Shown: positions 1 through 43,912 of the stretch, piece after piece
How positions within the stretch are numbered: the first letter of the stretch is position 1
Layout: the number at the start of each line of letters is the position of its first letter
The notes under the pieces: model-generated
What the model saw: only the letters and a program-made list of their open reading frames with translations
The model's database searches: none
Told to the model about the DNA's origin: nothing
From: an uncultured archaeon
GTDB taxonomy: Archaea; Hadarchaeota; Hadarchaeia; Hadarchaeales; WYZ-LMO6
NCBI GenBank assembly: GCA_938074535.1
Contig: CALJER010000026.1
Span: 1 to 43,912, forward strand
Length of the DNA: 43,912 nucleotides
Direction: 5' to 3'
Translations under genes and position numbers: made by a program

Positions 1-1
1 G

Positions 2-721
2 AGGCTCACGGGGGTGCCCGTGCCCCCCAACAAGGCCATCGTGGGGGACAACGCCTTTTCCCACGAGTCGGGAATCCACACCCACGGGGTGCTCAGGTTC
101 CCGGGCACCTACGAGCCCCTCTCCCCCGAGCTGGTGGGGCAGAGGAGAAGGTTCGTTTTCGGGAAGCATGTGGGAGCGGCCGCCATCCGAACCGAGCTGA
201 GGAGACTGGGCATAAAGGCCTCCGAAGCCCAGATCAGGGAAATCTTCTCCCAGGTGAAGGCGCTGGGGGACAAAGGCAAGATGGTCACGGATGTGGAGTG
301 GAGGGCCATCGTGGACTCGGTCCTCGGTCGCTCCTTCGAGGAGATCGTCAGGCTGCAGGAGCTGACGGTGGTGAGCGGGAACAGGGTGACCCCCACCGCC
401 TCCGTGCGGCTGCAGGTGGAGGGTAAGGAACTCCTGAACTCGGGGACAGGGGTGGGTCCGGTGGATGCGGCCATGAATGCCATCAGGAAGGTGGTGGAGG
501 GAGTCTCCAACATAAGGCTGCAGGAGTACCACGTGGACGCCATTTCCGGGGGGACGAACGCCGTGGTCAGCGTGGTGGTGAAGCTGACGGACGGGAGGAG
601 GATCATAACGGCCAGGGGCACCTCGAGCGATATCATCATGGCGAGCGTGCAGGCCATGCTGGCGGGGGTTAATAGGTTCCTCTGGGACAGGAGGATGAAG
701 AATGCCAGAAAGAAGAGATGA
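2..721 (+). CDS. 2-isopropylmalate/citramalate synthase family protein, 5'-truncated (C-terminal part with regulatory domain)
   Basis: PNKAIVGDNAFSHESGIH, YEP..PELVG, GKHVG and GVGPVDAA motifs of the LeuA/CimA family; frame open to the window start. Confidence 0.9.
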   Translation, partial: RLTGVPVPPNKAIVGDNAFSHESGIHTHGVLRFPGTYEPLSPELVGQRRRFVFGKHVGAAAIRTELRRLGIKASEAQIREIFSQVKALGDKGKMVTDVEWRAIVDSVLGRSFEEIVRLQELTVVSGNRVTPTASVRLQVEGKELLNSGTGVGPVDAAMNAIRKVVEGVSNIRLQEYHVDAISGGTNAVVSVVVKLTDGRRIITARGTSSDIIMASVQAMLAGVNRFLWDRRMKNARKKR

Positions 722-992
722 GGAGGGCAGGCTCCGTTTGCCCAGGGAAGGGGAGGTGCTGGGGGTGGTGGAGCAGATAGTGGGCTTCGACAGGCTGAGG
801 GTGAGGTGCAGGGATGGCCACGTAAGGACCTGCAGGATTCCGGGAAAAATGAAGAAGAGGAACTGGGTGCGGGTGGACGATGTGGTGATAGTGGTTCCCT
901 GGGAGGTGGAGGGGGACAGGAAGGGGGACCTCGTCTACCGCTACACGGGGACAGAGGTGGAGTGGCTTAAGAAAAAGGGACTGTGGGAGTGA
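702..992 (+). CDS. eif1a: translation initiation factor aIF-1A
   Basis: RLP.EGEVLGVV...G..RLRVRC.DG..R.CRIPGKMKKR.WVR..DVVIV.PW OB-fold signature; lies next to RIO1. Confidence 0.95.
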   Translation: MPERRDEEGRLRLPREGEVLGVVEQIVGFDRLRVRCRDGHVRTCRIPGKMKKRNWVRVDDVVIVVPWEVEGDRKGDLVYRYTGTEVEWLKKKGLWE

Positions 993-1765
993 GGTTGCCG
1001 GAGGACTTGCAGGAGTTTCTGCCCAAGGGCGAGGGCTGGAAGTACGAGAGGCTTGAGAAGGATTCTGAGATGCGAAAGGTGGTGGAGAGGGTCTTCGACT
1101 CCTCCACCCTCTTGACCCTCTACCGCATGGTCAACCGGGGGAGCATAGACAGGTTCGGAGGGGCGGTGAGCACGGGCAAGGAGGCCCACGTCTTCAGGGC
1201 CCTGAACCGCGAGGGGGAGTACGTGGCGGTTAAAATTTATCGGGTGGCCACCTCCGATTTCAAGAACATGTACCGCTACCTCGTGGCCGACCCCAGGTTC
1301 AGGGGGATCCACAGGGACAGGAGGCAGGTGGTGTACGCCTGGGCTTCCAGGGAGTACAAGAACCTCCAGAGGGCGGGAGAGGCGGGGGTCTCCTCGCCCA
1401 GGGCGCTGGACTATGAGAAGAACGTGCTGGTGATGGAGTTCCTGGGGAAGGAGGGTCTGCCCTACCCCAGGATGAAGGATGTCCCCCCCAAGGATCCGGA
1501 AAGGACCTTCAGGAAGCTGCTGAGGGAGGTGGAGCTCCTCTACCGGGAGGCAAGGCTGGTCCACGCCGACCTGAGCGAGTACAACGTGCTCCTTTCCCCC
1601 GACCCCCTGCTGATAGATTTCTCCCTGGGCACCGACGTTTCCAGCCCCATGGCGGAGGAGTTCCTGAGGAGGGACCTCTCCAACCTCTCCCGCTTCTTCA
1701 GGAAGCAGGGGGCCTCCGTCCCGTCCGTGGAGGAGCTCCTGGCGGTGGTGAAGGGTGAAGGCTGA
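989..1765 (+). CDS. rio1: RIO1 family serine/threonine kinase
   Basis: STGKEAHVF, AVKIY and LVHADLSEYNVL motifs; GTG start overlaps the aIF-1A stop (GTGA). Confidence 0.93.
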   Translation: MRLPEDLQEFLPKGEGWKYERLEKDSEMRKVVERVFDSSTLLTLYRMVNRGSIDRFGGAVSTGKEAHVFRALNREGEYVAVKIYRVATSDFKNMYRYLVADPRFRGIHRDRRQVVYAWASREYKNLQRAGEAGVSSPRALDYEKNVLVMEFLGKEGLPYPRMKDVPPKDPERTFRKLLREVELLYREARLVHADLSEYNVLLSPDPLLIDFSLGTDVSSPMAEEFLRRDLSNLSRFFRKQGASVPSVEELLAVVKGEG

Positions 1766-2303
1766 GGGTCCCTCCGAAAGTCTGAGGCTGCCCAAGGACA
1801 GGGTGGGGGTGGCCATAGGGAAGAAGGGAAGCGTGAAGAGGGAAATCGAGCGCAGGACGGGAGCGAGGCTGGTTTTCGACAGCGAGGAGGGGGTAGTGCA
1901 GATTTTCCCCGGAGAGGACCCCCTCTCCCTGCTGAAGGCCAGGGAGGTCCTGAGGGCCATAGGGAGGGGCTTCAGCCCGGAGAAGGCTTTTACCCTGCTC
2001 GAGGAGGACCATTACCTGGAGGTGATAGAGCTGGAGGACTACGTGGGATCCGAGAAGGCCATGGTCAGGATGAGGGGGAGGGTGATAGGGGAGGAGGGAA
2101 GGGCGAGGAAGACCATAGAGGAGCTCTCCGGCGCCAGGGTTTCGGTGTACGGTAAGACGGTGGCCCTGATAGGAACCCCCGAGCAGCTCAGGAGGGCCAG
2201 GAAGGCCGTGGAGATGCTGCTTGGGGGGGCCGAGCATTCCACGGTTTACAGGTTCCTGGAGAGGGTGCACGCCGAAGAGGACAGGAAGGAGGTGAAGGGG
2301 TGA
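1755..2303 (+). CDS. KH-domain RNA-processing protein (Pno1/Dim2-like)
   Basis: Two GxxG KH loops (IGKKG, IGEEG), AIGRGFSPEKA and GAEHSTVYRFLE; conserved position in the archaeal aIF1A-RIO1-KH-top6 cluster. Confidence 0.92.
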   Translation: MKAEGPSESLRLPKDRVGVAIGKKGSVKREIERRTGARLVFDSEEGVVQIFPGEDPLSLLKAREVLRAIGRGFSPEKAFTLLEEDHYLEVIELEDYVGSEKAMVRMRGRVIGEEGRARKTIEELSGARVSVYGKTVALIGTPEQLRRARKAVEMLLGGAEHSTVYRFLERVHAEEDRKEVKG

Positions 2304-3856
2304 AGACCCTGGCGGATGAGCTCTTCAGGGAGTTCAGGGAGCACAGCGTAAGCGAGTTCTTCAGGAAGAACGCGGCCATGCTGGGGTACACCGGGAAGGT
2401 GCGGTCCCTCACCACCGTGGTCCACGAGGCCGTGACCAACTCCCTGGACGCCTGCGAGGAAGCGGGCATCCTTCCCGACATCAAGGTGGAGATCAGGAGG
2501 GTGGACGAGGACCCGGAGCACCTGAGGGTGGCGGTGGAGGACAACGGGCCTGGAATCCCGGAGAAGTTCATACCCAGCGTCTTCGGGAAGATGCTGGCGG
2601 GGACCAAGCTGCACAGGCTCCTGCAGCAGAGGGGCCAGCAGGGGATAGGGATTTCTGGGGCGGTGATGTTCGCGCAGATCACCTCGGGGAAGCCCGCCCT
2701 GGTGAGGACTTCCACGGGCGACGGCAGGGTGGTGGAGGTGGAGGTCTCGATAAACGTGGACAGGAACGAGGGGGAGGTGCACGGCAAGAGGGTGGAGGAG
2801 GGGGGATGGAAGGGCACGAGGGTGGAGCTGGAGCTGAAGGAGGTTGTCTACCAGCGCTCCCGCTACAGTCCCTTCCACTACCTGGAGATGACCTCCGTCG
2901 CCAATCCGCACGCCAGGATCACCCTGGAGGAGCCCGACGGGACGAAGACGGTTTTCGAGAGGGTGGTGAAGGAGGTCCCCCTCCCCCCGGAGCCCATGCC
3001 CCTCTACCCCAAGGGGCTGATGGCCGACGACCTTCTGGTCCTCTGCAGATCCTCGAAGAGCAGGACGCTGGCGGGTGCTCTCACCGGGGAGCTCTCCAGG
3101 ATGACGAAGAAGAAGGTGGAGGAGGTGGAGCGCCTGTCGGGGGTGAGGCTGGACAAAAAGCCCCAGGAGCTGACGTGGGAGGAGGCGGAGAGAATCGTGA
3201 AGGCCTTCAGGCAGATGAAGTTCATGGCACCCTCCTCCAGCGGGCTGAGACCCATCGGCAGGGAGCACATCGAAAAGAGCCTGAGGCGGATGTACGAGCC
3301 GGAGTTCGTGTCGGCCGTGACCAGGGAGCCCAAGTTCTACCGCGGGGGCATACCCTTCGTGGTGGAGGTGGGGATGGCCTACGGAGGGAAGGCCGGGAGG
3401 AAGGAGGAGGGTGAGGGGATGGAGGGAATGGAGCTCCTGAGGTTCGCCAACAGGGCCCCCCTGATTTTCGACCAGGGAGGGTGCGTGATCACCTCCGCCC
3501 TCAGGAGCATAGACTGGGGGAGGTACGGCCTGAACCCGGAGGCTTCCCCCCTCACGGTCTTCGTGAATTTCTGCTCCGCCTACGTCCCCTACACCTCAGC
3601 CGGGAAGCAGTCCATAGCGGAGGAGCCGGAAGTCTACGAGGAGCTCAGGTTCGCGGTGATGGACGTGGCCAGGGAGCTGCGCTTCTACCTGTGCCGCAAG
3701 ACCAGGCAGAAAGAAAAGGAGCAGAGGGCAGGGATCTTCGAGAAGTTTTTGCCCATCATAGCCCAGAAGGCCTCCTCCCTGGCCGGGGAGGAGCCTCCGG
3801 ACATAAGGCCCGTGCTGAAAAAGGTAACGGGGTTGGAGCCCGATGGAGGGGAGTGA
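2300..3856 (+). CDS. top6B: DNA topoisomerase VI subunit B
   Basis: GHKL motifs [19 protein letters not shown] and [10 protein letters not shown]; RFANRAPL; [12 protein letters not shown]. Confidence 0.97.
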
Positions 3857-4925
3857 AGGGGGAAGCAGGAAGCAGAGGACCCTCGAGAAACTCGGGAAGC
3901 TCGGGAAGGGGGTGCTGCAGGAGCTGAGGGAGGGCAGGCCCCCCAGGCTGAAGGTTCCCTCCAGGGGGACCTCCAACATCGTGTACGACGAGAAACACGG
4001 GTACTACGTGCTCGGGCCCAGGTACGAGGTGCGCTCGGCCTCCAGCATGGCACAGGTGAAGAAGTTCGCCCAGACCCTCTGCGTGGCGGATTTCTGCAGG
4101 GAGCTGGTGACGAAGGGGAAGTTCGCCACCCTCAGGGAGATGTACTACACCGCGGAGGGATGGGAGCCGGGGCCCTTCAGGGACCAGGACGAGTCCGACC
4201 TGCTGGTGGAGGACCTTGAGGCCATGCTGGGGGTGAAGAGGGAGGACCTGGCCCTGATGCCCGAGGAGGACGGGGCGGCGGTCTTCGGCGATCTGACGGT
4301 GAGGGAGGAGGGCGTGACGATCAACGCCCTGAAGGCGGGGAGGGGGGGGTACACCATTCCGCCCACCATCGATGAGGTGAAGTTCGTGAAGTGCGGGGCC
4401 AAGAGGGTGATAGCCATAGAGACGATGGGCATGTACCACCGCTTCGTGCAGGAGGAGGCCTGGAAGAAGTTCGAGGCGCTGATCGTGGGGCTGAAGGGGC
4501 AGGCGGCCAGGGCCACCAGGAGGTTTTTGAAGAGGGCGAGGGAGGAGCTCGGTCTGCCGGTTTACCTCTTCTGCGATGGCGACCCCTTCGGCTACCACAT
4601 AGGGATGGTCATCATCTCCGGCAGCGCCAAGCTGGCGTACATCAACCATGAGCTCGCGGTTCCGGATGCGAAGTACATAGGGGTGACGGCCAGCGACATC
4701 ATCGACTACAAGCTTCCCACCGACAAGCTGAGGGAGCTGGACATCGCCCGTCTGAAGCAGCTGCAGAAGGATCCCCGGTACAACACGGAGTTCTGGCAGA
4801 GGGAGATCAGGAAGATGCTGGAGCTGGGGAAGAAGGCCGAGCAGCAGGCCTTCGCCAAGTACGGGCTGGAGTACGTGGTGAGGGAGTACCTGCCCGCCAA
4901 GCTCAGGGAGGTGGAGGGATCCTGA
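3843..4925 (+). CDS. top6A: DNA topoisomerase VI subunit A
   Basis: TLREMYY catalytic Tyr region, QDESD, TOPRIM E and DGDPFG, KAEQQA. Confidence 0.97.
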
Positions 4926-4930
4926 CTCAG

Positions 4931-4945
4931 TTAAGCCTTTATGGG
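4931..4945 (+). promoter_or_regulatory. putative TATA-like promoter for the tRNA-Asn precursor
   Basis: TTAAGCCTTTATG, the AT-richest patch, about 20-30 nt upstream of the leader/tRNA start. Confidence 0.45.
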
Positions 4946-4974
4946 GAGTTGCCTTAGGAAGGGTGCCGGGGAGT

Positions 4975-5128
4975 GCCGGGGTGCTGCTCAGGCAGCCCGA
5001 AAGCTCAGCAGGTAGAGCGCTCGGCTGTTAAACCCGGTGTGGATGAAGAGCGAGCCTCAAGAGGAAAGGACGACGCACCGGGTGCCGCGACCGAGCGGTC
5101 AGAGGTTCGAGTCCTCTCCCCGGCGCCA
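4975..5128 (+). tRNA. tRNA-Asn(GTT) with two introns: 4983-5001 (19 nt, position 8/9) and 5031-5089 (59 nt, position 37/38); CCA encoded
   Basis: Removing both introns gives a perfect cloverleaf GCCGGGG TA GCTC AGCAGGTA GAGC G CTCGG CT GTT AA CCGAG CGGTC AGAGG TTCGAGT CCTCT CCCCGGC G CCA; both introns have bulge-helix-bulge junctions. Confidence 0.92.
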
Positions 5129-5290
5129 GAACAAGAGGTGAAACCCGAAAAAGCGAAGTGGGCTTAGAATCACCTGTTCTTCCTCTTCTTCTTCAAAAGA
5201 CCACTTCCTCCTCCTTCTTTTCTTCGGCCTCCCTCTCCTTGGGTTTTGTTTTTCAGTTTTCTTTCCTGCTTTCTTAACCATTCTCTTCAT
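5099..5290 (-). CDS. possible small basic/acidic protein with an AT-hook-like RRGRPKK motif
   Basis: ORF preceded by a BRE/TATA-like GCGAAAAACTTTAAG at 5335-5321; low complexity; its 3' end overlaps the tRNA antisense. Confidence 0.3.
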   Translation of the reverse strand: MKRMVKKAGKKTEKQNPRRGRPKKRRRRKWSFEEEEEEQVILSPLRFFGFHLLFWRRGEDSNL

Positions 5291-5593
5291 CCCTTTTGTT
5301 TTCAACGCGCACATCCGTTTCTTAAAGTTTTTCGCTCAAATTCCTGACCCCAATTCGCTTTTCGGGGGCAGGCATGGTCGAAAGAGGCGAGCTTCAGGAA
5401 AGGATCCGGCAGGTGCGGGGAGGATTCTTTGAGAGAATTCAGGACGTGTTTTAGCGAGGCGTAACTTGCGAGCGAAATCCTTGCATCACCCGAGATGGGA
5501 GCTATGCCAGCGGAGTGCGGTTGCTGGTTTTGGCTTTGCACTTTTACGGTCCCTCGGCGTCATTCTTTTTAGCTTTCACTCCTGAGGAGCTTG

Positions 5594-6574
5594 ATGAGGG
5601 TTTTTCTCCTTCGGGAGAAAGAGATAGGGGAACTCCTCTCCATGCGTGAAGCGATTGCTGCGGTGGAGGAGGCCTTCAGACAGAAGGGGGAGGGAAGAGT
5701 GCAGATGCCGCCCAAGTCCTACATCTTCTTCCCCAAGTATGCAGGGGACTTCCGGGTGATGCCCGCCTATCTGGAGGGGAGTGAGGAGGCCGGGGTCAAG
5801 GTGGTCAACGTTCACCCGGAGAACCCCAGAAGGGGACTGCCCTCGATAATGGCCACCATCCTGCTGCTCGACCCAGCTACGGGGATGCCGGTGGTCCTCA
5901 TGGGTGGTACCCTGATCACCGCCATCAGAACCGGTGCAGCCGGAGGGGTGGCGGCCAAATATCTGGCCAGGAAGGAGAGCAGGGTGGTGGGCATGGTGGG
6001 GGCGGGGGTCCAGGCCAGGGCCCAGCTGGAGGCCCTGAGGGAGGTGCTGGAGGTGGAAAAGGTGAAGGTGGTCTCCGCCCACCCCTCCAAAGCGAGGGAG
6101 TATGCGGAGGAGGCTAGAAAGGAGTACGGCATAGAGGTGGAGGGGATGAAGAGGGTGGAGGAGGTGGTGAGGGGCAGCGACGTCGTGGTGACCACCACCC
6201 CCTCTCGCGCCCCCCTGGTGAGGAGCGAGTGGGTGTCCGAGGGGACCCACCTCAACGCCATAGGTGCCGATGCCCCCGGGAAGCAGGAGGTGGAGCCTGA
6301 ACTCCTCAGGCGCGCCAAGGTGGTGGTGGATGACCTGGAGCAGGCCCTTCACTCGGGGGAGGTGAACGTTCCCTTCTCCCGCGGCCTTTTCAGGAAGGAG
6401 GACATCTACGGGGAGCTCGGGGAGATCGTGATCGGGAAGAAGCAGGGTCGCACCTCCCCCAGTGAAATCACCCTTTTCGACTCCACGGGTCTGGCCATCC
6501 AGGACGTGGTGGTGGCCTGGATGGTTTACCGTAAGGCCAGGAGGCTTGGGAAGGGCGAGGAGATAGAGCTCTAG
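5594..6574 (+). CDS. ala: alanine dehydrogenase (ornithine cyclodeaminase/mu-crystallin family)
   Basis: MPPKSY, GDFRVMPAY, GVKVVNVHPEN, TAIRTGAAG, GAGVQA, NAIGADAPGKQE, FDSTGLAIQD. Confidence 0.88.
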   Translation: MRVFLLREKEIGELLSMREAIAAVEEAFRQKGEGRVQMPPKSYIFFPKYAGDFRVMPAYLEGSEEAGVKVVNVHPENPRRGLPSIMATILLLDPATGMPVVLMGGTLITAIRTGAAGGVAAKYLARKESRVVGMVGAGVQARAQLEALREVLEVEKVKVVSAHPSKAREYAEEARKEYGIEVEGMKRVEEVVRGSDVVVTTTPSRAPLVRSEWVSEGTHLNAIGADAPGKQEVEPELLRRAKVVVDDLEQALHSGEVNVPFSRGLFRKEDIYGELGEIVIGKKQGRTSPSEITLFDSTGLAIQDVVVAWMVYRKARRLGKGEEIEL

Positions 6575-6575
6575 C

Positions 6576-7559
6576 CTACCTCCTCAGGCTGGTGTCCCGG
6601 GCCAGGATGGGAGAAATCTCCTTCTTGAGGGTCTCGAGGAAGGTGTCGAAGAGCTCCACGGGGACGGAGGCTCCGGCGGCCCCCTCGTGCCCTCCCCCGG
6701 ATCCCCCTATCCTTTCCACTATCCCCCGGAGGAGCTCGTTGAGGTCGATCTTCACCCCTGCTTTTCTCCTGAGGCTCATATCCACCTCTCTCTCCCCCCT
6801 CCTGGTGGCCAGGCCTATGTCGGCCCCCGTGACCCCGATGCAGTGGAAGGCGGCCTTGCTGAGGGAGCCGGAAGGGAGGTCGAGCACCATGGCCAGGTTC
6901 CCCTCCTTTGTCACGTGCTTCTTCACGTACTCCCAGGTTTCCCACTCCCTCTTGGTGGCCTTGGTGGCCCTCTCCACTATCTCCGGGATTTCCATGGGGG
7001 GAGTGTTCTTGGAGAGGAGCTCCACCACATCCCTCTTGTAGTGATAGTCGCCCGGCACTTCTCCCAGGGCCTGGCTCAGAAGGCCGGCTTCCATGTAGAT
7101 GGTGTGCCTGTTGTACTTGTTCAGGGTCTCCAGCACGAACTCGGTCTCCTCGCAGTAGTCCCCTATGGCTCCCCAGAGGGCCACCCGATCCAGATAGGGA
7201 TCGAGGAAGGGCTGAAAAAGCCTGAAGGTTAGTTCGGAGGTGCTGGCTCCTATTTCGTGCACGAACTGGGTGCAGGAGACATCCTTCTTGAGGGTGCGGG
7301 GGGGGAGGGGGTGGTGGTCGATGTAGAGGACCTCCCCCGCGGAGGAGAGCTCCCCCATCCGCTTGAAGATGGTCTCCTTCTGGGTCTCGTTGATGGCTAT
7401 ATCCAGGACGATGACGGTGCTCCCCTCCTCGGCTTCCTCGAGGTCCTTCAGGAGGGTCACGGGCCTTGTGAACCAGACCTCCGCCTTGGGGAAGCGTGCC
7501 TTGGCCAGGGCGGCGGAGCACACCCCGTCCGTGTCCCCGTGGGCCAGGATCTTGATCAT
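6576..7559 (-). CDS. DHH-family phosphoesterase with DHHA1 domain
   Basis: HGDTDG, LD, YIDHH and GGGHEGAAG motifs. Confidence 0.88.
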   Translation of the reverse strand: MIKILAHGDTDGVCSAALAKARFPKAEVWFTRPVTLLKDLEEAEEGSTVIVLDIAINETQKETIFKRMGELSSAGEVLYIDHHPLPPRTLKKDVSCTQFVHEIGASTSELTFRLFQPFLDPYLDRVALWGAIGDYCEETEFVLETLNKYNRHTIYMEAGLLSQALGEVPGDYHYKRDVVELLSKNTPPMEIPEIVERATKATKREWETWEYVKKHVTKEGNLAMVLDLPSGSLSKAAFHCIGVTGADIGLATRRGEREVDMSLRRKAGVKIDLNELLRGIVERIGGSGGGHEGAAGASVPVELFDTFLETLKKEISPILARDTSLRR

Positions 7560-7629
7560 CGTTCTACTTCCTCCTCCCGGGATTTAACACCCGGGCTCAA
7601 AGTTAAATCGGCGTTCACCGAGGATAGTT

Positions 7630-7742
7630 GGGCCCGTAGCTCAGCCAGGTTAGAGCGCCCGACGACCTTCGGGTCGGGCGAGGCTCATAGGCTTGGCTGG
7701 GAGACCGGGTGGTCGGGCGTTCGAATCGCCCCGGGCCCACCA
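7630..7742 (+). tRNA. tRNA-Ile2(CAT) with two introns: 7662-7682 (21 nt, position 30/31) and 7690-7703 (14 nt, position 37/38); CCA encoded
   Basis: Spliced sequence GGGCCCG TA GCTC AGCCAGGTTA GAGC G CCCGG CT CAT AA CCGGG TGGTC GGGCG TTCGAAT CGCCC CGGGCCC A CCA; the GGGCCC acceptor stem is Ile-type, not Met-type; both junctions form BHB motifs. Confidence 0.88.
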
Positions 7743-7780
7743 GCCCAGGATCCTTATAGGAAAGAGGGGGAGGTTTCTTG

Positions 7781-9013
7781 ATGCCCGAGTGGGGGAGGGG
7801 GGTTTCCGCCGACCTCCACCTTCACTCCAGGTACTCCGGAGGGACCTCCTCCAGGATGGAGGTGGACCTCCTCTCCCAGCAGGCCCCCCTGAAGGGCCTG
7901 GGCCTGGTGGGTACGGGGGACATCCTCCATCCGGGCTGGAGAAGGGAGGTCAGGGAAAAGCTGAGGGAGGTGGGGGAGGGAACGCTGGAGCACCCCCGCT
8001 ACGGCACGAGGTTCCTGCTCACCGGGGAGGTGGAGGACAGCAGGAGGGTGCACCACCTCCTCCTCTTTCCCTCCTTCTCCGCCGTGGAGGAGCTGGAGGA
8101 GCGTTTCTCCCGCAGATCGGAGGACCTGGGGAAGGAGGGGAGACCGCACGTGGACCTCTCCCCCCCGGAGCTGGCGGAGGAGGCCCTCTCGGTGGGATGC
8201 CTGCTGGGGCCCTCCCATGCCTTCACTCCCTGGACCAGCCTCTACAAGGAGTTCAACAGCCTGAGGGAATGCTACGGGGACCAGGCGGACAAAATCTCCT
8301 TTCTGGAGCTGGGGCTGAGTGCGGACACCTACATGGCGGACCGCCTCTCCGAGCTCTCCCGCCTGACCTTCCTCTCCAACAGCGATTCCCACAGCCCCTG
8401 GCCCGAAAGACTGGGAAGGGAGTTCAACAGGTTCGGCATCCAGGAGCCCACCTTCGAGGAGGTCAGGAAGGCGGTGGAGAGGAGGGAGGGCAGAAGGGTG
8501 GTCCTCAACGTGGGCTTCGACCCCAGGCTGGGGAAGTACCACCGCACCGCCTGCTCCCGCTGTTTCAAGCAGTTCGAGCTGGAAAGGGCCAGGGAGCTGG
8601 GATGGAGGTGCGACGATTGCGGCGGGTGGGTGAAGAAGGGGGTCTGGGACAGGGTGAACGAGCTGGCCGATCTCCCCGAGCCCTCCTCCCCTCCCCACCG
8701 TCCCCCCTACCTCCGCGTGGCGCCCCTGGCCGAGATCCTGGCCCTGGGCTGGGGAACGGAGGTTCGCGATCCCAGGGTGAGGGAGACCTGGAGGAGGCTG
8801 GTGGAGAGGTTCGGGTCGGAGATAGGGGTGCTGGTGGACGCCCCCCCTGAGGAGATAGAAGAGGTGGTGGGAAGGGAGTTTTCCGGCCTGATCATGGCCT
8901 TCCGCAGGCAGGAGCTCAAGGTCTTCCCCGGAGGTGGGGGGAGGTACGGCAGGCTGGAGCTGCCTCCCCACCTCTCCAAGAGGGGGCAGCGCACGCTGGG
9001 CGACTTCACCTGA
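7781..9013 (+). CDS. endonuclease Q family protein (PHP domain plus Zn finger, TIGR00375-like)
   Basis: ADLHLHSRYS, GTGD, HAFTPW, ELGLSAD, SNSDSHSP, RLGRE, GKYHRTACSRC..CDDC, GGGGRYG. Confidence 0.88.
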   Translation: MPEWGRGVSADLHLHSRYSGGTSSRMEVDLLSQQAPLKGLGLVGTGDILHPGWRREVREKLREVGEGTLEHPRYGTRFLLTGEVEDSRRVHHLLLFPSFSAVEELEERFSRRSEDLGKEGRPHVDLSPPELAEEALSVGCLLGPSHAFTPWTSLYKEFNSLRECYGDQADKISFLELGLSADTYMADRLSELSRLTFLSNSDSHSPWPERLGREFNRFGIQEPTFEEVRKAVERREGRRVVLNVGFDPRLGKYHRTACSRCFKQFELERARELGWRCDDCGGWVKKGVWDRVNELADLPEPSSPPHRPPYLRVAPLAEILALGWGTEVRDPRVRETWRRLVERFGSEIGVLVDAPPEEIEEVVGREFSGLIMAFRRQELKVFPGGGGRYGRLELPPHLSKRGQRTLGDFT

Positions 9014-10310
9014 GCCAGGGCGGAAGGAGGTCCAGCCTGACGAGGTCCCTGAAGGTCTCCCTTTTCCTGATCAGGGCAGCCCTTCCCCTCCTCACCATCA
9101 CCATCGCCGGTCGGGGCTTGGCGGTGTGCTGGCTGGACATGGCGAGCCCGTAGGCCCCCACGTCGAAGATGACGGCGAGGTCCCCCCTCTCCGCCTTAGG
9201 CAGCAGCCTCTCCTTTCCCAGAAAGTCCCCGGATTCGCACAGGGGGCCAGCCACGTTCGTCAGGGTGTCGTTTTTCAGGTTCATCTTGTTCGCCAGCTCG
9301 ATGTGGTGGTAGGCGCCGTACAGGGCGGGTCTTATCAGGGCGTTCATTCCGGCGTCCAGGGAGATCCACCGCGGGAGGCCCCTGCGCTCCTTGGTGTACT
9401 CCACCCTCGCGAGCAGGATTCCGGCATCCCCCACGAGGTACCTGCCGGGCTCGAACACCAGCAGATGCTTCCCCATCCCTTTCTCCTCCTCCACCTCCTC
9501 CACGGCGGAAATCACCCTTTCCGCCAGCTCCTCCAGCCTCACCTCCCTTTCCTCCGGCCTGTAGGGGATGCCCACCCCTCCCCCCAGGTCCACGAACTCC
9601 AGCTCTATCCCCATCTCGTGCAGTTCGGCCACCACCCCCATGACCTTCTCCGCCTCCTCCACGAAGGGGGAGGGATCCAGGATCTGGGAACCTATGTGGG
9701 CGTGGATCCCGACGATTTTCACGTTTTTCATCCCCCTGGCCCTGCGGTACGCCTCCAGCGCCTCGCCGCTTCCCACCTCGAAGCCGAACTTGCTCTCCCT
9801 GAGACCGGTGGCGATGTAGGGATGGGTGGGTGCCCTGAGGTCTGGGTTTATCCTGAAGCTCACCCTGGCTTCGGTCCTCATCCTCTCGGCCAGCCTCCCC
9901 ACCACCTCCAGCTCCTGGAAGTTGTCGATGTTGATGGCCACCCCGTGCCTGAGGGCCAGCTTCAGCTCGGCCTCGGTCTTCAGGTTCCCGTTGAAGACCA
10001 TCTTCTCCCCCTCGATCCCCGCCCGGAGGGCTATCCTCAGCTCGTTCTCGGAGCTCACGTCGGCTCCCGCCCCCTCCTCGGCCAGCACCTTCACCACGGC
10101 GGAGTTGGAGTTGGCCTTCAGCGCATAGCAGAGGCGCACCCTCCTGCGGGAGAAGGCCTTCAGGAACCTCCGGTAGTTGTCCCTGATGCGCTCCTCGTCC
10201 ATTACGTAAAGGGGGGTCCCGAACTCCTCGCACAGTTCGACGGCATCCACCCCCCCGCAGACGAGGTGTCCTGCGGGGTTCACCCTGAAGTGGGGCTTCA
10301 GCATCAGCAC
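9006..10310 (-). CDS. lysA: diaminopimelate decarboxylase
   Basis: FGTPLYV, YALKAN (PLP Lys), SKFG, HAHIGSQI, DLGGG, EPGRYLV, GPLCESGD, GAYG. Confidence 0.93.
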   Translation of the reverse strand: MLMLKPHFRVNPAGHLVCGGVDAVELCEEFGTPLYVMDEERIRDNYRRFLKAFSRRRVRLCYALKANSNSAVVKVLAEEGAGADVSSENELRIALRAGIEGEKMVFNGNLKTEAELKLALRHGVAINIDNFQELEVVGRLAERMRTEARVSFRINPDLRAPTHPYIATGLRESKFGFEVGSGEALEAYRRARGMKNVKIVGIHAHIGSQILDPSPFVEEAEKVMGVVAELHEMGIELEFVDLGGGVGIPYRPEEREVRLEELAERVISAVEEVEEEKGMGKHLLVFEPGRYLVGDAGILLARVEYTKERRGLPRWISLDAGMNALIRPALYGAYHHIELANKMNLKNDTLTNVAGPLCESGDFLGKERLLPKAERGDLAVIFDVGAYGLAMSSQHTAKPRPAMVMVRRGRAALIRKRETFRDLVRLDLLPPWLR

Positions 10311-11659
10311 TTCTTCGCTACCTCCTCCACGGCCTCCCTCAGGATGGTAAGACCCTTCTCCAGCTCCTCCTCCGAGATGATCAGCGGCGGGGCTATCCTC
10401 AGGGAGGACCTTCCTCCGCGGAAGAAGATGGCCCCCCTCTTGAGGGTGGCCTGGATGACCATGTCCCTTTCCTTCGTCCCGTCCTTTTTGTTCCCCTTCT
10501 CCTTCACGAATTCCACCGCCAGCATCAGCCCCTTCCCCCTCACCTCCCCCACGATGGGGATTTCCTCCTCCATCTCCCTGAGGTAGCTCAGGGAGCGCTC
10601 CCCCAGTTTCCTCGCCCTCTCCACCAGCCTTTCCTCCTCCAGCAGCTTCAGACCCTCTATGGCGGCCGCGCAGGCCACCAGGTTGCCCCCGAAGGTGGAG
10701 GCATGGGCGCCTGGTTCCCAGTCCATCACCTTGGAGCTGGCGATGGTGGCCCCTATGGGCGCTATCCCTCCCGAAAGGGCCTTGGCCACGCAGACGATTT
10801 CAGGCACGACCCCCCAGTGCTCCACGGCGAACATCTTCCCGCTCCTCCCCAGGCCCGTCTGGATTTCGTCGGCTATCAGCATCCACCCGTGCTCGTCGCA
10901 CAGCTCCCTGAGCATGGGCAGGTACTCAGGCGGGGGGATGATGTACCCTGAGTTCCCCTGGATGGGCTCTATGATTATCCCCGCCACCTCCTCAGGGGGT
11001 ATGACCCTCTTCAGGTACTCCCTTATGAACTCCACGCAGAGGAAGTCGCATCCCGGGTAGCTCTGCTTGAAGAGGCATCTGTAGCAGTAGGGGTAGGGCA
11101 TGAAGCTCACACCGGGCACCAGGGGGAAGAAGTACCGGTGGTGGAGGACGTTGGAAGAGGAAAGGCTCATGGCCCCATAGGTCCTCCCGTGGAAGGCACC
11201 CAGGAAGGAGATGATCCTGGGACGGCGGGTGTGCCACCTCACGCACTTCAAGGCCGCTTCCACGGCCTCCGCCCCGGAGTTTGCCAGGTATACCCTCTTG
11301 GGGAAGCTCCCGGGCGTGATCCTGGTCAGACGCTCGGCCAGCTCCACCTGGCTCTCGTAGTAGAAGTCGGTCCCGGCGAAGTGGGTGAGCCTCTCCAGCT
11401 GTTCTCTCGCCGCCCGAATCAGGCGGGGATTGGAGTACCCGTAGTTGAGGACGAACATCCCAGAGCTCATGTCCAGGAAGACGTTCCCGTCCACGTCCTT
11501 CACGTAGCACCCCCATCCCTCCTGGGCCACCACGGGTTCCGAGCGGGTGTAGGAGGGGGACATCACACGCTCGTCCCTCTCGATGATGGCCCTGGCTCGG
11601 GGACCCGGTATGGGGCCCCTCACCCTGGGCCCCCTGGCCCATCTGGGGCGGGAGGCCAT
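10304..11659 (-). CDS. class III PLP aminotransferase (acetylornithine/4-aminobutyrate family)
   Basis: NSGAEAVEAA, FHGRT, EPIQG, DEIQTGLGRSG, AKAL, STFGGN. Confidence 0.9.
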   Translation of the reverse strand: MASRPRWARGPRVRGPIPGPRARAIIERDERVMSPSYTRSEPVVAQEGWGCYVKDVDGNVFLDMSSGMFVLNYGYSNPRLIRAAREQLERLTHFAGTDFYYESQVELAERLTRITPGSFPKRVYLANSGAEAVEAALKCVRWHTRRPRIISFLGAFHGRTYGAMSLSSSNVLHHRYFFPLVPGVSFMPYPYCYRCLFKQSYPGCDFLCVEFIREYLKRVIPPEEVAGIIIEPIQGNSGYIIPPPEYLPMLRELCDEHGWMLIADEIQTGLGRSGKMFAVEHWGVVPEIVCVAKALSGGIAPIGATIASSKVMDWEPGAHASTFGGNLVACAAAIEGLKLLEEERLVERARKLGERSLSYLREMEEEIPIVGEVRGKGLMLAVEFVKEKGNKKDGTKERDMVIQATLKRGAIFFRGGRSSLRIAPPLIISEEELEKGLTILREAVEEVAKKC

Positions 11660-11713
11660 CAGGCTAACTCTGAGCCTCCCCTTTAAAAATAGTTCAGCGG
11701 AGCAGGAAAGAGG

Positions 11714-12313
11714 ATGGGGAAGAGGGTGGCCGTCCTAGATTATGGAATGGGCAACCTCAGGAGCGTCTACAATGCCCTGAAGAGGGTGGGGGCGGATCCC
11801 TTCTGGATGGCCTCACCGGAGGAGGGGGGGAGGGAGGAGTACCTGGTCATCCCTGGGGTGGGTGCGTTCGGCAGGGGCATGGAGAGGCTTGCCCCTTTCG
11901 CGCGGAGGATAAGGGAGGCGGCTGAGGAGGGGGTGCGCCTGCTGGGGGTATGCCTGGGCATGCACGTGATGTTCGAGGGCTCGGAAGAGGCCGGAGGAAC
12001 CAGGGGACTGGGTCTCCTGGGGGGGAGGGTGGAGAGGGTGCCCACCGCCGAAAGACTCCCCCACATGGGGTGGAACTACGTGAGGAAGGTGGCGGAAGCG
12101 CCCCTCCTCCGGGGGCTGGAAGGAGGCTACGCCTACTTCGTCCACTCCTACCACCCCGTGCCCAGGGAAAAGGGGGTGGTGGTGGCTCTGACCGACTACG
12201 GGACGGAGGTCTGCGCGGCGGTCTGGAAGGACAACCTCTTCGGGACCCAGTTCCATCCGGAGAAGAGCGGTCTTTTTGGTCTCAGGGTGCTAAAGAACTT
12301 CCTGGGGACCTGA
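11714..12313 (+). CDS. hisH: imidazole glycerol phosphate synthase glutaminase subunit
   Basis: DYGMGNL, PGVGAF, GVCLG, PHMGWN, YFVHSY, QFHPEKS. Confidence 0.96.
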   Translation: MGKRVAVLDYGMGNLRSVYNALKRVGADPFWMASPEEGGREEYLVIPGVGAFGRGMERLAPFARRIREAAEEGVRLLGVCLGMHVMFEGSEEAGGTRGLGLLGGRVERVPTAERLPHMGWNYVRKVAEAPLLRGLEGGYAYFVHSYHPVPREKGVVVALTDYGTEVCAAVWKDNLFGTQFHPEKSGLFGLRVLKNFLGT

Positions 12314-13132
12314 GTGCTCTGCAAGAGGATCATCCCCTGCCTGGACTGCGACCTGGCCGTTCCCATGGGGAGGGTGGTGAAGGGGGTGGAGTTCGAGCGG
12401 ATAAGGTACGCGGGGGTCCCCTGGGAGCTGGCGGCGAAGTACTACAGGGAGGGAGCGGACGAGATAGTGTTTCTGGATATCACGGCCAGCAGGGAGAGGA
12501 GGGAGACGATGGTGCATGTGATCGAGAGGACTTCGGAGGAGGTCTTCGTCCCCCTCACCGTGGGGGGAGGGATAAGGAGCGTGGAGGACGCCCGCAGGGT
12601 CTTCAACGCGGGGGCGGACAAGATAGCGGTGAACACGGCGGCCCTCCAGGAGCCGGAGCTCATCTCCAGGCTGGCCGAGACCTTCGGGAGCCAGGCCTGC
12701 GTGGTGGCGATAGATGCGAAGAGGAGGAGGGCCCGGAAGGGGGAAAGGGAGAAGGTGGTGGTGGAGACCCCTGAGGGCCCGATCTGGTTTGAGTGCTCCA
12801 TCTACGGAGGGAAAAAGTTCACGGGGGTGGACGCGGTCAGGTGGGCGATGGAGGCGGAGAAAAGGGGGGCGGGCGAGATCCTCCTCACCAGCATGGACAG
12901 GGACGGGACCACCGAGGGTTACGACCTGCTCCTCACGAAGGTGGTGAGCGAGGCCGTGGGCATCCCGGTCATAGCCTCGGGTGGCTGCGGTTCGCCGGAA
13001 CACATGTACGAGGTCTTCAGGAGCACCGGGGCCAGTGCGGCCCTCGCCGCCAGCATTTTCCACTACGGAAAGTACGGGATCAAAGAGGTGAAGGAGTACC
13101 TGGCCGGAAAGGGGATCGCCGTCCGCCTCTGA
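12314..13132 (+). CDS. hisF: imidazole glycerol phosphate synthase cyclase subunit
   Basis: [51 protein letters not shown]. Confidence 0.97.
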
Positions 13133-13133
13133 C

Positions 13134-14468
13134 TCACAGGATGGGGAGCAGGTTTTGGAGTTCCCAGTCCGTTACCTGCGAGCGGTAGGACTCCCATTCC
13201 TGGGTTTTGATGTAGAGGAAGTGCTCGAAGAGATGGTCCCCGAGGGCCTCCCTCACCAGCTTGCTCCTCTCCATGCACTCCAGGGCCTCCCCGAGGCTGG
13301 AGGGCAGGGGCTCTATCTGGAGCTCCCTCTTCTCCTCTGGGGTCATTCTGAAGATGTTTTTCTCGACAGGCTCGGGCGGGTAAATCTTCTCCTCTATCCC
13401 CCTCAGACCGGCGGCCAGCATCACGGAGAACTGGAGGTAGGGGTTGCCGGCCGGGTCTGGGCTCCTGAGCTCCACTCTGGTCCTCAGCTCCCTCCCGGAG
13501 GGGACCCTTATGTACGCGCTTCTGTTCCTGTTGGCCCAGGAGATGTATACGGGGGCTTCGTACCCAGGCACCAGTCTCTTGTAGGAGTTGACCGAGGAGG
13601 CGAGGATGGCGCACATCTCCCTCGCATATCTCAGCAGGCCACCTATGAAGTACAGGGCGAGCTCGCTTAGCTGGTACTTGCCCTTGGGGTCGTAGAAGAA
13701 GTTCTTCGTGCCGTCGGGGCTCATCAGGGACATGTGGGTGTGCATGCCGGAGCCGTTGACCCCGTAGATGGGCTTCGGCATGAAGGAGGCGAAGAGGCCG
13801 TGCCTGTGGGCTATGAGCTTGGTGGTGTACTTCATCATCATCACCCTGTCGGCGGAGGTGAGGGCGTCAGCGTACCTCAGGTCGATCTCGTGCTGGCCCG
13901 GCGAAACCTCGTGGTGGGAGGCCTCCACCTCGAACCCCATCTTGCTCAGGTGCAGCACGATTTCCTTCCTTATTTCGTCCCCCCTGTCCCTCATCAGGTC
14001 GAAGTACCCCCCGAGGTCGGAGGGCTGCGGGGTGGGTTTTCCGCTTTCGTCCAGCCTGAGGAGGAAGAACTCGTACTCGGGGGCCGTGTTGAACACGTAC
14101 CCTTCCTTCCTGGCTCTTTCAGAGAGCTTCTGCAGGGCGTACCTGGGATCCCCCTCGAAGCGGTTGTTCTTGTGATCGTAAACATCACAGACCATGCACG
14201 CGGTCTTGAGGTTTCCGTTGGTCCAGGGAAGGACGGTGAAGGTCCTGGGATCGGGTATCAGGCGCATGTCGGATTCCTCCACCGTGGCGTATCCGAGCAC
14301 GGAGGATCCGTCGAAGAAGACCCCCTCGGAGAGCGCCCTTTCCAGACGCTCTACAGGCAGGGTGACGTTCTTGACCGTCCCCAAGATGTCCATGAACTGC
14401 ATCTGGATGAACTTCACCCCGGCCTCCCTGGCCTTCTCCACCGTCTCCTTTCTCTCCTTCACGGGCAT
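13134..14468 (-). CDS. glnA: glutamine synthetase type I
   Basis: FDGSS, HHEV..GQHEI, FMPKP..GVNGSGMH.H, NSYKRLVPGYEAP, NRSAYIRVP, ELRSPD..NPYL. Confidence 0.96.
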   Translation of the reverse strand: MPVKERKETVEKAREAGVKFIQMQFMDILGTVKNVTLPVERLERALSEGVFFDGSSVLGYATVEESDMRLIPDPRTFTVLPWTNGNLKTACMVCDVYDHKNNRFEGDPRYALQKLSERARKEGYVFNTAPEYEFFLLRLDESGKPTPQPSDLGGYFDLMRDRGDEIRKEIVLHLSKMGFEVEASHHEVSPGQHEIDLRYADALTSADRVMMMKYTTKLIAHRHGLFASFMPKPIYGVNGSGMHTHMSLMSPDGTKNFFYDPKGKYQLSELALYFIGGLLRYAREMCAILASSVNSYKRLVPGYEAPVYISWANRNRSAYIRVPSGRELRTRVELRSPDPAGNPYLQFSVMLAAGLRGIEEKIYPPEPVEKNIFRMTPEEKRELQIEPLPSSLGEALECMERSKLVREALGDHLFEHFLYIKTQEWESYRSQVTDWELQNLLPIL

Positions 14469-14535
14469 CACCCTCCTTGGAGGAAGTGCTTATTAGTTTA
14501 ATCTCCGGGGAGGCCTCCTTTTTTTGGCGCACACC

Positions 14536-14541
14536 TATAAA
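14536..14541 (+). promoter_or_regulatory. TATA box for the ion-channel gene
   Basis: TATAAA about 25 nt upstream of ATG 14566. Confidence 0.5.
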
Positions 14542-14565
14542 TCGAGGCCGGAGGGAAAGGAGCTG

Positions 14566-15489
14566 ATGGGACGGTACTTGCTGCCGGCACTTCTCCTGAT
14601 TCCCCTCCTGCTCTGGGGTCTGGGCAGCCCGGTGGCGGGGGAGGAGGCGCCGGCCAGGGTGAAAGTGGGAGTCTGGATAAACGCCATCGAGAAGGTGGAC
14701 GTGCCCTCCCAGACCTTCACCGTCGACTTCTACGTCTGGTTCAAATACACGGGGAAGAAACCCGACATCGAGTTCCTCAGAGGGACCCCCACCACCGTGA
14801 GCCTCATCCGGCAGGAGGAAAGGGGGGGAGAGAACTACCTGGAGTACAGGGTCAAGGGTGTTTACGTGAGCTCCCTGAACTTCAGGAACTTCCCCTTCGA
14901 CGAGCACCTCCTCACGGTCGAACTGGAGGACAAGCACCGAGGGCTCTCCGAGCTGGTCTTTGAACCCGATGTGGAGGAAAGCGGCCTGGATCCCAACCTC
15001 ACGGTTCCTGGCTGGGAGGTGAAGGACTTCAGGCTCTGCACGGATCAGCACGTCTATCCGGACGAAAACTACTCCAAGTTCATCTTCGGGGTCACGGTAT
15101 ACCGCTCGAAGATTTCGGCCTTCTTCAAGTACTTCTTCCCCATTCTCATCATCACCCTCATCTCCCTCCTCACGTTTTCCCTCTCGGTCAAGAACTTCGG
15201 ACAGAGGGTGGGGATCTGCGTCACCACCCTCATGTCCGCGGTGGCCTACCACCTGGCTGCTCTGAGCGGCCTCCCCTCCCTGGGATATCTCACCCTCTTC
15301 GACCGGATCATGCTGGTGATCTACACCCTTTTCCTCTACAACCTGGGGGTTTCGGTCCAGGCGATGAGGCTGGTGGAGGCGGGCAGGGTGAAGGAAGCGG
15401 AGGGTTTCGAGACCAGAATGCAAAATCTCCTGCCCTTCCTGACCCTGGGGCTTTTCCTCGTTTACGTGCTTGTCCTCGGTCTGCTCTGA
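14566..15489 (+). CDS. prokaryotic pentameric ligand-gated ion channel (GLIC/ELIC-like, Pro-loop)
   Basis: Signal peptide; beta-rich extracellular domain with FTVDFYVW, FRNFPFD (Pro-loop) and GWEV; pre-M1 Arg; M1 Pro (FFPILII); M2 RVGICVTTLM; M2-M3 loop LPSLGYLTLFD; four TM helices. Confidence 0.85.
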   Translation: MGRYLLPALLLIPLLLWGLGSPVAGEEAPARVKVGVWINAIEKVDVPSQTFTVDFYVWFKYTGKKPDIEFLRGTPTTVSLIRQEERGGENYLEYRVKGVYVSSLNFRNFPFDEHLLTVELEDKHRGLSELVFEPDVEESGLDPNLTVPGWEVKDFRLCTDQHVYPDENYSKFIFGVTVYRSKISAFFKYFFPILIITLISLLTFSLSVKNFGQRVGICVTTLMSAVAYHLAALSGLPSLGYLTLFDRIMLVIYTLFLYNLGVSVQAMRLVEAGRVKEAEGFETRMQNLLPFLTLGLFLVYVLVLGLL

Positions 15490-16013
15490 CTCTTCCTTCC
15501 CGCTCTGCCCTTTGAGGCAAAGTACAGGATGGTGGCAATGGTTTTGGCGTCCTCTATTCTGTTGGACCCGATCATCTCCAGGGCCCTTGAGAGGGTGGTC
15601 TTCACCACTCTGATCTCCTCCCCCCAGTCCCGGTGCGGGGAGGTGGGACGGAGCCCGGAGGCCAGGAAGGAGTGGAGCTTCTCCGTGCTGTATCCGGGGG
15701 CAAGGTACATCTCGAAGAGCTTCTCCATTTTTTCCGCTCTCAGTCCCGTTTCCTCCTCCAGCTCCCTCCTGGCGCACGTCAGGAGGTCTTCCCCCCTCTC
15801 CACGGTTCCGGCCGGTATTTCGTAGATCCACTTTCCTATGACGGGGCGATACTGCCTCAGCAGGAGGATCCTTCCGTCCTCCAGCAGGGGAAGAATGGCC
15901 ACGGCTCCGGGATGCTCCACCACTTCCCTGAACACGCGTTTTCCGGAGGGGAGGGGGAGGCGGGCCAGCTTGACGGAGATGCGCCTGCCCCTGAAGACGT
16001 AGCGTGCCCTCAG
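15462..16013 (-). CDS. NUDIX hydrolase (ADP-ribose pyrophosphatase-like)
   Basis: REVVEHPGAV, RQYR, EIPAG, ARRELEEETG Nudix box, IEDAKT; start uncertain (CTG overlapping the aspS stop). Confidence 0.88.
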   Translation of the reverse strand: MRARYVFRGRRISVKLARLPLPSGKRVFREVVEHPGAVAILPLLEDGRILLLRQYRPVIGKWIYEIPAGTVERGEDLLTCARRELEEETGLRAEKMEKLFEMYLAPGYSTEKLHSFLASGLRPTSPHRDWGEEIRVVKTTLSRALEMIGSNRIEDAKTIATILYFASKGRAGRKSQSRPRTST

Positions 16014-17329
16014 GGCGTCAGCCTTCCCCTGTCCCTCGGGAAAAGTACCACCTCCCTTATGTTGCTCACTCCCGTTACGACCATGGTGAGCCTGTCCAGC
16101 CCCAGCCCGAATCCCGCGTGCGGAGGCATACCGTACCTGAAGTTTTTCAGGTGGGACTCGAAGTTTTCGGGCTTCAGGCCCTTTTCCCTCAGCCTCCTGG
16201 TGAGCAGTTCCTCGCGGTGAATTCTCGTGCCCCCTGAGGCCAGCTCCAGTTCCCCGTACATGAGGTCGAAGGCCTCGCACACCTCCTCTCTTCCTTCCCT
16301 GGGCATGATGTAGAAGGGTTTGATGGAGGTGGGCCACTCGGTTATGAAGTATGGTCCCCTCATCAACTCCCCCAACTTCCTTTCGGCGGGTGTGGGCAGG
16401 TCCTCCCCCCACCTGAGCTTCAGTCCATGCTCTTCCAGCCTTCGCAGGACCTCGTCGTAGGTGAGCCTGGGGAAGGGTTTCTCGGGTATTTCCAGGGTCC
16501 TCTCGAGCGTCCGCAGTTCTCCCCCGCACCTTTCCCTTATCCCGGTGAAGATTTCTACCAGCATCTCCTCCAGTATTCCCATCACCTCCTCCTGGGAGAC
16601 GAAGGCGGCTTCCAGGTCGATGGAGGTGGTTTCGTTTAGGTGGCGGGGCGTGTCGTGCTCCTCGGCCCTGAAGATGGGACCTATCTCGAAAACCCTGTCG
16701 AAGCAGCCCGTGAGCACCTCCTTGTAGAGCTGCGGGCTCTGGCTGAGAAAGGCCTCCCTTTCAAAGTAGGTCACCGGAAAGAGGGCCGCACCGCTCTCGG
16801 TGGCCGTGGCCACTATCTTCGGCGTCTGCACCTCAAGGAAGCCTTTCCTCGTCAGGAAGTCGCGCGCGATCCTCACGATCTCGTGCTTTATCTTGAAGAT
16901 GGCCACCTGCCTGGGACGGCGGAGGTCCAGGAGTCTGGAGTCCAGCCTCGTGTCGAGGTTCGATTTGATTTTTCCTGTGGGTTCCAGAGGCAGGGGAGAA
17001 AGGGCCGGATTGAGGAGCTTCACCTCGAGGGGTACGACCTCCACCCCCCTGGGGGCCTGCCTGGCCCTGATTACCCTTCCCCTCACGGCAACGCAGGACT
17101 GGGGCGTCAGCTGGTCTATCCAGGCCAGGATCTCTTCCCCCACTTTTCCCTTAGGCGCCGTTATCTGGAGGTAGCCCTCGCGATCGTGCAGCGTGAAAAA
17201 CTTCAGGCTTCCCAGGTCCCTGATGTTGCCCACGTACCCCATCACCACCACCTCTGCTCCTTCCAGCTCTGGAACCACCTGGGAGGTGAAGTGGGTCCTC
17301 CTCCAGTCACCCAGTCCCGAAGTTTTCAT
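16010..17329 (-). CDS. aspS: aspartate-tRNA ligase, archaeal type (probably non-discriminating Asp/Asn)
   Basis: IRDLG OB-fold, RLDSRLLDLR, LSQSPQLYK, FRAE, YGMPPHAGFGLGLDR, LFPRD; Pro in the QAPRG loop as in non-discriminating enzymes. Confidence 0.95.
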   Translation of the reverse strand: MKTSGLGDWRRTHFTSQVVPELEGAEVVVMGYVGNIRDLGSLKFFTLHDREGYLQITAPKGKVGEEILAWIDQLTPQSCVAVRGRVIRARQAPRGVEVVPLEVKLLNPALSPLPLEPTGKIKSNLDTRLDSRLLDLRRPRQVAIFKIKHEIVRIARDFLTRKGFLEVQTPKIVATATESGAALFPVTYFEREAFLSQSPQLYKEVLTGCFDRVFEIGPIFRAEEHDTPRHLNETTSIDLEAAFVSQEEVMGILEEMLVEIFTGIRERCGGELRTLERTLEIPEKPFPRLTYDEVLRRLEEHGLKLRWGEDLPTPAERKLGELMRGPYFITEWPTSIKPFYIMPREGREEVCEAFDLMYGELELASGGTRIHREELLTRRLREKGLKPENFESHLKNFRYGMPPHAGFGLGLDRLTMVVTGVSNIREVVLFPRDRGRLTP

Positions 17330-17395
17330 GCAGACTTTCTTCGCCCTCCAAGGTAAAAAACCGAAGGAAAAAAGAAAAAATCTCGGAAAAAGCCT

Positions 17396-17692
17396 TCAGC
17401 TCTTTCCGAGAACGATTTCTATGGTAGATACGTTGATTTTTTCGCCGCTTTCCGTCTGGAGTTCTTCCGTGCCGATGGTTATGTTTTTGGGGACCAGTCC
17501 CTGTATGAAGCGGTTCCTGAGGATTTCTGCCACGTCGACGGCCCTGCTTATGGCCTTTCCCCTGGCCTTCAGCACCACTTCGTTGCCCCCCTGGTTGAAC
17601 TGCGTGATGGCTGCCAGCACGTAGTTCATCACGGGCTTGGTCCCCACGAACACGGCATTGTCAGCGGCGCCTCTCTTTGGCTTTTCTGCCAT
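17396..17692 (-). CDS. albA: DNA/RNA-binding protein Alba
   Basis: [37 protein letters not shown]. Confidence 0.97.
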
Positions 17693-17731
17693 ATCATGCC
17701 TCCCGTTTTTTTAGATGGTCCTTCCCCCCCG

Positions 17732-18154
17732 TTAAATACTTTTCTCCCCCTCCCTCCTCAGGGCCAGGAGCATCCTCCTCTGCAGGTTCTCCTGCACCTC
17801 AAGCGGAGTTTTCCTTCCCTTCCGCATGTCGAGGTAATCCGCCAGATCCTCGAGCACCAGCTCCGCGATTTCCTCTTCCAGCAGCCCCAGGTAGAGGGCA
17901 AGCTCCAGCGTGTAGAAGGCCCGCATCAGCCTCTCCTTCCCCCTCTTCCACCTCTTCCAGGCCCCCGACCTCCCCATGTTCACTTTTCTGGCAATTTCCT
18001 CGAAGCTTCTGGCCCTTTCTGAGTAGTACAGAAGGAGAATTTGGAGGGTTTTTTCGTCCAGCAGGGATTTTTTGAGGAGTATTTTCGCTAAGGGGCTTTT
18101 TTTTACTTCCTTTATTCCGTAATCATTTTTTCTCTCCGCCGTTTTCTCCCTCAA
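17732..18154 (-). CDS. HTH-containing putative DNA-binding protein (start uncertain)
   Basis: SFEEIARKVNMGRSGAWKRWKRG helix-turn-helix pattern; upstream of alba on the same strand. Confidence 0.6.
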   Translation of the reverse strand: MREKTAERKNDYGIKEVKKSPLAKILLKKSLLDEKTLQILLLYYSERARSFEEIARKVNMGRSGAWKRWKRGKERLMRAFYTLELALYLGLLEEEIAELVLEDLADYLDMRKGRKTPLEVQENLQRRMLLALRREGEKSI

Positions 18155-18315
18155 AAAGATGTTCCTTTCTTTTTAATAGTGTTTCCATTATCAGGAAACA
18201 AGCGCACTAAGGAACAAAGAGCGCTGGTCTGGCGTGCGAACCTGGGGTTCCATGTTCTCTTTCTGGGTGCATGCCGGAAGCGGTGAGGGACAAAGCTTTT
18301 AATGCAGGCCGCAAG

Positions 18316-18414
18316 CCTACTTTTGTAGGAAAAAAGCCTACAAAAGTAGGATGCGGGCCTACAAAGGTGCAGGAAGAAATCCTGCACTTGTAGGCTTTTG
18401 TCCTACTGCGTAGG
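18316..18414. repeat. array of five phased palindromes CCT(A/G)C-N3-6-G(T/C)AGG
   Basis: Units at 18316-18329 CCTACTTTTGTAGG, 18337-18350 CCTACAAAAGTAGG, 18358-18373 CCTACAAAGGTGCAGG, 18381-18394 CCTGCACTTGTAGG and 18402-18414 CCTACTGCGTAGG; start spacing 21, 21, 23, 21 bp. Confidence 0.85.
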
Positions 18415-18428
18415 CTGGGGGCCGTCGG

Positions 18429-19004
18429 ATGAAGATAGCCGGGTTCTTCCCCTCGGAGATGCGGGTGGAGATGGTGCGGGAGATGGTGGAGAAGATGGGG
18501 ATCCGCCCGGTTTCCAATTCCATAGGGGTGAACTCCAAAACCGTCTACAAGTACAAGCTGGGGGAGGCGGTTCCTAGGGACGAGACCTTTATCCGGCTCC
18601 TTGAAGTTCTGAGGGAGAAGGACCCGAACACCTTCTGGGGGTATGTGGAGAAACTCCAAAGGGGGTTCGAGGAGGCCCTTTCCTCCTTGAAGAGCGGGGG
18701 GGAAAGGGGGTCCAAAGTTTCACGGGCAGGGGAGACCCAGTTCCCCCTCCAGGAGGCCGGGGAGGTGTCTAGGTTCGAGGTCTACGAAAGGCTGGGGATA
18801 GAGAACCCCTCCGAGCGGGTGAGGCTGGCAAGGGTTCTTTCCTTCCTAGCCACATGTACCGAATTCGGGGCGGAGGAGCTGGAGGAGAGGGTGATGCTTC
18901 CCAGGGATGAAGCGGAGGAGTACCTCAGGAGGCTGGTGCAGCATGGGCTCTTGGAGAGAACCAAGGAAGGGGTTTACAGGGTGAGAATCAGATGCAGGCT
19001 GTGA
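18429..19004 (+). CDS. two-domain DNA-binding protein (N-terminal Cro/Xre-like HTH, C-terminal winged helix)
   Basis: GIRPVSNSIGVNSKTVYKYKLGEAVP HTH pattern; C-terminal EELEERV.LPRDEAEEYLRRLVQHGLLERTKEGVYRV wHTH pattern. Confidence 0.65.
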   Translation: MKIAGFFPSEMRVEMVREMVEKMGIRPVSNSIGVNSKTVYKYKLGEAVPRDETFIRLLEVLREKDPNTFWGYVEKLQRGFEEALSSLKSGGERGSKVSRAGETQFPLQEAGEVSRFEVYERLGIENPSERVRLARVLSFLATCTEFGAEELEERVMLPRDEAEEYLRRLVQHGLLERTKEGVYRVRIRCRL

Positions 19005-19963
19005 AAGGAGAGCGGGCCGGGCTGGAAGGCTTCGGGATGGACTCCTTTGAGCGCAGAAAGGCCTCCTTCTTCAGGAGGTGGGGCTGGAAGTTCCTTCCCT
19101 TTGCTCAGACGGACCCTCTTCCCCACCCCAGGCTCATGGTGCCGCACCAGAAGGAGGAGGTGGTGAAGCTGGTGGACCTCATAAGGGAAGGAGATCTCGT
19201 GACTTTTGTGGTTTCAGAGCTGGGGATGGGAAAAACCACCCTCTGTAAATACCTGTCTGAGGTCCTTCCCCTTCAGGATCCGCAGCTCCTGACGGTTTTC
19301 GTTCCAGCCCAGTCCGTACAGAGCCCGGAGCAGATGTTGCGCATCCTCCTGAACAGGCTGGAGATAGAAGCAGGGGGAGACCTCACCGAGGAGTTCGAGA
19401 AGTTCTACCGCTGGCATCAGGCCTACCCGGCATCCAAATTGGTCGTTTTTGTGGACGAGTTCCCCGAGCTGGATGTGAGGGTGGCGGAGATGATACGGGC
19501 GCTGGCTGACCTCAGGAACATCACCTGGGTCCTGAACGGGAGAAAGGATCAGATCCTGGGCTACCTGCGGGAGCACGTGCCGTCCCTCCTCAGCAGAAAG
19601 AGGTACATGTTGGAGATGAGGCCCCTCTCCCTGGAGGAAGTGCGTGAATTGCTTCTCCTGCGCATGGCCTGGGCGAGAGGGGAAACCAGCCCGAGGGGGG
19701 ATTCCCTTCTCCCCTTCACCCCCTCCAGCCTCAGGAGAATCCACAGGCTTTCCGGTGGGGTCCCTCGCGAGGTTCTGAGGCTGGCAAGCGAAGCGGTTTA
19801 CTCCGCCATAGAGAAAAACGCCACCAAGATCGAGGCCTCCTTGGTGGGGGGGAGGAAGAGGAGGAGCTCGAGGAAAAAGGTGAAGCGCAGGCCTAGGCCC
19901 AGGCGGAGGCGCGTCGGGAAGAGGAGGAAGAAGGCCAGGAGGTTCGGCTTTTTCGGGAGGTAG
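18992..19963 (+). CDS. ExeA/GspA-like AAA+ ATPase with a very basic C-terminal tail
   Basis: N-terminal FF..WG....PF; Walker A-like SELGMGKTT; Walker B VVFVDE; FT...LRRIHRLSGGVPREV lid; Arg/Lys tail. Confidence 0.75.
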   Translation: MQAVKGERAGLEGFGMDSFERRKASFFRRWGWKFLPFAQTDPLPHPRLMVPHQKEEVVKLVDLIREGDLVTFVVSELGMGKTTLCKYLSEVLPLQDPQLLTVFVPAQSVQSPEQMLRILLNRLEIEAGGDLTEEFEKFYRWHQAYPASKLVVFVDEFPELDVRVAEMIRALADLRNITWVLNGRKDQILGYLREHVPSLLSRKRYMLEMRPLSLEEVRELLLLRMAWARGETSPRGDSLLPFTPSSLRRIHRLSGGVPREVLRLASEAVYSAIEKNATKIEASLVGGRKRRSSRKKVKRRPRPRRRRVGKRRKKARRFGFFGR

Positions 19964-19993
19964 CTATAAACAGGCCCCCTCCCTCTTTTTTTG

Positions 19994-20677
19994 ATGGTTC
20001 CCAAATTCGACCTTCACGTGCATACGGTTTACTCCGACGGTTCCACCACCTTGGAGGCGGTTCTGGAGGAGGCCCGAAGCAGAGGACTGGAGGCCGTGGC
20101 CGTGACCGACCACGGGCCCGGCCTCAGCGTGGGGGCGGAGGCCCCGAGGTTTTTACAGCTCTCCAGCGAGGTGCGGAGAATGCGCGATGAAAACGGTTTT
20201 AAAATCCTCTCGGGTGTGGAGAGCAACATAAACCCCTGGGGGGTCCTGGATCTGGGTGAGGAGGTGAGGGAGAAGCTGGATCTGGTGACGGCTGGAGTGC
20301 ACTATCTGGACTCCAGGGACTGCAAGACCCAGGCGAGGGAATACCTGAGGGCGGTGAGGGAAGCCCTGCGCCACCGCTCCTTCAAGATCCTGGTGCATCC
20401 CCTTTACTACAACAAGTCCCTTCTCCCCTGGATCCCGCGGGAGGAACTGGAGGAATTCACGGAGGAGCTAGCCGAAGCGGGTGTGGCAGTTGAAGTCAAC
20501 TCCAAGTACCGTGCTCCGGATAAGGAGTTCCTCCAGGAGTGCCTCAGGAGGGGAGTGAAGCTGAGCATAGGAACCGATGCTCATCATGCCCAGGAGATAG
20601 GGGCGGTGGACTGGCAGCTTTCCCTGCTGAGACGGCTGGGGGCCGGGAGAGAGGATTTGGTTTTGGATTTCCTCTGA
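19994..20677 (+). CDS. PHP-domain phosphoesterase
   Basis: DLHVHTVYSDG, AVTDH, GVE, LVHP, GTDAH. Confidence 0.88.
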   Translation: MVPKFDLHVHTVYSDGSTTLEAVLEEARSRGLEAVAVTDHGPGLSVGAEAPRFLQLSSEVRRMRDENGFKILSGVESNINPWGVLDLGEEVREKLDLVTAGVHYLDSRDCKTQAREYLRAVREALRHRSFKILVHPLYYNKSLLPWIPREELEEFTEELAEAGVAVEVNSKYRAPDKEFLQECLRRGVKLSIGTDAHHAQEIGAVDWQLSLLRRLGAGREDLVLDFL

Positions 20678-20680
20678 TAA

Positions 20681-21286
20681 TTACCGGGTCAGCTTGCGCT
20701 CCTCCACCCTCCCCCCGGGCTCTACTTCGGAAAAGATCTGGGCCGTGAACTTGCTTATCTTTACATCCCTCCTGAGCCAGCAGTCGGCCCCCAAGCCGGC
20801 TTTCATGCAGGTCTGAGAGAGGAACTCCTCTGAGTCCCAGTTCCACTCCACCGCCACCTGGGGCAGGAGGAGACCGGAGAAGCCCCTCCATTCCACGATC
20901 AGTCCGTCCCTGCCCACCTTCACTTGGGAGGGGTACTCGCGCGGGCTTTTCACCAGAATGGGTTCGGGAGGGCTCAGCACGCTGATTTCAAGGCTCACCT
21001 CCCCCATTTCCTCCATTTCCAGCGGCGGGAACCTGGGGTCAGAGGTGGCGGAGGAGATGGCCGCCTTTATCGTGGCTTCCGCGAGGGGGAAGGTGGGGAA
21101 GGGAAAGCCTATGCATCCCCTGAGCTCCCCCTGCTTCGTGAGGGTCACGAAAACTCCCCTGGGCTTTCTCAGTTCCTCGGGCACCTCTCCCTCCTCCAGG
21201 ACCTCGCCCTTCGACAGGTACTCCCTTATGCTTTTTCTGGCGAGCCTGACCAGGAAGGTGCCCTCTTCCAGCGTGAGGGGTCTCAT
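20681..21286 (-). CDS. AMMECR1-family protein (AmmeMemoRadiSam protein A)
   Basis: GVFVTL, LRGCIG, DPRF, EISVLS, GLLLPQV. Confidence 0.93.
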   Translation of the reverse strand: MRPLTLEEGTFLVRLARKSIREYLSKGEVLEEGEVPEELRKPRGVFVTLTKQGELRGCIGFPFPTFPLAEATIKAAISSATSDPRFPPLEMEEMGEVSLEISVLSPPEPILVKSPREYPSQVKVGRDGLIVEWRGFSGLLLPQVAVEWNWDSEEFLSQTCMKAGLGADCWLRRDVKISKFTAQIFSEVEPGGRVEERKLTR

Positions 21287-21290
21287 GGTT

Positions 21291-21767
21291 TCACCCCGAA
21301 ATCTCCTCAGCGGTTTTCAGAATGTTTTCCCAGTGCCTGCCCCTCCAGTATACCTTGCCGCATCCGGAGCAGACCCAGAAGGGCCCCCTGCCTTTGACGC
21401 CCGCGGGCAAAACACCCTCCACCTCGTCCGCTCCTTTTCTCTTCAGCCTGCCGTTGCACACAGGACATCTTGATTTCTCCTGATTAATCTCTATCCTGCT
21501 GCCGCATTCGGAGGAGATTTCGCGGAGCAGTGAGGGGATAGTGGTCCCCCGGAGGAGGATGGTCCTGATCCCCTCCCTGCAGGCCCTCCGGTAAAGCTCC
21601 ACGTCTTTGGTCAGCAGGATCCGGCGCTCGGTTCTGGCCTTCCTCACCAGATACGAGTCCTGTTCTTCTCCCGGAACCTCCAGCTCCCCCACATACACCA
21701 CATCCTGGCCGGCGAGGCGGAGCCACCTGGTCAGCTTCCCCAGCATTCCGTCGGCCAGGAACCTCAT
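21291..21767 (-). CDS. Mut7-C RNase (PIN-like) domain protein
   Basis: FLADGMLGKL.RWLRL.G.D, LLTKD, SRCPVCN...CSGCGKVYW.G.HW. Confidence 0.92.
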   Translation of the reverse strand: MRFLADGMLGKLTRWLRLAGQDVVYVGELEVPGEEQDSYLVRKARTERRILLTKDVELYRRACREGIRTILLRGTTIPSLLREISSECGSRIEINQEKSRCPVCNGRLKRKGADEVEGVLPAGVKGRGPFWVCSGCGKVYWRGRHWENILKTAEEISG

Positions 21768-21843
21768 CCCTTCCCCCTCCGCGGTGGGAAGGGAGAGGTT
21801 TTGATTTTTTCCCTTAATAAAAGCCCCCGGAGAAAGGGAAGGG

Positions 21844-23052
21844 GTGGAGCACTACGATGTGGTGGTGGTGGGGGCGGGCCCGGCAGGGTGCTCGGCGGCC
21901 AGGAAAGCGGCTGAGGAGGGGGGTAAGGTCCTCCTTTTGGAGCTTCAGCCACAGATAGGAGGACCCACGAAGTCGGCCGTCTGGGTGCCCGAGAACTTCC
22001 CGGGGCGCGAGTTCGCGCTGGCAGAGGTCTCGGAGGTGAGCTCCCTTCACCTTCACGCCGCGGGGGAAGAGCTTGCCTTCTCAGCCGGTGGGAGGATCCT
22101 CAACCGGCAGGTTCTGGAGAAGCTCCTGGCGGCGAGGGCGGCGGAGGCAGGGGCGGAGATATGGCTGGGGAGTCCCGTGAAGGAGTTCCTGATGGAAGAG
22201 GGAAGGGTGAGAGGGGTGGTGTTGGAGAGCGGCGATTGGAGGGAGAAGGTGGGGAGCGAGGTGGTCATAGATGCCAGCGGGAGCGGGTGGGAACTCTCCG
22301 GAATTTTCCGCCGCCGCTTCGGGGGATGGAAGAGGGAGGAAGTGATGTTCCTGAGCGAGTACACCATGGCCAACGCCCTTCCCAGGAAAGAGGTGGAGAT
22401 ATGGTTCAACTCCTACTTCGCACCCGGGGGAAAGATTTGGATTTATCCGCTGGGTGATGGGTTCGCCCAGTTCGGCATAAGCGGCCTGCGCCTTCATCCG
22501 GAGGCCGCGCTGGATGAGTTCCTGGGCGTGGAGAATCCCAGAAGACTGGGGCGTTCCGTGCCCGTGGCCTCTTCCAGGGGCCAGTTTCCCATAGAAGACC
22601 CCCTCCTCCCCTCTTGCGGGGATGGCGTGCTCTCGGTGGGTGCGGCTTCCTCCCAAACCAGGATTTTCTCCAGCGGGCTGCCCCTGGCCATGGAATGCGG
22701 GGAGATGGCGGGGGAGGCTGCGGTGAACGGTATAACGGAGGGAGACACCAGCAGGGAAGGGCTTTTGCCCTACGAGAGGAGGTGGAAGGCGAAGTTCCTG
22801 GGGGAGCTGAGGGCGGAGAGGCTGGTCCACCGGTCCCTCTCCGTGGCTTGGGACAGGAAGTTCAAGGAGCTGCTCACACTCGCCAGGGAGGACGCGGAGC
22901 TTCGGCGCTCCTTGCTCCGCCTGATGCAGGGAGAAGAAGTGGGGAGGGCCCTCATGATGATGGTGGAGAGGGAGGAAGTCCGGGAAATCCTTGGTGAGGA
23001 GAGGGCGGGGCGCGTGAAGGCCCTCCTGCGCGGCGAGGGGGTGGAGGAGTGA
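21844..23052 (+). CDS. geranylgeranyl reductase family FAD oxidoreductase
   Basis: YDVVVVGAGPAG, VIDASG, APGG..WIYP; divergent VG.A motif. Confidence 0.8.
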   Translation: MEHYDVVVVGAGPAGCSAARKAAEEGGKVLLLELQPQIGGPTKSAVWVPENFPGREFALAEVSEVSSLHLHAAGEELAFSAGGRILNRQVLEKLLAARAAEAGAEIWLGSPVKEFLMEEGRVRGVVLESGDWREKVGSEVVIDASGSGWELSGIFRRRFGGWKREEVMFLSEYTMANALPRKEVEIWFNSYFAPGGKIWIYPLGDGFAQFGISGLRLHPEAALDEFLGVENPRRLGRSVPVASSRGQFPIEDPLLPSCGDGVLSVGAASSQTRIFSSGLPLAMECGEMAGEAAVNGITEGDTSREGLLPYERRWKAKFLGELRAERLVHRSLSVAWDRKFKELLTLAREDAELRRSLLRLMQGEEVGRALMMMVEREEVREILGEERAGRVKALLRGEGVEE

Positions 23053-23918
23053 GGTGTCCCTCCTGTGGAAGCACCAGGGTGGTGGAGGATGCCAGCAGGG
23101 GGGAGAGGATCTGCACCTCCTGCGGTCTCGTGTTGATGGAGCATCTAGTTCATCAGAGCTTGCCCTACTCCGAGGGTGAGGAGCCCACAGGTTTCTCCGA
23201 GCTGGATGTAGCTCTGCACGATTTCGGTCTGGGCACCACCTTCAGGGTGGGAAGGGACCTTCCTCCGAGCGAGAGGGCTAAGCTGAGGAGGATGCGTTTT
23301 CTCCAAGAACGCTCCAGGGCCGTGAGGTGGCACGAGAGGAGCCTGAGGGAGGCCCTCATCCAGGTGGGAAGGCTGTGTGAGGCGCTCTCCCTTCCCGACG
23401 AAATCAGGAAGGAGATGAGTCAGCTCTACCGCAGGTGCAGAAAGGAGGGCCTCACGAGGGGGCAGAAGACGGGTCTTTTCGCGGCTTCCCTAGCTTTCGT
23501 GGTGTGCAGGCTCCGCGGTCTGCCCAGAACGGAGAGAGAGGTGGTGAGGGTCCTGAGGGAAAGGGAGGGAATGGAGGAGGGAGAAGCACTGAGGGGCCTG
23601 AGGAGGGTGACGAAGACGCTGATGCGCCGGCTGAACCTCAAGCTCCCGCCCTCTTCGCCCAGGCTCTACGTGGATAGGTTTGCTTCCCAGCTCCGCCTGC
23701 CCGCGGAGGTGGTGAGGAAGGCCCACGAGCTCTGTGCCGGGCTTGAGACGGGCGGGAAGCCGGCCAACCTGGTGGCCGCTGCCCTCCTCTACAACGCCGC
23801 CAGGGAGATGGGGGTAAAGCTCACCCTGAGGGAAGTGGCCAGGGAAGTGGGGGTGGGGGTTTCCAGTCTGTGTAGGGTTTCTCAACGAAGCAGAGAGGTT
23901 AAGAAGTTGCAGGAGTAA
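23049..23918 (+). CDS. tfb: transcription initiation factor IIB (TFB) paralog
   Basis: N-terminal Zn ribbon CPSC...GERICTSCGLV, LHDFGLGT, ERSL..AL, two cyclin repeats, terminal TLREVAREVGV HTH. Confidence 0.85.
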   Translation: MRCPSCGSTRVVEDASRGERICTSCGLVLMEHLVHQSLPYSEGEEPTGFSELDVALHDFGLGTTFRVGRDLPPSERAKLRRMRFLQERSRAVRWHERSLREALIQVGRLCEALSLPDEIRKEMSQLYRRCRKEGLTRGQKTGLFAASLAFVVCRLRGLPRTEREVVRVLREREGMEEGEALRGLRRVTKTLMRRLNLKLPPSSPRLYVDRFASQLRLPAEVVRKAHELCAGLETGGKPANLVAAALLYNAAREMGVKLTLREVAREVGVGVSSLCRVSQRSREVKKLQE

Positions 23919-24003
23919 CCACTTCATACTTCCTCTCTTGTGGTTGCCAGCTCCAGTCAGGGGGAAACATAATCCTTTTATTCTTTCTTCCCCAGCTTTT
24001 TCT

Positions 24004-24240
24004 GTGGATATTACACCCGCTAAAAAGTTAAATTGTTTAGGCCTTTACTGCCCGGAGCCAGTTTTCCGAACCAGAATGGTATTGGATGAGATGGAGGTGG
24101 GCCAAATTCTGGAAGTTGTAGCAGATGACCCTGCAGCTGAGGAGGACATCAGGAGATTGGCGGAGAATTTGGGTCATAAAATTTTGGATGTGAGCCGCTC
24201 TGGAAATGAAGTTCAAATCTTAATTAAAAAGATGAAATAA
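24004..24240 (+). CDS. TusA/SirA-family sulfur carrier
   Basis: LNCLGLYCPEPV, GQILEVVADDPAAEEDI. Confidence 0.9.
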   Translation: MDITPAKKLNCLGLYCPEPVFRTRMVLDEMEVGQILEVVADDPAAEEDIRRLAENLGHKILDVSRSGNEVQILIKKMK

Positions 24241-24248
24241 AAGGGGAG

Positions 24249-24623
24249 ATGAAAATGTCGAATAAGAAAAAAATTTTATATATACAAACAAGTGGGGTTG
24301 ACAGTCCCGAACGTGCTTATGCACCGTTCATTTTGGCGGCTACAGCAGTTGCGATGGGCGCTGATGCAACCATATATTTTCTGATAAAGGGTGTTACGTT
24401 GGTCAAAAAAGGTGAGGCGGAGAAGATCAAAATCGGTAGTTTTCCATCCCTGAGGGAGGTCATGAATCAGGCGATTGGAGTGGGAGTGAAGCTCATGGTT
24501 TGTGAGCAAAGCTGCATGTTGCTCGGCATACCCAGAGGCGACTTTATACCGGAGGCAAAGATCGTAGGTGCTGCCACTCTCAACGATTTGGCTCTAAATG
24601 CGGATACAGTATTGTGTTTTTGA
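24249..24623 (+). CDS. DsrE/DsrF-like sulfur relay protein
   Basis: PER.YAPF..A..A.AMG, IYF...GV.LVKKG, VCEQS, IVGAAT. Confidence 0.85.
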   Translation: MKMSNKKKILYIQTSGVDSPERAYAPFILAATAVAMGADATIYFLIKGVTLVKKGEAEKIKIGSFPSLREVMNQAIGVGVKLMVCEQSCMLLGIPRGDFIPEAKIVGAATLNDLALNADTVLCF

Positions 24624-24631
24624 AGCGGAAG

Positions 24632-25816
24632 ATGTCAGTCCATTCCAGAATTTATATGGATTGTGTATCCGGAAAGCCTGTTGATCCTCGCGTTATAGAT
24701 GCCATGCTACCCTATATGAGAGAATTTTATGGTAATCCATCTTCGGTGCATTCTTTCAGCGGTGAGCCGAGGAGGGCCCTGGAAGAGGCTAGATCTGCAG
24801 TAGCCAGGCTTATCAGTGCTGAAAGGCCGGAGTCCATAATTTTCACTTCCGGGGCCACGGAAAGCAACAACATGGCTATCAAAGGGGTGGCCTTCAGGAA
24901 TGCGGATAGAGGGAAGCACGTGATAACTTCAAGCGTTGAGCACATGTCCGTAATGAATTCATGTAAATACCTCAAAACCAAGGGTTTTGATCTGACGTTT
25001 TTGCCCGTGGATAGATATGGCGTGGTCGACCTGGAGGCTCTGGAACGGGAATTGAGGGAAGACACGGTTCTCGTTTCTATTCAATATGCCAACAGTGAAA
25101 TAGGAACCATCCAGCCCATAAGGGAGGTGGCTCAAATAGTCCATAGAAAAAATGCATATCTTCACGTGGATGCTACAGCCGCTAACGGCAGGCTTCCCAT
25201 CGATGTCCAGAGAGAAGGCATAGATTTGCTTACTCTCTCATCCAACGACATATACGGGCCTAGGGGCGTGGGCGCCCTTTACATTCGTGAGGGGTTGCGC
25301 ATAGAACCCATAATCCACGGTGGAGGTCAGGAAAGAGGGTTGCGTTCTGGGACGGAAAATATCGCTGGCGTAGTTGGATTTGGGAAGGCAGCAGAAATAG
25401 CAATGAACGAAATGCAATCAGAGAGCGAAAAGCTGCGGAAACTGAGGGACAGGCTCATCCGAGGCCTGCTGGACGGTATCCCTTATGCTTTCTTGAACGG
25501 GCACCCGGTGCACCGTCTGCCTGACAACGCCGCGGTGAGATTTAGCTTTATAGAGGGTGAATCCATCCTTCTGAGTCTTGACATGATGGGCGTGGCAGCC
25601 TCTTCTGGTTCTGCTTGCACTGCGAAGACCCTGGAGCCCTCCCATGTGTTGATGGCCACGGGACTGAGGCATGAAGAAGCTCATGGTTCGGTGCTCTTCA
25701 CCCTCGGGAGACATAACACGGAGGAGGAGGTAGACTATGTAGTTCGGATAATGCCGGATATCGTGAAAAGGTTGAGAGCCATGTCTCCCCTAACACCCAA
25801 AGAGGTGCTGTGGTGA
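24632..25816 (+). CDS. iscS: IscS/NifS-family protein with Asp in place of the PLP lysine
   Basis: YGNPSS.H, FTSGATESNN, EH.SV, NSEIGTIQP, GGGQE.GLRSGTEN, SSGSAC; SSNDIYGPRG replaces the usual SxHKxxGPKG. Confidence 0.9.
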   Translation: MSVHSRIYMDCVSGKPVDPRVIDAMLPYMREFYGNPSSVHSFSGEPRRALEEARSAVARLISAERPESIIFTSGATESNNMAIKGVAFRNADRGKHVITSSVEHMSVMNSCKYLKTKGFDLTFLPVDRYGVVDLEALERELREDTVLVSIQYANSEIGTIQPIREVAQIVHRKNAYLHVDATAANGRLPIDVQREGIDLLTLSSNDIYGPRGVGALYIREGLRIEPIIHGGGQERGLRSGTENIAGVVGFGKAAEIAMNEMQSESEKLRKLRDRLIRGLLDGIPYAFLNGHPVHRLPDNAAVRFSFIEGESILLSLDMMGVAASSGSACTAKTLEPSHVLMATGLRHEEAHGSVLFTLGRHNTEEEVDYVVRIMPDIVKRLRAMSPLTPKEVLW

Positions 25817-26196
25817 TGTATAGTCAGAAAGTCCTAGAACATTTCAGAAATCCCAGAAACATGGGAGAAATCAAAGATGCGGACGGCATCGGGACTGTTG
25901 GAAACCCCGTGTGTGGAGACATGATGACTATCTACATAAAGGTGAAGGAGGGACGCATAGAAGACATAAAGTTCAAGACTTTCGGCTGTGGTGCTGCTGT
26001 GGCCACCAGTAGCATGATAACGGAGCTGGCGAAGGGGAAAACCCTTGAAGAGGCGATGAAAATAACGAGGAAAGATGTGGCCGAAGCTTTGGAAGGACTT
26101 CCGCCCGTGAAAATGCATTGCTCCAATCTTGCGGCTGATGCCCTCAAAGCCGCGATTGAGGACTATCGTAAAAAAAGCGGGGAGGTTAAGCTGTGA
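25816..26196 (+). CDS. iscU: Fe-S cluster scaffold IscU/NifU
   Basis: YSQKVLEHFRNPRN, GNPVCGD, FKTFGCG, LPPVKMHCS. Confidence 0.95.
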   Translation: MYSQKVLEHFRNPRNMGEIKDADGIGTVGNPVCGDMMTIYIKVKEGRIEDIKFKTFGCGAAVATSSMITELAKGKTLEEAMKITRKDVAEALEGLPPVKMHCSNLAADALKAAIEDYRKKSGEVKL

Positions 26197-26348
26197 AAAA
26201 AGAGTTCATTAAATGCGAGTTCTGCGGAGGACCCATTTCGTCAGAAGTTTGTCAGTTGGCAGTTCATCGCATCATCAGCGGCGGGAAGGAATACATTTTC
26301 TGTTGCGAAAAGTGTGTCAAAAGATACAGAAAGAGGGGAAATAAGTGA
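26193..26348 (+). CDS. 51-aa TRASH/YHS-like metal-binding protein (absent from the ORF track)
   Basis: GTG start overlaps the iscU stop; MKKEFIKCEFCGGPISSEVCQLAVHRIISGGKEYIFCCEKCVKRYRKRGNK has the CxxC...Y.FCC..C TRASH pattern. Confidence 0.8.
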   Translation: MKKEFIKCEFCGGPISSEVCQLAVHRIISGGKEYIFCCEKCVKRYRKRGNK

Positions 26349-26414
26349 GGGAACCCTGAATAGCCAAAGAAGATTCCCAGCGACCGCTTTTCCCGAGCAA
26401 AACTTTTTTGACCC

Positions 26415-26987
26415 CTAAGGAAGCTTTTCTCCGTGGTAGTGTGCCCAGGAGATGGAAGGGATAATGATCCTGCCTCCTTTTTCCCCCACTTCCATCGCCT
26501 TTCCCTGCAAGTAGAGTAAACCAGTTAGGGCGGAGACGCAGGCGTCCAGCTCGTGAGCTCCCGTTCCCCCCCTCACCCTCCATCCCTTTCTCCCCAGAAA
26601 TCTGATCCACTCCTCCCTGTATGGAGTACCGAAGAGGATGCGGCCGGAGGTCCTGGGATGGACCTCGATTACCTTTATCCCTCTTCTCCTGAGCCTCCTA
26701 CGCAGGGAGATTCCCCTGAGGGTGAGGCTCCGCATCCCCGAGAAGGTGGGGGGAAAGACCCTGAATCCCATCCTGATGAGGAGAAGGTCGGAGGGGCGGA
26801 GGGAGCCCCTCTCAGGAAGGGAGAGGGGAGCATCCACAGCAAGCAGCCCCACCTTCTCCCTTTCGCACAGCTCCTCTATCTCCCGGTCCTCGTGCACCAG
26901 TAAGGTGCGCAGGGTGCGCCCGTTCAGCAGCGCCACTCCGCTGGCGTTCTTGGGCACTCCGGCCAGGTCCAGACCCATCACCCTCAC
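26415..26987 (-). CDS. DUF429-family predicted RNase H-like nuclease
   Basis: MGLDLAG, AVDAPLSLP, IEVHP, HELDA; follows tiaS directly. Confidence 0.82.
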   Translation of the reverse strand: MRVMGLDLAGVPKNASGVALLNGRTLRTLLVHEDREIEELCEREKVGLLAVDAPLSLPERGSLRPSDLLLIRMGFRVFPPTFSGMRSLTLRGISLRRRLRRRGIKVIEVHPRTSGRILFGTPYREEWIRFLGRKGWRVRGGTGAHELDACVSALTGLLYLQGKAMEVGEKGGRIIIPSISWAHYHGEKLP

Positions 26988-26991
26988 TTCA

Positions 26992-28278
26992 TCAGTACTC
27001 CCTGTGGATTTCCCTGACCAGGGGTTTGGCCAGGTGCCTCCTGCAGCGCGGGGGTACCTCAAAGGATCCCCTCTCCACTTTCCTCTCTACCGGGATGAGT
27101 TTCGGTTTGGCGCTGGGAAAGTGCAGACCGCATTTTTTGCAGGAGTATCCCTTTGACCTCCCCTCGGACTTCAGGCTCTTTCCGCACCTGGGGCAGCTCG
27201 GGTTTTTCTTCCTGAAGAGGGGGACCAGCTCCAGGATGGAGAGCTTCTCCAGGTTGATGGTGCGCGGGATTCCCGGTTCTTCCCTCACCCCCCCGCAGAC
27301 CCTCACCCGGTCGCCCTCCCTCAGACCCCTCACCACTTCCCTGAACCGGCGCGTGGGCTCGTAGGCTGCGCAGTCCACGGTTCCGGTTCCGTCGTCCAGG
27401 GTGAAGATCACGTGTCCCCCAGGTATGGTCCTGGGGTTGCTCGCCACCTTTCCCTCCAGGATCACGGAGGTGCAGGGACGTATTTCCGAGATCGTGCTTT
27501 TCTTCAGGTGTTCGTCGGTTCCCTGGTTGGTTCTGTAAACCATGACCAGTTCCACCGGTTCCATCGCCTTTACGAGTTCGTGGGCCCTCAGCACGGCCTC
27601 GGGACTTTCTCCCCGGATGCCGTAGAGCACGGGGCAGGGAGTATGTGGGGTGATCCTTATCTCCCCCGTGCCGTGGTCCAGATTGTCGAAGGTCCGCGGA
27701 TAGGTCAGGCGGTCCATTAGGAGAACGGAGGAGGGGTCTATTCTCCTCGGTTTGCCCCAGTACTCACGGCTGCGGTAGGCGATGAGCTCGTAGGTCCAGT
27801 CCTTTTCCAGGGGATGTCCGACGGCGGCCAGGGCCCCTATGAGCCCCCTGCCCATCTTGAACTTGTGCACCTCTGCCCCCACCTCCCTGGCCAGGGCCTC
27901 CGCCTCCTCCAGCTCCACCACCTCCTGCACCGTCTTCTTGGCGTAGGATTTCAGCTCCTCCGGGATTTTTTCGGAGGCGTAGAAGACCACCCCGGGATTG
28001 GTGGTTTCCACTTCCATTTCCGCCAGCGAGCGCACGGTTTCAAGCACCCTCTCTTTCACGAGGGGCACCTGAGAGGGTGAGACCTCCACGGTGAAGGAAA
28101 TGGCGCAGTTGCCCCTGGTCTTGTGCGGCCACATGGGGTTCAGCCTTATGAGCTTGGGGTAGCCCTTCACCTCCACCCCCTCCTCCTGCAGGGAGCGGAT
28201 GGCCACGGCTCCCACGTAGGTGGTGCACATGCCGCGCTTGGAATCCGTGTCGTCCACTCCTACGTGGAGCTCCATCAT
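26992..28278 (-). CDS. tiaS: tRNA(Ile2) agmatinylcytidine synthase
   Basis: GVDDTDS..GMCTTY, LIRLNP..P.KTRGN, PHTPCPVLYGIRG, TNQGTDEH, OB fold (AAYEPT), C-terminal Zn ribbon and RRHLAKP. Confidence 0.94.
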   Translation of the reverse strand: MMELHVGVDDTDSKRGMCTTYVGAVAIRSLQEEGVEVKGYPKLIRLNPMWPHKTRGNCAISFTVEVSPSQVPLVKERVLETVRSLAEMEVETTNPGVVFYASEKIPEELKSYAKKTVQEVVELEEAEALAREVGAEVHKFKMGRGLIGALAAVGHPLEKDWTYELIAYRSREYWGKPRRIDPSSVLLMDRLTYPRTFDNLDHGTGEIRITPHTPCPVLYGIRGESPEAVLRAHELVKAMEPVELVMVYRTNQGTDEHLKKSTISEIRPCTSVILEGKVASNPRTIPGGHVIFTLDDGTGTVDCAAYEPTRRFREVVRGLREGDRVRVCGGVREEPGIPRTINLEKLSILELVPLFRKKNPSCPRCGKSLKSEGRSKGYSCKKCGLHFPSAKPKLIPVERKVERGSFEVPPRCRRHLAKPLVREIHREY

Positions 28279-28350
28279 CCTTCTAGGGAGCTTGAAATAC
28301 TTTGGGATTACGAGGGGCCAATCCTTAATGGGAGGGGAGGGTCTAGAGGG

Positions 28351-30186
28351 ATGAGGGCTATGGAACCTTGGGGTAGGCTCAAGGAGGAGGTGGTGAGGAC
28401 CATAGAGGCAGCGCTCCGCTCGGCGGGCTGGGAGCCTCCCCGCAGGGTGGAGGAGACCCTCTCCCAGCCCCCGGATCCCGAGCTGGGGGATTTGAGCTCC
28501 ACTCTCTGTCTGGAGCTTTCCAAAAAGCTGGGGAAGCCCCCGCAGGAAGTGGCCCGGGAGATGGTGGGGAGGATGGAGTGCAGAGGGCTGCTGGAGAGGG
28601 TGGAGGAAGTGAGAGGATATCTGAACTTCTTCATCAACCTGCCTTCCTTTGCCAGCCTCACCCTGAAAGAGATAGAGGCGAAGGGCAGGGATTATGGGAA
28701 GGGGAGTGAAGGAAAGGGAAAGAAGGTGGTGATAGAGCACACGAGCGTGAATCCCACCAAGCCCCTCCACATCGGACACGGCAGGAACGCGGTTCTGGGG
28801 GACACCATGGCCAGGGTGCTCAGGGAGAGGGGGTACGAGGTGGAGGTGCACAACTACATCGACGACCTGGGGAGGCAGATGGCGGAAACCCTAGTTTCCC
28901 TGTCGGAGATAAAGGAGAGACCTAAGGGCAAGTTCGATCATGTTTTGGGCAGGCTCTACGCGGAGTTCCACCAACTGCTGGAGAGCCGCCCGGAGCTGGA
29001 GGAAAAAGTGGGAGAGGTGCTGCGGGAGCTGGAGAGGGGAGGGAAGATCTCGAAGAGGGCCAGGGAGATAGCGGAGAAGTGTGTGAAGGCCAACCTCCTC
29101 TCCACCGACAGGCTTGGAATAGGGTACGACCTGCTGGTCTGGGAAAGTGATCTGGTCAGGTCGAGCATCCTGCATGAAACGCTCGAGCGGCTGAAGAAAA
29201 CTCCCTACCTCGTGCAGGGCGAGGGGGAGAAAGCCGGCACCTGGATTCTGCGCCTCCCCGGGGAGGAAGAGAAAGTCCTGATCAGGTCGGATGGGACGGC
29301 GGTCTACACGGCTAGGGACATCTCTTACCAGCTGTGGAAGTTCGGGTGTACCGAGCGGACTTTGAAATTCAGGTTCCACTCCAGGAGGAGCGACGGGACC
29401 AGGACCTACACCACCTCTGGGAAAGGAAGGGTGGTGAGGCGTTTTGGGCATGCTGACGTGGTTATCAACGTGATCGGGGCGGAGCAGAAGTTTCCCCAGA
29501 AGGTGGTCTCCTCCGCCCTGAAAGCCCTGGGCCTTCAGAAGCAGTCAGAAAACTCCCATCATCTCTCCTACGAGCACGTGCGCCTCCCCCAGGAGAGGTT
29601 CTCGGGGAGGAAAGGCACCTGGATAGGGTTCACCGTCGATGAGGTGGTGGAGGAGGCCGTCTCCAGGGCCAGAGGACTGATGAAGGACCGCTCGATCAGG
29701 GGGAGTCTGCGGAAGGAGATCCCCGAGGGGGTGGGGGTGGGAGCCGTGAGGTTCTCACTCCTCGCCACCTCCCCGGATAAGGAGATAGTTTTCAAGTGGG
29801 AGGAGGCTCTCAACTTCGAAAGGAACAGCGGTCCCGCTGTTCAGTACTCCTACGCCAGAGCCTGCAGCATCCTTCGAAAGGCCAGGGGGCGCAGGATCAG
29901 GCCGGTCTCCTTCTTCGAGCTGAAGGAGGAAAAAGAACTCCTGAAACTCCTGGCTCAGTACCCCGAAGTGGTGCGCCTCGTGTGCGAAAGGAGGCAGCCC
30001 AGCCTCCTCGCCAGGTACGCGGCGGACCTCTCCATGAGCTTCAACAAGTTCTATGAGGTGGCCCCCGTCCTAGAGGCTGGAACGGAGGAGCTCAGGAGTT
30101 CACGCTTGAGGTTGGTGAGGGGTACCACGGTAGTCCTGGAGAACGCCATGCGTTTGCTCGGAATCCCCATCCTCCGGAGAATGTAG
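28351..30186 (+). CDS. argS: arginine-tRNA ligase
   Basis: EHTSVNPTKPLHIGHGRN (HIGH), RSDGTAVY, FSGRKG, QYSYARACSIL, C-terminal RM. Confidence 0.96.
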   Translation: MRAMEPWGRLKEEVVRTIEAALRSAGWEPPRRVEETLSQPPDPELGDLSSTLCLELSKKLGKPPQEVAREMVGRMECRGLLERVEEVRGYLNFFINLPSFASLTLKEIEAKGRDYGKGSEGKGKKVVIEHTSVNPTKPLHIGHGRNAVLGDTMARVLRERGYEVEVHNYIDDLGRQMAETLVSLSEIKERPKGKFDHVLGRLYAEFHQLLESRPELEEKVGEVLRELERGGKISKRAREIAEKCVKANLLSTDRLGIGYDLLVWESDLVRSSILHETLERLKKTPYLVQGEGEKAGTWILRLPGEEEKVLIRSDGTAVYTARDISYQLWKFGCTERTLKFRFHSRRSDGTRTYTTSGKGRVVRRFGHADVVINVIGAEQKFPQKVVSSALKALGLQKQSENSHHLSYEHVRLPQERFSGRKGTWIGFTVDEVVEEAVSRARGLMKDRSIRGSLRKEIPEGVGVGAVRFSLLATSPDKEIVFKWEEALNFERNSGPAVQYSYARACSILRKARGRRIRPVSFFELKEEKELLKLLAQYPEVVRLVCERRQPSLLARYAADLSMSFNKFYEVAPVLEAGTEELRSSRLRLVRGTTVVLENAMRLLGIPILRRM

Positions 30187-30245
30187 CGCGTAACTTCGTG
30201 CCATCTCTCTCAAAACTTAAGGGACGGGGTGTGAAAAGGGATTGG

Positions 30246-30479
30246 ATGAGGGGGATCAGGATTTTCAGAGGGAGGCTGGACGGGGAGGGAAGGCTTGTCC
30301 TCCCACGTGCCCTCCTGAAGCTTTTTCCCGGCGGGGTCAGGGTGCTGGGCTCCAATCCCATCACGGTGCTCTGTCCGGCGGATATGGACCTGGAGGAGGT
30401 GGAGAGGCACCTCTCCCACCTCCTGATAGAACTCAGGAGGAAACTCAGCGGAATGGAGTTCACCTACATCACCCACTAA
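30246..30479 (+). CDS. small hypothetical protein, AbrB/MraZ-like N-terminus
   Basis: GRLDGEGRLVLPRALL resembles the swapped-hairpin D..GR..LP motif. Confidence 0.45.
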   Translation: MRGIRIFRGRLDGEGRLVLPRALLKLFPGGVRVLGSNPITVLCPADMDLEEVERHLSHLLIELRRKLSGMEFTYITH

Positions 30480-30539
30480 CTTCCTTGTACTCCAATGCGG
30501 TCTGGAAAATTTTTTATACCTTGATTTAAGAGAAAAAGG

Positions 30540-32156
30540 ATGCCGGAGGATTTCCTGATAGTGAAAGATCTCACCAAGGAGTTCACTCCCGGTCTTCCTG
30601 TGGTTAGAAATATTTCCCTGACCCTCAAGGAGGCCAAGACTTTCGGGCTATTGGGCAAAAGCGGGCAGGGGAAGTCTGTGATCATGCAGTCCATTCGCGG
30701 GATTCCCGAATACGAGCCCACCAGCGGAGAGGTGATCTTCAGGGTGGCCTACTGCCCCAGCTGCCACTGGGTGGAATATCCCTCCAAGGCGGGGGAGGCC
30801 TGCCCCAAGTGCTCCACCAGGATGGAGTTCAGAGAGGTGAATTACTGGGAGGAGCTGAACAGGCAGAGCAGGATCGGGAAGTCTCTGCACGACAGGATAG
30901 CCATCATGCCCCAGAGGGGTTTCTCCCTCTACAGTGAGTTCCCTGCCGTGGAGAACATCAGGAGGATCCTTCTGAGCATAGGCTACCCGGAGGGGGAGGT
31001 GGATCTGAGGGCGGTTGAGCTCCTTTCGGGCGTGAGGCTCCAGCACAGACTCCTTCACCTTGGAAGGGACCTTTCGGGGGGCGAGAAGCAGAGGGTCATC
31101 TTTGCCATGTGCCTAGCCAGGAACCCCCTGCTCTTCCTGGCGGACGAGCCCACCGGGACCCTTGACCCCATCACCAGCGTGGTGGTCTCCGACGTGATAA
31201 AAGAGGCCGTGGAGAAGGACAAAATCTCCCTTCTGCTTACCTCCCACTGGCCCGAGGCCATAAAGATGCTCACCGAGGAGGCCATCCTCCTTGAGAACGG
31301 TGAGGCCGTTATGAGGGGAAAGTCAGAGGACGTGTATAGAGCCTTCATGGAGAAGGTGGAGAAGCTGGAGGTGCAGAGGTTCAAGGGAACAAACCCCGTG
31401 GTGAAGTGCGAGGGCGTGAGGAAATGGTACTACACCTTTGATAGGGGTTTGGTAAAGGCAGTGGATGGGGTTGACCTGGAGATCTATGAGGGGGAGGTCT
31501 TCGGGATAGTGGGGCTCAGCGGTAGCGGTAAGACCACGCTGGCTCACATGATAATAGGTCTCAAACCCGTTACGCAGGGGAAGATCTCCGTCCGGATAGG
31601 GGATGAGTGGATAGACATGGGCATCCCTGGTCCTGACGAGAGAGGCAGGGCCACCGTCTACATGGATATCCTGCATCAGGAGTATACCCTCCACGCCGGG
31701 AGGATCATTTTGGAGAACCTCACAGGGGTGGTGACGGAGCCCCTTCCGGAGGAGGTGAAGACCCAGAGGGCCTACGAGGTCCTGAGGGCGGTCAATTTCA
31801 CCGACCCCGAAATAGACTACCTCCTCTACAAGCTTCCCGACCAGTTGAGCGAGGGTGAGAGGCACAGGGTGTGCATAGCTAGGTCCCTCATGAAGAAGCC
31901 CAAGCTCGTTCTGCTGGATGAGCCCACGGGGACGGCCGATCCCATTACCAGGGTGGAGATAGCCAAGAGCATAAGGAGCGCTAGGGACGCCCTCGGTCAA
32001 ACCTATCTGATCATAAGCCACGACATAGACTTTATGAAGCTGGCCTGCGACAGGGCGGTGTACATGAGGCACGGGAAGATACAGGCGATGGGAGATCCCG
32101 ACGAGATGATCGATCTGATGGTCAAGACAGAGAGGGCGGCCATGGAGAGTGGTTGA
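30540..32156 (+). CDS. atwA: methyl/alkyl-coenzyme M reductase system component A2 (AtwA)
   Basis: Two ABC domains without TM segments (GKSGQGKS, GLSGSGKT); CPSC...CPKC insert in domain 1; HLGRDLSGGEKQRV, LADEPTGTLDP, TSHWPE, RIGDEWIDM..PGP.ERGRAT, LSEGERHRV are characteristic of component A2. Confidence 0.88.
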   Translation: MPEDFLIVKDLTKEFTPGLPVVRNISLTLKEAKTFGLLGKSGQGKSVIMQSIRGIPEYEPTSGEVIFRVAYCPSCHWVEYPSKAGEACPKCSTRMEFREVNYWEELNRQSRIGKSLHDRIAIMPQRGFSLYSEFPAVENIRRILLSIGYPEGEVDLRAVELLSGVRLQHRLLHLGRDLSGGEKQRVIFAMCLARNPLLFLADEPTGTLDPITSVVVSDVIKEAVEKDKISLLLTSHWPEAIKMLTEEAILLENGEAVMRGKSEDVYRAFMEKVEKLEVQRFKGTNPVVKCEGVRKWYYTFDRGLVKAVDGVDLEIYEGEVFGIVGLSGSGKTTLAHMIIGLKPVTQGKISVRIGDEWIDMGIPGPDERGRATVYMDILHQEYTLHAGRIILENLTGVVTEPLPEEVKTQRAYEVLRAVNFTDPEIDYLLYKLPDQLSEGERHRVCIARSLMKKPKLVLLDEPTGTADPITRVEIAKSIRSARDALGQTYLIISHDIDFMKLACDRAVYMRHGKIQAMGDPDEMIDLMVKTERAAMESG

Positions 32157-32157
32157 G

Positions 32158-33000
32158 ATGGCGTACGATGAAGCCCTTACGGAAGAGATAAAGCGCCTGG
32201 CGCTCAGCCTGGGGGCGGACAAGGTGGGGGTGGGGGAAGCAGAGAGGGCGGACAAGACCCCCATGTTTTTCGCGTCTCCCTTCTCCTTCATGAAGGATGC
32301 CAAGGCGGTGGTTTCCCTCTGCATGAGATACCCCGAGGGAGCGCTTGCCTTCTCCAAGGAAGACTTCTTCGTCATTCTCTCCTCCTACGCCTCCGTGAGG
32401 GAGGCCATGCTGAAGAGGCTCAACGAGATAGCCCTGGCCGTCTCCAGGGAGCTCGAGAAGAGAGGATACGGGGCCACCCCGCTGGAGGCCAACCTGCCCG
32501 TGGATGAGAGGCGCTGGGTGAGCTGCCTGCTCTCGCACAGGTACCTTGCCCAGATTTCCGGCCTGGGGGATATAGGCGCCAACAACATGCTCATCACCCC
32601 GGAGTGGGGGCCCAGGGTGGAGCTAGCGAGCGTTATCACCAACGCTCCTCTAAAGCCAGACGGTCCGAAACTGGCGGGCAGGATCTACGAGGAAACCTGC
32701 AAAAACTGCTTCAAATGTGTGGAGGCTTGCCCCACCCAGGCCCTCACCAGGGAAAAGACGCCTCCCTACAACTTCGAGCTGAACAGGTGTCTGTGGGCCA
32801 CCCAGGGCTGGATGATGCTCTCCAAGATTGAGATCCCGCCGGAGGAGTGGATAAGCGCCAGGCCCACCTCGATGGTGATGGTCCCCAAGTACACTGCCAA
32901 GTATCCCTTCATCAAGGTCTACCAGGAGTGGCAGAAGAGGAAAATGGACTTTCCGTGCTGCATCGAGTGCACACTGGCCTGCCCGGTGGGGAAGAGGTAA
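32158..33000 (+). CDS. QueG/reductive-dehalogenase-like Fe-S (probably cobalamin) protein
   Basis: LGADKVG, SHRYLAQISGLG.IG.NNMLITPEWGPRV.LASVITNA, CKNCFKCVEACP...RC...CIECTLACP. Confidence 0.8.
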   Translation: MAYDEALTEEIKRLALSLGADKVGVGEAERADKTPMFFASPFSFMKDAKAVVSLCMRYPEGALAFSKEDFFVILSSYASVREAMLKRLNEIALAVSRELEKRGYGATPLEANLPVDERRWVSCLLSHRYLAQISGLGDIGANNMLITPEWGPRVELASVITNAPLKPDGPKLAGRIYEETCKNCFKCVEACPTQALTREKTPPYNFELNRCLWATQGWMMLSKIEIPPEEWISARPTSMVMVPKYTAKYPFIKVYQEWQKRKMDFPCCIECTLACPVGKR

Positions 33001-33009
33001 GGTGAGAGC

Positions 33010-33246
33010 TTGCTGGAGTGTACCTCTTGCGGCTGGAAGGGCCGGGAGGAAGAGACGGCCAAGGTTTACGTATGTCCGGATTGCGGCACGGGGCATCTGA
33101 AGCTCTTTCGTCTTCTCAAGAGAAGGGATGGGAGGTTGCAGTGCCCCAAGTGCACCTGGATAGGGTTGCCTGAAGAGGCACTAAAGGAACCGGAGTGCCC
33201 CAAGTGCGGCAACCCCTATCTGAAGGAGGTCACTGCTACCGTCTGA
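33010..33246 (+). CDS. small duplicated zinc-ribbon protein (4 x CxxC)
   Basis: Internal repeat C..C.W.G..EE....CP.CG...LK occurs twice; TTG start after GGTGA. Confidence 0.7.
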   Translation: MLECTSCGWKGREEETAKVYVCPDCGTGHLKLFRLLKRRDGRLQCPKCTWIGLPEEALKEPECPKCGNPYLKEVTATV

Positions 33247-33292
33247 GGACCGGGCGGGCGGAGCTGCGCCATCCATGTCTCAGCGGGAGCCC

Positions 33293-34579
33293 TCACATCG
33301 CGTTTGCCACGAGCTCCGTAAGATCGTATACCCGCAGGGGCAGCTTGGAGGCCTCCACCGCATCGCTCAGGTTTCTCCTGCAGAAGGGGCAGGTGGAGAC
33401 GATGGCCTGGGCCCCTGTCTCCTGGGCTTCCCTGAGTCTTTCCGTCGCGGTCCAGATGGCCCAGTCGGGGTAGGCTGACTTGGCCCCGCCGCCAGCGCCG
33501 CAGCACCACGAAAGCTCCCGGTTGCGGGGCATTTCGGTGAGCTTCACGCCGGGGAGGGCTTTCAGGACGTTCCTGGGGGGCTCAAAGACCTTCTCTTTCT
33601 CCAGCTCGGGGAGGTAAATCGAGACGTGCCTGCCGGAGTGGCAGGGATCGTGGTAGGTCACGTGGAGGTTCAGGGGTTTGGAGAAGCTGAGCTTTCCTTC
33701 TCGCAGGAGGGAATCCAGGAGGTCGGAAGTGGTCAGGATTTCAAAATCGGGTTTTATTCCGAAGAGCTTGGGATAGTCCAGCTTGAGGGTCTTGTAGCAC
33801 CCCGCGCAGGAGGTGATGACCCTCTTTGCACCGGCATCCTTTATGACCTCCACGTTGTGCTTTGCCACTTCCTCCGCCAGCTTCCTCTGCCCGGTGCGGA
33901 GCAGGGGAGAACCGCAGCACCACTCATCCTCTCCCAGCAGACCGAAGTCTATCCCCAGCTTCCTGAAAATTTGCACGGTGGATTGGGCAATCATCTGCTG
34001 GCGGTAGGAGGCGGTGCACCCCACGAAGTAAATGGTCTCAGCCCTCCTCGGATATTTGCTTCCGTTGGCCCAGGCAGCCCGGTTCTGGGCGGGTTCGTAG
34101 TAGGGATTGTGGTTGTTCTTTATGCTCTCTCCGTACTTGGCCTGCACGGGCATGGGTCCCCACCCTATCTCCACCAGGTAGGTGCGGAGATCCTCCATGA
34201 TCTGCACGGTGTCCTCGGCCTTGTATCCCAGCCCGGAGTGGTCTTTGCAGTTCACCGAGCAGGAGCCGCAGAGCGTGCACCCATAGACGACGTTGAGCAG
34301 CCCGTCGGTGGGTCTGGTGATGATGTCCTCGTTGAGCCCCCTCACCAGCTCCATCTTTCCGTAGGAGTAGAAGGCCTCGTGTCCGAAGTAGGTGCCGCTG
34401 GGGCAGTTGTCCATCACCCTACCGAGCTTGTGGTAGTCGCCCACGCTGCAGGCTCTGCAGTGGGCGCAGAGGTAACTTAGCTTATGCCACTTCTTTATCG
34501 TTTCAGTTTTAGGAGGCACAAGAATATGGTGCTTGTGTTCTTTATAAGTATTTCGCTTTATGTGTTTTAGAACATGCAC
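33293..34579 (-). CDS. HdrD/GlcF-like Fe-S oxidoreductase with two CCG domains
   Basis: CAHCRAC...CP, CTLCGSCSVNC, YFVGC, EWCCGSP, TSCAGC, TYHDPCH, SWCCGAGGG, STCPFC. Confidence 0.88.
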   Translation of the reverse strand: MHVLKHIKRNTYKEHKHHILVPPKTETIKKWHKLSYLCAHCRACSVGDYHKLGRVMDNCPSGTYFGHEAFYSYGKMELVRGLNEDIITRPTDGLLNVVYGCTLCGSCSVNCKDHSGLGYKAEDTVQIMEDLRTYLVEIGWGPMPVQAKYGESIKNNHNPYYEPAQNRAAWANGSKYPRRAETIYFVGCTASYRQQMIAQSTVQIFRKLGIDFGLLGEDEWCCGSPLLRTGQRKLAEEVAKHNVEVIKDAGAKRVITSCAGCYKTLKLDYPKLFGIKPDFEILTTSDLLDSLLREGKLSFSKPLNLHVTYHDPCHSGRHVSIYLPELEKEKVFEPPRNVLKALPGVKLTEMPRNRELSWCCGAGGGAKSAYPDWAIWTATERLREAQETGAQAIVSTCPFCRRNLSDAVEASKLPLRVYDLTELVANAM

Positions 34580-34631
34580 AAAGAGGAAGAAAAAGACCTT
34601 TTTTGAGGACGAGAAGGAAGAACATCCGATA

Positions 34632-34641
34632 AATTTATAAA
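34632..34641 (+). promoter_or_regulatory. TATA box of the operon starting at 34663 (divergent from the HdrD-like gene)
   Basis: AATTTATAAA about 25 nt upstream of ATG 34663 in an AT-rich intergenic region. Confidence 0.55.
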
Positions 34642-34662
34642 CGTCCGTGGTAAAAAGAGAGT

Positions 34663-35346
34663 ATGCCTTCGGAGCAGGAGCTGCTTCAGGAAATAGAGCG
34701 CAGAGCCATAGACAACAAGGAAAACGCCCTTCAAGTTCGTGCCGGGAAACTTTCCGGCGACACCGTCATTTACATCGCCTTCTCCCCCTATCTCCCCTGC
34801 CTCATAAGAACGGGTGCCGCGGAGGCCAGGAGCCTTTTCGGGATGAAGGCGGAGATGGCTTGCCACGTGCTGAACGAGGCCAACGAGATCATCTTCTCCT
34901 ACCTGATAAGGTTCGATGAAGGGTACGTCACCGATTACCAGAGATTGGATCTCAACCTCACCCACCCCACCACCGGTACCCCTCTGCGCGATGCCATCAA
35001 GGGGAGGAGCGTTTACTGGAAGAACCCCACTGGGCCGGCCTTTGCGGGAGAAATAGTGGATTCCGTCAGGAAGGACAAAAGTTATAAGCTGTTCACCGGA
35101 GTAGGCTACCTGAAGGACTTCGAGGAGGGCATGGCCATACCGGATGAAAACCTGGAGGCGAAGTGCGCCCTGAACTACGATCTCCTGGAAATAAGGAAGA
35201 GGGCGGCCATCTACCCCATGCCCGCCACCATGAGGGGTTTCTTGCTGATGGGAAGAGCGGACTTTACCGATTGGCTGAGGGAGATCCTGGGAGGGGAGGA
35301 CCTCCTCCCGCTTATTCACACGGTGAGGGAGAGGCTGAGGAGATAG
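34663..35346 (+). CDS. hypothetical protein, possibly SCP2/sterol-carrier-like lipid-binding fold
   Basis: Host-like codon usage and first gene of an operon; C-terminus AKCALNYDLL.....IYPMPATMRGFLLMG resembles the SCP2 pattern. Confidence 0.55.
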   Translation: MPSEQELLQEIERRAIDNKENALQVRAGKLSGDTVIYIAFSPYLPCLIRTGAAEARSLFGMKAEMACHVLNEANEIIFSYLIRFDEGYVTDYQRLDLNLTHPTTGTPLRDAIKGRSVYWKNPTGPAFAGEIVDSVRKDKSYKLFTGVGYLKDFEEGMAIPDENLEAKCALNYDLLEIRKRAAIYPMPATMRGFLLMGRADFTDWLREILGGEDLLPLIHTVRERLRR

Positions 35347-35347
35347 T

Positions 35348-36820
35348 ATGGAAGCCGAAGTTAAGGACAGGATCCTGGCGCTTCTGCAGGATATCGTGGG
35401 GCCGGAGCACGCCTCCGCGGACCCCGCTCTGCTCATTCCCTATTCCAGAGATCAGCACTGGCCCATAGCCGGCACCCACATGCCGGACTATGTGGTCAGG
35501 CCCAAAACGGTGGAGGAGGTCCAGAAGGTTCTGCGCCTGGCCAACAGGTACAGGATTCCCGTGATACCGGTCAGCAGCAACACCAACATCCGGGGGCTCA
35601 CCATCCCCCACCACGGGGGGATCATGCTGGATCTGAAGAGGATGGATTACCTGGAGATAGATGCAAAGAACAGGGCGGCCGTAGTAGGTCCGGGGGTCAG
35701 CTGTGCCAGGCTGGCGGACGAGGCTGAGAAGTACGGGCTCAGGCCCATCATCCCCGGGGCTCCCTCCACGGTCAACATGCTCTCCAACTGCCTGCTGAGA
35801 GGAGTTTCCAACATAGGCCCCAGGTACGGCCACACCGGCGACCAGGTCCTCGGGATGGAGGTGGTCCTGCCCACGGGGGAGATCCTGTACACGGGGGCGG
35901 CGGCCTTCCCCAACGTGGGGCCCTACTTCAGGTACTTCGGCCCAGACTGGGCGGGTCTCTTCCAGGGGCAGCCCGGGATCATGGGGGTGGTGACCAAGAT
36001 GGCGGTCAGGCTCTACCCCCTCCCCGAGCGCCAGGAGATGTTCATGTGCGGTTTCAACCAGAGGGAGGGCGAGCCGGAGGAGGGCCCCCTGCGCAGGGCC
36101 ATGGCCTTCATGCACGACCTCATGCTCCACGATCCACCCGTCATCACCTTCGGGGTGATCCTCCACTGGGTGGCCGCCGCCATCACCATGGTGGAGAAGA
36201 GGGAGGACATAGACGCCTTCAAGGGGACCCTGGGCGACTGGGTGGTGCTGGGTTCCATCGAGGGCTCCAGGGACTTCGTGAAGTACGCCAGGTCGGTGGT
36301 GGAGAAGGAGATCAAGAAGCACTGGGACAACATAGACGAGGGCAGGGAGGTGGTGCTCATGTCGAAGATGCTGAGGGACGAGCTGAAGGCGGCGCGCAGG
36401 ATCTTCAGGTGGTTCAGGCTGGGGAACTACTACGCTCTGGCCTGGTGGGGGCCGCTGGACAGGTTCGACAGGTACTACTTCGAGGCCCTGAAGGTATGGA
36501 GGGAGCTCGGGATCACGGAGGAGCTTTCCATCGTGGGCATTCCTGCCTACCCCTACGTGGGGCAGCTGACCTATTACGAGTTCGACAGCTTCTGGGACTC
36601 CACGGACGAGAGGAACACGGAGAAGATCAAGAAGTTCACCGAGCTCATGTACCAGAAAATGATCGACTTGGGGATCTACTGCTGGTTCAGACCGTACCCT
36701 GGGGTATACGAGAGCACCATTCCCAGGCTGAAGGGGTGCATGGGCGAGCTCTGGTACAAGGTCAAGAAGCTCCTGGATCCCAACAACATCATGAACCCTG
36801 GCAAGGTCTTCCCCGAGTAG
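35348..36820 (+). CDS. FAD-binding oxidoreductase, VAO/PCMH (GlcD-like) family
   Basis: YSRD, PDYVVRP.TVEEVQ.V.RLAN, GGIMLDLKRM, VGPGV, GMEVVLPTGEI, G.MGVVTK, KKLLDPNNIMNPGK. Confidence 0.88.
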   Translation: MEAEVKDRILALLQDIVGPEHASADPALLIPYSRDQHWPIAGTHMPDYVVRPKTVEEVQKVLRLANRYRIPVIPVSSNTNIRGLTIPHHGGIMLDLKRMDYLEIDAKNRAAVVGPGVSCARLADEAEKYGLRPIIPGAPSTVNMLSNCLLRGVSNIGPRYGHTGDQVLGMEVVLPTGEILYTGAAAFPNVGPYFRYFGPDWAGLFQGQPGIMGVVTKMAVRLYPLPERQEMFMCGFNQREGEPEEGPLRRAMAFMHDLMLHDPPVITFGVILHWVAAAITMVEKREDIDAFKGTLGDWVVLGSIEGSRDFVKYARSVVEKEIKKHWDNIDEGREVVLMSKMLRDELKAARRIFRWFRLGNYYALAWWGPLDRFDRYYFEALKVWRELGITEELSIVGIPAYPYVGQLTYYEFDSFWDSTDERNTEKIKKFTELMYQKMIDLGIYCWFRPYPGVYESTIPRLKGCMGELWYKVKKLLDPNNIMNPGKVFPE

Positions 36821-36832
36821 GTCGGTGTTAGG

Positions 36833-37867
36833 GTGGCCGAGCCCGACAAACTGATGACGGCCAAAGAGGCCGTTAAAAAGTTTGTGAGGGACGGCTGCAG
36901 CATCACGCTGGCGAACTTCGCCACCTGTGAGCCCTTCGCCCTCGTCCACGAGGTGATAAGGCAGAGGAAGAGGGATCTCTACCTCATCAAGTCCTCGGGC
37001 TTCATGGCCTCGGATCAGTTGCTTGCCGCCGGGTGCCTGAAGAGAATCCTCACCTCCTGGCACCTCCGGATGTCGCCCACCTCCTACTACTCACCCATCG
37101 ACAAGCTCCTGAAGGAGAAGAAGGTGGAGATGGAAGATTACAGCAACTGGACGGTGGCTGCCAGGCTTCTGGCGGGGGCCTGGGGCCTGCCTTTCTTTCC
37201 GGTGAAGGGCAGCTCCCTTCTCCACAGTGATATCTCCAGGGTCAGGAGCTTCGAGGGGGAGAACAAGATGAAGGTGGTGGAGAATCCCTTCAACCCAAAG
37301 GAGAAGGTGGTCCTGGTTCCGCCCCTCAACCCCGACGTGGCCCTCGTTCATGCCCAGCGCGCCGACAGGAACGGCAACGTGCAGCTGTGGGGACCCCTGG
37401 GTGACACGGTGTACGCCGCTCTGGCCAGCAAGGTGATCATCGCCAGCGTGGAGGAGATCGTGGAGGAGGAGAGCATCAGGAGGTCTCCTTTCCTCACGGT
37501 CATCCCAGAGTTCAGGGTCAACGCCCTGGTGCACGAGGAGTGGGGGGCGCACCCCATGGAGTGCCTGGGGTACTACGACATGGACGAGCCCTTCCTCCTC
37601 ATCTGGTACGCCCTGCTCACCAGGAAGATGATGGAGAGCTTCATGGACGAGTGGATCTTCGGGGTGGAGAGCCGCACGGAGTACATAGAGCACTACGTGG
37701 AGAGGTTCGGGATGGAGAAGCTCAACAGCCTGAGGGCCAAGAAGTACCTCTCGGACGCCGTGAACCTGGGATCCACCTTCGAAGGGGACATGAAGAGGTG
37801 GGGAATAGACTGGAGCTTCTTCGAGCAGCCCGTCTCGGAGATGGTGGAGTGGGAGGTGGAGGAATGA
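36833..37867 (+). CDS. family I CoA-transferase subunit A (glutaconate CoA-transferase-like)
   Basis: KLMT.KEAV..FVRDG, RLLAGAWGLPF.P, PDVALVHAQRADRNGNV, GAHP....GYYD.D. Confidence 0.88.
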   Translation: MAEPDKLMTAKEAVKKFVRDGCSITLANFATCEPFALVHEVIRQRKRDLYLIKSSGFMASDQLLAAGCLKRILTSWHLRMSPTSYYSPIDKLLKEKKVEMEDYSNWTVAARLLAGAWGLPFFPVKGSSLLHSDISRVRSFEGENKMKVVENPFNPKEKVVLVPPLNPDVALVHAQRADRNGNVQLWGPLGDTVYAALASKVIIASVEEIVEEESIRRSPFLTVIPEFRVNALVHEEWGAHPMECLGYYDMDEPFLLIWYALLTRKMMESFMDEWIFGVESRTEYIEHYVERFGMEKLNSLRAKKYLSDAVNLGSTFEGDMKRWGIDWSFFEQPVSEMVEWEVEE

Positions 37868-38820
37868 AGATCAGGATCACCCCGCTGGAGATGCTCGCCT
37901 ATTCGCTGGCCAGGGAGCTCAGGGACGGAGAGGTGGCCTTCGTGGGACAGGGACACCCCATCGTGGCCGCCTGCCTGGCGAAGAAGTTCTTCGCCCCCAA
38001 CCTGAAGATCCTGATGGAGGGAGGGATCTACGGCCCGGAGCCATACCGTCCCCCCTGGCACGTGGCGGACCTCACGGCCACCAGGGGATGTCTGATGCTC
38101 ACGGATTTCGCAGGGGTCTTCCAGTCCATTCTGTCCAGGGGTTTCGTGGACGTGGGGATCCTGGGCTGCTCGCAGGTGGACAAGTACGGAAACATCAACA
38201 CCACGGTGGTGGGCGACTACTTCAGCCCCGTTCTCAGGTTGCCGGGAAGCGGCGGGGGGCACGAAGTCGGGAGCTTCTCGAAGAGGCTCCTCATCACCAT
38301 GGCCGGGGGGAGGTTCGTGGAGAAGCTGGATTACGTGACCACCCCGGGCTGGCTGGAGGGAGGGGATGCCAGGGAGAGGGCGGGCCTGCCCGGGGGCCCG
38401 GCGGCCCTCATAACCAAAAAAGCGATCTTCAGGTTCCATCCCCGGACGAAGGAGATGTACCTGGATGCGAGGTATCCCTGGGTTTCGGTGGAGGAGATAA
38501 GGAAGGAGATCCCCTGGGAGCTGAAGCTGGCCGAAGACGGTGTGAAGGTGGCCCCCCTTCCCAGCCCTGAGGAGCTCAGGTTCATCAGGGAGTTCTCCCC
38601 CCTCACCGCCCTCAGGAGGGACTACTACCTCATGGAGAAGGTCACGGAGAGGCACTGGAGGCTGGAGGCTTCGGATGAGCCCCTCCTCACCAGGATAGTG
38701 GAGATAAGGGACGAGGAGAGGGAGGCCATAAAGAGGAGGATCGCGATGAAGAGGGAGGCGAGGGGGAGCTTCTTCAAGAAGGAAATGGAGAGGTGGAGGG
38801 AGGGCTCAGCGCAGGGGTAG
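37864..38820 (+). CDS. family I CoA-transferase subunit B
   Basis: ARELRDGEVAFVG.G.P, catalytic Glu in LMEGG, LGCSQVDKYGNIN, RLPGSGG, FVEKLDYVTTPG; ATG overlaps the subunit A stop. Confidence 0.88.
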   Translation: MKIRITPLEMLAYSLARELRDGEVAFVGQGHPIVAACLAKKFFAPNLKILMEGGIYGPEPYRPPWHVADLTATRGCLMLTDFAGVFQSILSRGFVDVGILGCSQVDKYGNINTTVVGDYFSPVLRLPGSGGGHEVGSFSKRLLITMAGGRFVEKLDYVTTPGWLEGGDARERAGLPGGPAALITKKAIFRFHPRTKEMYLDARYPWVSVEEIRKEIPWELKLAEDGVKVAPLPSPEELRFIREFSPLTALRRDYYLMEKVTERHWRLEASDEPLLTRIVEIRDEEREAIKRRIAMKREARGSFFKKEMERWREGSAQG

Positions 38821-40671
38821 GAACTCCCCAAGCCCCAGCTCCCTCACCTTCTCCTCCTTGGGGATCCCCTCCTCGTCCCACCCCACCATCCGGTAGTAGG
38901 CGTCGAGCATCTCCTCGAAGGTCTTCCTGTCGAGCACCTGCCCCCGGGAGAAGCCGTCGGGGAGGGGCTCGGTGAAGAACCTCTCCGGCAGGGTGTCGTC
39001 CTTCCTGGTTATTCCCTCCCTCACGTTGAACAGCCTCTGGAGGGTCCAGATCCTCTCCCCGATCCTGTCCACCTCCCCTTCATCGATCTCCCACCCCGTG
39101 ACGGCGGAGAGGGAGGAGGCCATGAGGGAGGGTGTGAAAACGATGCCGGCGAAGAACTTGCAGAGCACGGCGGACTCCACCACGGTGTACCTGCGCTCCA
39201 GGGCCACCTCGGCCTTCACCTTCTCCAGATCCAGGGCCTGGGGATCTAGCGGGGAGTCCAGGGGGTACATCCAGGTCATCGTTCCTATGTCCAGGTAGAG
39301 CATGCCGGTGGTGATGTGGCATCCCCCCCTGTTGCCCAGGGCGTAGGTGAGGGCCATCCCCTTCATGCCCCTGGGCTCGTAGCCCGCGTACTCCAGTCCT
39401 TTGGTCTGCATGGCGTACTTCTCCGACCCCCTTCCGAGCTTCCTGGCGGCCAGCCTGGTGCCTTCGGCCAGCAGATCCCCTATTCCCCTCCTCTCCCCTA
39501 TCCTCCTCACCAGCTCCACCATGGTTTCCCCGTTCCCCCAGCTGAGATCCAGTCCGTCTGCCTCCTCCCTTTTGAGCAGTCCCTTCTCGTGGCACTCCAT
39601 GGCGAAGGAAATCGCCCTCCCGCAGCTTATCCCGTCCATCCCATACTCGTTGACGAGCTGGTGGCAGATGGAGACGGTTTCCAGATCGGAGTTCCCGCAT
39701 CCGGCCCCGAAGGTGTTGACGTGCTCGTACTCCGGTCCCCAAACCACCATTCCCCGATATGGACCCGATTTCACCACCGAGACCCTGCCGCAGGCTATAG
39801 GGCACCCGAAGCACCCCACCTTCTTCACCAGCAGGGTCCTGGAGAGGGTGGGACCGGAGAGCTTCTCCCACTCCTCGAACCAGCCGCTCTGGAAGTTCCT
39901 GGTGGGGAAAGCGGCGATGCCGCTGGTGAAGGAGGTCATGGCGTCCGTGCCGTAGAGGTGGAGGGAGCGGACGAAGGGCTCGGACTTCCACACCTCATAC
40001 ATCTTCTTCACCACCTCCGAGACCTTTTCGGGCTCCGCCACCTTCACCCCCCCGTGCCCCCTGACCGCCACCGCCTTCAGCTTCTTGGAACCCATCACCG
40101 CCCCCGCCCCGCATCTCCCCGCGGCCCTCCCCTCGTCGTTGATGATGGAGGCGAACCTCACCAGTTTTTCTCCGGCCGGCCCTATGCAGGCCACCCTCAC
40201 CTCCTCGTCCCCTAGTTCCTTCCTTATCCTCTTCTGCGTCTCACCGGTGGTGGCACCCCACAGGTGCTGTGCCTTCCTCAGCTCCACGGAGTCGTCGTCT
40301 ATCCACAGGTAGACGGGTGAGGGCGAGACCCCCTCCACGATCAGGGCATCGTACCCCGCGAACTTCAGCTCGGGTCCCCAGTGTCCCGCCGAGCTGGACC
40401 AGCCCAGGATGGAGGTGAGAGGCGATTTGAAGGTCACCACGTACCTCCCGGTGGGTATCCTGGTGCCGGTGAGGGGGCCGGTGCAGAAGAAGAGCTTGTT
40501 CGACTCGCCCAGGGGGTCCGCCCCGGCTGGGACCTCCTTGAGGAGGAGATAGCTCCCCAGACCCACCCCCCCCAGGAACTTCCTGGCAGGTTCCGGGGGA
40601 AGGCCCTCCTTCACGATTTTACCCGTGGAGAGGTTCACCCTCAGCATCTTTCCCGTGTATCCGCCCTTCAT
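38806..40671 (-). CDS. aor: tungsten-dependent aldehyde:ferredoxin oxidoreductase
   Basis: GYTGKMLRVNLS, KSPLT, IGPAGE.LVRFA, GRAAGRCG.GAVMGSKKLKA, GCFGCPIAC, PEYE, RGGCH, DDTLPERF. Confidence 0.93.
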   Translation of the reverse strand: MKGGYTGKMLRVNLSTGKIVKEGLPPEPARKFLGGVGLGSYLLLKEVPAGADPLGESNKLFFCTGPLTGTRIPTGRYVVTFKSPLTSILGWSSSAGHWGPELKFAGYDALIVEGVSPSPVYLWIDDDSVELRKAQHLWGATTGETQKRIRKELGDEEVRVACIGPAGEKLVRFASIINDEGRAAGRCGAGAVMGSKKLKAVAVRGHGGVKVAEPEKVSEVVKKMYEVWKSEPFVRSLHLYGTDAMTSFTSGIAAFPTRNFQSGWFEEWEKLSGPTLSRTLLVKKVGCFGCPIACGRVSVVKSGPYRGMVVWGPEYEHVNTFGAGCGNSDLETVSICHQLVNEYGMDGISCGRAISFAMECHEKGLLKREEADGLDLSWGNGETMVELVRRIGERRGIGDLLAEGTRLAARKLGRGSEKYAMQTKGLEYAGYEPRGMKGMALTYALGNRGGCHITTGMLYLDIGTMTWMYPLDSPLDPQALDLEKVKAEVALERRYTVVESAVLCKFFAGIVFTPSLMASSLSAVTGWEIDEGEVDRIGERIWTLQRLFNVREGITRKDDTLPERFFTEPLPDGFSRGQVLDRKTFEEMLDAYYRMVGWDEEGIPKEEKVRELGLGEFLPLR

Positions 40672-41165
40672 CCCTTCACCTCCTTCAGGGCCTCGCCGGA
40701 GAGCATGAGCCCCGCGAGCAATTTCTGGGCCGCGGAGATCCTGTTTTTCAGGCCCGCCGTTTCCGAGGGCACCAGCTCCAGGGCCCCGGTGGGGCAGGCC
40801 TTCGCACACTCCGGGTCGCCGTCGCAGAGGTCGCAGACCCTGACCACGTTGGTTTCCTCGTCGAGCACGATGGCTCCGAACGGGCACACGTTCAGGCACC
40901 AGGTGCATCCTATGCATTTCTGCGGATCCACCTTTATCCTGTGCCTCTCGTCCACCTCCAGCGCCCCTTCCGGACAGGAACTCACGCAGGGCGGTTTCTC
41001 GCAGAACTGGCAGCTGAGGGGAAGGAAGAAGTAGGGCGGTACGAAGGTCACCCTTATCAGGGCCTTTTTGGGGTTGTACTCCTTCTTTTTGGCGTCCAGA
41101 CAGGCGAGTTCGCACGTTCTGCAGCCGGTGCACTTGTCCAGGTCCACCCGGAGGTACAGGCGCAT
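40668..41165 (-). CDS. 4Fe-4S dicluster electron-transfer subunit of AOR
   Basis: CTGCRTCELAC, CQFC..PPCVSSCP, CIGCTWCLNVCP, CDLC.GDPECAKACP; overlaps the aor start. Confidence 0.92.
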   Translation of the reverse strand: MRLYLRVDLDKCTGCRTCELACLDAKKKEYNPKKALIRVTFVPPYFFLPLSCQFCEKPPCVSSCPEGALEVDERHRIKVDPQKCIGCTWCLNVCPFGAIVLDEETNVVRVCDLCDGDPECAKACPTGALELVPSETAGLKNRISAAQKLLAGLMLSGEALKEVKG

Positions 41166-41195
41166 TTCCTCCCTTTTCACCCGAAGGTTAAAAAC

Positions 41196-42935
41196 TTATT
41201 TCCCTTCGCCCCCGAGTTCGGAGAGGAACTCGGCGCCGGGCATTTCCCTGAAGCTCCTCACCACCTCCTCCGGGTCACCCTCTTTCACCAGCCTCCCGTC
41301 CAGCATGAGGAGGGCCCTGTGTGAGATCTCACGGACGAAGTCCAGGTGGTGGCTCACCACGATCATGGTGAGGCCCATCTCCCTGTTGAGGAGCTTCAGC
41401 ACGTTGGTCACCCCGCGCAGGGTGAGGGGGTCCAGGTCCCCGAAGGGTTCGTCCAGGAAGAGGAGGCTGGGGCGGAAAAGGAGCTCGAGCGCTATGGCCA
41501 GCCTGATCCTCTCCCCCCAGGAGAGCTCGAAGGTCTTCCTCTCCAGCACCTCCTCGCCGAGCCGGCAGAGCCTCAGGGTGGGCTTTACCACCCTGGAGAC
41601 GGCCTTCCAGGGGGCCACGGGGAAGAGCTCCTCCACCAGGTTCTCCCCCAGCCCGAGCTCCCTCAGCCTTGCCTCCGCCTCCTTCTCCGGGTAGTCGGTG
41701 AGTCTGTAGAGGGCGTCCACCACCTCCTCCCTGAGGCCCAGCTCCCTGGCCTTGAGCCTGGCACGGGCGACCGCCCTCTCCCCCTTCACCCCCATCCTGG
41801 ACATGGCCAGCTCCTTCACCGTGGCGTGGTAGGGGAGGTCCAGCTCCTGGTGGAGCCTCCCTATCCTCCTCCTCACCTCCATCGCCCGGTAGCTCAGCCT
41901 GGTGATGTCCACCGTCCTTCCCCCCATCCTGTACAGGACCTCACCCTCGTCGGGCAGCTCCAGACCCGAGAGAAGCCTGAGCAGGACGGTCTTTCCCACC
42001 CCCGACGGTCCCACGATGGAGAGGATCTCTCCCTCCCTCACGTCGAAGCTCACCCCCCTGAGCTCGAAGGTCTCCCGCAGCACCTCGGCGTGGTACTTCT
42101 TCCTGAGGTTCCTCACCTTCAGGAGGGTTCTGCGCCTGGGAGGGGAGAGGGGAAGGGGCGGCTCGAGCTGGGAGAGGAAGCGTGAAATCACCTCCCTGGG
42201 AGGACCCACCGCGAGGATCCTCCTCTCCAGCCACATCACCCTGTCGGAGAGGGCGAGCAGGAGGGAGGGCAGATGGGAGGCCACGACCACGGAGACCCCC
42301 AGCTTTTCCCTGGCTCTCCTTATCTCGTCCACCGCCTGCTTCTTGGTGGCCGGGCAGGTCATGGTCACGGGCTCGTCCAGCAGGAGGAGGGGCTTCTCCC
42401 CCAGGGCCAGCTGCCTGGCCAGCACCAGCCTCTGCTTTTCCCCCCCGCTGAGGGTGAAGGCGGGATGCCCGGCCTTGTGCAGCAGCCCCACCCTTTCCAG
42501 GAGCTCCCTGCCCTTCCCCTGGAGCCTCTGGAAGTCCTCGGAGTCCTCGGGCGGGAGGGGAGCTGCCTCGTCCCCCGTTTCGAGCGCGTTGAGCCTCCTC
42601 ATCACGTTTTCCAGAACGGTTCCTTCCCAGAGGCCGAAGGAGCGCTGGAGGTGGAGGGCGGTCAGCTCCCTCAGCCTGCTGAAGGCCTCCGGGGGGGAGG
42701 AAGGGGTGACGGTGATTTCCCCCATCCTTATCTCCCCCTTCTCGAAGGGGAGCGAGCCCCTGAGCACGCGGATGAGGGTGCTCTTTCCCCCCCCGCTTCT
42801 GCCTATGACGCCCAGGATCTCCCCCCTCCCCAGGTCGAAGGAAAGGTCCTCGAGGGCCTCCACCCTTCCCCCACCCTCGAGCGAATAGCTCTTGCAAAGG
42901 CCCCTGACGCTGAGGAGAGCGCCCCCTGGCTCCAT
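41196..42935 (-). CDS. dual-ABC-domain soluble ATPase, component A2 (AtwA) paralog
   Basis: GRSGGGKST and GPSGVGKT Walker A motifs; HLQRSFGLW, LSGGEKQRL and DEP match A2-type proteins; no CxxC insert and no neighbouring permease. Confidence 0.72.
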   Translation of the reverse strand: MEPGGALLSVRGLCKSYSLEGGGRVEALEDLSFDLGRGEILGVIGRSGGGKSTLIRVLRGSLPFEKGEIRMGEITVTPSSPPEAFSRLRELTALHLQRSFGLWEGTVLENVMRRLNALETGDEAAPLPPEDSEDFQRLQGKGRELLERVGLLHKAGHPAFTLSGGEKQRLVLARQLALGEKPLLLLDEPVTMTCPATKKQAVDEIRRAREKLGVSVVVASHLPSLLLALSDRVMWLERRILAVGPPREVISRFLSQLEPPLPLSPPRRRTLLKVRNLRKKYHAEVLRETFELRGVSFDVREGEILSIVGPSGVGKTVLLRLLSGLELPDEGEVLYRMGGRTVDITRLSYRAMEVRRRIGRLHQELDLPYHATVKELAMSRMGVKGERAVARARLKARELGLREEVVDALYRLTDYPEKEAEARLRELGLGENLVEELFPVAPWKAVSRVVKPTLRLCRLGEEVLERKTFELSWGERIRLAIALELLFRPSLLFLDEPFGDLDPLTLRGVTNVLKLLNREMGLTMIVVSHHLDFVREISHRALLMLDGRLVKEGDPEEVVRSFREMPGAEFLSELGGEGK

Positions 42936-42988
42936 CTCTCCATTTAAACCCTCGATGGGGCTAAAAGGGAAATCCCCCCCATTTGGGT

Positions 42989-43912
42989 GTGAGGACGGTC
43001 ACGCTGGCCTCCCCCGAGGTCTACTCCTACGGTGCCATGCTCATCGGGGGGGTGCTGAGGGAAAGGGGTTACAGGGTCAGGCTGGTCCGCGGGCTGGAGG
43101 GACTCGAGGGAGAGCTGGTGGGCCTGAGCCTGACCTCCCTCTCCCACCTCCGGGAGGCCAGGAGAGTGGTGCCCCTTCTGAGGGGAAGGGGTGCCAGGGT
43201 GGTGGTGGGGGGGCCCATCACGCAGGTGCCCGAGCTGGTCCTGAGGTCCCTTCCGGAGGTGGATGCGGTGGTGGTGGGGGAAGGGGAGAGCACGGCTCCC
43301 GAGCTCTTCGAGGCCCTCTCCTCGGGAAGGGAGCTGGAGGAGGTGGAGGGGCTGGCCTTCCTGAGGAACGGGGAGGAGGTGAGGACCCCTCCTGCGGAGC
43401 CGCCGGAGCTGCGGGGCAGGCCCCTGCCCGAGATACCGCCCGATGTGTGGAAGCAGGACATAAGGGGGGCCCAGGTCTACCTGGAGACCCACAGGGGATG
43501 CCTGGGGGGGTGCGGTTTCTGCCAGGTCCCCTGCTTCTTCGGCCGCAGGGTGAGGTCGAGGCCGCTGGAGGAGATCGTGAGGGAGGCGGAGGCCTTCAGG
43601 GAAAGGGGGGTGAGCAGGATTTCCCTCTTCGGAGGCACCTCCACTCACTACGGCAGGGAGAGGGGCGCGGAGGGGGACTTCATAGAACTCCTGGAAAGGG
43701 TGAGCGGAGTGCTGGGGCCTCGGAACCTCTCCGTTCCGGATCTGAGGGTGGACGAGAGCAGCAGGGAGGTGCTGGAGGCCCTGAAGAGGTACACCATAGG
43801 CTTCGTGCTCTTCGGCATAGAGTCGGGGAGCGAGCGGATGCTGTGGAAGATGAGGAAGGGAATCACGGTGGAGAAGATACGGGAGGGGGTGGAGAGGGCC
43901 AGGGAGGCGGGG
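42989..43912 (+). CDS. B12-binding radical SAM methyltransferase, MCR glutamine C-methyltransferase (MgmA)-like, 3'-truncated (absent from the ORF track)
   Basis: GTG start; MRTVTLASPEVYSYGAMLIGGVL N-terminus; VVGGP and VVGEGE cobalamin-domain motifs; ETHRGCLGGCGFCQVP.FFGR..RSR (CxxxCxxC); SVPDLRVD; FGIESGS. Confidence 0.78.
   Translation, partial: MRTVTLASPEVYSYGAMLIGGVLRERGYRVRLVRGLEGLEGELVGLSLTSLSHLREARRVVPLLRGRGARVVVGGPITQVPELVLRSLPEVDAVVVGEGESTAPELFEALSSGRELEEVEGLAFLRNGEEVRTPPAEPPELRGRPLPEIPPDVWKQDIRGAQVYLETHRGCLGGCGFCQVPCFFGRRVRSRPLEEIVREAEAFRERGVSRISLFGGTSTHYGRERGAEGDFIELLERVSGVLGPRNLSVPDLRVDESSREVLEALKRYTIGFVLFGIESGSERMLWKMRKGITVEKIREGVERAREAG

Follow-up and report, generated by a model that had tools for sequence, protein, structure and literature searches.

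Non-canonical BHB introns of archaeal tRNA genes were reportedly treated by Marck and Grosjean in 2003 and by Sugahara in 2008. According to the available portions of two papers, archaeal tRNA introns are short, defined by a BHB, found at any position of the tRNA and sometimes several to a gene, with EndA making the cuts and RtcB joining the exons; the listed intron positions include 3/4, 20/21, 22/23, 25/26, 29/30, 30/31, 45/46, 53/54, 56/57 and 59/60, and 8/9, 9/10 or a leader element go unmentioned in those portions (PMC4090602, PMC4033280). Hadesarchaea are known, from a source likewise available only in part, for disrupted tRNA genes and an α4 EndA with an L3 insert (PMC5829648). The introns analysed here resemble the described class in being short and BHB-defined, in presumably relying on EndA and RtcB and in occurring more than once in a gene. 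They differ in lying at 8/9 or 9/10, where the BHB must borrow the 5' acceptor strand, and in always being accompanied by a copy of that strand in the leader.

In split and permuted tRNA genes (Nanoarchaeum equitans, Caldivirga, Thermofilum, Cyanidioschyzon), as is proposed for this locus, sequence outside the mature tRNA pairs, holds the pieces, enables splicing and is then lost. There, EndA cuts away the complementary flanks, which themselves make up the BHB, whereas here the gene is colinear with a single transcript, the leader forms a bulge-free helix on the mature 3' acceptor strand and its removal is proposed to be by RNase P after strand exchange. The gene does not qualify as split or permuted: the exons are neither separate nor permuted, and the BHB is made by the 5' exon and the intron, not by the leader. 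Archaeal pre-rRNA processing stems also use a long helix, of the 5' and 3' flanks, to present a BHB to EndA; in that case flanking sequence supplies both strands and the helix itself contains the BHB, whereas here one strand is mature RNA and the BHB is in an adjacent hairpin. Leader pairing with the 3' end slows RNase P on pre-tRNAs, and sequestor/anti-sequestor switches are familiar from attenuators and riboswitch expression platforms. The likeness to such switches is that one strand is contested by two exclusive helices, with a decoy settling which of them forms; unlike them, this locus would involve no ligand or ribosome, the switch would be resolved by irreversible intron removal, and its decoy nearly repeats a part of the mature RNA. 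A leader copy tied to 5'-proximal introns was not described in the literature searched, which included PMC4090602, PMC4033280, PMC3218864, PMC5829648, PMC8450103, PMC3728597, PMC3241643 and preprint 10.64898/2026.10.13.758758, all accessible only in part. Intron-position catalogues and supplements were not covered, and prior mention is not excluded.

The tRNA-Asn gene and the 8/9 BHB

The window (the whole stretch of DNA analysed, 43,912 nucleotides) is of Hadarchaeales lineage and carries a tRNA-Asn(GTT) gene with two introns, one of 19 nt at 8/9 and a canonical one of 59 nt, and with an encoded CCA. The gene is one colinear unit (4975–5128) with one promoter-like box upstream; it is flanked by a topoisomerase VI subunit A gene and an ornithine cyclodeaminase family gene. 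The box sits 13 nt past the stop codon of the topoisomerase gene, which lies upstream, and a TTTAT/TTATA-type box is found at a similar place in the orthologs. A scan of 4850–5300 for sigma-70 promoters and intrinsic terminators, a method that does not cover archaeal promoters, found none. The features are as follows.

4938–4945, + strand: TATA-like box (TTTATGGG), putative own promoter of the tRNA; read from the sequence, function inferred, no TSS data
4962–4973, + strand: full pairable leader in this genome, 12 contiguous pairs (one G·U) with 5116–5127; outer positions unconserved, and 4972–4973 would compete with the T stem
4964–4971, + strand: conserved leader core, pyrimidine T4964 plus GCCGGGG (4965–4971, copy of the acceptor 5' strand or 'pseudo-acceptor strand'); pairs with G73 and the 3' acceptor strand (5118–5125)
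4975–4982, + strand: 5' exon, acceptor strand G1–G7 and U8; GCCGGGGT invariant in 59/59 parsed orthologs
4983–5001, + strand: non-canonical intron 8/9, 19 nt, strict hBHBh' motif whose central helix takes acceptor nucleotides 3–6; from sequence and orthologs
5002–5030, + strand: exon 2, A9–A37 (D arm, 5' strand of the anticodon stem; anticodon GTT at 5027–5029); from Rfam alignment and sequence
5031–5089, + strand: canonical intron 37/38, 59 nt; from Rfam alignment and the 76-nt product, its BHB without formal classification
5090–5128, + strand: exon 3, A38 to the 3' end, with T arm, CCCCGGC (5118–5124), discriminator G5125 and CCA (5126–5128); from sequence and Rfam

Rfam matches the tRNA body at 5002–5117 (model positions 9–63, 31.5 bits); ARAGORN run over the window reports no tRNA. 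Dropping 4983–5001 and 5031–5089 leaves a spliced product of 76 nt with GCCGGGG/CCCCGGC, U8, A9, the anticodon GTT and CCA, which meets the definition of a standard tRNA (7-bp acceptor stem, U8, A9 and a cloverleaf after intron removal); there is no covariance-model score of the spliced sequence. A pseudogene was rejected, the tRNA-Asn match being the sole one in each genome, as was the duplicated attachment site of an integrated element, since the locus has no integrase and its neighbouring genes are syntenic. The canonical intron holds a block, GGATGAAGARCGARCCTC, conserved across the order. A C/D box in this intron is unsupported; Rfam at a permissive threshold (4930–5150) gave only the tRNA and sub-threshold noise. 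The source genome encodes the splicing machinery, namely EndA (PF01974, 122.6 bits, one gene, 184-aa frame) and RtcB (PF01139, 590.8 bits), and contains a full-length RNase P RNA (178.7 bits).

The BHB at 8/9 has a central helix of CGGG (4977–4980) with CCCG (4996–4999), bulges GTG (4981–4983) and AAA (5000–5002), an inner stem of CTGC (4984–4987) with GCAG (4992–4995) and an outer GC (4975–4976) with GC (5003–5004). Excision of 4983–5001 joins U8 (4982) to A9 (5002). A sequence-only reading had proposed this helix, with its bulges, stems and U8–A9 join, and proves right to the base in both coordinates and letters. The motif satisfies the definition of a BHB (4-bp central helix, two 3-nt bulges on opposite strands, each cut following the second nucleotide of its bulge), with 4/4 central pairs in 23/24 orthologs, and that of strict hBHBh' (h and h' of at least 2 pairs): the outer 2 bp are present in 24/24, and the inner helix has at least 2 bp in 23/24 and 4–5 bp in the window. 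The inner helix covaries, with at least nine distinct helices among the 24 orthologs (CTGC/GCAG, CCGC/GCGG and CCACC/GGTGG, for example). The 8/9 BHB, the motif that the splicing endonuclease recognises, can form only if acceptor nucleotides 3–6 pair with the intron and not with the 3' acceptor strand.

Distribution and conservation of the leader copy

The sequence GTGCCGGGG occurs twice, at 4963–4971 and 4973–4981, in tandem and, in the window, offset by approximately 10 nt; the sequence-only reading had reported this duplication with the correct coordinates and letters. It had also described a leader of 12 pairs. In the window this stands, the helix with the 3' strand being continuous and without bulges, but the conserved pairing is shorter, Y+GCCGG(GG) or approximately 8–10 bp, and 4962–4963 are G in only 14–15 of the 26 leader-bearing genes. 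Positions 1–5 of the copy are 85–100% conserved and bases further upstream 35–77%. The base preceding the copy is T or C in 26/26, so that pairing with G73 is possible. The mature 5' exon GCCGGGGT is invariant while the leader copy varies among tRNA-Asn orthologs (GCCGGGG, GCCGGG, GCCGG, GCTGGGG). All internal changes in the leader copy are C to T and keep a G·U with the 3' strand, and other variation is confined to the 3' end of the copy. Judged by these substitutions, the apparent selection signature is on the pairing and not on the identity of the leader copy.

Leader pairing exceeds chance. The 37 ordinary tRNAs of the source genome have 2–8 contiguous leader:3'-end pairs, and mononucleotide shuffling of the 30 upstream bases gave at least 10 pairs in 69/5000 trials. 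A generic scan of the source genome (T-arm and closable acceptor) returned 48 candidates; a second site nearby that pairs in full is present in just two of them, tRNA-Asn and a 9/10-intron tRNA-Lys. The copy is absent from five other source-genome tRNAs that share the GCCGGGG acceptor and from tRNAs with D-loop introns. By a crude regular expression, the distance from the TATA-like box to the mature +1 is 37–42 nt in leader genes versus 30–36 nt in leaderless genes. The copy thus occupies the usual place of +1 and is likely to be transcribed; the spacing suggests that the transcript starts at or just before the copy, although leader transcription is inferred and the TSS unobserved.

The tRNA-Asn gene was found in 60 of the 65 Hadarchaeales genomes, at a locus that is syntenic across intron-bearing and intron-free genes. 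The 8/9 intron is present in 24/60 orthologs and the leader copy in 24/24 of these, with 8–12 contiguous leader:3'-end pairs ending 1–4 nt before +1. Among the 36 intron-free orthologs, 34 have no copy and two, L056 and L058 (both of family f5), have one; 33/35 of those parsed show 3–7 leader:3'-end pairs. The remaining one, L055, has the 5' exon GCTGGGGT and no copy, and is the 60th ortholog, outside the 59 parsed for the invariance of the 5' exon. The copy in L056 and L058 implies that it is necessary for the intron and yet not strictly coupled to it. Two neighbour-gene trees each need at least three changes of intron state, and the leader tracks the intron every time. As only about 10 nt separate leader and intron, co-inheritance is in part trivial linkage, and the independent origins are few, perhaps 3–4 intron families. 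A phylum-level search added one genome, which had no match.

The arrangement is not limited to tRNA-Asn. An unbiased order-wide pattern scan for GGGCCCGT plus a 9/10 insert matched 18 genes with a 9/10 intron, for Lys(CTT) and CAT tRNAs, in 16 genomes of 7 genera. All 18 bear GGGCCC(G), GGGTCCG or GGGCTTG upstream, variants that differ by C to T only. Approximately 185,000 species genomes were searched for the Asn-type 5' exon plus an insert, with no leader required. This gave 22 Hadarchaeales matches, all with the copy, one tRNA-CAT with the copy in a Geothermarchaeales MAG, and three chance bacterial matches. The Geothermarchaeales tRNA-CAT has no comparable ortholog in 40 related genomes and stands alone. 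In the same lineage, a 9/10 intron occurs in eight tRNA-Tyr genes, 8/8 with GGT+CCCGC(G) or CCCGTGG upstream, and the copy is found in 0/11 intron-free tRNA-Tyr genes; these counts leave out six loci (L174–L179). The leader copy thus recurs with three acceptor sequences, four tRNA identities and two phyla. Intron-bearing relatives without a leader, fixed beforehand as the case that would refute the decoy idea of the sequence-only reading, number 0/24 for Asn 8/9, 0/18 for Lys/CAT 9/10 and 0/9 in the second phylum.

Folding models and proposed order of processing

Folding was calculated with the ViennaRNA partition function; models of this nearest-neighbour type take no account of tertiary contacts in the tRNA or of proteins. 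Without the leader, the probability of the acceptor stem in the Asn family is 0.95–0.99 and that of the BHB central helix at most 0.013 (24/24 genes). With the leader, the mean probabilities at 37 and 75 °C are 0.013 and 0.048 for the acceptor stem and 0.36 and 0.39 for the BHB helix, the latter as compared to approximately 0.10–0.12 for shuffled leaders; the BHB helix is still below 0.1 in 9/24 genes at 37 °C and 6/24 at 75 °C. In the Lys/CAT family, the median BHB helix probabilities are 0.82 and 0.49 with the leader versus 0.000 and 0.004 without, and a few genes (L132, L140) remain below 0.1 even with the leader. In the Tyr family at 37 °C, the values are 0.79–1.00 with and at most 0.007 without the leader in 7/7 parsed genes, a set that omits L155 (its 3-nt spacer was not matched by the regular expression). 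In these models, the leader takes the 3' acceptor strand, and without it the BHB helix is essentially unavailable. This comparison was among the checks that the sequence-only reading had called for, and its idea that the leader sequesters the 3' acceptor strand in favour of the BHB gains support from co-occurrence and folding alike.

The models account less well for what follows splicing. In Asn genes spliced in silico with the leader retained, the true acceptor forms with a median probability of 0.012 at 37 °C and 0.081 at 75 °C; it prevails in approximately 9/24 genes, and in most the leader is predicted to keep the 3' strand. Secondary structure alone therefore leaves leader release unexplained.

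Our preferred reading, to which we assign a probability of roughly 0.6, is that the element is a cis-acting 'pseudo-acceptor' leader that enables BHB splicing of the 5'-end intron. The results above establish its sequence anatomy, conservation and thermodynamic plausibility; leader transcription, the order of events, tethering and strand exchange are inferred. The copy would be transcribed, probably as the extreme 5' end of the primary transcript, and would form with the 3' acceptor strand a look-alike of the acceptor stem, freeing the genuine 5' strand to build the BHB with the intron. EndA would cut after U8 and before A9. The leader helix may keep the 8-nt 5' exon tethered to the body while RtcB joins the exons. 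With the intron gone, the genuine 5' strand could swap with the leader on the 3' strand, and RNase P would cleave the exchanged conformer at +1, drawing the equilibrium to mature tRNA. An unspliced RNA without the leader would be trapped in the ordinary acceptor stem with its BHB concealed, so that splicing before 5' maturation would be favoured. That splicing precedes RNase P is an inference and has not been demonstrated. None of the sequencing runs containing the stretch is recorded as RNA. Four runs labelled metatranscriptomic yielded only contigs of a relative's unspliced genomic form that continue into flanking sequence and contain neither joints nor ends, and are uninformative on expression, TSS or splicing. 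EndA might also capture a transient BHB unaided.

Whether a general rule of archaeal tRNA genes lies behind these cases seems to us evenly balanced. Under such a rule, introns that borrow the 5' acceptor strand (8/9–9/10) would exist only with a transcribed pseudo-acceptor leader, a built-in RNA chaperone that licenses splicing, tethers the 5' exon and orders splicing, strand exchange and RNase P cleavage. The arrangement would have arisen repeatedly (Asn, Lys, Met/Ile-CAT and Tyr; Hadarchaeota and a Thermoproteota-related lineage), and its genes, missed or truncated by standard tRNA finders, may explain some 'missing' tRNAs of MAGs. Non-canonical tRNA introns are usually viewed as self-contained BHB cassettes that can be placed anywhere. 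The present finding points to a constraint on position and to a way around it: close to the 5' end, BHB and acceptor stem exclude each other, and an extra cis element outside the mature tRNA resolves the conflict. If confirmed, this would be a clear natural case in which a folding decoy encoded in the RNA sets the order of two processing steps, and would explain the rarity of acceptor-proximal introns. It would also offer annotators a diagnostic signature (here ARAGORN is blank and Rfam covers only part of its model) and a tractable in vitro system (EndA, RtcB, RNase P and one transcript of approximately 165 nt) for conformational control of tRNA maturation.

Alternative readings

Of the alternatives, the one that survives best, unlikely as we hold it to be, is that the leader pairing is functional for another purpose and the intron merely tolerates it. 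Conceivable roles of the pairing are protection of the 3' end, prevention of RNase P, CCA or aminoacylation steps that would come too early, and timing for quality control; the sequence might also belong to an initially transcribed or promoter-proximal element. Organisms with leader-only alleles are evidently viable, and short in-register leader sequences complementary to the discriminator and CC (at least 3 pairs) occur in 9/37 source-genome tRNAs, which suggests a general habit of leader:3'-end pairing in the lineage. The full-length copy, however, accompanies acceptor-strand-consuming introns in 51/51 genes, as compared to 2/36 intron-free Asn genes, 0/46 other source-genome candidates and 0/11 intron-free Tyr genes, and the folding switch concerns the BHB specifically.

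It is also improbable, in our view, that the copy is a non-functional scar left by the arrival of the intron, through local tandem duplication or through integration and excision of a mobile element that duplicated a 5' tRNA fragment, and kept by tight linkage. A published model, available to us in part, traces upstream 5' tRNA fragments and intron gain to mobile-element integration (PMC3293823); the copies are tandem, L056 and L058 carry the copy alone, and linkage by itself would carry intron and copy together. A neutral scar should tolerate any change, whereas the internal substitutions all keep the pairing with the 3' strand. The copy is, moreover, kept across families whose flanking intergenic sequence is unconserved; its recurrence across acceptor sequences, tRNA identities and phyla, and the lack of an integrase or element at the locus, also count against a scar.

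We give very little credence to the upstream copy being the real mature 5' end, with a start at G4965, a longer intron (approximately 4972/4973–5001) and no RNase P step: its distance from the TATA-like box equals that of +1 in leaderless genes, a pyrimidine always precedes it in an initiator-like Y/G context and the intron CCCG could pair with its CGGG, but the next base is A or G, not U8, in 22/26 genes, positions 6–7 are truncated or mismatched in several (GCCGGGA, GCCGGAT), the alternative BHB has, as far as its letters tell, nearly no inner helix in the window, the genome has an RNase P RNA, and it is the downstream GCCGGGGT that never varies in the parsed genes, the mature 5' end under the pseudo-acceptor reading being GCCGGGGUAGCUC (4975–4982 joined to 5002).

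Gene architecture and processing machinery

The window is contig C26 of G000, a Hadarchaeales genome of 1.2 Mb in 53 contigs (93.6% complete), and contains a tRNA-Asn(GTT) gene with three exons at 4975–5128. The locus is arranged as follows.

3843–4925: topoisomerase VI subunit A gene
4938–4945: TATA-like box, downstream of the topoisomerase VI subunit A stop codon
4975–4982: 5' exon, GCCGGGG and U8
4983–5001: non-canonical intron, 19 nt
5002–5030: exon 2, A9 to A37
5031–5089: canonical 37/38 intron, 59 nt, with boundaries from the Rfam alignment
5090–5128: exon 3, ending in CCCCGGC, the discriminator G and an encoded CCA
Downstream: ornithine cyclodeaminase-family gene

The intron at 8/9 forms a strict hBHBh' motif with an outer helix of 2 bp, a central helix of 4 bp, an inner helix of 4–5 bp and two 3-nt bulges. 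Every coordinate that the sequence-only reading had assigned to this bulge-helix-bulge (BHB), and to the duplicated GTGCCGGGG upstream, proved right when the sequence was re-read. Rfam matches the gene only over model positions 9–63 (31.5 bits), which is its sole match in the window (1–43,912), and ARAGORN reports no tRNA anywhere in the 43.9 kb. The gene is probably missing from the standard annotation of such metagenome-assembled genomes (MAGs).

The canonical intron contains a block conserved throughout the order, GGATGAAGARCGARCCTC[A/C]A (5040–5062; same place in L001–L062), in which a C-box-like element precedes sequence reminiscent of the T-arm 3' half; a D-box-like CGAC/CTGAC motif lies downstream. 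The block may have a structural role or act as a guide encoded in the intron; a search of Rfam returned no small RNA for it. By eye, the central helix of the canonical-intron BHB has three of four pairs in G000 (GCCG at 5084–5087 opposite CTGT at 5025–5028). Many relatives have GCAG here, giving all four pairs, and contigs of a close relative show C>T at 5086.

G000 encodes one EndA (184-aa frame), one RtcB and an RNase P RNA matched over its full length (178.7 bits). Section 16 of Kaneta et al. 2018 (PMC5829648) already describes Hadesarchaea as possessing an α4 EndA with an L3 insert and markedly more disrupted tRNA genes, and does not mention leaders. No such leader is described in the literature searched on archaeal tRNA introns, and neither 8/9 nor 9/10 is among the many non-canonical positions in the part of the review text available. 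Primary catalogues and supplements lay outside the search. We rate as new the pairing of a BHB intron of known kind with an obligatory external helper element, with the proviso that a prior mention is not excluded.

Leader and intron in tRNA-Asn orthologs

tRNA-Asn was recovered from 60 of the 65 genomes of the Hadarchaeales, one match each (59 parsed automatically, L055 by eye). The 8/9 intron, 15–21 nt long, is present in 24, and in all 24 a copy of the acceptor 5' strand lies upstream, and the 30 nt preceding the mature gene can form 8–12 contiguous pairs with the 3' end. The pairing stops 1–4 nt before the mature 5' end (+1). A relative with the intron and no duplicated leader would have refuted the sequence-only reading; none was found among the 24. 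Thirty-four of the 36 genes lacking the intron also lack the copy (best pairing 3–7 in the 33 scored). The two exceptions, L056 (genome G009) and L058 (G012) of family f5, have a leader and no 8/9 intron (10–11 pairs; full copy GGTGCCGGGG...); both are absent from L029, in the genus's third genome. They reflect either precise intron loss or a duplication older than the intron. The co-occurrence count is not treated as a statistical test; leader and intron are about 10 nt apart, so linkage alone could move both together. The locus is syntenic whether the intron is present or absent, and quick-method trees of the two genes beside it, with 13 and 14 taxa, each require at least three changes of intron state.

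The mature GCCGGGGT is invariant in the 59 parsed genes, and the upstream copy occurs as GCCGGGG, GCCGGG, GCCGG or GCTGGGG. In an alignment anchored at the copy, its positions 1–5 are 85–100% conserved and the bases further upstream only 35–77%. The two outermost G:C pairs (4962–4963) of the 12-pair helix originally proposed for the leader are therefore not a conserved feature. In all 26 leader-bearing genes a pyrimidine precedes the copy (18 T, 8 C). Using a crude regular expression, which matched 22 of 24 leader-bearing genes, the TATA-like box is 37–42 nt from +1 in genes with a leader versus 30–36 nt in about 23 without. The first G of the copy is 27–34 nt from the box, approximately the ordinary +1 spacing. 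We infer, without RNA data, that transcription begins at or just before the copy (about 4963–4966 in the window), so that the transcribed pairing would be about 9–10 bp and the helix would resemble a flush acceptor stem.

Further introns occur in the D loop (about 27–30 nt) and T loop (about 30 nt) of the orthologs (L013, L015–L018, L023, L027, L028, L030, L045, L053, L059 and others), reaching four per gene in the 212-nt genes L028 and L059, and this state differs within genera at the one syntenic locus.

Leaders in other tRNAs

Within G000, 37 full-length tRNAs show 2–8 contiguous pairs between leader and 3' end; five share the GCCGGGG acceptor and have no copy. A generic scan (T-arm, 3' strand and upstream sites pairing 7/7) gave 48 candidates; a pair of 7/7 sites within 25 nt was seen in none but the Asn and Lys genes. 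The Lys gene, tRNA-Lys(CTT) on contig C14, combines a strict BHB intron at 9/10 with GGGCCC directly 5' of GGGCCCGT. This gene (89–226, minus strand; L063/L064) apparently has three introns (9/10, anticodon stem, near 38/39). Rfam aligns only model positions 7–64 (24.8 bits, below threshold), and the gene would escape routine annotation.

A scan of the order whose sole requirements were the 5' exon, a short insert and the beginning of the D-arm gave 18 Lys-CTT and CAT tRNA genes with the 9/10 intron in 16 of 65 genomes (7 genera). Upstream of each of the 18 lies an element that can pair with the 3' strand CGGGCCC: GGGCCC (11), GGGCCCG (3), GGGTCCG (3) or GGGCTTG (1). The variants differ from the acceptor by C→T only, which keeps G·U pairs. 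In L069, a Lys ortholog that lacks the intron, the copy is absent.

The Asn-type 5' exon and insert, with no leader required, were also sought across about 185,000 genomes, one per species. The 26 matches comprise 22 Hadarchaeales, all with the copy, one Candidatus Geothermarchaeales MAG (G065) and three bacterial bins, the last being chance matches. In the G065 tRNA-CAT, a 4-nt spacer separates GCCGGGG from GCCGGGGT, and the insert is 12 nt long; the G065 tRNA-Tyr has GGT-CCCGCG-AAA 5' of CCCGCGGT and a 28-nt intron at 9/10. The copy is absent from the three G065 tRNAs that carry D-loop introns. In a set of 60 G065 relatives, the 9/10 intron occurs in seven further tRNA-Tyr genes, all with GGT and CCCGC(G) or CCCGTGG, the latter again a C→T change; 11 Tyr genes without the intron have no copy (six further Tyr loci are outside this count). 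The conserved GGT pairs with A73-C74-C75, which suggests from sequence that the Tyr leader would be fully transcribed. Overall, the copy accompanies all 51 genes found with a BHB that draws on the 5' acceptor strand; two phyla, four tRNA identities and three different acceptor sequences are represented.

Predicted folding and proposed role of the leader

Partition functions were calculated with ViennaRNA at 37 and 75 °C. Without the leader, the acceptor stem of the 24 Asn precursors has a probability of 0.95–0.99 and the four central BHB pairs average at most 0.013 in every gene. With it, the mean for the acceptor stem is 0.013 (37 °C) and 0.048 (75 °C) and that for the BHB helix 0.36/0.39 (median 0.21/0.42), compared with 0.10–0.12 for shuffled leaders. 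The predicted shift from acceptor stem to BHB is that expected by the sequence-only reading. The BHB helix stays below 0.1 despite the leader in nine of 24 Asn genes at 37 °C and six at 75 °C. For the 18 Lys/CAT genes the median rises from 0.000/0.004 to 0.82/0.49 with the leader, and for seven parsed Tyr genes from at most 0.007 to 0.79–1.00 (37 °C).

The most economical reading is that the upstream copy is a pseudo-acceptor leader. It would occupy the 3' strand, leaving the true 5' strand free to build the BHB with the intron, and would also hold on to the 8–9-nt 5' exon once it has been cut. Intron removal would then allow the true 5' strand to vie with the leader for the 3' strand, and the leader would be removed by RNase P. 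After in silico removal of the 8/9 intron the mean native-stem probability rises from 0.013/0.048 to 0.34/0.37. The leader is still predicted on the 3' strand in most Asn genes (median for the true acceptor 0.012/0.081; the true stem wins in about nine of 24), so we infer that release needs tertiary folding, temperature or trapping of a minor conformer by RNase P.

It remains possible that pairing of the leader with the 3' end serves a different function: in nine of the 37 full-length G000 tRNAs, a short leader lies in register to pair with the discriminator and CC. These leaders are the 3–4 bases before +1, (T)GG(T/C), and their complementarity can extend to CC(A) (C7:7692, C17:61127, C16:3613 and C9:19265 are examples); base −1 tracks the discriminator, T occurring with A73 and C with G73, and such leaders would extend the acceptor stem of the precursor. 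A neutral insertion scar is disfavoured because substitutions in the copy preserve pairing and the copy recurs across lineages. That the copy is the true tRNA 5' end is disfavoured by the absence of U8 from 22 of 26 copies and by their degeneracy at their own 3' end.

As regards the pseudo-acceptor leader, L056 and L058 show that maturation is possible for a precursor with the leader but no 8/9 intron, which fits the last step proposed. These leader-only alleles also show that the copy can be older than the intron or persist after its loss.

Follow-up and report, generated by a model that had tools for sequence, protein, structure and literature searches.

The described systems closest in logic to the locus analysed here are partition modules with a promoter-embedded centromere, such as ParMRC with its parC site, the type Ib modules, TubZRC, SegAB and AspA-ParB-ParA. 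As parC, TubR and AspA illustrate, these modules bring together phased repeats at their own promoter, a small site-specific binder and an NTPase in one autoregulated operon. The AAA+ target selectors of transposition, TnsC/TniB and MuB, polymerise on DNA and are positioned there by an adaptor. A hallmark of ExeA/GspA ATPases is a motif of the F-G-L..P-F type in the N-terminal part, ahead of Walker A, and to our knowledge these ATPases include the only characterised member of their sequence family, which serves secretin assembly and not DNA. For archaea, SegB is described as binding a centromeric sequence adjacent to segAB (PMC12139799), and archaeal chromosome segregation is termed 'obscure' and 'enigmatic' in the SegAB papers.

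Here we analysed a window of 43,912 nt, the whole of a stretch of DNA from the metagenome-assembled genome of an uncultured archaeon of the phylum Hadarchaeota, which contains a predicted DNA-binding adaptor gene, an AAA+ ATPase gene and an array of palindromes at their promoter. Like the partition modules, this locus has phased repeats at its own promoter, a small predicted binder and an NTPase in one operon. It differs from them in having an AAA+ NTPase (AAA_22) rather than a ParA Walker-type, actin-like or tubulin-like one, in that the binder gene comes first, and in being known from sequence alone, in a genome that has ParA/MinD-type genes besides. Orc1/Cdc6 proteins with their origin recognition boxes provide a second comparison, as their AAA+ core and lid are the best fold matches of the window ATPase, a winged helix (wH) partners the ATPase here and is fused to it in the Orc1/Cdc6 order in family f6, and the repeats lie directly beside the gene. 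Unlike in Orc1/Cdc6, however, the winged helix mostly resides on a separate protein with a swappable HTH, and a sequence match is absent. TnsC/TniB and MuB are similar in fold, but the window ATPase is without a nearby transposase, is single-copy and vertically conserved, and keeps a fixed gene context across 41 loci. The gene pair and its genome-unique array look like an undescribed single-site DNA machine, and we see an even chance that the adaptor, besides autoregulating its operon, seeds the ATPase at a single site moderately near the origin.

Organisation of the locus

All genes called in the preliminary description, namely alba, two HTH genes (HTH140 and HTH191) and an ATPase gene, were confirmed, as was a 274-bp spacer between the divergent HTH genes (18155-18428). 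The features of the locus are as follows.

17396-17692, minus strand: alba, 98 aa (Pfam Alba, 1.6e-22)
17732-18154, minus strand: HTH140, 140 aa, TTG start
18170-18179, minus strand: putative TATA-like box of HTH140, CTATTAAAAA on the minus strand, ~22-25 nt upstream of the TTG, as read from the sequence
18180-18200, no strand: palA, perfect palindrome TGTTTCC-ATTATCA-GGAAACA, proposed HTH140 operator, unique in the genome
18296-18303, plus strand: putative TATA-like box of the HTH191-ATPase operon, CTTTTAAT, directly before array unit 1
18304-18426, no strand: array B, six 17-bp palindromic units that stop 2 nt short of the HTH191 ATG; proposed binding array for the N-terminal HTH of the adaptor
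18429-19004, plus strand: HTH191 ('UP' adaptor), with N-terminal HTH, short linker and C-terminal winged helix
18992-19963, plus strand: ExeA-family AAA+ ATPase, 323 aa (AAA_22, 2.8e-10)
19859-19960, plus strand: C-terminal tail of the ATPase, predicted to be disordered, with a poly-basic linker followed by the aromatic patch RRFGFFGR

HTH191 and the ATPase gene share 13 nt, and a Pfam scan of the window identified the neighbours of the ATPase gene as AspRS, Alba, PHP and AMMECR1. The alba gene, to which one arm of the proposed module leads, is a mere neighbour and not a constant part of it: of the 41 fetched loci only 20 have alba adjacent, and it is missing from all seven loci of genus g5.

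A phased palindrome array that is unique in the genome

The phased palindrome array reported in the spacer is real. It consists of six units of 5+7+5 form (GTAGG-N7-CCTAC, some halves degenerate) that start at 18304, 18325, 18346, 18369, 18390 and 18410, giving spacings of 21, 21, 23, 21 and 20 bp, and a repeat search of the window returned the same period (21, 21, 23). The putative TATA-like box of the HTH191-ATPase operon precedes every one of the six units, and a T-rich box directly precedes a GTAG unit in 11/11 related f1/f4 spacers examined. An AT-rich tract had also been noted beside the array; this tract (~18155-18210) contains a second element, the separate palindrome palA.

Searches of the genome for the exact array unit led to this site alone. 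In the window, CCTAC-N3-4-GTAGG occurs three times against 0.03 expected, and none of 100 shuffles reached three. The exact unit GTAGG-N7-CCTAC is found in three copies in the 1,206,154-bp genome, all within array B, with 0-2 copies in each of five shuffled genomes. When one mismatch was allowed, 43 matches were found in the genome, four of them in the array, compared to 36-49 in the shuffles, and the genome thus has no surplus of dispersed array sites. In a 440-kb contig of a relative, all four matches to the unit pattern fell in that relative's array, and in a 1.03-Mb contig of another family, motif clusters (>=5 in 120 nt) occurred at this locus only.

The gene pair is conserved across Hadarchaeota and its repeats switch with the adaptor

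The ATPase was found, mostly in single copy, in 58/66 genomes of the phylum, including 24/26 high-quality genomes, and in 38/41 relatives. Loss of the module seems possible, as two 92%-complete f5 genomes yielded no ATPase, profile search included. Directly upstream of the ATPase gene, on the same strand and abutting it, an adaptor gene is found in 40/41 loci, the sole locus lacking a separate upstream adaptor being that of family f6, a deep lineage whose ATPase itself carries a fused winged helix. In 17 of 18 loci the two genes overlap or are separated by no more than 4 nt; for the eighteenth, the assigned ATPase start is probably too far upstream. Repeat arrays were present upstream of the pair in every lineage. 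The proposed three-part architecture of repeated cis site, HTH protein and NTPase is borne out by these counts as a conserved unit, with binding by the HTH protein predicted. The core of the locus is a predicted two-gene DNA module that is confined to Hadarchaeota and present in almost the entire phylum.

In the f2, f4 and f5 loci that were read, the repeats flank the TATA-like box on both sides and extend to the ATG, and in f4 and genus g2 units are also found upstream of the TATA-like box. At the position of the array, f2 and f5 carry direct repeats with 9-11-bp spacing; since these are unable to form RNA hairpins, the array is expected to act at the DNA level. The class of repeat motif tracks the HTH subtype of the adaptor in 37 loci. 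The 13 loci with Xre-like adaptors have a mean of 7.0 GTAG/CTAC-type half-sites, the 13 with MerR+HNH adaptors a mean of 5.3 GTTAR, the ten with MerR adaptors a mean of 4.2 DGACA, and one f5 locus has five copies of GATAAA, with cross-class counts all below 1 for classes that were defined from the very loci in which they were counted. HTH subtype and repeat motif also change together within genus g7.

HTH191 carries a swapped DNA-binding domain and a constant winged helix

The N-terminal HTH of HTH191 is Xre-like, with the motif GIRP..VN.K.VYKYK. Pfam returned TrmB (2e-5), HTH_IclR (2.6e-5) and HTH_3 (0.057), and matches to the C-terminal wHTH were weak. Named HTH191 homologues were labelled Hadarchaeales or Hadesarchaea in 14/14 cases, and some adaptor copies carry an HNH insert. 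In the adaptor alignment (A2), the C-terminal winged helix is common to the families and the N-terminal HTH is family-specific. On average, the basic N domain has a net charge of +4 and the C domain one of -1.2, the C-terminal winged helix ranging from neutral to strongly acidic. Because this non-basic domain is retained in all families despite the swap of the DNA-binding domain, it is probably a kept protein contact.

The ATPase belongs to the ExeA family and resembles DNA-loading AAA+ proteins in fold

The earlier assignment of the ATPase as ExeA-like holds. AAA_22 (PF13401) matched residues 66-184 with 41.0 bits, above the cut-off of 27 (E 2.8e-10), and the f5 and f6 orthologues scored 55 and 60 bits. 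The match to the TIGR03015 equivalog (PEP-CTERM/XrtA-associated ATPase) over residues 64-283 fell far below the cut-off, with 35.1 bits vs 324.5 (9.4e-9). ExeA/GspA and the TIGR03015 ATPases are its closest sequence family, and relatives are named 'general secretion pathway protein A' or 'ExeA' in the sources. The ATPase has a conserved N-terminal W/G..DPF segment of the form G-W..(D)P-F..P....P.Q, with P36, F37, P44, P51 and Q53 invariant in 29 sequences. Further invariant residues include G78, G80, K81, T82, D155, N182, R202 and R259. The homologues have kept the positions of Walker A and Walker B as well as the sensor-like and arginine positions, family f2 having DD instead of DE in Walker B. 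Unlike the distant matches P0059, P0061 and P0062 (550-561 aa), which alone carry PF01471 by Pfam, the window ATPase is without a peptidoglycan-binding domain or TM helix, and only one homologue has a TM-like stretch (KD17 3.12). It also differs from ExeA/GspA in being paired with a predicted DNA-binding adaptor and a repeat array.

The model of the ATPase has a pLDDT of 83, falling below 50 for residues 290-318. Its top Foldseek matches were 1w5t (6.9e-11, TMq 0.57), 2qby, 1w5s and 1fnn, with the Orc1/Cdc6 matches spanning E 7e-11 to 1e-8 and TMq 0.56-0.58; after archaeal Orc1/Cdc6 and ORC/Cdc6 came TnsC and MuB (7ufi, 7plh, 7m99, 8xvb). In the model, helices 112-122 and 131-144 lie between strands 99-105 and 149-155 and may correspond to an initiator-specific insertion. 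Searches of the window ATPase sequence gave no match to TIGR02928 at E up to 0.1, and none to Cdc6_C (PF09079) or CbiA/ParA by Pfam.

Downstream of the lid, the net charge is +23 in the window and -1 to -54 in genus g5, and all ATPase tails examined end in an F-x-x-F-[LF]-like patch. The winged helix that extends the ATPase C-terminally in family f6 (HTH_24, 6.1e-5) is a generic wHTH and not Cdc6_C, and this protein is a predicted fusion of the adaptor and ATPase functions. Of the ATPases scanned, that of f6 alone had a Pfam match to TniB, which at 17 bits stayed under the cut-off of 22.4.

HTH140 and palA form a proposed separate regulatory unit

HTH140 is modelled as an all-helical protein (pLDDT 84) in which a sigma-70 region-4/YlxM-like HTH at the N terminus is followed by three long helices. 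Residues 19-85 aligned to sigma r4/LuxR HTH domains with a VIA-align Z of 7-8, the HTH140 profile (alignment A3) matched YlxM 1s7o with E 0.0047, and the ESM Atlas leads were LuxR and Tfx clusters (0.82-0.85). The HTH fold is common to YlxM/UPF0122, sigma-70 region 4, LuxR and Tfx-type proteins, but HTH140 stays under the Pfam and NCBIfam cut-offs for these groups and its long C-terminal helices are without a specific match. Pfam gave only sub-threshold sigma70_r4/YlxM matches (UPF0122, PF04297, 18.4 bits vs 22.7), and the NCBIfam YlxM model scored 16.4 vs a cut-off of 80. The HTH140 family has only nine representatives among 1.84 billion proteins.

The palindrome palA (TGTTTCC-N7-GGAAACA) occurs once in the genome. 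By the strict pattern it lies upstream of HTH140 in 34/37 loci, with one-mismatch forms in the remaining three; it is present also in family f5, and other families have a TATA-like box on its far side. Half-site positions 2-3 of palA covary with a recognition-helix residue of HTH140 in 34/34 rows, R/K occurring with TGTTTCC in 28 loci and Q with TACTTCC in six, with no exceptions among the 34; two changes on the tree are enough to account for this covariation, and one alone may suffice. HTH140 is probably an autoregulator that binds palA. Its inclusion in one unit with the ATPase, as first suggested, was not upheld, as HTH140 has its own proposed operator and occurs without the ATPase in two genomes, and the ATPase without HTH140 in one. 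We regard it as a predicted separate regulator unit next to the core module, conserved but not obligatory.

Chromosomal position

The distance from the locus to orc1-1 is 51, 28 and 38 kb in the three genomes with both genes on one contig, one of these cases being biased by a contig of 59 kb; proximity to the origin is modest and rests on two to three genomes. Position relative to the GC-skew origin or terminus had been raised as a check. The cumulative GC-skew minimum, a weak guide in archaea, lies at ~790 kb against 832 kb for the locus in one relative (~40 kb away) and at ~365 kb against 267 kb in a second (~100 kb away), and within the window no skew switch was seen at 18.3 kb. The neighbours of the locus in family f5 are genes for DNA ligase and topoisomerase VI. 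There is a modest case for a moderately origin-near site. Elsewhere in the genome, two canonical Orc1/Cdc6 genes score above the TIGR02928 cut-off (contigs C43 and C23) and are the only two matches to PF09079. The genome also has FtsZ and 15 ParA/MinD-superfamily matches, so that its gene content neither clearly calls for a new segregation ATPase nor forces a replacement of ParA.

Proposed mechanism and rival explanations

The uniqueness of the sites, the conservation, the covariation and the fold are results of computation; each binding step, the loading of the ATPase and the biological output are inferences. The N-terminal HTH of HTH191 would recognise the phased repeats around the operon's TATA-like box and up to the start codon, and cooperative binding at the array would repress its own operon. 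The near-neutral to acidic C-terminal winged helix would act as a protein-contact domain, and the adaptor would recruit the translationally coupled ATPase to this single chromosomal site, where the ATPase would assemble on DNA. The flexible ATPase tail with its aromatic patch may connect the complex to the membrane or to a partner protein, and candidate outputs are tethering, segregation, local organisation or replication control. HTH140 would bind palA and regulate itself. In a bolder form, which we consider unlikely, the locus would be an undescribed, phylum-specific chromosome-handling machine with an ORC-fold ExeA-family ATPase in the ParA/SegA role, a modular adaptor of swappable HTH and constant winged helix that loads the ATPase at a centromere-like array moderately near the origin, and a tail that couples the site to the membrane or to the division/replication apparatus.

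With the array wrapped around the TATA-like box of its own operon, HTH191 almost certainly does autoregulate, and autoregulation may account for the locus in full. As a strong rival to adaptor-guided nucleation, HTH191 would then be no more than its own repressor, the ATPase would have a job unrelated to the array, for instance ExeA-like assembly or chaperoning at the membrane, and HTH140 would be an unrelated autoregulated transcription factor. Since the array wraps its own promoter, autoregulation alone explains both its position and its uniqueness: repeats that lie across the TATA-like box and run on to the start codon occupy the classic place of an archaeal repressor, and a unique site needs no regulon. 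The ExeA/AAA_22 family of the ATPase, the hydrophobic C-terminal patch and the TM-like homologue, which suggest a membrane link, and the separability of HTH140 and ATPase are in keeping with it as well. However, the 4-10 helically phased repeats exceed the needs of simple repression, the ATPase model is nearest to DNA-loading AAA+ proteins, f6 fuses a winged helix to the ATPase, and a second, non-basic winged helix is kept in all families while the DNA-binding domain is swapped. We consider plain autoregulation possible but somewhat doubtful as a complete account. A role in replication, with an iteron/ORB-like array by an AT-rich stretch and the adaptor and ORC-fold ATPase forming a split non-canonical initiator or origin regulator, would fit the Orc1/Cdc6 fold matches, the AAA+, lid, wH order of the f6 orthologue, 17-bp units two helical turns apart beside initiator-like genes, the distance to orc1-1 and the f5 neighbours. 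This role is improbable given the two canonical Orc1/Cdc6 genes on other contigs, the lack of TIGR02928 and Cdc6_C matches in the ATPase, the position of the skew minimum off the locus with no switch in the window, and an AT-rich stretch of only ~50 bp that is occupied by promoter and operator.

It is more improbable still that the pair is a toxin-antitoxin, defence or mobile module, with an HTH antitoxin overlapping an NTPase and autoregulated via promoter repeats, or a domesticated TnsC/TniB-like target selector. Its gene order and overlap are like those of type II/IV toxin-antitoxin operons, there are weak AbiEi_4 matches (0.0013), the fold is TnsC/MuB-like, and adaptor HTHs are swapped between lineages and in some copies accompanied by an HNH insert. 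Against this, the single-copy ATPase is neither patchy nor multi-copy across the phylum and has stable housekeeping neighbours, among which the scan found no transposase or integrase. Least credible is the notion that the palindromes are RNA hairpins in a long 5' leader, an attenuator or riboregulator, and not protein-binding DNA. With all six window units downstream of the TATA-like box, a leader of ~105 nt would contain five or six hairpins, and several units were picked up by a terminator-like scan, but the f2/f5 direct repeats in that place are unable to fold, f4 and g2 have units upstream of the TATA-like box, and no Rfam family reached threshold (best 24 bits vs 90).

Significance

For a locus that would nucleate an ATPase at its own array, the sequences offer a defined cis site, a predicted binder whose specificity is readable from natural motif swaps, and an ATPase of DNA-loader type. 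Assembly of the ATPase at the array, if real, would bring a fourth NTPase class into the systems built of cis site, binder and NTPase, or else point to an ORC-related non-initiator function. The modest reading still gives two testable predicted protein-operator pairs in an uncultured phylum, HTH191 with the array and HTH140 with palA, the latter a putative natural specificity switch in which R/K goes with G-T and Q with A-C. Chromosome organisation, anchoring and segregation are poorly understood in most archaea, and this locus is a specific candidate, present in almost an entire phylum.

Organization and conservation of the locus

Gene calls in the window agreed with the genes and coordinates proposed in the preliminary description, and the gene for the ExeA-family ATPase overlaps that of the upstream adaptor, HTH191, by 13 nt. 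The locus is laid out as follows.

17396-17692, minus strand, alba (gene call)
17732-18154, minus strand, HTH140, 140-aa HTH gene (gene call)
18155-18428, 274-bp spacer between HTH140 and HTH191
18180-18200, palA, palindrome TGTTTCC-N7-GGAAACA, unique in the genome
18304, 18325, 18346, 18369, 18390 and 18410, starts of the six array units
18429-19004, plus strand, HTH191, 191-aa HTH/wHTH gene (gene call)
18992-19963, plus strand, ATPase, 323-aa AAA+ gene (gene call)

We compared 41 loci, comprising the window and 40 other genomes; all genomes compared are MAGs, that of the window consisting of 53 contigs with 63% GC, and start codons, TATA boxes and TSSs were assigned by inference. Public annotations of close homologues assign the source genome to Hadarchaeales/Hadarchaeota. 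The synteny and array conservation on which the original proposal depended were borne out: a same-strand adaptor gene lies immediately 5' of the ATPase gene at 40/41 loci, with lineage-specific repeats upstream. At 17 of the 18 loci with exact ORF calls, the pair either overlaps or is separated by no more than 4 nt, and at the 18th (L026) the ATPase start was probably called too far upstream. The ATPase is present in 38/41 relatives and, across the phylum, in 58 of 66 genomes (24 of the 26 of high quality), with apparent loss from two genomes of family f5; beyond the phylum, the searches brought up only weak, generic AAA_22 relatives.

HTH140 adjoins the pair at 37/41 loci, the other four being a truncated contig, an f5 locus with HTH140 5 kb away, the f6 locus and L042. 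Families f1 and f4 and genus g18 have the divergent arrangement, and the co-linear order adaptor, ATPase, palA, HTH140 is seen in f2 and at the pair of f4 loci that fall outside genus g5 (L044, L045). The suggestion that alba belongs to the system did not hold, since alba was found within the fetched stretch at only 20/41 loci and at 0/7 in g5, and we rejected it as a component on account of its absence from many loci.

In f5 the adaptor-ATPase pair comes after a DNA ligase gene and HTH140 after the topoisomerase VI A and B genes. The f5 gene order (L168, L032; G009:C16, ~15.8-23.2 kb) comprises HTH140, topoisomerase VI A, topoisomerase VI B, DNA ligase, adaptor, ATPase and adenylate kinase, a DNA-metabolism neighbourhood unseen in other families. 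A few kb beyond the locus on its downstream side, the window has genes for TFIIB/TFB (23049-23918, plus strand) and TiaS, the tRNA-Ile2 agmatidine synthetase (26992-28851, minus strand). The plus-strand segment 24249-26196 is an island of low GC (0.48-0.53 vs 0.63 for the genome) that encodes a DsrE-like protein, a class-V aminotransferase (IscS/NifS-like) and a NifU/IscU-like protein, and may have been acquired horizontally. At 5002-5117 (plus strand), a 116-nt Rfam tRNA match (31.5 bits vs a gathering score of 29) without an ARAGORN call may be an archaeal tRNA containing an intron.

The repeat array and its adaptor

The phased palindrome array first described in the spacer was confirmed and lies far above chance. 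Six 17-bp units of the form GTAGG-N7-CCTAC were read from the window sequence at spacings of 21, 21, 23, 21 and 20 bp, and an independent repeat search also gave the 21/21/23 period. The window contains 3 copies of the palindrome core vs 0.03 expected, a count reached in 0/100 shuffles. Across the 1.2-Mb genome, the exact unit has 3 copies, every one inside the array (shuffled genomes, 0-2), and with one mismatch allowed the 43 genome-wide matches fall within the 36-49 found in shuffles, so that there is no excess of dispersed copies. Relatives likewise have their repeat sites at the locus alone: in the 440-kb contig of one relative all 4 matches to the unit pattern lie in its own array, and in a 1.03-Mb f2 contig TGTTAR clusters (>=5 in 120 nt) occur at this locus only. 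All six units lie downstream of a TATA-like box in the window itself; at the f2, f4 and f5 loci that were read, 4-10 short repeats bracket the TATA-like box and reach the start codon. A sigma-70-type promoter scan, whose model is not relevant to archaea, returned 0 sites.

HTH191 carries a basic HTH at its N-terminus and a winged helix at its C-terminus, over approximately residues 112-191. The C-terminal winged helix is common to the adaptors and the N-terminus differs, being an Xre-like HTH in f1, f4 and g18 and a MerR/HTH_17 domain (E about 1e-11) in f2 and f5, with an HNH-type insert in some. The type of repeat tracks the HTH subtype of the adaptor, counts of the "wrong" motif averaging <1; the motifs were defined from the same loci in which they were counted, making this evidence descriptive, but the contrast between classes is nevertheless clear. 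We counted motif classes in place of exact 6-mers, a statistic too crude for the degenerate f4 arrays.

Repeats upstream of each adaptor class (loci; repeat; spacing; number)
Xre-like: 13 loci; 17-bp palindromes, GTAG/CTAC-type half-sites; ~21 bp; mean 7.0 half-sites
MerR with HNH: 13 loci; GTTAR direct repeats; ~10-11 bp; mean 5.3
MerR without HNH: 10 loci; DGACA; ~10 bp; mean 4.2
f5 adaptor: 1 locus; GATAAA; 9 bp; count 5

The same correspondence is seen within genus g7, where a non-HNH adaptor accompanies GGACA repeats in one genome and an HNH adaptor accompanies GTTAR in the others. The HNH-like zinc-finger insert lies between the HTH and the winged helix in many MerR-type adaptors (L025, L026, L030 and other f2 loci), that of L030 matching Pfam HNH at 4.2e-5. 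At L030 (G013:C1, ~833.7-835.0 kb), the TGTTAR array and TATA-like box of the adaptor have a second copy ~1.1 kb upstream. Between the copies lies an ORF-poor segment of ~950 bp, without an Rfam match, which may represent an insertion or a non-coding transcript driven by the array.

The C-terminal winged helix of the adaptors is neutral to acidic (-7 to -14 in g5), and its "recognition" helix has a mean net charge of -0.8; it is therefore better suited to protein contact than to DNA binding. Co-folding of the ATPase with HTH191 gave scores of 0.26 and 0.16 (mark, 0.32), which favour neither contact nor its absence.

HTH140 and its palindrome

The AT-rich tract noted beside the array is present, and it also conceals a second element, palA. 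The strict palA pattern accompanies HTH140 at 34/37 loci and one-mismatch forms at the remaining 3; f5 too has palA. HTH140 is an all-helical, sigma-r4/YlxM-like HTH protein, and just 9 representatives of its family occur in a set of 1.84 billion proteins. Where palA has the allele TGTTTCC, the residue immediately preceding the [SP]GAW helix of HTH140 is R or K (28 loci); with the allele TACTTCC it is Q (6 loci), and the 34 rows contain 0 exceptions. On the HTH140 gene tree this covariation requires just 2 changes, and 1 is possible, so the signal is clean yet comes from few events.

We rejected HTH140 as an obligatory third component, because HTH140 is present with no detectable ATPase in two f5 genomes, and the f6 genome shows the converse, an ATPase with no HTH140. 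At L167:4330-5480 in G015, a genome in which the search turned up no ExeA-family ATPase, the HTH140 gene shares 4 nt with the MinD/ParA-superfamily gene that follows it (CbiA 6.4e-15, AAA_31 1.1e-10), a pairing that could be coincidence or a partner swap.

The ATPase

The ATPase scores above threshold for AAA_22 and far below it for the ExeA-like TIGR03015 model, and has no close solved relative by sequence. Its AlphaFold model (pLDDT 83) is nearest to archaeal Orc1/Cdc6 (1w5t, E 6.9e-11, TMq 0.57; also 2qby and 1fnn), followed by eukaryotic ORC/Cdc6, TnsC and MuB, with RuvB lower. Across 29 sequences, Walker A, the Walker B aspartate, a sensor-like N182 and several arginines never vary. The deep-branching f6 genome lacks a stand-alone adaptor, and its ATPase bears a winged helix at its own C-terminus.

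Residues 290-323 are disordered, and the charge of the tail after the lid ranges from +13 to +25 in f1 and from -1 to -54 in g5. The tail ends in an aromatic patch in f1, f2 and g5 (RRFGFFGR, SFWSFLPF or FFKRIFSFL); that of f5 is basic and lacks the patch. The acidic g5 linkers argue against simple electrostatic, MinD-like membrane binding by this patch, which also matches no strict PIP pattern. In one homologue (L031, G034), a TM-like hydrophobic insertion (Kyte-Doolittle mean of 3.12 across 17 residues) precedes the conserved aromatic motif at the C-terminus. Public annotation of the family is inconsistent: the UniRef name of the homologue P0034, from a single-cell genome of candidate division MSBL1, starts with "ORC1", and JGI names relatives "general secretion pathway protein A/ExeA".

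Position relative to the replication origin

The genome has two canonical Orc1/Cdc6 genes, both on contigs other than the window, and we therefore rejected the ATPase as a "missing initiator". Three genomes have the ATPase and orc1-1 on one contig, at separations of 51 kb (G002), 28 kb (G013) and 38 kb (G014), the last distance being biased by a contig of only 59 kb.

GC-skew minima and gene positions (contig; skew minimum; orc1-1; locus; block shuffles reaching the observed range)
G013:C1; ~790 kb; 803 kb; 832 kb; 15/1000
G002:C2; ~365 kb; 318 kb; 267 kb; 1/1000

Judged by these distances and minima, the locus is moderately near the origin, ~3-8% of the genome away, and not at the skew minimum. 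There is no GC-skew switch inside the window, where local skew follows gene orientation, and no clear ORB-like array upstream of orc1-1 in the source genome, where the region is coding.

Possible function of the module

The locus resembles modules of the partition or initiator kind, with a cis site, a binder and an NTPase, but fails the membership tests of every known family compared. Its NTPase is not ParA, actin-like or tubulin-like, as in partition systems, and is not TIGR02928 or Cdc6_C, as for Orc1/Cdc6; no transposase lies among the neighbours scanned, unlike the transposition ATPases; and it lacks the peptidoglycan-binding architecture of ExeA. In line with the initial impression that this is not a described system, literature searches at the level of their listings located no published account of the module. 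It nevertheless seems doubtful that the locus represents a wholly new system of chromosome handling.

The N-terminal HTH of HTH191 very probably binds the array and controls its own operon, and HTH140 very probably does likewise at palA. Plain autoregulation alone, which the placement of the repeats around the promoter would suit, is possible but somewhat unlikely as a full account, repeat number and phasing exceeding the needs of repression. An origin-type role, to which the fold of the ATPase and the moderate proximity to orc1-1 might point, appears improbable beside two canonical initiator genes and a position off the skew minimum. We consider a TA or mobile module very improbable. An RNA structure formed by the repeats is hardly credible: no Rfam family was found in the spacer at threshold, and direct repeats are incapable of forming hairpins, which argues that the array acts as DNA.

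The whole reading, in which binding and autoregulation are joined by nucleation of the ATPase at the array, stands at about even chances. The apparent loss of the ATPase in two f5 genomes and the presence of ParA/MinD-type genes and FtsZ in the source genome count against this reading, as does the fact that, to our knowledge, the only studied member of the ATPase's sequence family works in secretion. In favour of the nucleation step are the ATPase fold, the tight translational coupling of the adaptor and ATPase genes, a non-basic winged helix that has persisted while the DNA-binding domain was exchanged, the winged helix-ATPase fusion of f6 and a number and phasing of repeats in excess of the demands of repression. 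By this mechanism, the adaptor would nucleate an ATPase of ORC/TnsC fold on a single site, for a chromosome-level purpose.

What the first reader, a model, noticed from the sequence alone, without database searches (positions are those of the whole stretch)
30540..43912. Candidate alkyl-CoM to acyl-CoA module bracketed by MCR/ACR accessory genes
Seen: the block starts with a component-A2 ATPase and ends with a second A2-like ATPase and an MgmA-like radical SAM. Between them lie QueG-like, Zn-ribbon, HdrD-like, SCP2-like, VAO-type flavoprotein, CoA-transferase A/B and AOR plus ferredoxin genes. Established: A2 and MgmA serve methyl-coenzyme M reductase; in ACR-using alkane oxidisers the conversion of alkyl-CoM to acyl-CoA is unresolved; AOR oxidises aldehydes to acids; family I CoA-transferases activate acids. 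Inference: the genes form a coherent route. Alkyl-S-CoM would be oxidised to aldehyde plus HS-CoM (flavoprotein with the HdrD-like partner), then to fatty acid (AOR), then to acyl-CoA (CoA-transferase), with a lipid carrier for long chains. No mcr/acr subunits lie in the window, so the link is indirect.
Basis: partly seen in the sequence, partly recalled or inferred. Interest (0 to 1): 0.9.

Follow-up and report, generated by a model that had tools for sequence, protein, structure and literature searches.

The report
Candidate alkyl-CoM oxidation genes beside ACR helpers
An alkane-eating archaeon keeps a flavoprotein and its iron-sulfur partner beside aldehyde-oxidising, CoA-transferring and enzyme-activating genes, which gives testable candidates for the unknown step that turns activated alkanes into fatty acyl-CoA.

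Summary
The genes are there as described, with corrections. The window's genome carries ACR-type mcr genes and beta-oxidation genes. The core is an obligate pair: a VAO/PCMH-type flavoprotein (35348-36820) and an HdrD-like Fe-S protein (33293-34579). The pair belongs to a clade that I found only in MCR/ACR-bearing archaea. The clade lacks the Glu-His motif that mouse D-lactate dehydrogenase has.

- **Support across phyla.** The pair lies beside atwA-mcrC-mcrD and two SCP2 genes in Methanoliparum. In a Helarchaeales genome it lies 305 bp from an acrA-atwA-acrBG operon. In a three-ACR Syntropharchaeia genome it sits in one operon with AOR, ferredoxin, a homolog of the 227-aa protein and AMP-forming CoA ligases, where the window has a CoA-transferase.
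- **The 227-aa protein.** It is not detectably SCP2. It is a remote homolog of a protein encoded inside acr operons.
- **Against.** The pair was not found in 4 of 8 clear multi-ACR Syntropharchaeia genomes or in 4 of 7 Helarchaeales genomes. It is common in ANME-1-like genomes (22 of 31). I have no expression data.

Verdict: a real ACR-linked module. The alkyl-CoM to aldehyde to acid to acyl-CoA route is the best reading (about 0.45) but is unproven. ACR activation and heterodisulfide cycling are serious rivals.

The parts
30540..32156 (+). atwA, MCR/ACR activation component A2 (538 aa)
   Evidence: TIGR03269 646.8 bits, cut-off 517.1; two ABC_tran domains.
32149..33000 (+). QueG/reductive-dehalogenase-like Fe-S protein (283 aa), weak assignment
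   Evidence: TIGR00276 57.3 bits (cut-off 200) and TIGR02486 55.7 bits; 4Fe-4S motifs. Conserved after atwA in same-genus genome G002.
33010..33246 (+). Small zinc-ribbon protein (78 aa), HVO_2753-like
   Evidence: PF07754 26.3 bits, below the cut-off; NF011481 29 bits.
33293..34579 (-). HdrD/TfrB-like Fe-S protein (428 aa), partner of the flavoprotein, transcribed divergently
   Evidence: Two CCG domains (4.4e-38) plus Fer4_8. Best NCBIfam match is TfrB at 194.8 bits, below the cut-off of 385. A homolog lies adjacent to the flavoprotein in almost every related locus.
34663..35346 (+). 227-aa protein of a very small family (P0001). Remote homolog of a protein encoded inside acr operons. Possible carrier or adaptor.
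   Evidence: No Pfam or NCBIfam match. GC3 0.75. 12 clusters in 5.8 billion proteins and 5 representatives in 1.84 billion. A homolog sits directly upstream of the flavoprotein in G296. hhalign against the ORF523/x395 profile: probability 72%, E 3.3e-5, 210 columns. Control against the flavoprotein alignment: E 0.19.
35348..36820 (+). VAO/PCMH-superfamily flavoprotein (490 aa, P0002), a member of the clade associated with MCR/ACR
   Evidence: FAD_binding_4 4.2e-28. AF2 model pLDDT 84.5. Fold matches mouse D-lactate dehydrogenase (TMq 0.80) and VAO/PCMH enzymes (0.81-0.84) equally. 'WFRPYPGV' aligns where mouse D-lactate dehydrogenase has 'GEHGIG'. Trees.
36833..37867 (+). Family I CoA-transferase alpha subunit, GctA-like (344 aa)
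   Evidence: PF01144 2.5e-24. Best PDB match is 1POI_A, glutaconate CoA-transferase, 1e-47.
37864..38820 (+). Family I CoA-transferase beta subunit, GctB-like (318 aa)
   Evidence: PF01144 1.6e-22. 1POI_B 2.9e-46, and the Glu of 'IIVESG' aligns with the Glu of 'ILMEGG'. Start chosen by SD site and GC3.
38806..40671 (-). Aldehyde:ferredoxin oxidoreductase family enzyme (621 aa)
   Evidence: AFOR_C 5.2e-137 and AFOR_N 9.2e-81. Start at 40671 with a GGAGGTGA site.
40668..41180 (-). 170-aa polyferredoxin upstream of AOR, overlapping it by 4 nt
   Evidence: Fer4_7 3.8e-16, Fer4_11 and others. A 42% identical homolog lies between AOR and the P0001 homolog in G296.
41196..42935 (-). A2-like double ABC ATPase (579 aa); a paralog, not the A2 equivalog
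   Evidence: TIGR03269 282 bits, below the cut-off of 517.1. Within the order found only in the ACR-bearing family: 6 of 6 against 0 of 35. A 42% homolog lies 6 kb from the flavoprotein in Methanoliparum.
42983..43912 (+). mgmA, MCR glutamine C-methyltransferase (B12/radical SAM), cut by the window end
   Evidence: TIGR04014 378.8 bits, cut-off 360. B12-binding plus Radical_SAM domains.

Best explanation
The block is a functional neighbourhood tied to alkyl-coenzyme M reductase (ACR) in a long-chain-alkane-type archaeon. One homolog of its 227-aa protein is labelled Hadesarchaea.

**Most likely mechanism (inferred)**
1. The VAO/PCMH-type flavoprotein, helped by the 227-aa protein, dehydrogenates the carbon next to sulfur in alkyl-S-CoM. 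A closely derived intermediate, such as the free alcohol, is an alternative substrate. The product breaks down to aldehyde plus HS-CoM.
2. The two electrons pass to the HdrD/TfrB-like partner. Its CCG domains most plausibly reduce CoM-S-S-CoB or another disulfide.
3. The ferredoxin-AOR pair oxidises the aldehyde to the fatty acid.
4. The GctAB-like CoA-transferase makes acyl-CoA, probably from acetyl-CoA, which then enters beta-oxidation.
5. AtwA, the A2 paralog and MgmA serve ACR itself.

**Shown here:** the gene identities, the ACR and beta-oxidation content of the genome, the restricted distribution of the clade, the loss of the D-lactate dehydrogenase motif, and the recurrent gene neighbourhoods.

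**Inferred:** the substrate, the direction of the reaction and the electron acceptor.
For: 1. **ACR and beta-oxidation in the genome.** Shown.

2. **Restricted distribution of the flavoprotein/HdrD clade.**
   - 5 of 5 GTDB genomes with a close hit have McrA.
   - Within the window's order, orthologs and MCR occur only in family f1: 6 of 6 against 0 of 35.
   - In a Methanosarcinia sample, 2 of 251 genomes have it. One is Argoarchaeum ethanivorans.
   - Named relatives are Methanoliparum, Methanolliviera, Helarchaeota and Hodarchaeota.

3. **Not a canonical 2-hydroxyacid dehydrogenase.**
   - HxGDGNxH and EHG are absent from all 121 hit-list flavoproteins checked (the query and hits P0004-P0123).
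   - The genome's own C9 paralog has both motifs.
   - The 'GEHGIG' of mouse D-lactate dehydrogenase aligns to the clade's invariant F-R-P.

4. **Neighbourhoods in other lineages.**
   - Methanoliparum thermophilum: flavoprotein-SCP2-HdrD-SCP2-atwA-mcrC-mcrD, with the A2 paralog and MtaA/MtaC-like genes nearby.
   - Helarchaeales G645: flavoprotein-HdrD lies 305 bp from, and divergent to, mcrA-x395-atwA-x166-mcrB-mcrG.
   - G296, a Syntropharchaeia genome with three ACR-type mcrA matches: AOR-ferredoxin-P0001 homolog-flavoprotein-HdrD-x90-AMP ligase-x374-AMP ligase, tightly packed on one strand.

5. **Non-orthologous replacement of the acid-activating step.** The window has a CoA-transferase. 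G296 has AMP-forming ligases. The genome's second pair on C49 has an NDP-forming acyl-CoA synthetase convergent to it, amid thiolase and ETF genes.

6. **Tree position.** The window's flavoprotein groups with those of Methanoliparia and G296 (SH-aLRT 96-97, quick trees). In these loci a P0001-family or SCP2 protein sits beside the flavoprotein. That fits a lipophilic substrate.

7. **P0001 and acr operons.** P0001 is remotely homologous to ORF523/x395. That family is encoded inside or next to acr operons in Hadarchaeota, Helarchaeales, G296 and G370.

8. **The step is open in the literature.** Passages I read state that it is unknown and that AOR is only a proposal: PMC10811742, PMC11297162, PMC10322722, PMC11543930, PMC11493965, PMC7175092.
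Against: 1. **Missing from some ACR genomes.** The pair was not found in 4 of 8 clear multi-ACR Syntropharchaeia genomes (G297, G370, G371, G372). It was not found in 4 of 7 Helarchaeales genomes, although all 7 have McrA. Hel_GB_B is one of those four. It therefore cannot be the universal route.

2. **Common in methane oxidisers.** 22 of 31 Syntropharchaeia genomes whose only full-length McrA is ANME-1-like (38-42% identity) have the pair. Methane oxidation needs no such step.

3. **Narrow synteny of the downstream steps.** AOR and acid-activating genes are adjacent only in the window's family and in G296. In ANME-1 G60 an AOR lies 3 kb away with unrelated genes between. In G232 and one Helarchaeales locus the neighbours are unrelated.

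4. **The most recurrent neighbour is atwA.** AtwA is an activation factor, not a catabolic enzyme.

5. **Operon structure.** The HdrD-like gene is transcribed divergently here.

6. **The CoA-transferase is not clearly a fatty-acid enzyme.** Solved GctAB-type enzymes are named for short dicarboxylates. Homologs at 32-42% identity occur in 7 of 35 non-ACR relatives.

7. **No direct evidence.** I have no expression, proteome or biochemical data.
Confidence: 0.45

Rival explanations
1. ACR/MCR activation or repair module. The flavoprotein and the HdrD-like protein supply or bifurcate electrons that, with A2 (AtwA), the A2 paralog and McrC, keep the nickel cofactor of a reverse-running MCR/ACR in the active state. 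AOR and the CoA-transferase are merely neighbours.
For: - The neighbour that recurs across three phyla is atwA: in the window, in Methanoliparum (followed by mcrC-mcrD) and in Helarchaeales, inside the acr operon.
- The A2 paralog is specific to the ACR family within the order and also lies near the pair in Methanoliparum.
- The pair also occurs in ANME-1-like genomes (22 of 31), which run MCR in reverse.
- mgmA lies in the same block.
Against: - It does not explain the interleaved SCP2 proteins in Methanoliparum.
- It does not explain the single-strand G296 operon with AOR, ferredoxin and two AMP-forming ligases.
- It does not explain the acyl-CoA synthetase, thiolase and ETF genes around the second pair on C49.
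- 249 of 251 sampled Methanosarcinia genomes lack the pair. I assume, untested, that these include methanogens and ANME-2, which also need MCR activation.
Confidence: 0.2
2. Generic 'HdrD-GlcD' thiol/disulfide module, as proposed for Verstraetearchaeota. The flavoprotein oxidises some small organic donor, and the HdrD-like subunit reduces CoM-S-S-CoB, or the reverse reaction regenerates the heterodisulfide for ACR. The chemistry has no link to the alkyl chain.
For: - A 'proposed hdrD-glcD complex' for regenerating CoM and CoB is in print (passages of PMC6783470; see also PMC8407382).
- Flavoprotein plus HdrD-like pairs are widespread in bacteria and archaea.
- The best NCBIfam match of the HdrD-like protein is TfrB, the thiol:fumarate reductase subunit.
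- The pair is present in ANME-1-like genomes.
Against: - The ACR-associated clade is separate from the Verstraetearchaeota and bacterial pairs in the trees.
- It carries its own F-R-P signature: 32 of 37 by a strict pattern, against 1 of 84 in the rest.
- It lacks the D-lactate dehydrogenase Glu-His motif.
- Lipid-carrier, AOR and acid-activating neighbours point to a chain-bearing substrate.
Confidence: 0.2
3. No functional unit. ACR accessory genes, a redox pair, a CoA-transferase and an AOR lie together by chance in a small, gene-dense genome.
For: - The block has four transcription directions.
- The full block is syntenic only within one family.
- AOR has three other paralogs in the genome.
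- Gct-like CoA-transferases occur in non-ACR relatives.
Against: Independent recurrence of parts of the block in Methanoliparum, Helarchaeales and G296, at 35-55% protein identity, is hard to get by chance.
Confidence: 0.1
4. The flavoprotein is an ordinary D-lactate or glycolate dehydrogenase (GlcD) with its Fe-S subunit.
For: - Sources name several relatives 'glycolate oxidase' or 'D-lactate dehydrogenase'.
- The best NCBIfam model is GlcD.
- Mouse D-lactate dehydrogenase is the top fold match by E-value.
Against: - GlcD scores 106 bits against a cut-off of 567.9.
- FAD-oxidase_C is below its cut-off.
- The HxGDGNxH and EHG motifs are absent, whereas the genome's own C9 paralog has them.
- The profile matches p-cresol methylhydroxylase as well as it matches D-lactate dehydrogenase.
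Confidence: 0.03

Closest known systems
Proposed HdrD-GlcD complex of MCR-bearing Verstraetearchaeota and Bathyarchaeota (PMC6783470, passages read; the earlier papers are recalled only)
   Same: A VAO-superfamily flavoprotein encoded next to an HdrD-like protein with two CCG domains, in archaea that have MCR-type enzymes.
   Different: - The window's pair belongs to a separate clade with an invariant F-R-P motif.
- It neighbours atwA, mcr genes, carrier-like proteins, AOR and acid-activating enzymes.
- The published proposal concerns heterodisulfide reduction with a lactate-like donor, not alkyl-chain processing.
Mitochondrial D-lactate dehydrogenase (PDB 8JDC and related entries) and GlcD
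   Same: Same two-domain VAO fold (TMq 0.80). The FAD_binding_4 domain is present.
   Different: The Glu-His of 'GEHGIG' is replaced by Arg-Pro in 'WFRPYPGV'. No HxGDGNxH motif. Below the GlcD model cut-off.
p-Cresol methylhydroxylase and vanillyl-alcohol/eugenol oxidases (PDB 1DII, 1WVE, 5FXD and others)
   Same: Best full-length profile match (2.6e-49). TMq 0.81-0.84. These enzymes dehydrogenate a C-H next to an activating group and pass electrons to a separate redox subunit.
   Different: The phenol-binding and covalent-flavin residues were not tested. The partner here is an HdrD-like Fe-S protein, not a cytochrome.
Thiol:fumarate reductase TfrAB (TfrB is the best NCBIfam hit for the HdrD-like protein)
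   Same: A CCG-domain Fe-S subunit paired with a flavoprotein, linking CoM/CoB thiol-disulfide chemistry to an organic substrate. The function is recalled, not tested.
   Different: 194.8 bits against a cut-off of 385. The flavoprotein partner belongs to a different superfamily.
Glutaconate CoA-transferase GctAB (PDB 1POI)
   Same: Both subunits are the best PDB matches (1e-47 and 2.9e-46). The Glu of 'IIVESG' is conserved in the alignment. That this Glu is the catalytic one is recalled.
   Different: The substrate range is unknown. Here the enzyme sits next to a flavoprotein and AOR in a genome rich in beta-oxidation genes.
AOR proposal for ethyl-CoM conversion in Ca. Ethanoperedens (PMC7175092, passages read)
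   Same: [quoted passage not shown]
   Different: In that proposal AOR acts alone on CoM- or CoA-bound units. Here AOR follows a flavoprotein/HdrD step and precedes a CoA-transferase.
Prenylcysteine oxidase (recalled from memory; no call)
   Same: A flavoenzyme that cleaves a thioether into an aldehyde plus a thiol. It is the chemical precedent for the proposed first step.
   Different: A different flavoprotein fold, and it depends on oxygen. No sequence relation was tested.

Membership tests
MCR component A2 (TIGR03269) | Score above the equivalog cut-off, with two ABC ATPase domains | tested here: met
   30540-32156: 646.8 bits against 517.1.
MCR component A2 (TIGR03269), second ATPase at 41196-42935 | Score above the equivalog cut-off | tested here: not met
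   282 bits against 517.1. I treat it as an A2 paralog.
MgmA (TIGR04014) | Score above the equivalog cut-off, with B12-binding plus radical SAM domains | tested here: met
   378.8 bits against 360, although the gene is cut at residue 310.
HdrD-type heterodisulfide reductase subunit | Ferredoxin-like 2x[4Fe-4S] domain followed by two CCG domains | tested here: met
   Fer4_8 at residues 37-112 and two CCG stretches.
HdrD-type heterodisulfide reductase subunit | Heterodisulfide reductase activity, or membership of a curated equivalog | tested here: not met
   TfrB 194.8 against 385; HdrB models 70 against 345 and 27 against 450. The activity itself cannot be tested with these tools.
GlcD / D-lactate dehydrogenase | FAD_binding_4 plus FAD-oxidase_C above the cut-offs, and the GlcD equivalog score | tested here: not met
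   FAD_binding_4 is met. FAD-oxidase_C scores 20.2 against 21.2. TIGR00387 scores 106.3 against 567.9.
GlcD / D-lactate dehydrogenase | HxGDGNxH and E-H-G motifs. Their role as metal or substrate ligands is recalled. Their presence is seen in the genome's C9 paralog (both motifs) and in mouse D-lactate dehydrogenase (GEHGIG only). | tested here: not met
   Absent from P0002 and from all 120 listed hits. Both present in the C9 paralog. 'GEHGIG' aligns to 'WFRPYPGV'.
SCP2 sterol-carrier family (PF02036), for the 227-aa protein | Pfam SCP2 match | tested here: not met
   No family at E <= 0.01. hhalign against the Methanoliparum SCP2 protein: probability 0.2%.
SCP2 sterol-carrier family (PF02036), for the 227-aa protein | SCP2-like alpha/beta fold | tested here: inconclusive
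   The AF2 model has pLDDT 71, but the other four models score 42-45. Foldseek gives no hit at E <= 0.001. UbiJ-SCP2 ranks 4-5 at E 0.2 with TMt 0.42-0.44.
Family I CoA-transferase | CoA_trans domain in both subunits, and a conserved Glu in the beta subunit | tested here: met
   PF01144 in both subunits. The Glu column is conserved against 1POI_B. That this Glu is catalytic is recalled.
Aldehyde:ferredoxin oxidoreductase family | AFOR_N plus AFOR_C domains | tested here: met
   270.8 and 457.5 bits. The AOR equivalog NF007354 scores 257 against 868 and is not met, so the substrate class is open.
Alkyl-CoM reductase (ACR), in the genome and not in the window | McrA closer to known divergent ACR-type sequences than to canonical MCR | tested here: met
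   The same-genus McrA is 73-76% identical to Bathyarchaeota BA1/BA2, 56-60% to Helarchaeota and Hodarchaeota, and about 40% to methanogen McrA. G000's own mcrA copies are cut at contig ends.

The most novel reading that the evidence does not exclude
[quoted passage not shown] It would be shared by Hadarchaeota, Methanoliparia, Helarchaeota, GoM-Arc1 and some Syntropharchaeia. P0001 or SCP2 proteins would hand over long alkyl chains. In ANME-1 the same enzyme would act on methyl-CoM to give formaldehyde. That would explain how these methanotrophs manage without Mer (their lack of Mer is recalled, not tested here).
Probability: 0.2. Interest if true: 0.95.

Novelty: new variant of a known kind. 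Interest (0 to 1): 0.8.

Why it matters
How archaea convert alkyl-CoM, the product of ACR, into acyl-CoA is called unknown in every paper passage I read on ethane, butane, petroleum-alkane and hexadecane oxidisers, up to November 2024. This locus and its relatives in three other lineages name a concrete, small set of proteins that can be expressed and assayed with synthetic alkyl-CoM:

- a distinct flavoprotein/HdrD clade;
- a tiny carrier-like family related to a protein encoded in acr operons;
- ferredoxin plus AOR;
- a CoA-transferase or a CoA ligase.

If the rival reading (ACR activation) is the true one, the pair would still be a new component of the machinery that keeps reverse-running MCR/ACR active. 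That matters for attempts to produce ACR in other hosts.

Tried and rejected
**Searches and jobs that led nowhere**
It returned no close relative (best 33% identity), so the closest metagenome homologs (P0004-P0012) could not be placed in context.
- RNA evidence: no RNA holder was listed for window 33293-38820. Only one DNA run holds the stretch, and it may be the source.
- Complex prediction for the flavoprotein plus P0001 returned 'no answer' (score 0.00). I do not use it either way.
- The ESM Atlas gave no usable hit for P0001 or ORF523.
- A PDB sequence search gave nothing for P0001 or ORF523.
- The fold search of P0001 gave no significant match.
- The fold search of the flavoprotein could not separate D-lactate dehydrogenase-like from VAO/PCMH-like.

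**Readings considered and rejected**
- The minus-strand ORFs 34567-35436 and 35312-37063 are not genes (no families; GC3 0.54-0.55).
- The 775-aa AOR model is too long.
- The Methanoliparum SCP2 protein is not a detectable homolog of P0001.

**Limits of the trees and counts**
- The careful search did not finish, so both trees are quick IQ-TREE trees with SH-aLRT support only.
- One search used P0002, those of P0004-P0065 longer than 400 aa (P0003 and P0040 left out), 10 locus ORFs and 2 G000 paralogs.
- One search used a hand-picked 38 rows.
- In the ACR/ANME-1 counts I dropped genomes with only fragmentary McrA matches or none. I also dropped G364 and G365 (43% identity and partial matches) as ambiguous. 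Both of these have the flavoprotein.

**Literature**
- Neither the listings nor the passages I read contained one.
- Supplements were closed. Four sets may bear on the claim and were not seen: the expression tables of PMC11297162 (Supplementary Data 4), those of PMC10322722 (Supplementary Table 7), and the candidate lists of PMC11543930 (Supplementary Note 2, Data 1-5) and PMC10811742 (Tables S5, S6).

Full report
**What is in the window.**
- The + strand carries atwA at 30540-32156 (TIGR03269, 646.8 bits against a cut-off of 517.1). A weak QueG/reductive-dehalogenase-like Fe-S protein and a zinc ribbon follow it.
- An HdrD/TfrB-like protein with two CCG domains lies on the - strand at 33293-34579.
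- After an 83-bp gap a + strand operon starts: a 227-aa protein (34663-35346, P0001), a FAD_binding_4 flavoprotein (35348-36820, P0002), and the two subunits of a family I CoA-transferase (36833-37867 and 37864-38820).
- Converging on it from the - strand are an A2-like double ABC ATPase (41196-42935; 282 bits, below the A2 cut-off), a 170-aa polyferredoxin (40668-41180) and an AOR (38806-40671).
- mgmA starts at 42983 and runs off the window (TIGR04014, 378.8 bits against 360).

Third-position GC and Shine-Dalgarno sites settled the strand of P0001 and the starts of the AOR and CoA-transferase B genes. Genes upstream of 30540 are housekeeping ones.

**The genome.**
The window is contig C26 of a 1.2-Mb assembly with 53 contigs, 93.6% complete.
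- Contig C53 carries mcrB, mcrG, a 522-aa ORF without a family, and the N-terminus of mcrA at the contig end. A second mcrA N-terminus ends contig C21. The C-terminal McrA domain is not assembled.
- A complete 607-aa McrA from a genome of the same genus is 73-76% identical to the McrA of Bathyarchaeota BA1/BA2. It is 56-60% identical to Helarchaeota and Hodarchaeota sequences and about 40% to methanogen McrA. It is therefore an ACR-type enzyme.
- The genome also has 10 Acyl-CoA_dh_1 matches, 3 ECH_1, 2 strong 3HCDH_N, a thiolase and ETF.
- One homolog of P0001 is labelled 'Hadesarchaea archaeon' by its source.
- Within the window's order, MCR_beta occurs in family f1 only: 6 of 6 genomes including G000, against 0 of 35.

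**The flavoprotein/HdrD pair is a clade tied to MCR/ACR.**
- Among 5.8 billion clustered proteins, the closest relatives of P0002 outside its own lineage are named Methanoliparum thermophilum, Methanolliviera, Hodarchaeota and Helarchaeota. A score gap (275 to 210 bits) separates them from a large generic set.
- In one genome per species, five records stand out at E about 1e-85 to 1e-89: an ANME-1 record, a Hadarchaeota record, two records that group with the ANME-1 record in the tree, and Argoarchaeum ethanivorans. The next hit is at 2e-48. All five genomes have McrA.
- Orthologs are confined to f1 within the order.
- In a sample of Methanosarcinia, 2 of 251 genomes have it.
- A Halobacteriota sample searched with the Methanoliparum protein gave 3 of 401 genomes at E <= 1e-90.
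- An HdrD-like gene is adjacent in nearly every locus with enough flank.
- Flavoprotein plus HdrD-like pairs as such are common in bacteria, but the ACR-associated ones form their own clade in two quick trees.

**The flavoprotein is not a lactate or glycolate dehydrogenase by sequence.**
- The genome's own paralog on C9 has the HxGDGNxH and EHG motifs. P0002 and all 120 listed hits lack them.
- In the alignment to mouse D-lactate dehydrogenase, 'GEHGIG' faces 'WFRPYPGV'.
- The F-R dyad is invariant in the 37-sequence alignment. A strict WFRP-type pattern occurs in 32 of 37 clade members, against 1 of 84 other hits.
- The profile matches p-cresol methylhydroxylase (2.6e-49) as well as D-lactate dehydrogenase (2.4e-47). 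The AF2 model (pLDDT 84.5) superposes equally on both groups.

**Neighbourhoods elsewhere.**
1. In Methanoliparum thermophilum the identification rests on 100% identity to the named protein. The order there is flavoprotein, SCP2 protein, HdrD-like, SCP2 protein, atwA, mcrC, mcrD, mcrC-like. A 42% homolog of the A2 paralog, two MtaA-like genes and a corrinoid protein lie a few kb upstream.
2. In Helarchaeales genome G645 the flavoprotein-HdrD operon lies 305 bp from, and divergent to, mcrA-x395-atwA-x166-mcrB-mcrG.
3. G296 is a Syntropharchaeia genome with three mcrA matches, the best 49% identical to the Hadarchaeota ACR. Nine genes sit tightly on one strand: AOR, a 42% homolog of the window's polyferredoxin, a 35% homolog of P0001, flavoprotein, HdrD-like, a 90-aa ORF, an AMP-forming ligase, a ligase-like 374-aa ORF and a second ligase.
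4. The window genome's second pair, on C49, follows a DUF2117 gene and faces an NDP-forming acyl-CoA synthetase. Thiolase, ETF-alpha and further CCG proteins are nearby.

So three different kinds of acid-activating enzyme sit beside this pair in different places. The window's flavoprotein groups with those of Methanoliparia and G296 (SH-aLRT 96-97). These are also the loci where a P0001-family or SCP2 protein accompanies it.

**The 227-aa protein.**
- It has no Pfam, NCBIfam, PDB or Atlas match.
- Its family is tiny: 12 clusters, 5 representatives in 1.84 billion proteins, 1 of 79 Syntropharchaeia genomes and 0 of 5 Methanoliparia/GoM-Arc1 genomes.
- The AF2 model is of moderate quality and inconsistent between runs. 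Its fold search gives only a non-significant UbiJ-SCP2 hit.
- A profile of the family matches a profile of ORF523/x395 with probability 72% and E 3.3e-5 over 210 columns. The control against the flavoprotein alignment gave E 0.19.
- ORF523 is the unassigned gene between mcrG and mcrA in the Hadarchaeota operon. x395 lies between mcrA and atwA in Helarchaeales (BLASTP 2e-17 between the two).
- The family also matches next to ACR-type mcrA in G296 and G370, and it occurs in Methanoliparum. It was not found in the ANME-1 and GoM-Arc1-like genomes tested.

**What argues against a general alkyl-CoM route.**
- In the class Syntropharchaeia, 45 of 79 genomes have the flavoprotein.
- Using the McrA search, eight genomes have a full-length McrA at 45% identity or more to the Hadarchaeota ACR. 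Only four of these (G296, G362, G363, G369) have the flavoprotein. It was not found in G297, G370, G371 or G372.
- Of 31 genomes whose only full-length McrA is 38-42% identical (ANME-1-like, as in the named record G041), 22 have it.
- In Helarchaeales, 3 of 7 genomes have it although all 7 have McrA.
- In ANME-1 G60, in G232 and at one Helarchaeales locus the flanking genes are unrelated.
- The CoA-transferase is GctAB-like. Its distant homologs occur in 7 of 35 non-ACR relatives, whereas close orthologs are confined to f1.
- I have no expression data.

**Literature.**
[quoted passage not shown] The candidates they mention are corrinoid methyltransferases and AOR. PMC6703427 proposes the route alcohol, aldehyde, acid, CoA ligase.
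- A 'proposed hdrD-glcD complex' for CoM/CoB regeneration is mentioned for Verstraetearchaeota (PMC6783470).
- None of the seven searches turned up a proposal that this flavoprotein/HdrD clade, P0001 or SCP2 proteins act on alkyl-CoM.

**Verdict.**
- The block is a real ACR-linked neighbourhood. I put that general statement at about 0.75.
It alone accounts for the carrier-like proteins, the ferredoxin-AOR pair and the three interchangeable acid-activating enzymes.
- It cannot be universal among ACR archaea, and it must explain the ANME-1 copies.
- The recurrent neighbour atwA keeps an ACR-activation role alive (0.2). Heterodisulfide cycling is a second rival (0.2).
- The case is worth an experiment, because the proteins are few and the substrate can be synthesised.

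Noticed in passing
L002 (G000:C53) 524-2092 (-); L246 (G645:C94) 6181-7368 (-); G296:C22:25509-26099; G370:C1:299585-299755; G378:C9:20562-21968: A protein family without any Pfam, PDB or Atlas match is encoded inside or next to ACR-type mcr operons in Hadarchaeota, Helarchaeales and two multi-ACR Syntropharchaeia genomes. It is also present in Methanoliparum. It was not found in the ANME-1 and GoM-Arc1-like genomes tested.
   Followed up: partly
L002 (G000:C53) 4280-4891 (-); L246 4030-4530 (-): A second small unassigned protein lies just upstream of mcrB in both the Hadarchaeota and the Helarchaeales acr operons (203 and 166 aa, 48% identity).
   Followed up: no
G000:C53:1-492 and G000:C21:28927-29298: Two mcrA copies both break off at about position 129 of the N-terminal domain, at contig ends, and no McrA C-terminal domain is assembled. 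This looks like a collapsed repeat of two near-identical mcrA genes. Same-genus genome G003 has one mcrA upstream of mcrB and a second, partial one downstream of mcrG.
   Followed up: partly
G000:C49:12386-17882 (L242): A second HdrD-like/flavoprotein pair (37% and 48% identical to the window's) follows a DUF2117 gene and faces an NDP-forming acyl-CoA synthetase. Thiolase, ETF-alpha and two more CCG proteins are nearby.
   Followed up: partly
G000:C9:38339-41562: A third pair in the genome. This flavoprotein has the canonical HxGDGNxH and EHG motifs, so the genome also has an ordinary GlcD/D-lactate dehydrogenase-type enzyme with an HdrD-like partner.
   Followed up: no
window 32149-33246: A QueG/reductive-dehalogenase-like Fe-S protein and a zinc ribbon are translationally coupled to atwA (8-bp overlap) and are conserved in the same-genus genome G002. 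Their role is unknown.
   Followed up: no
L238 (G378:C3) 3930-6676: In Methanoliparum, two URO-D/MtaA-like methyltransferase genes and a corrinoid-protein gene lie between the A2 paralog and the flavoprotein locus. Published proposals for alkyl-CoM conversion invoke enzymes of this kind (PMC6703427).
   Followed up: no
window 24001-26000: GC drops to 0.48 against about 0.60 around it. The stretch overlaps the aminotransferase class V and NifU-like genes.
   Followed up: no
G045:C11:2427-3824 and 26043-27440: The Argoarchaeum contig holds the flavoprotein gene twice, as mirror images at equal distances from the two ends. This is probably a palindromic assembly artefact.
   Followed up: no
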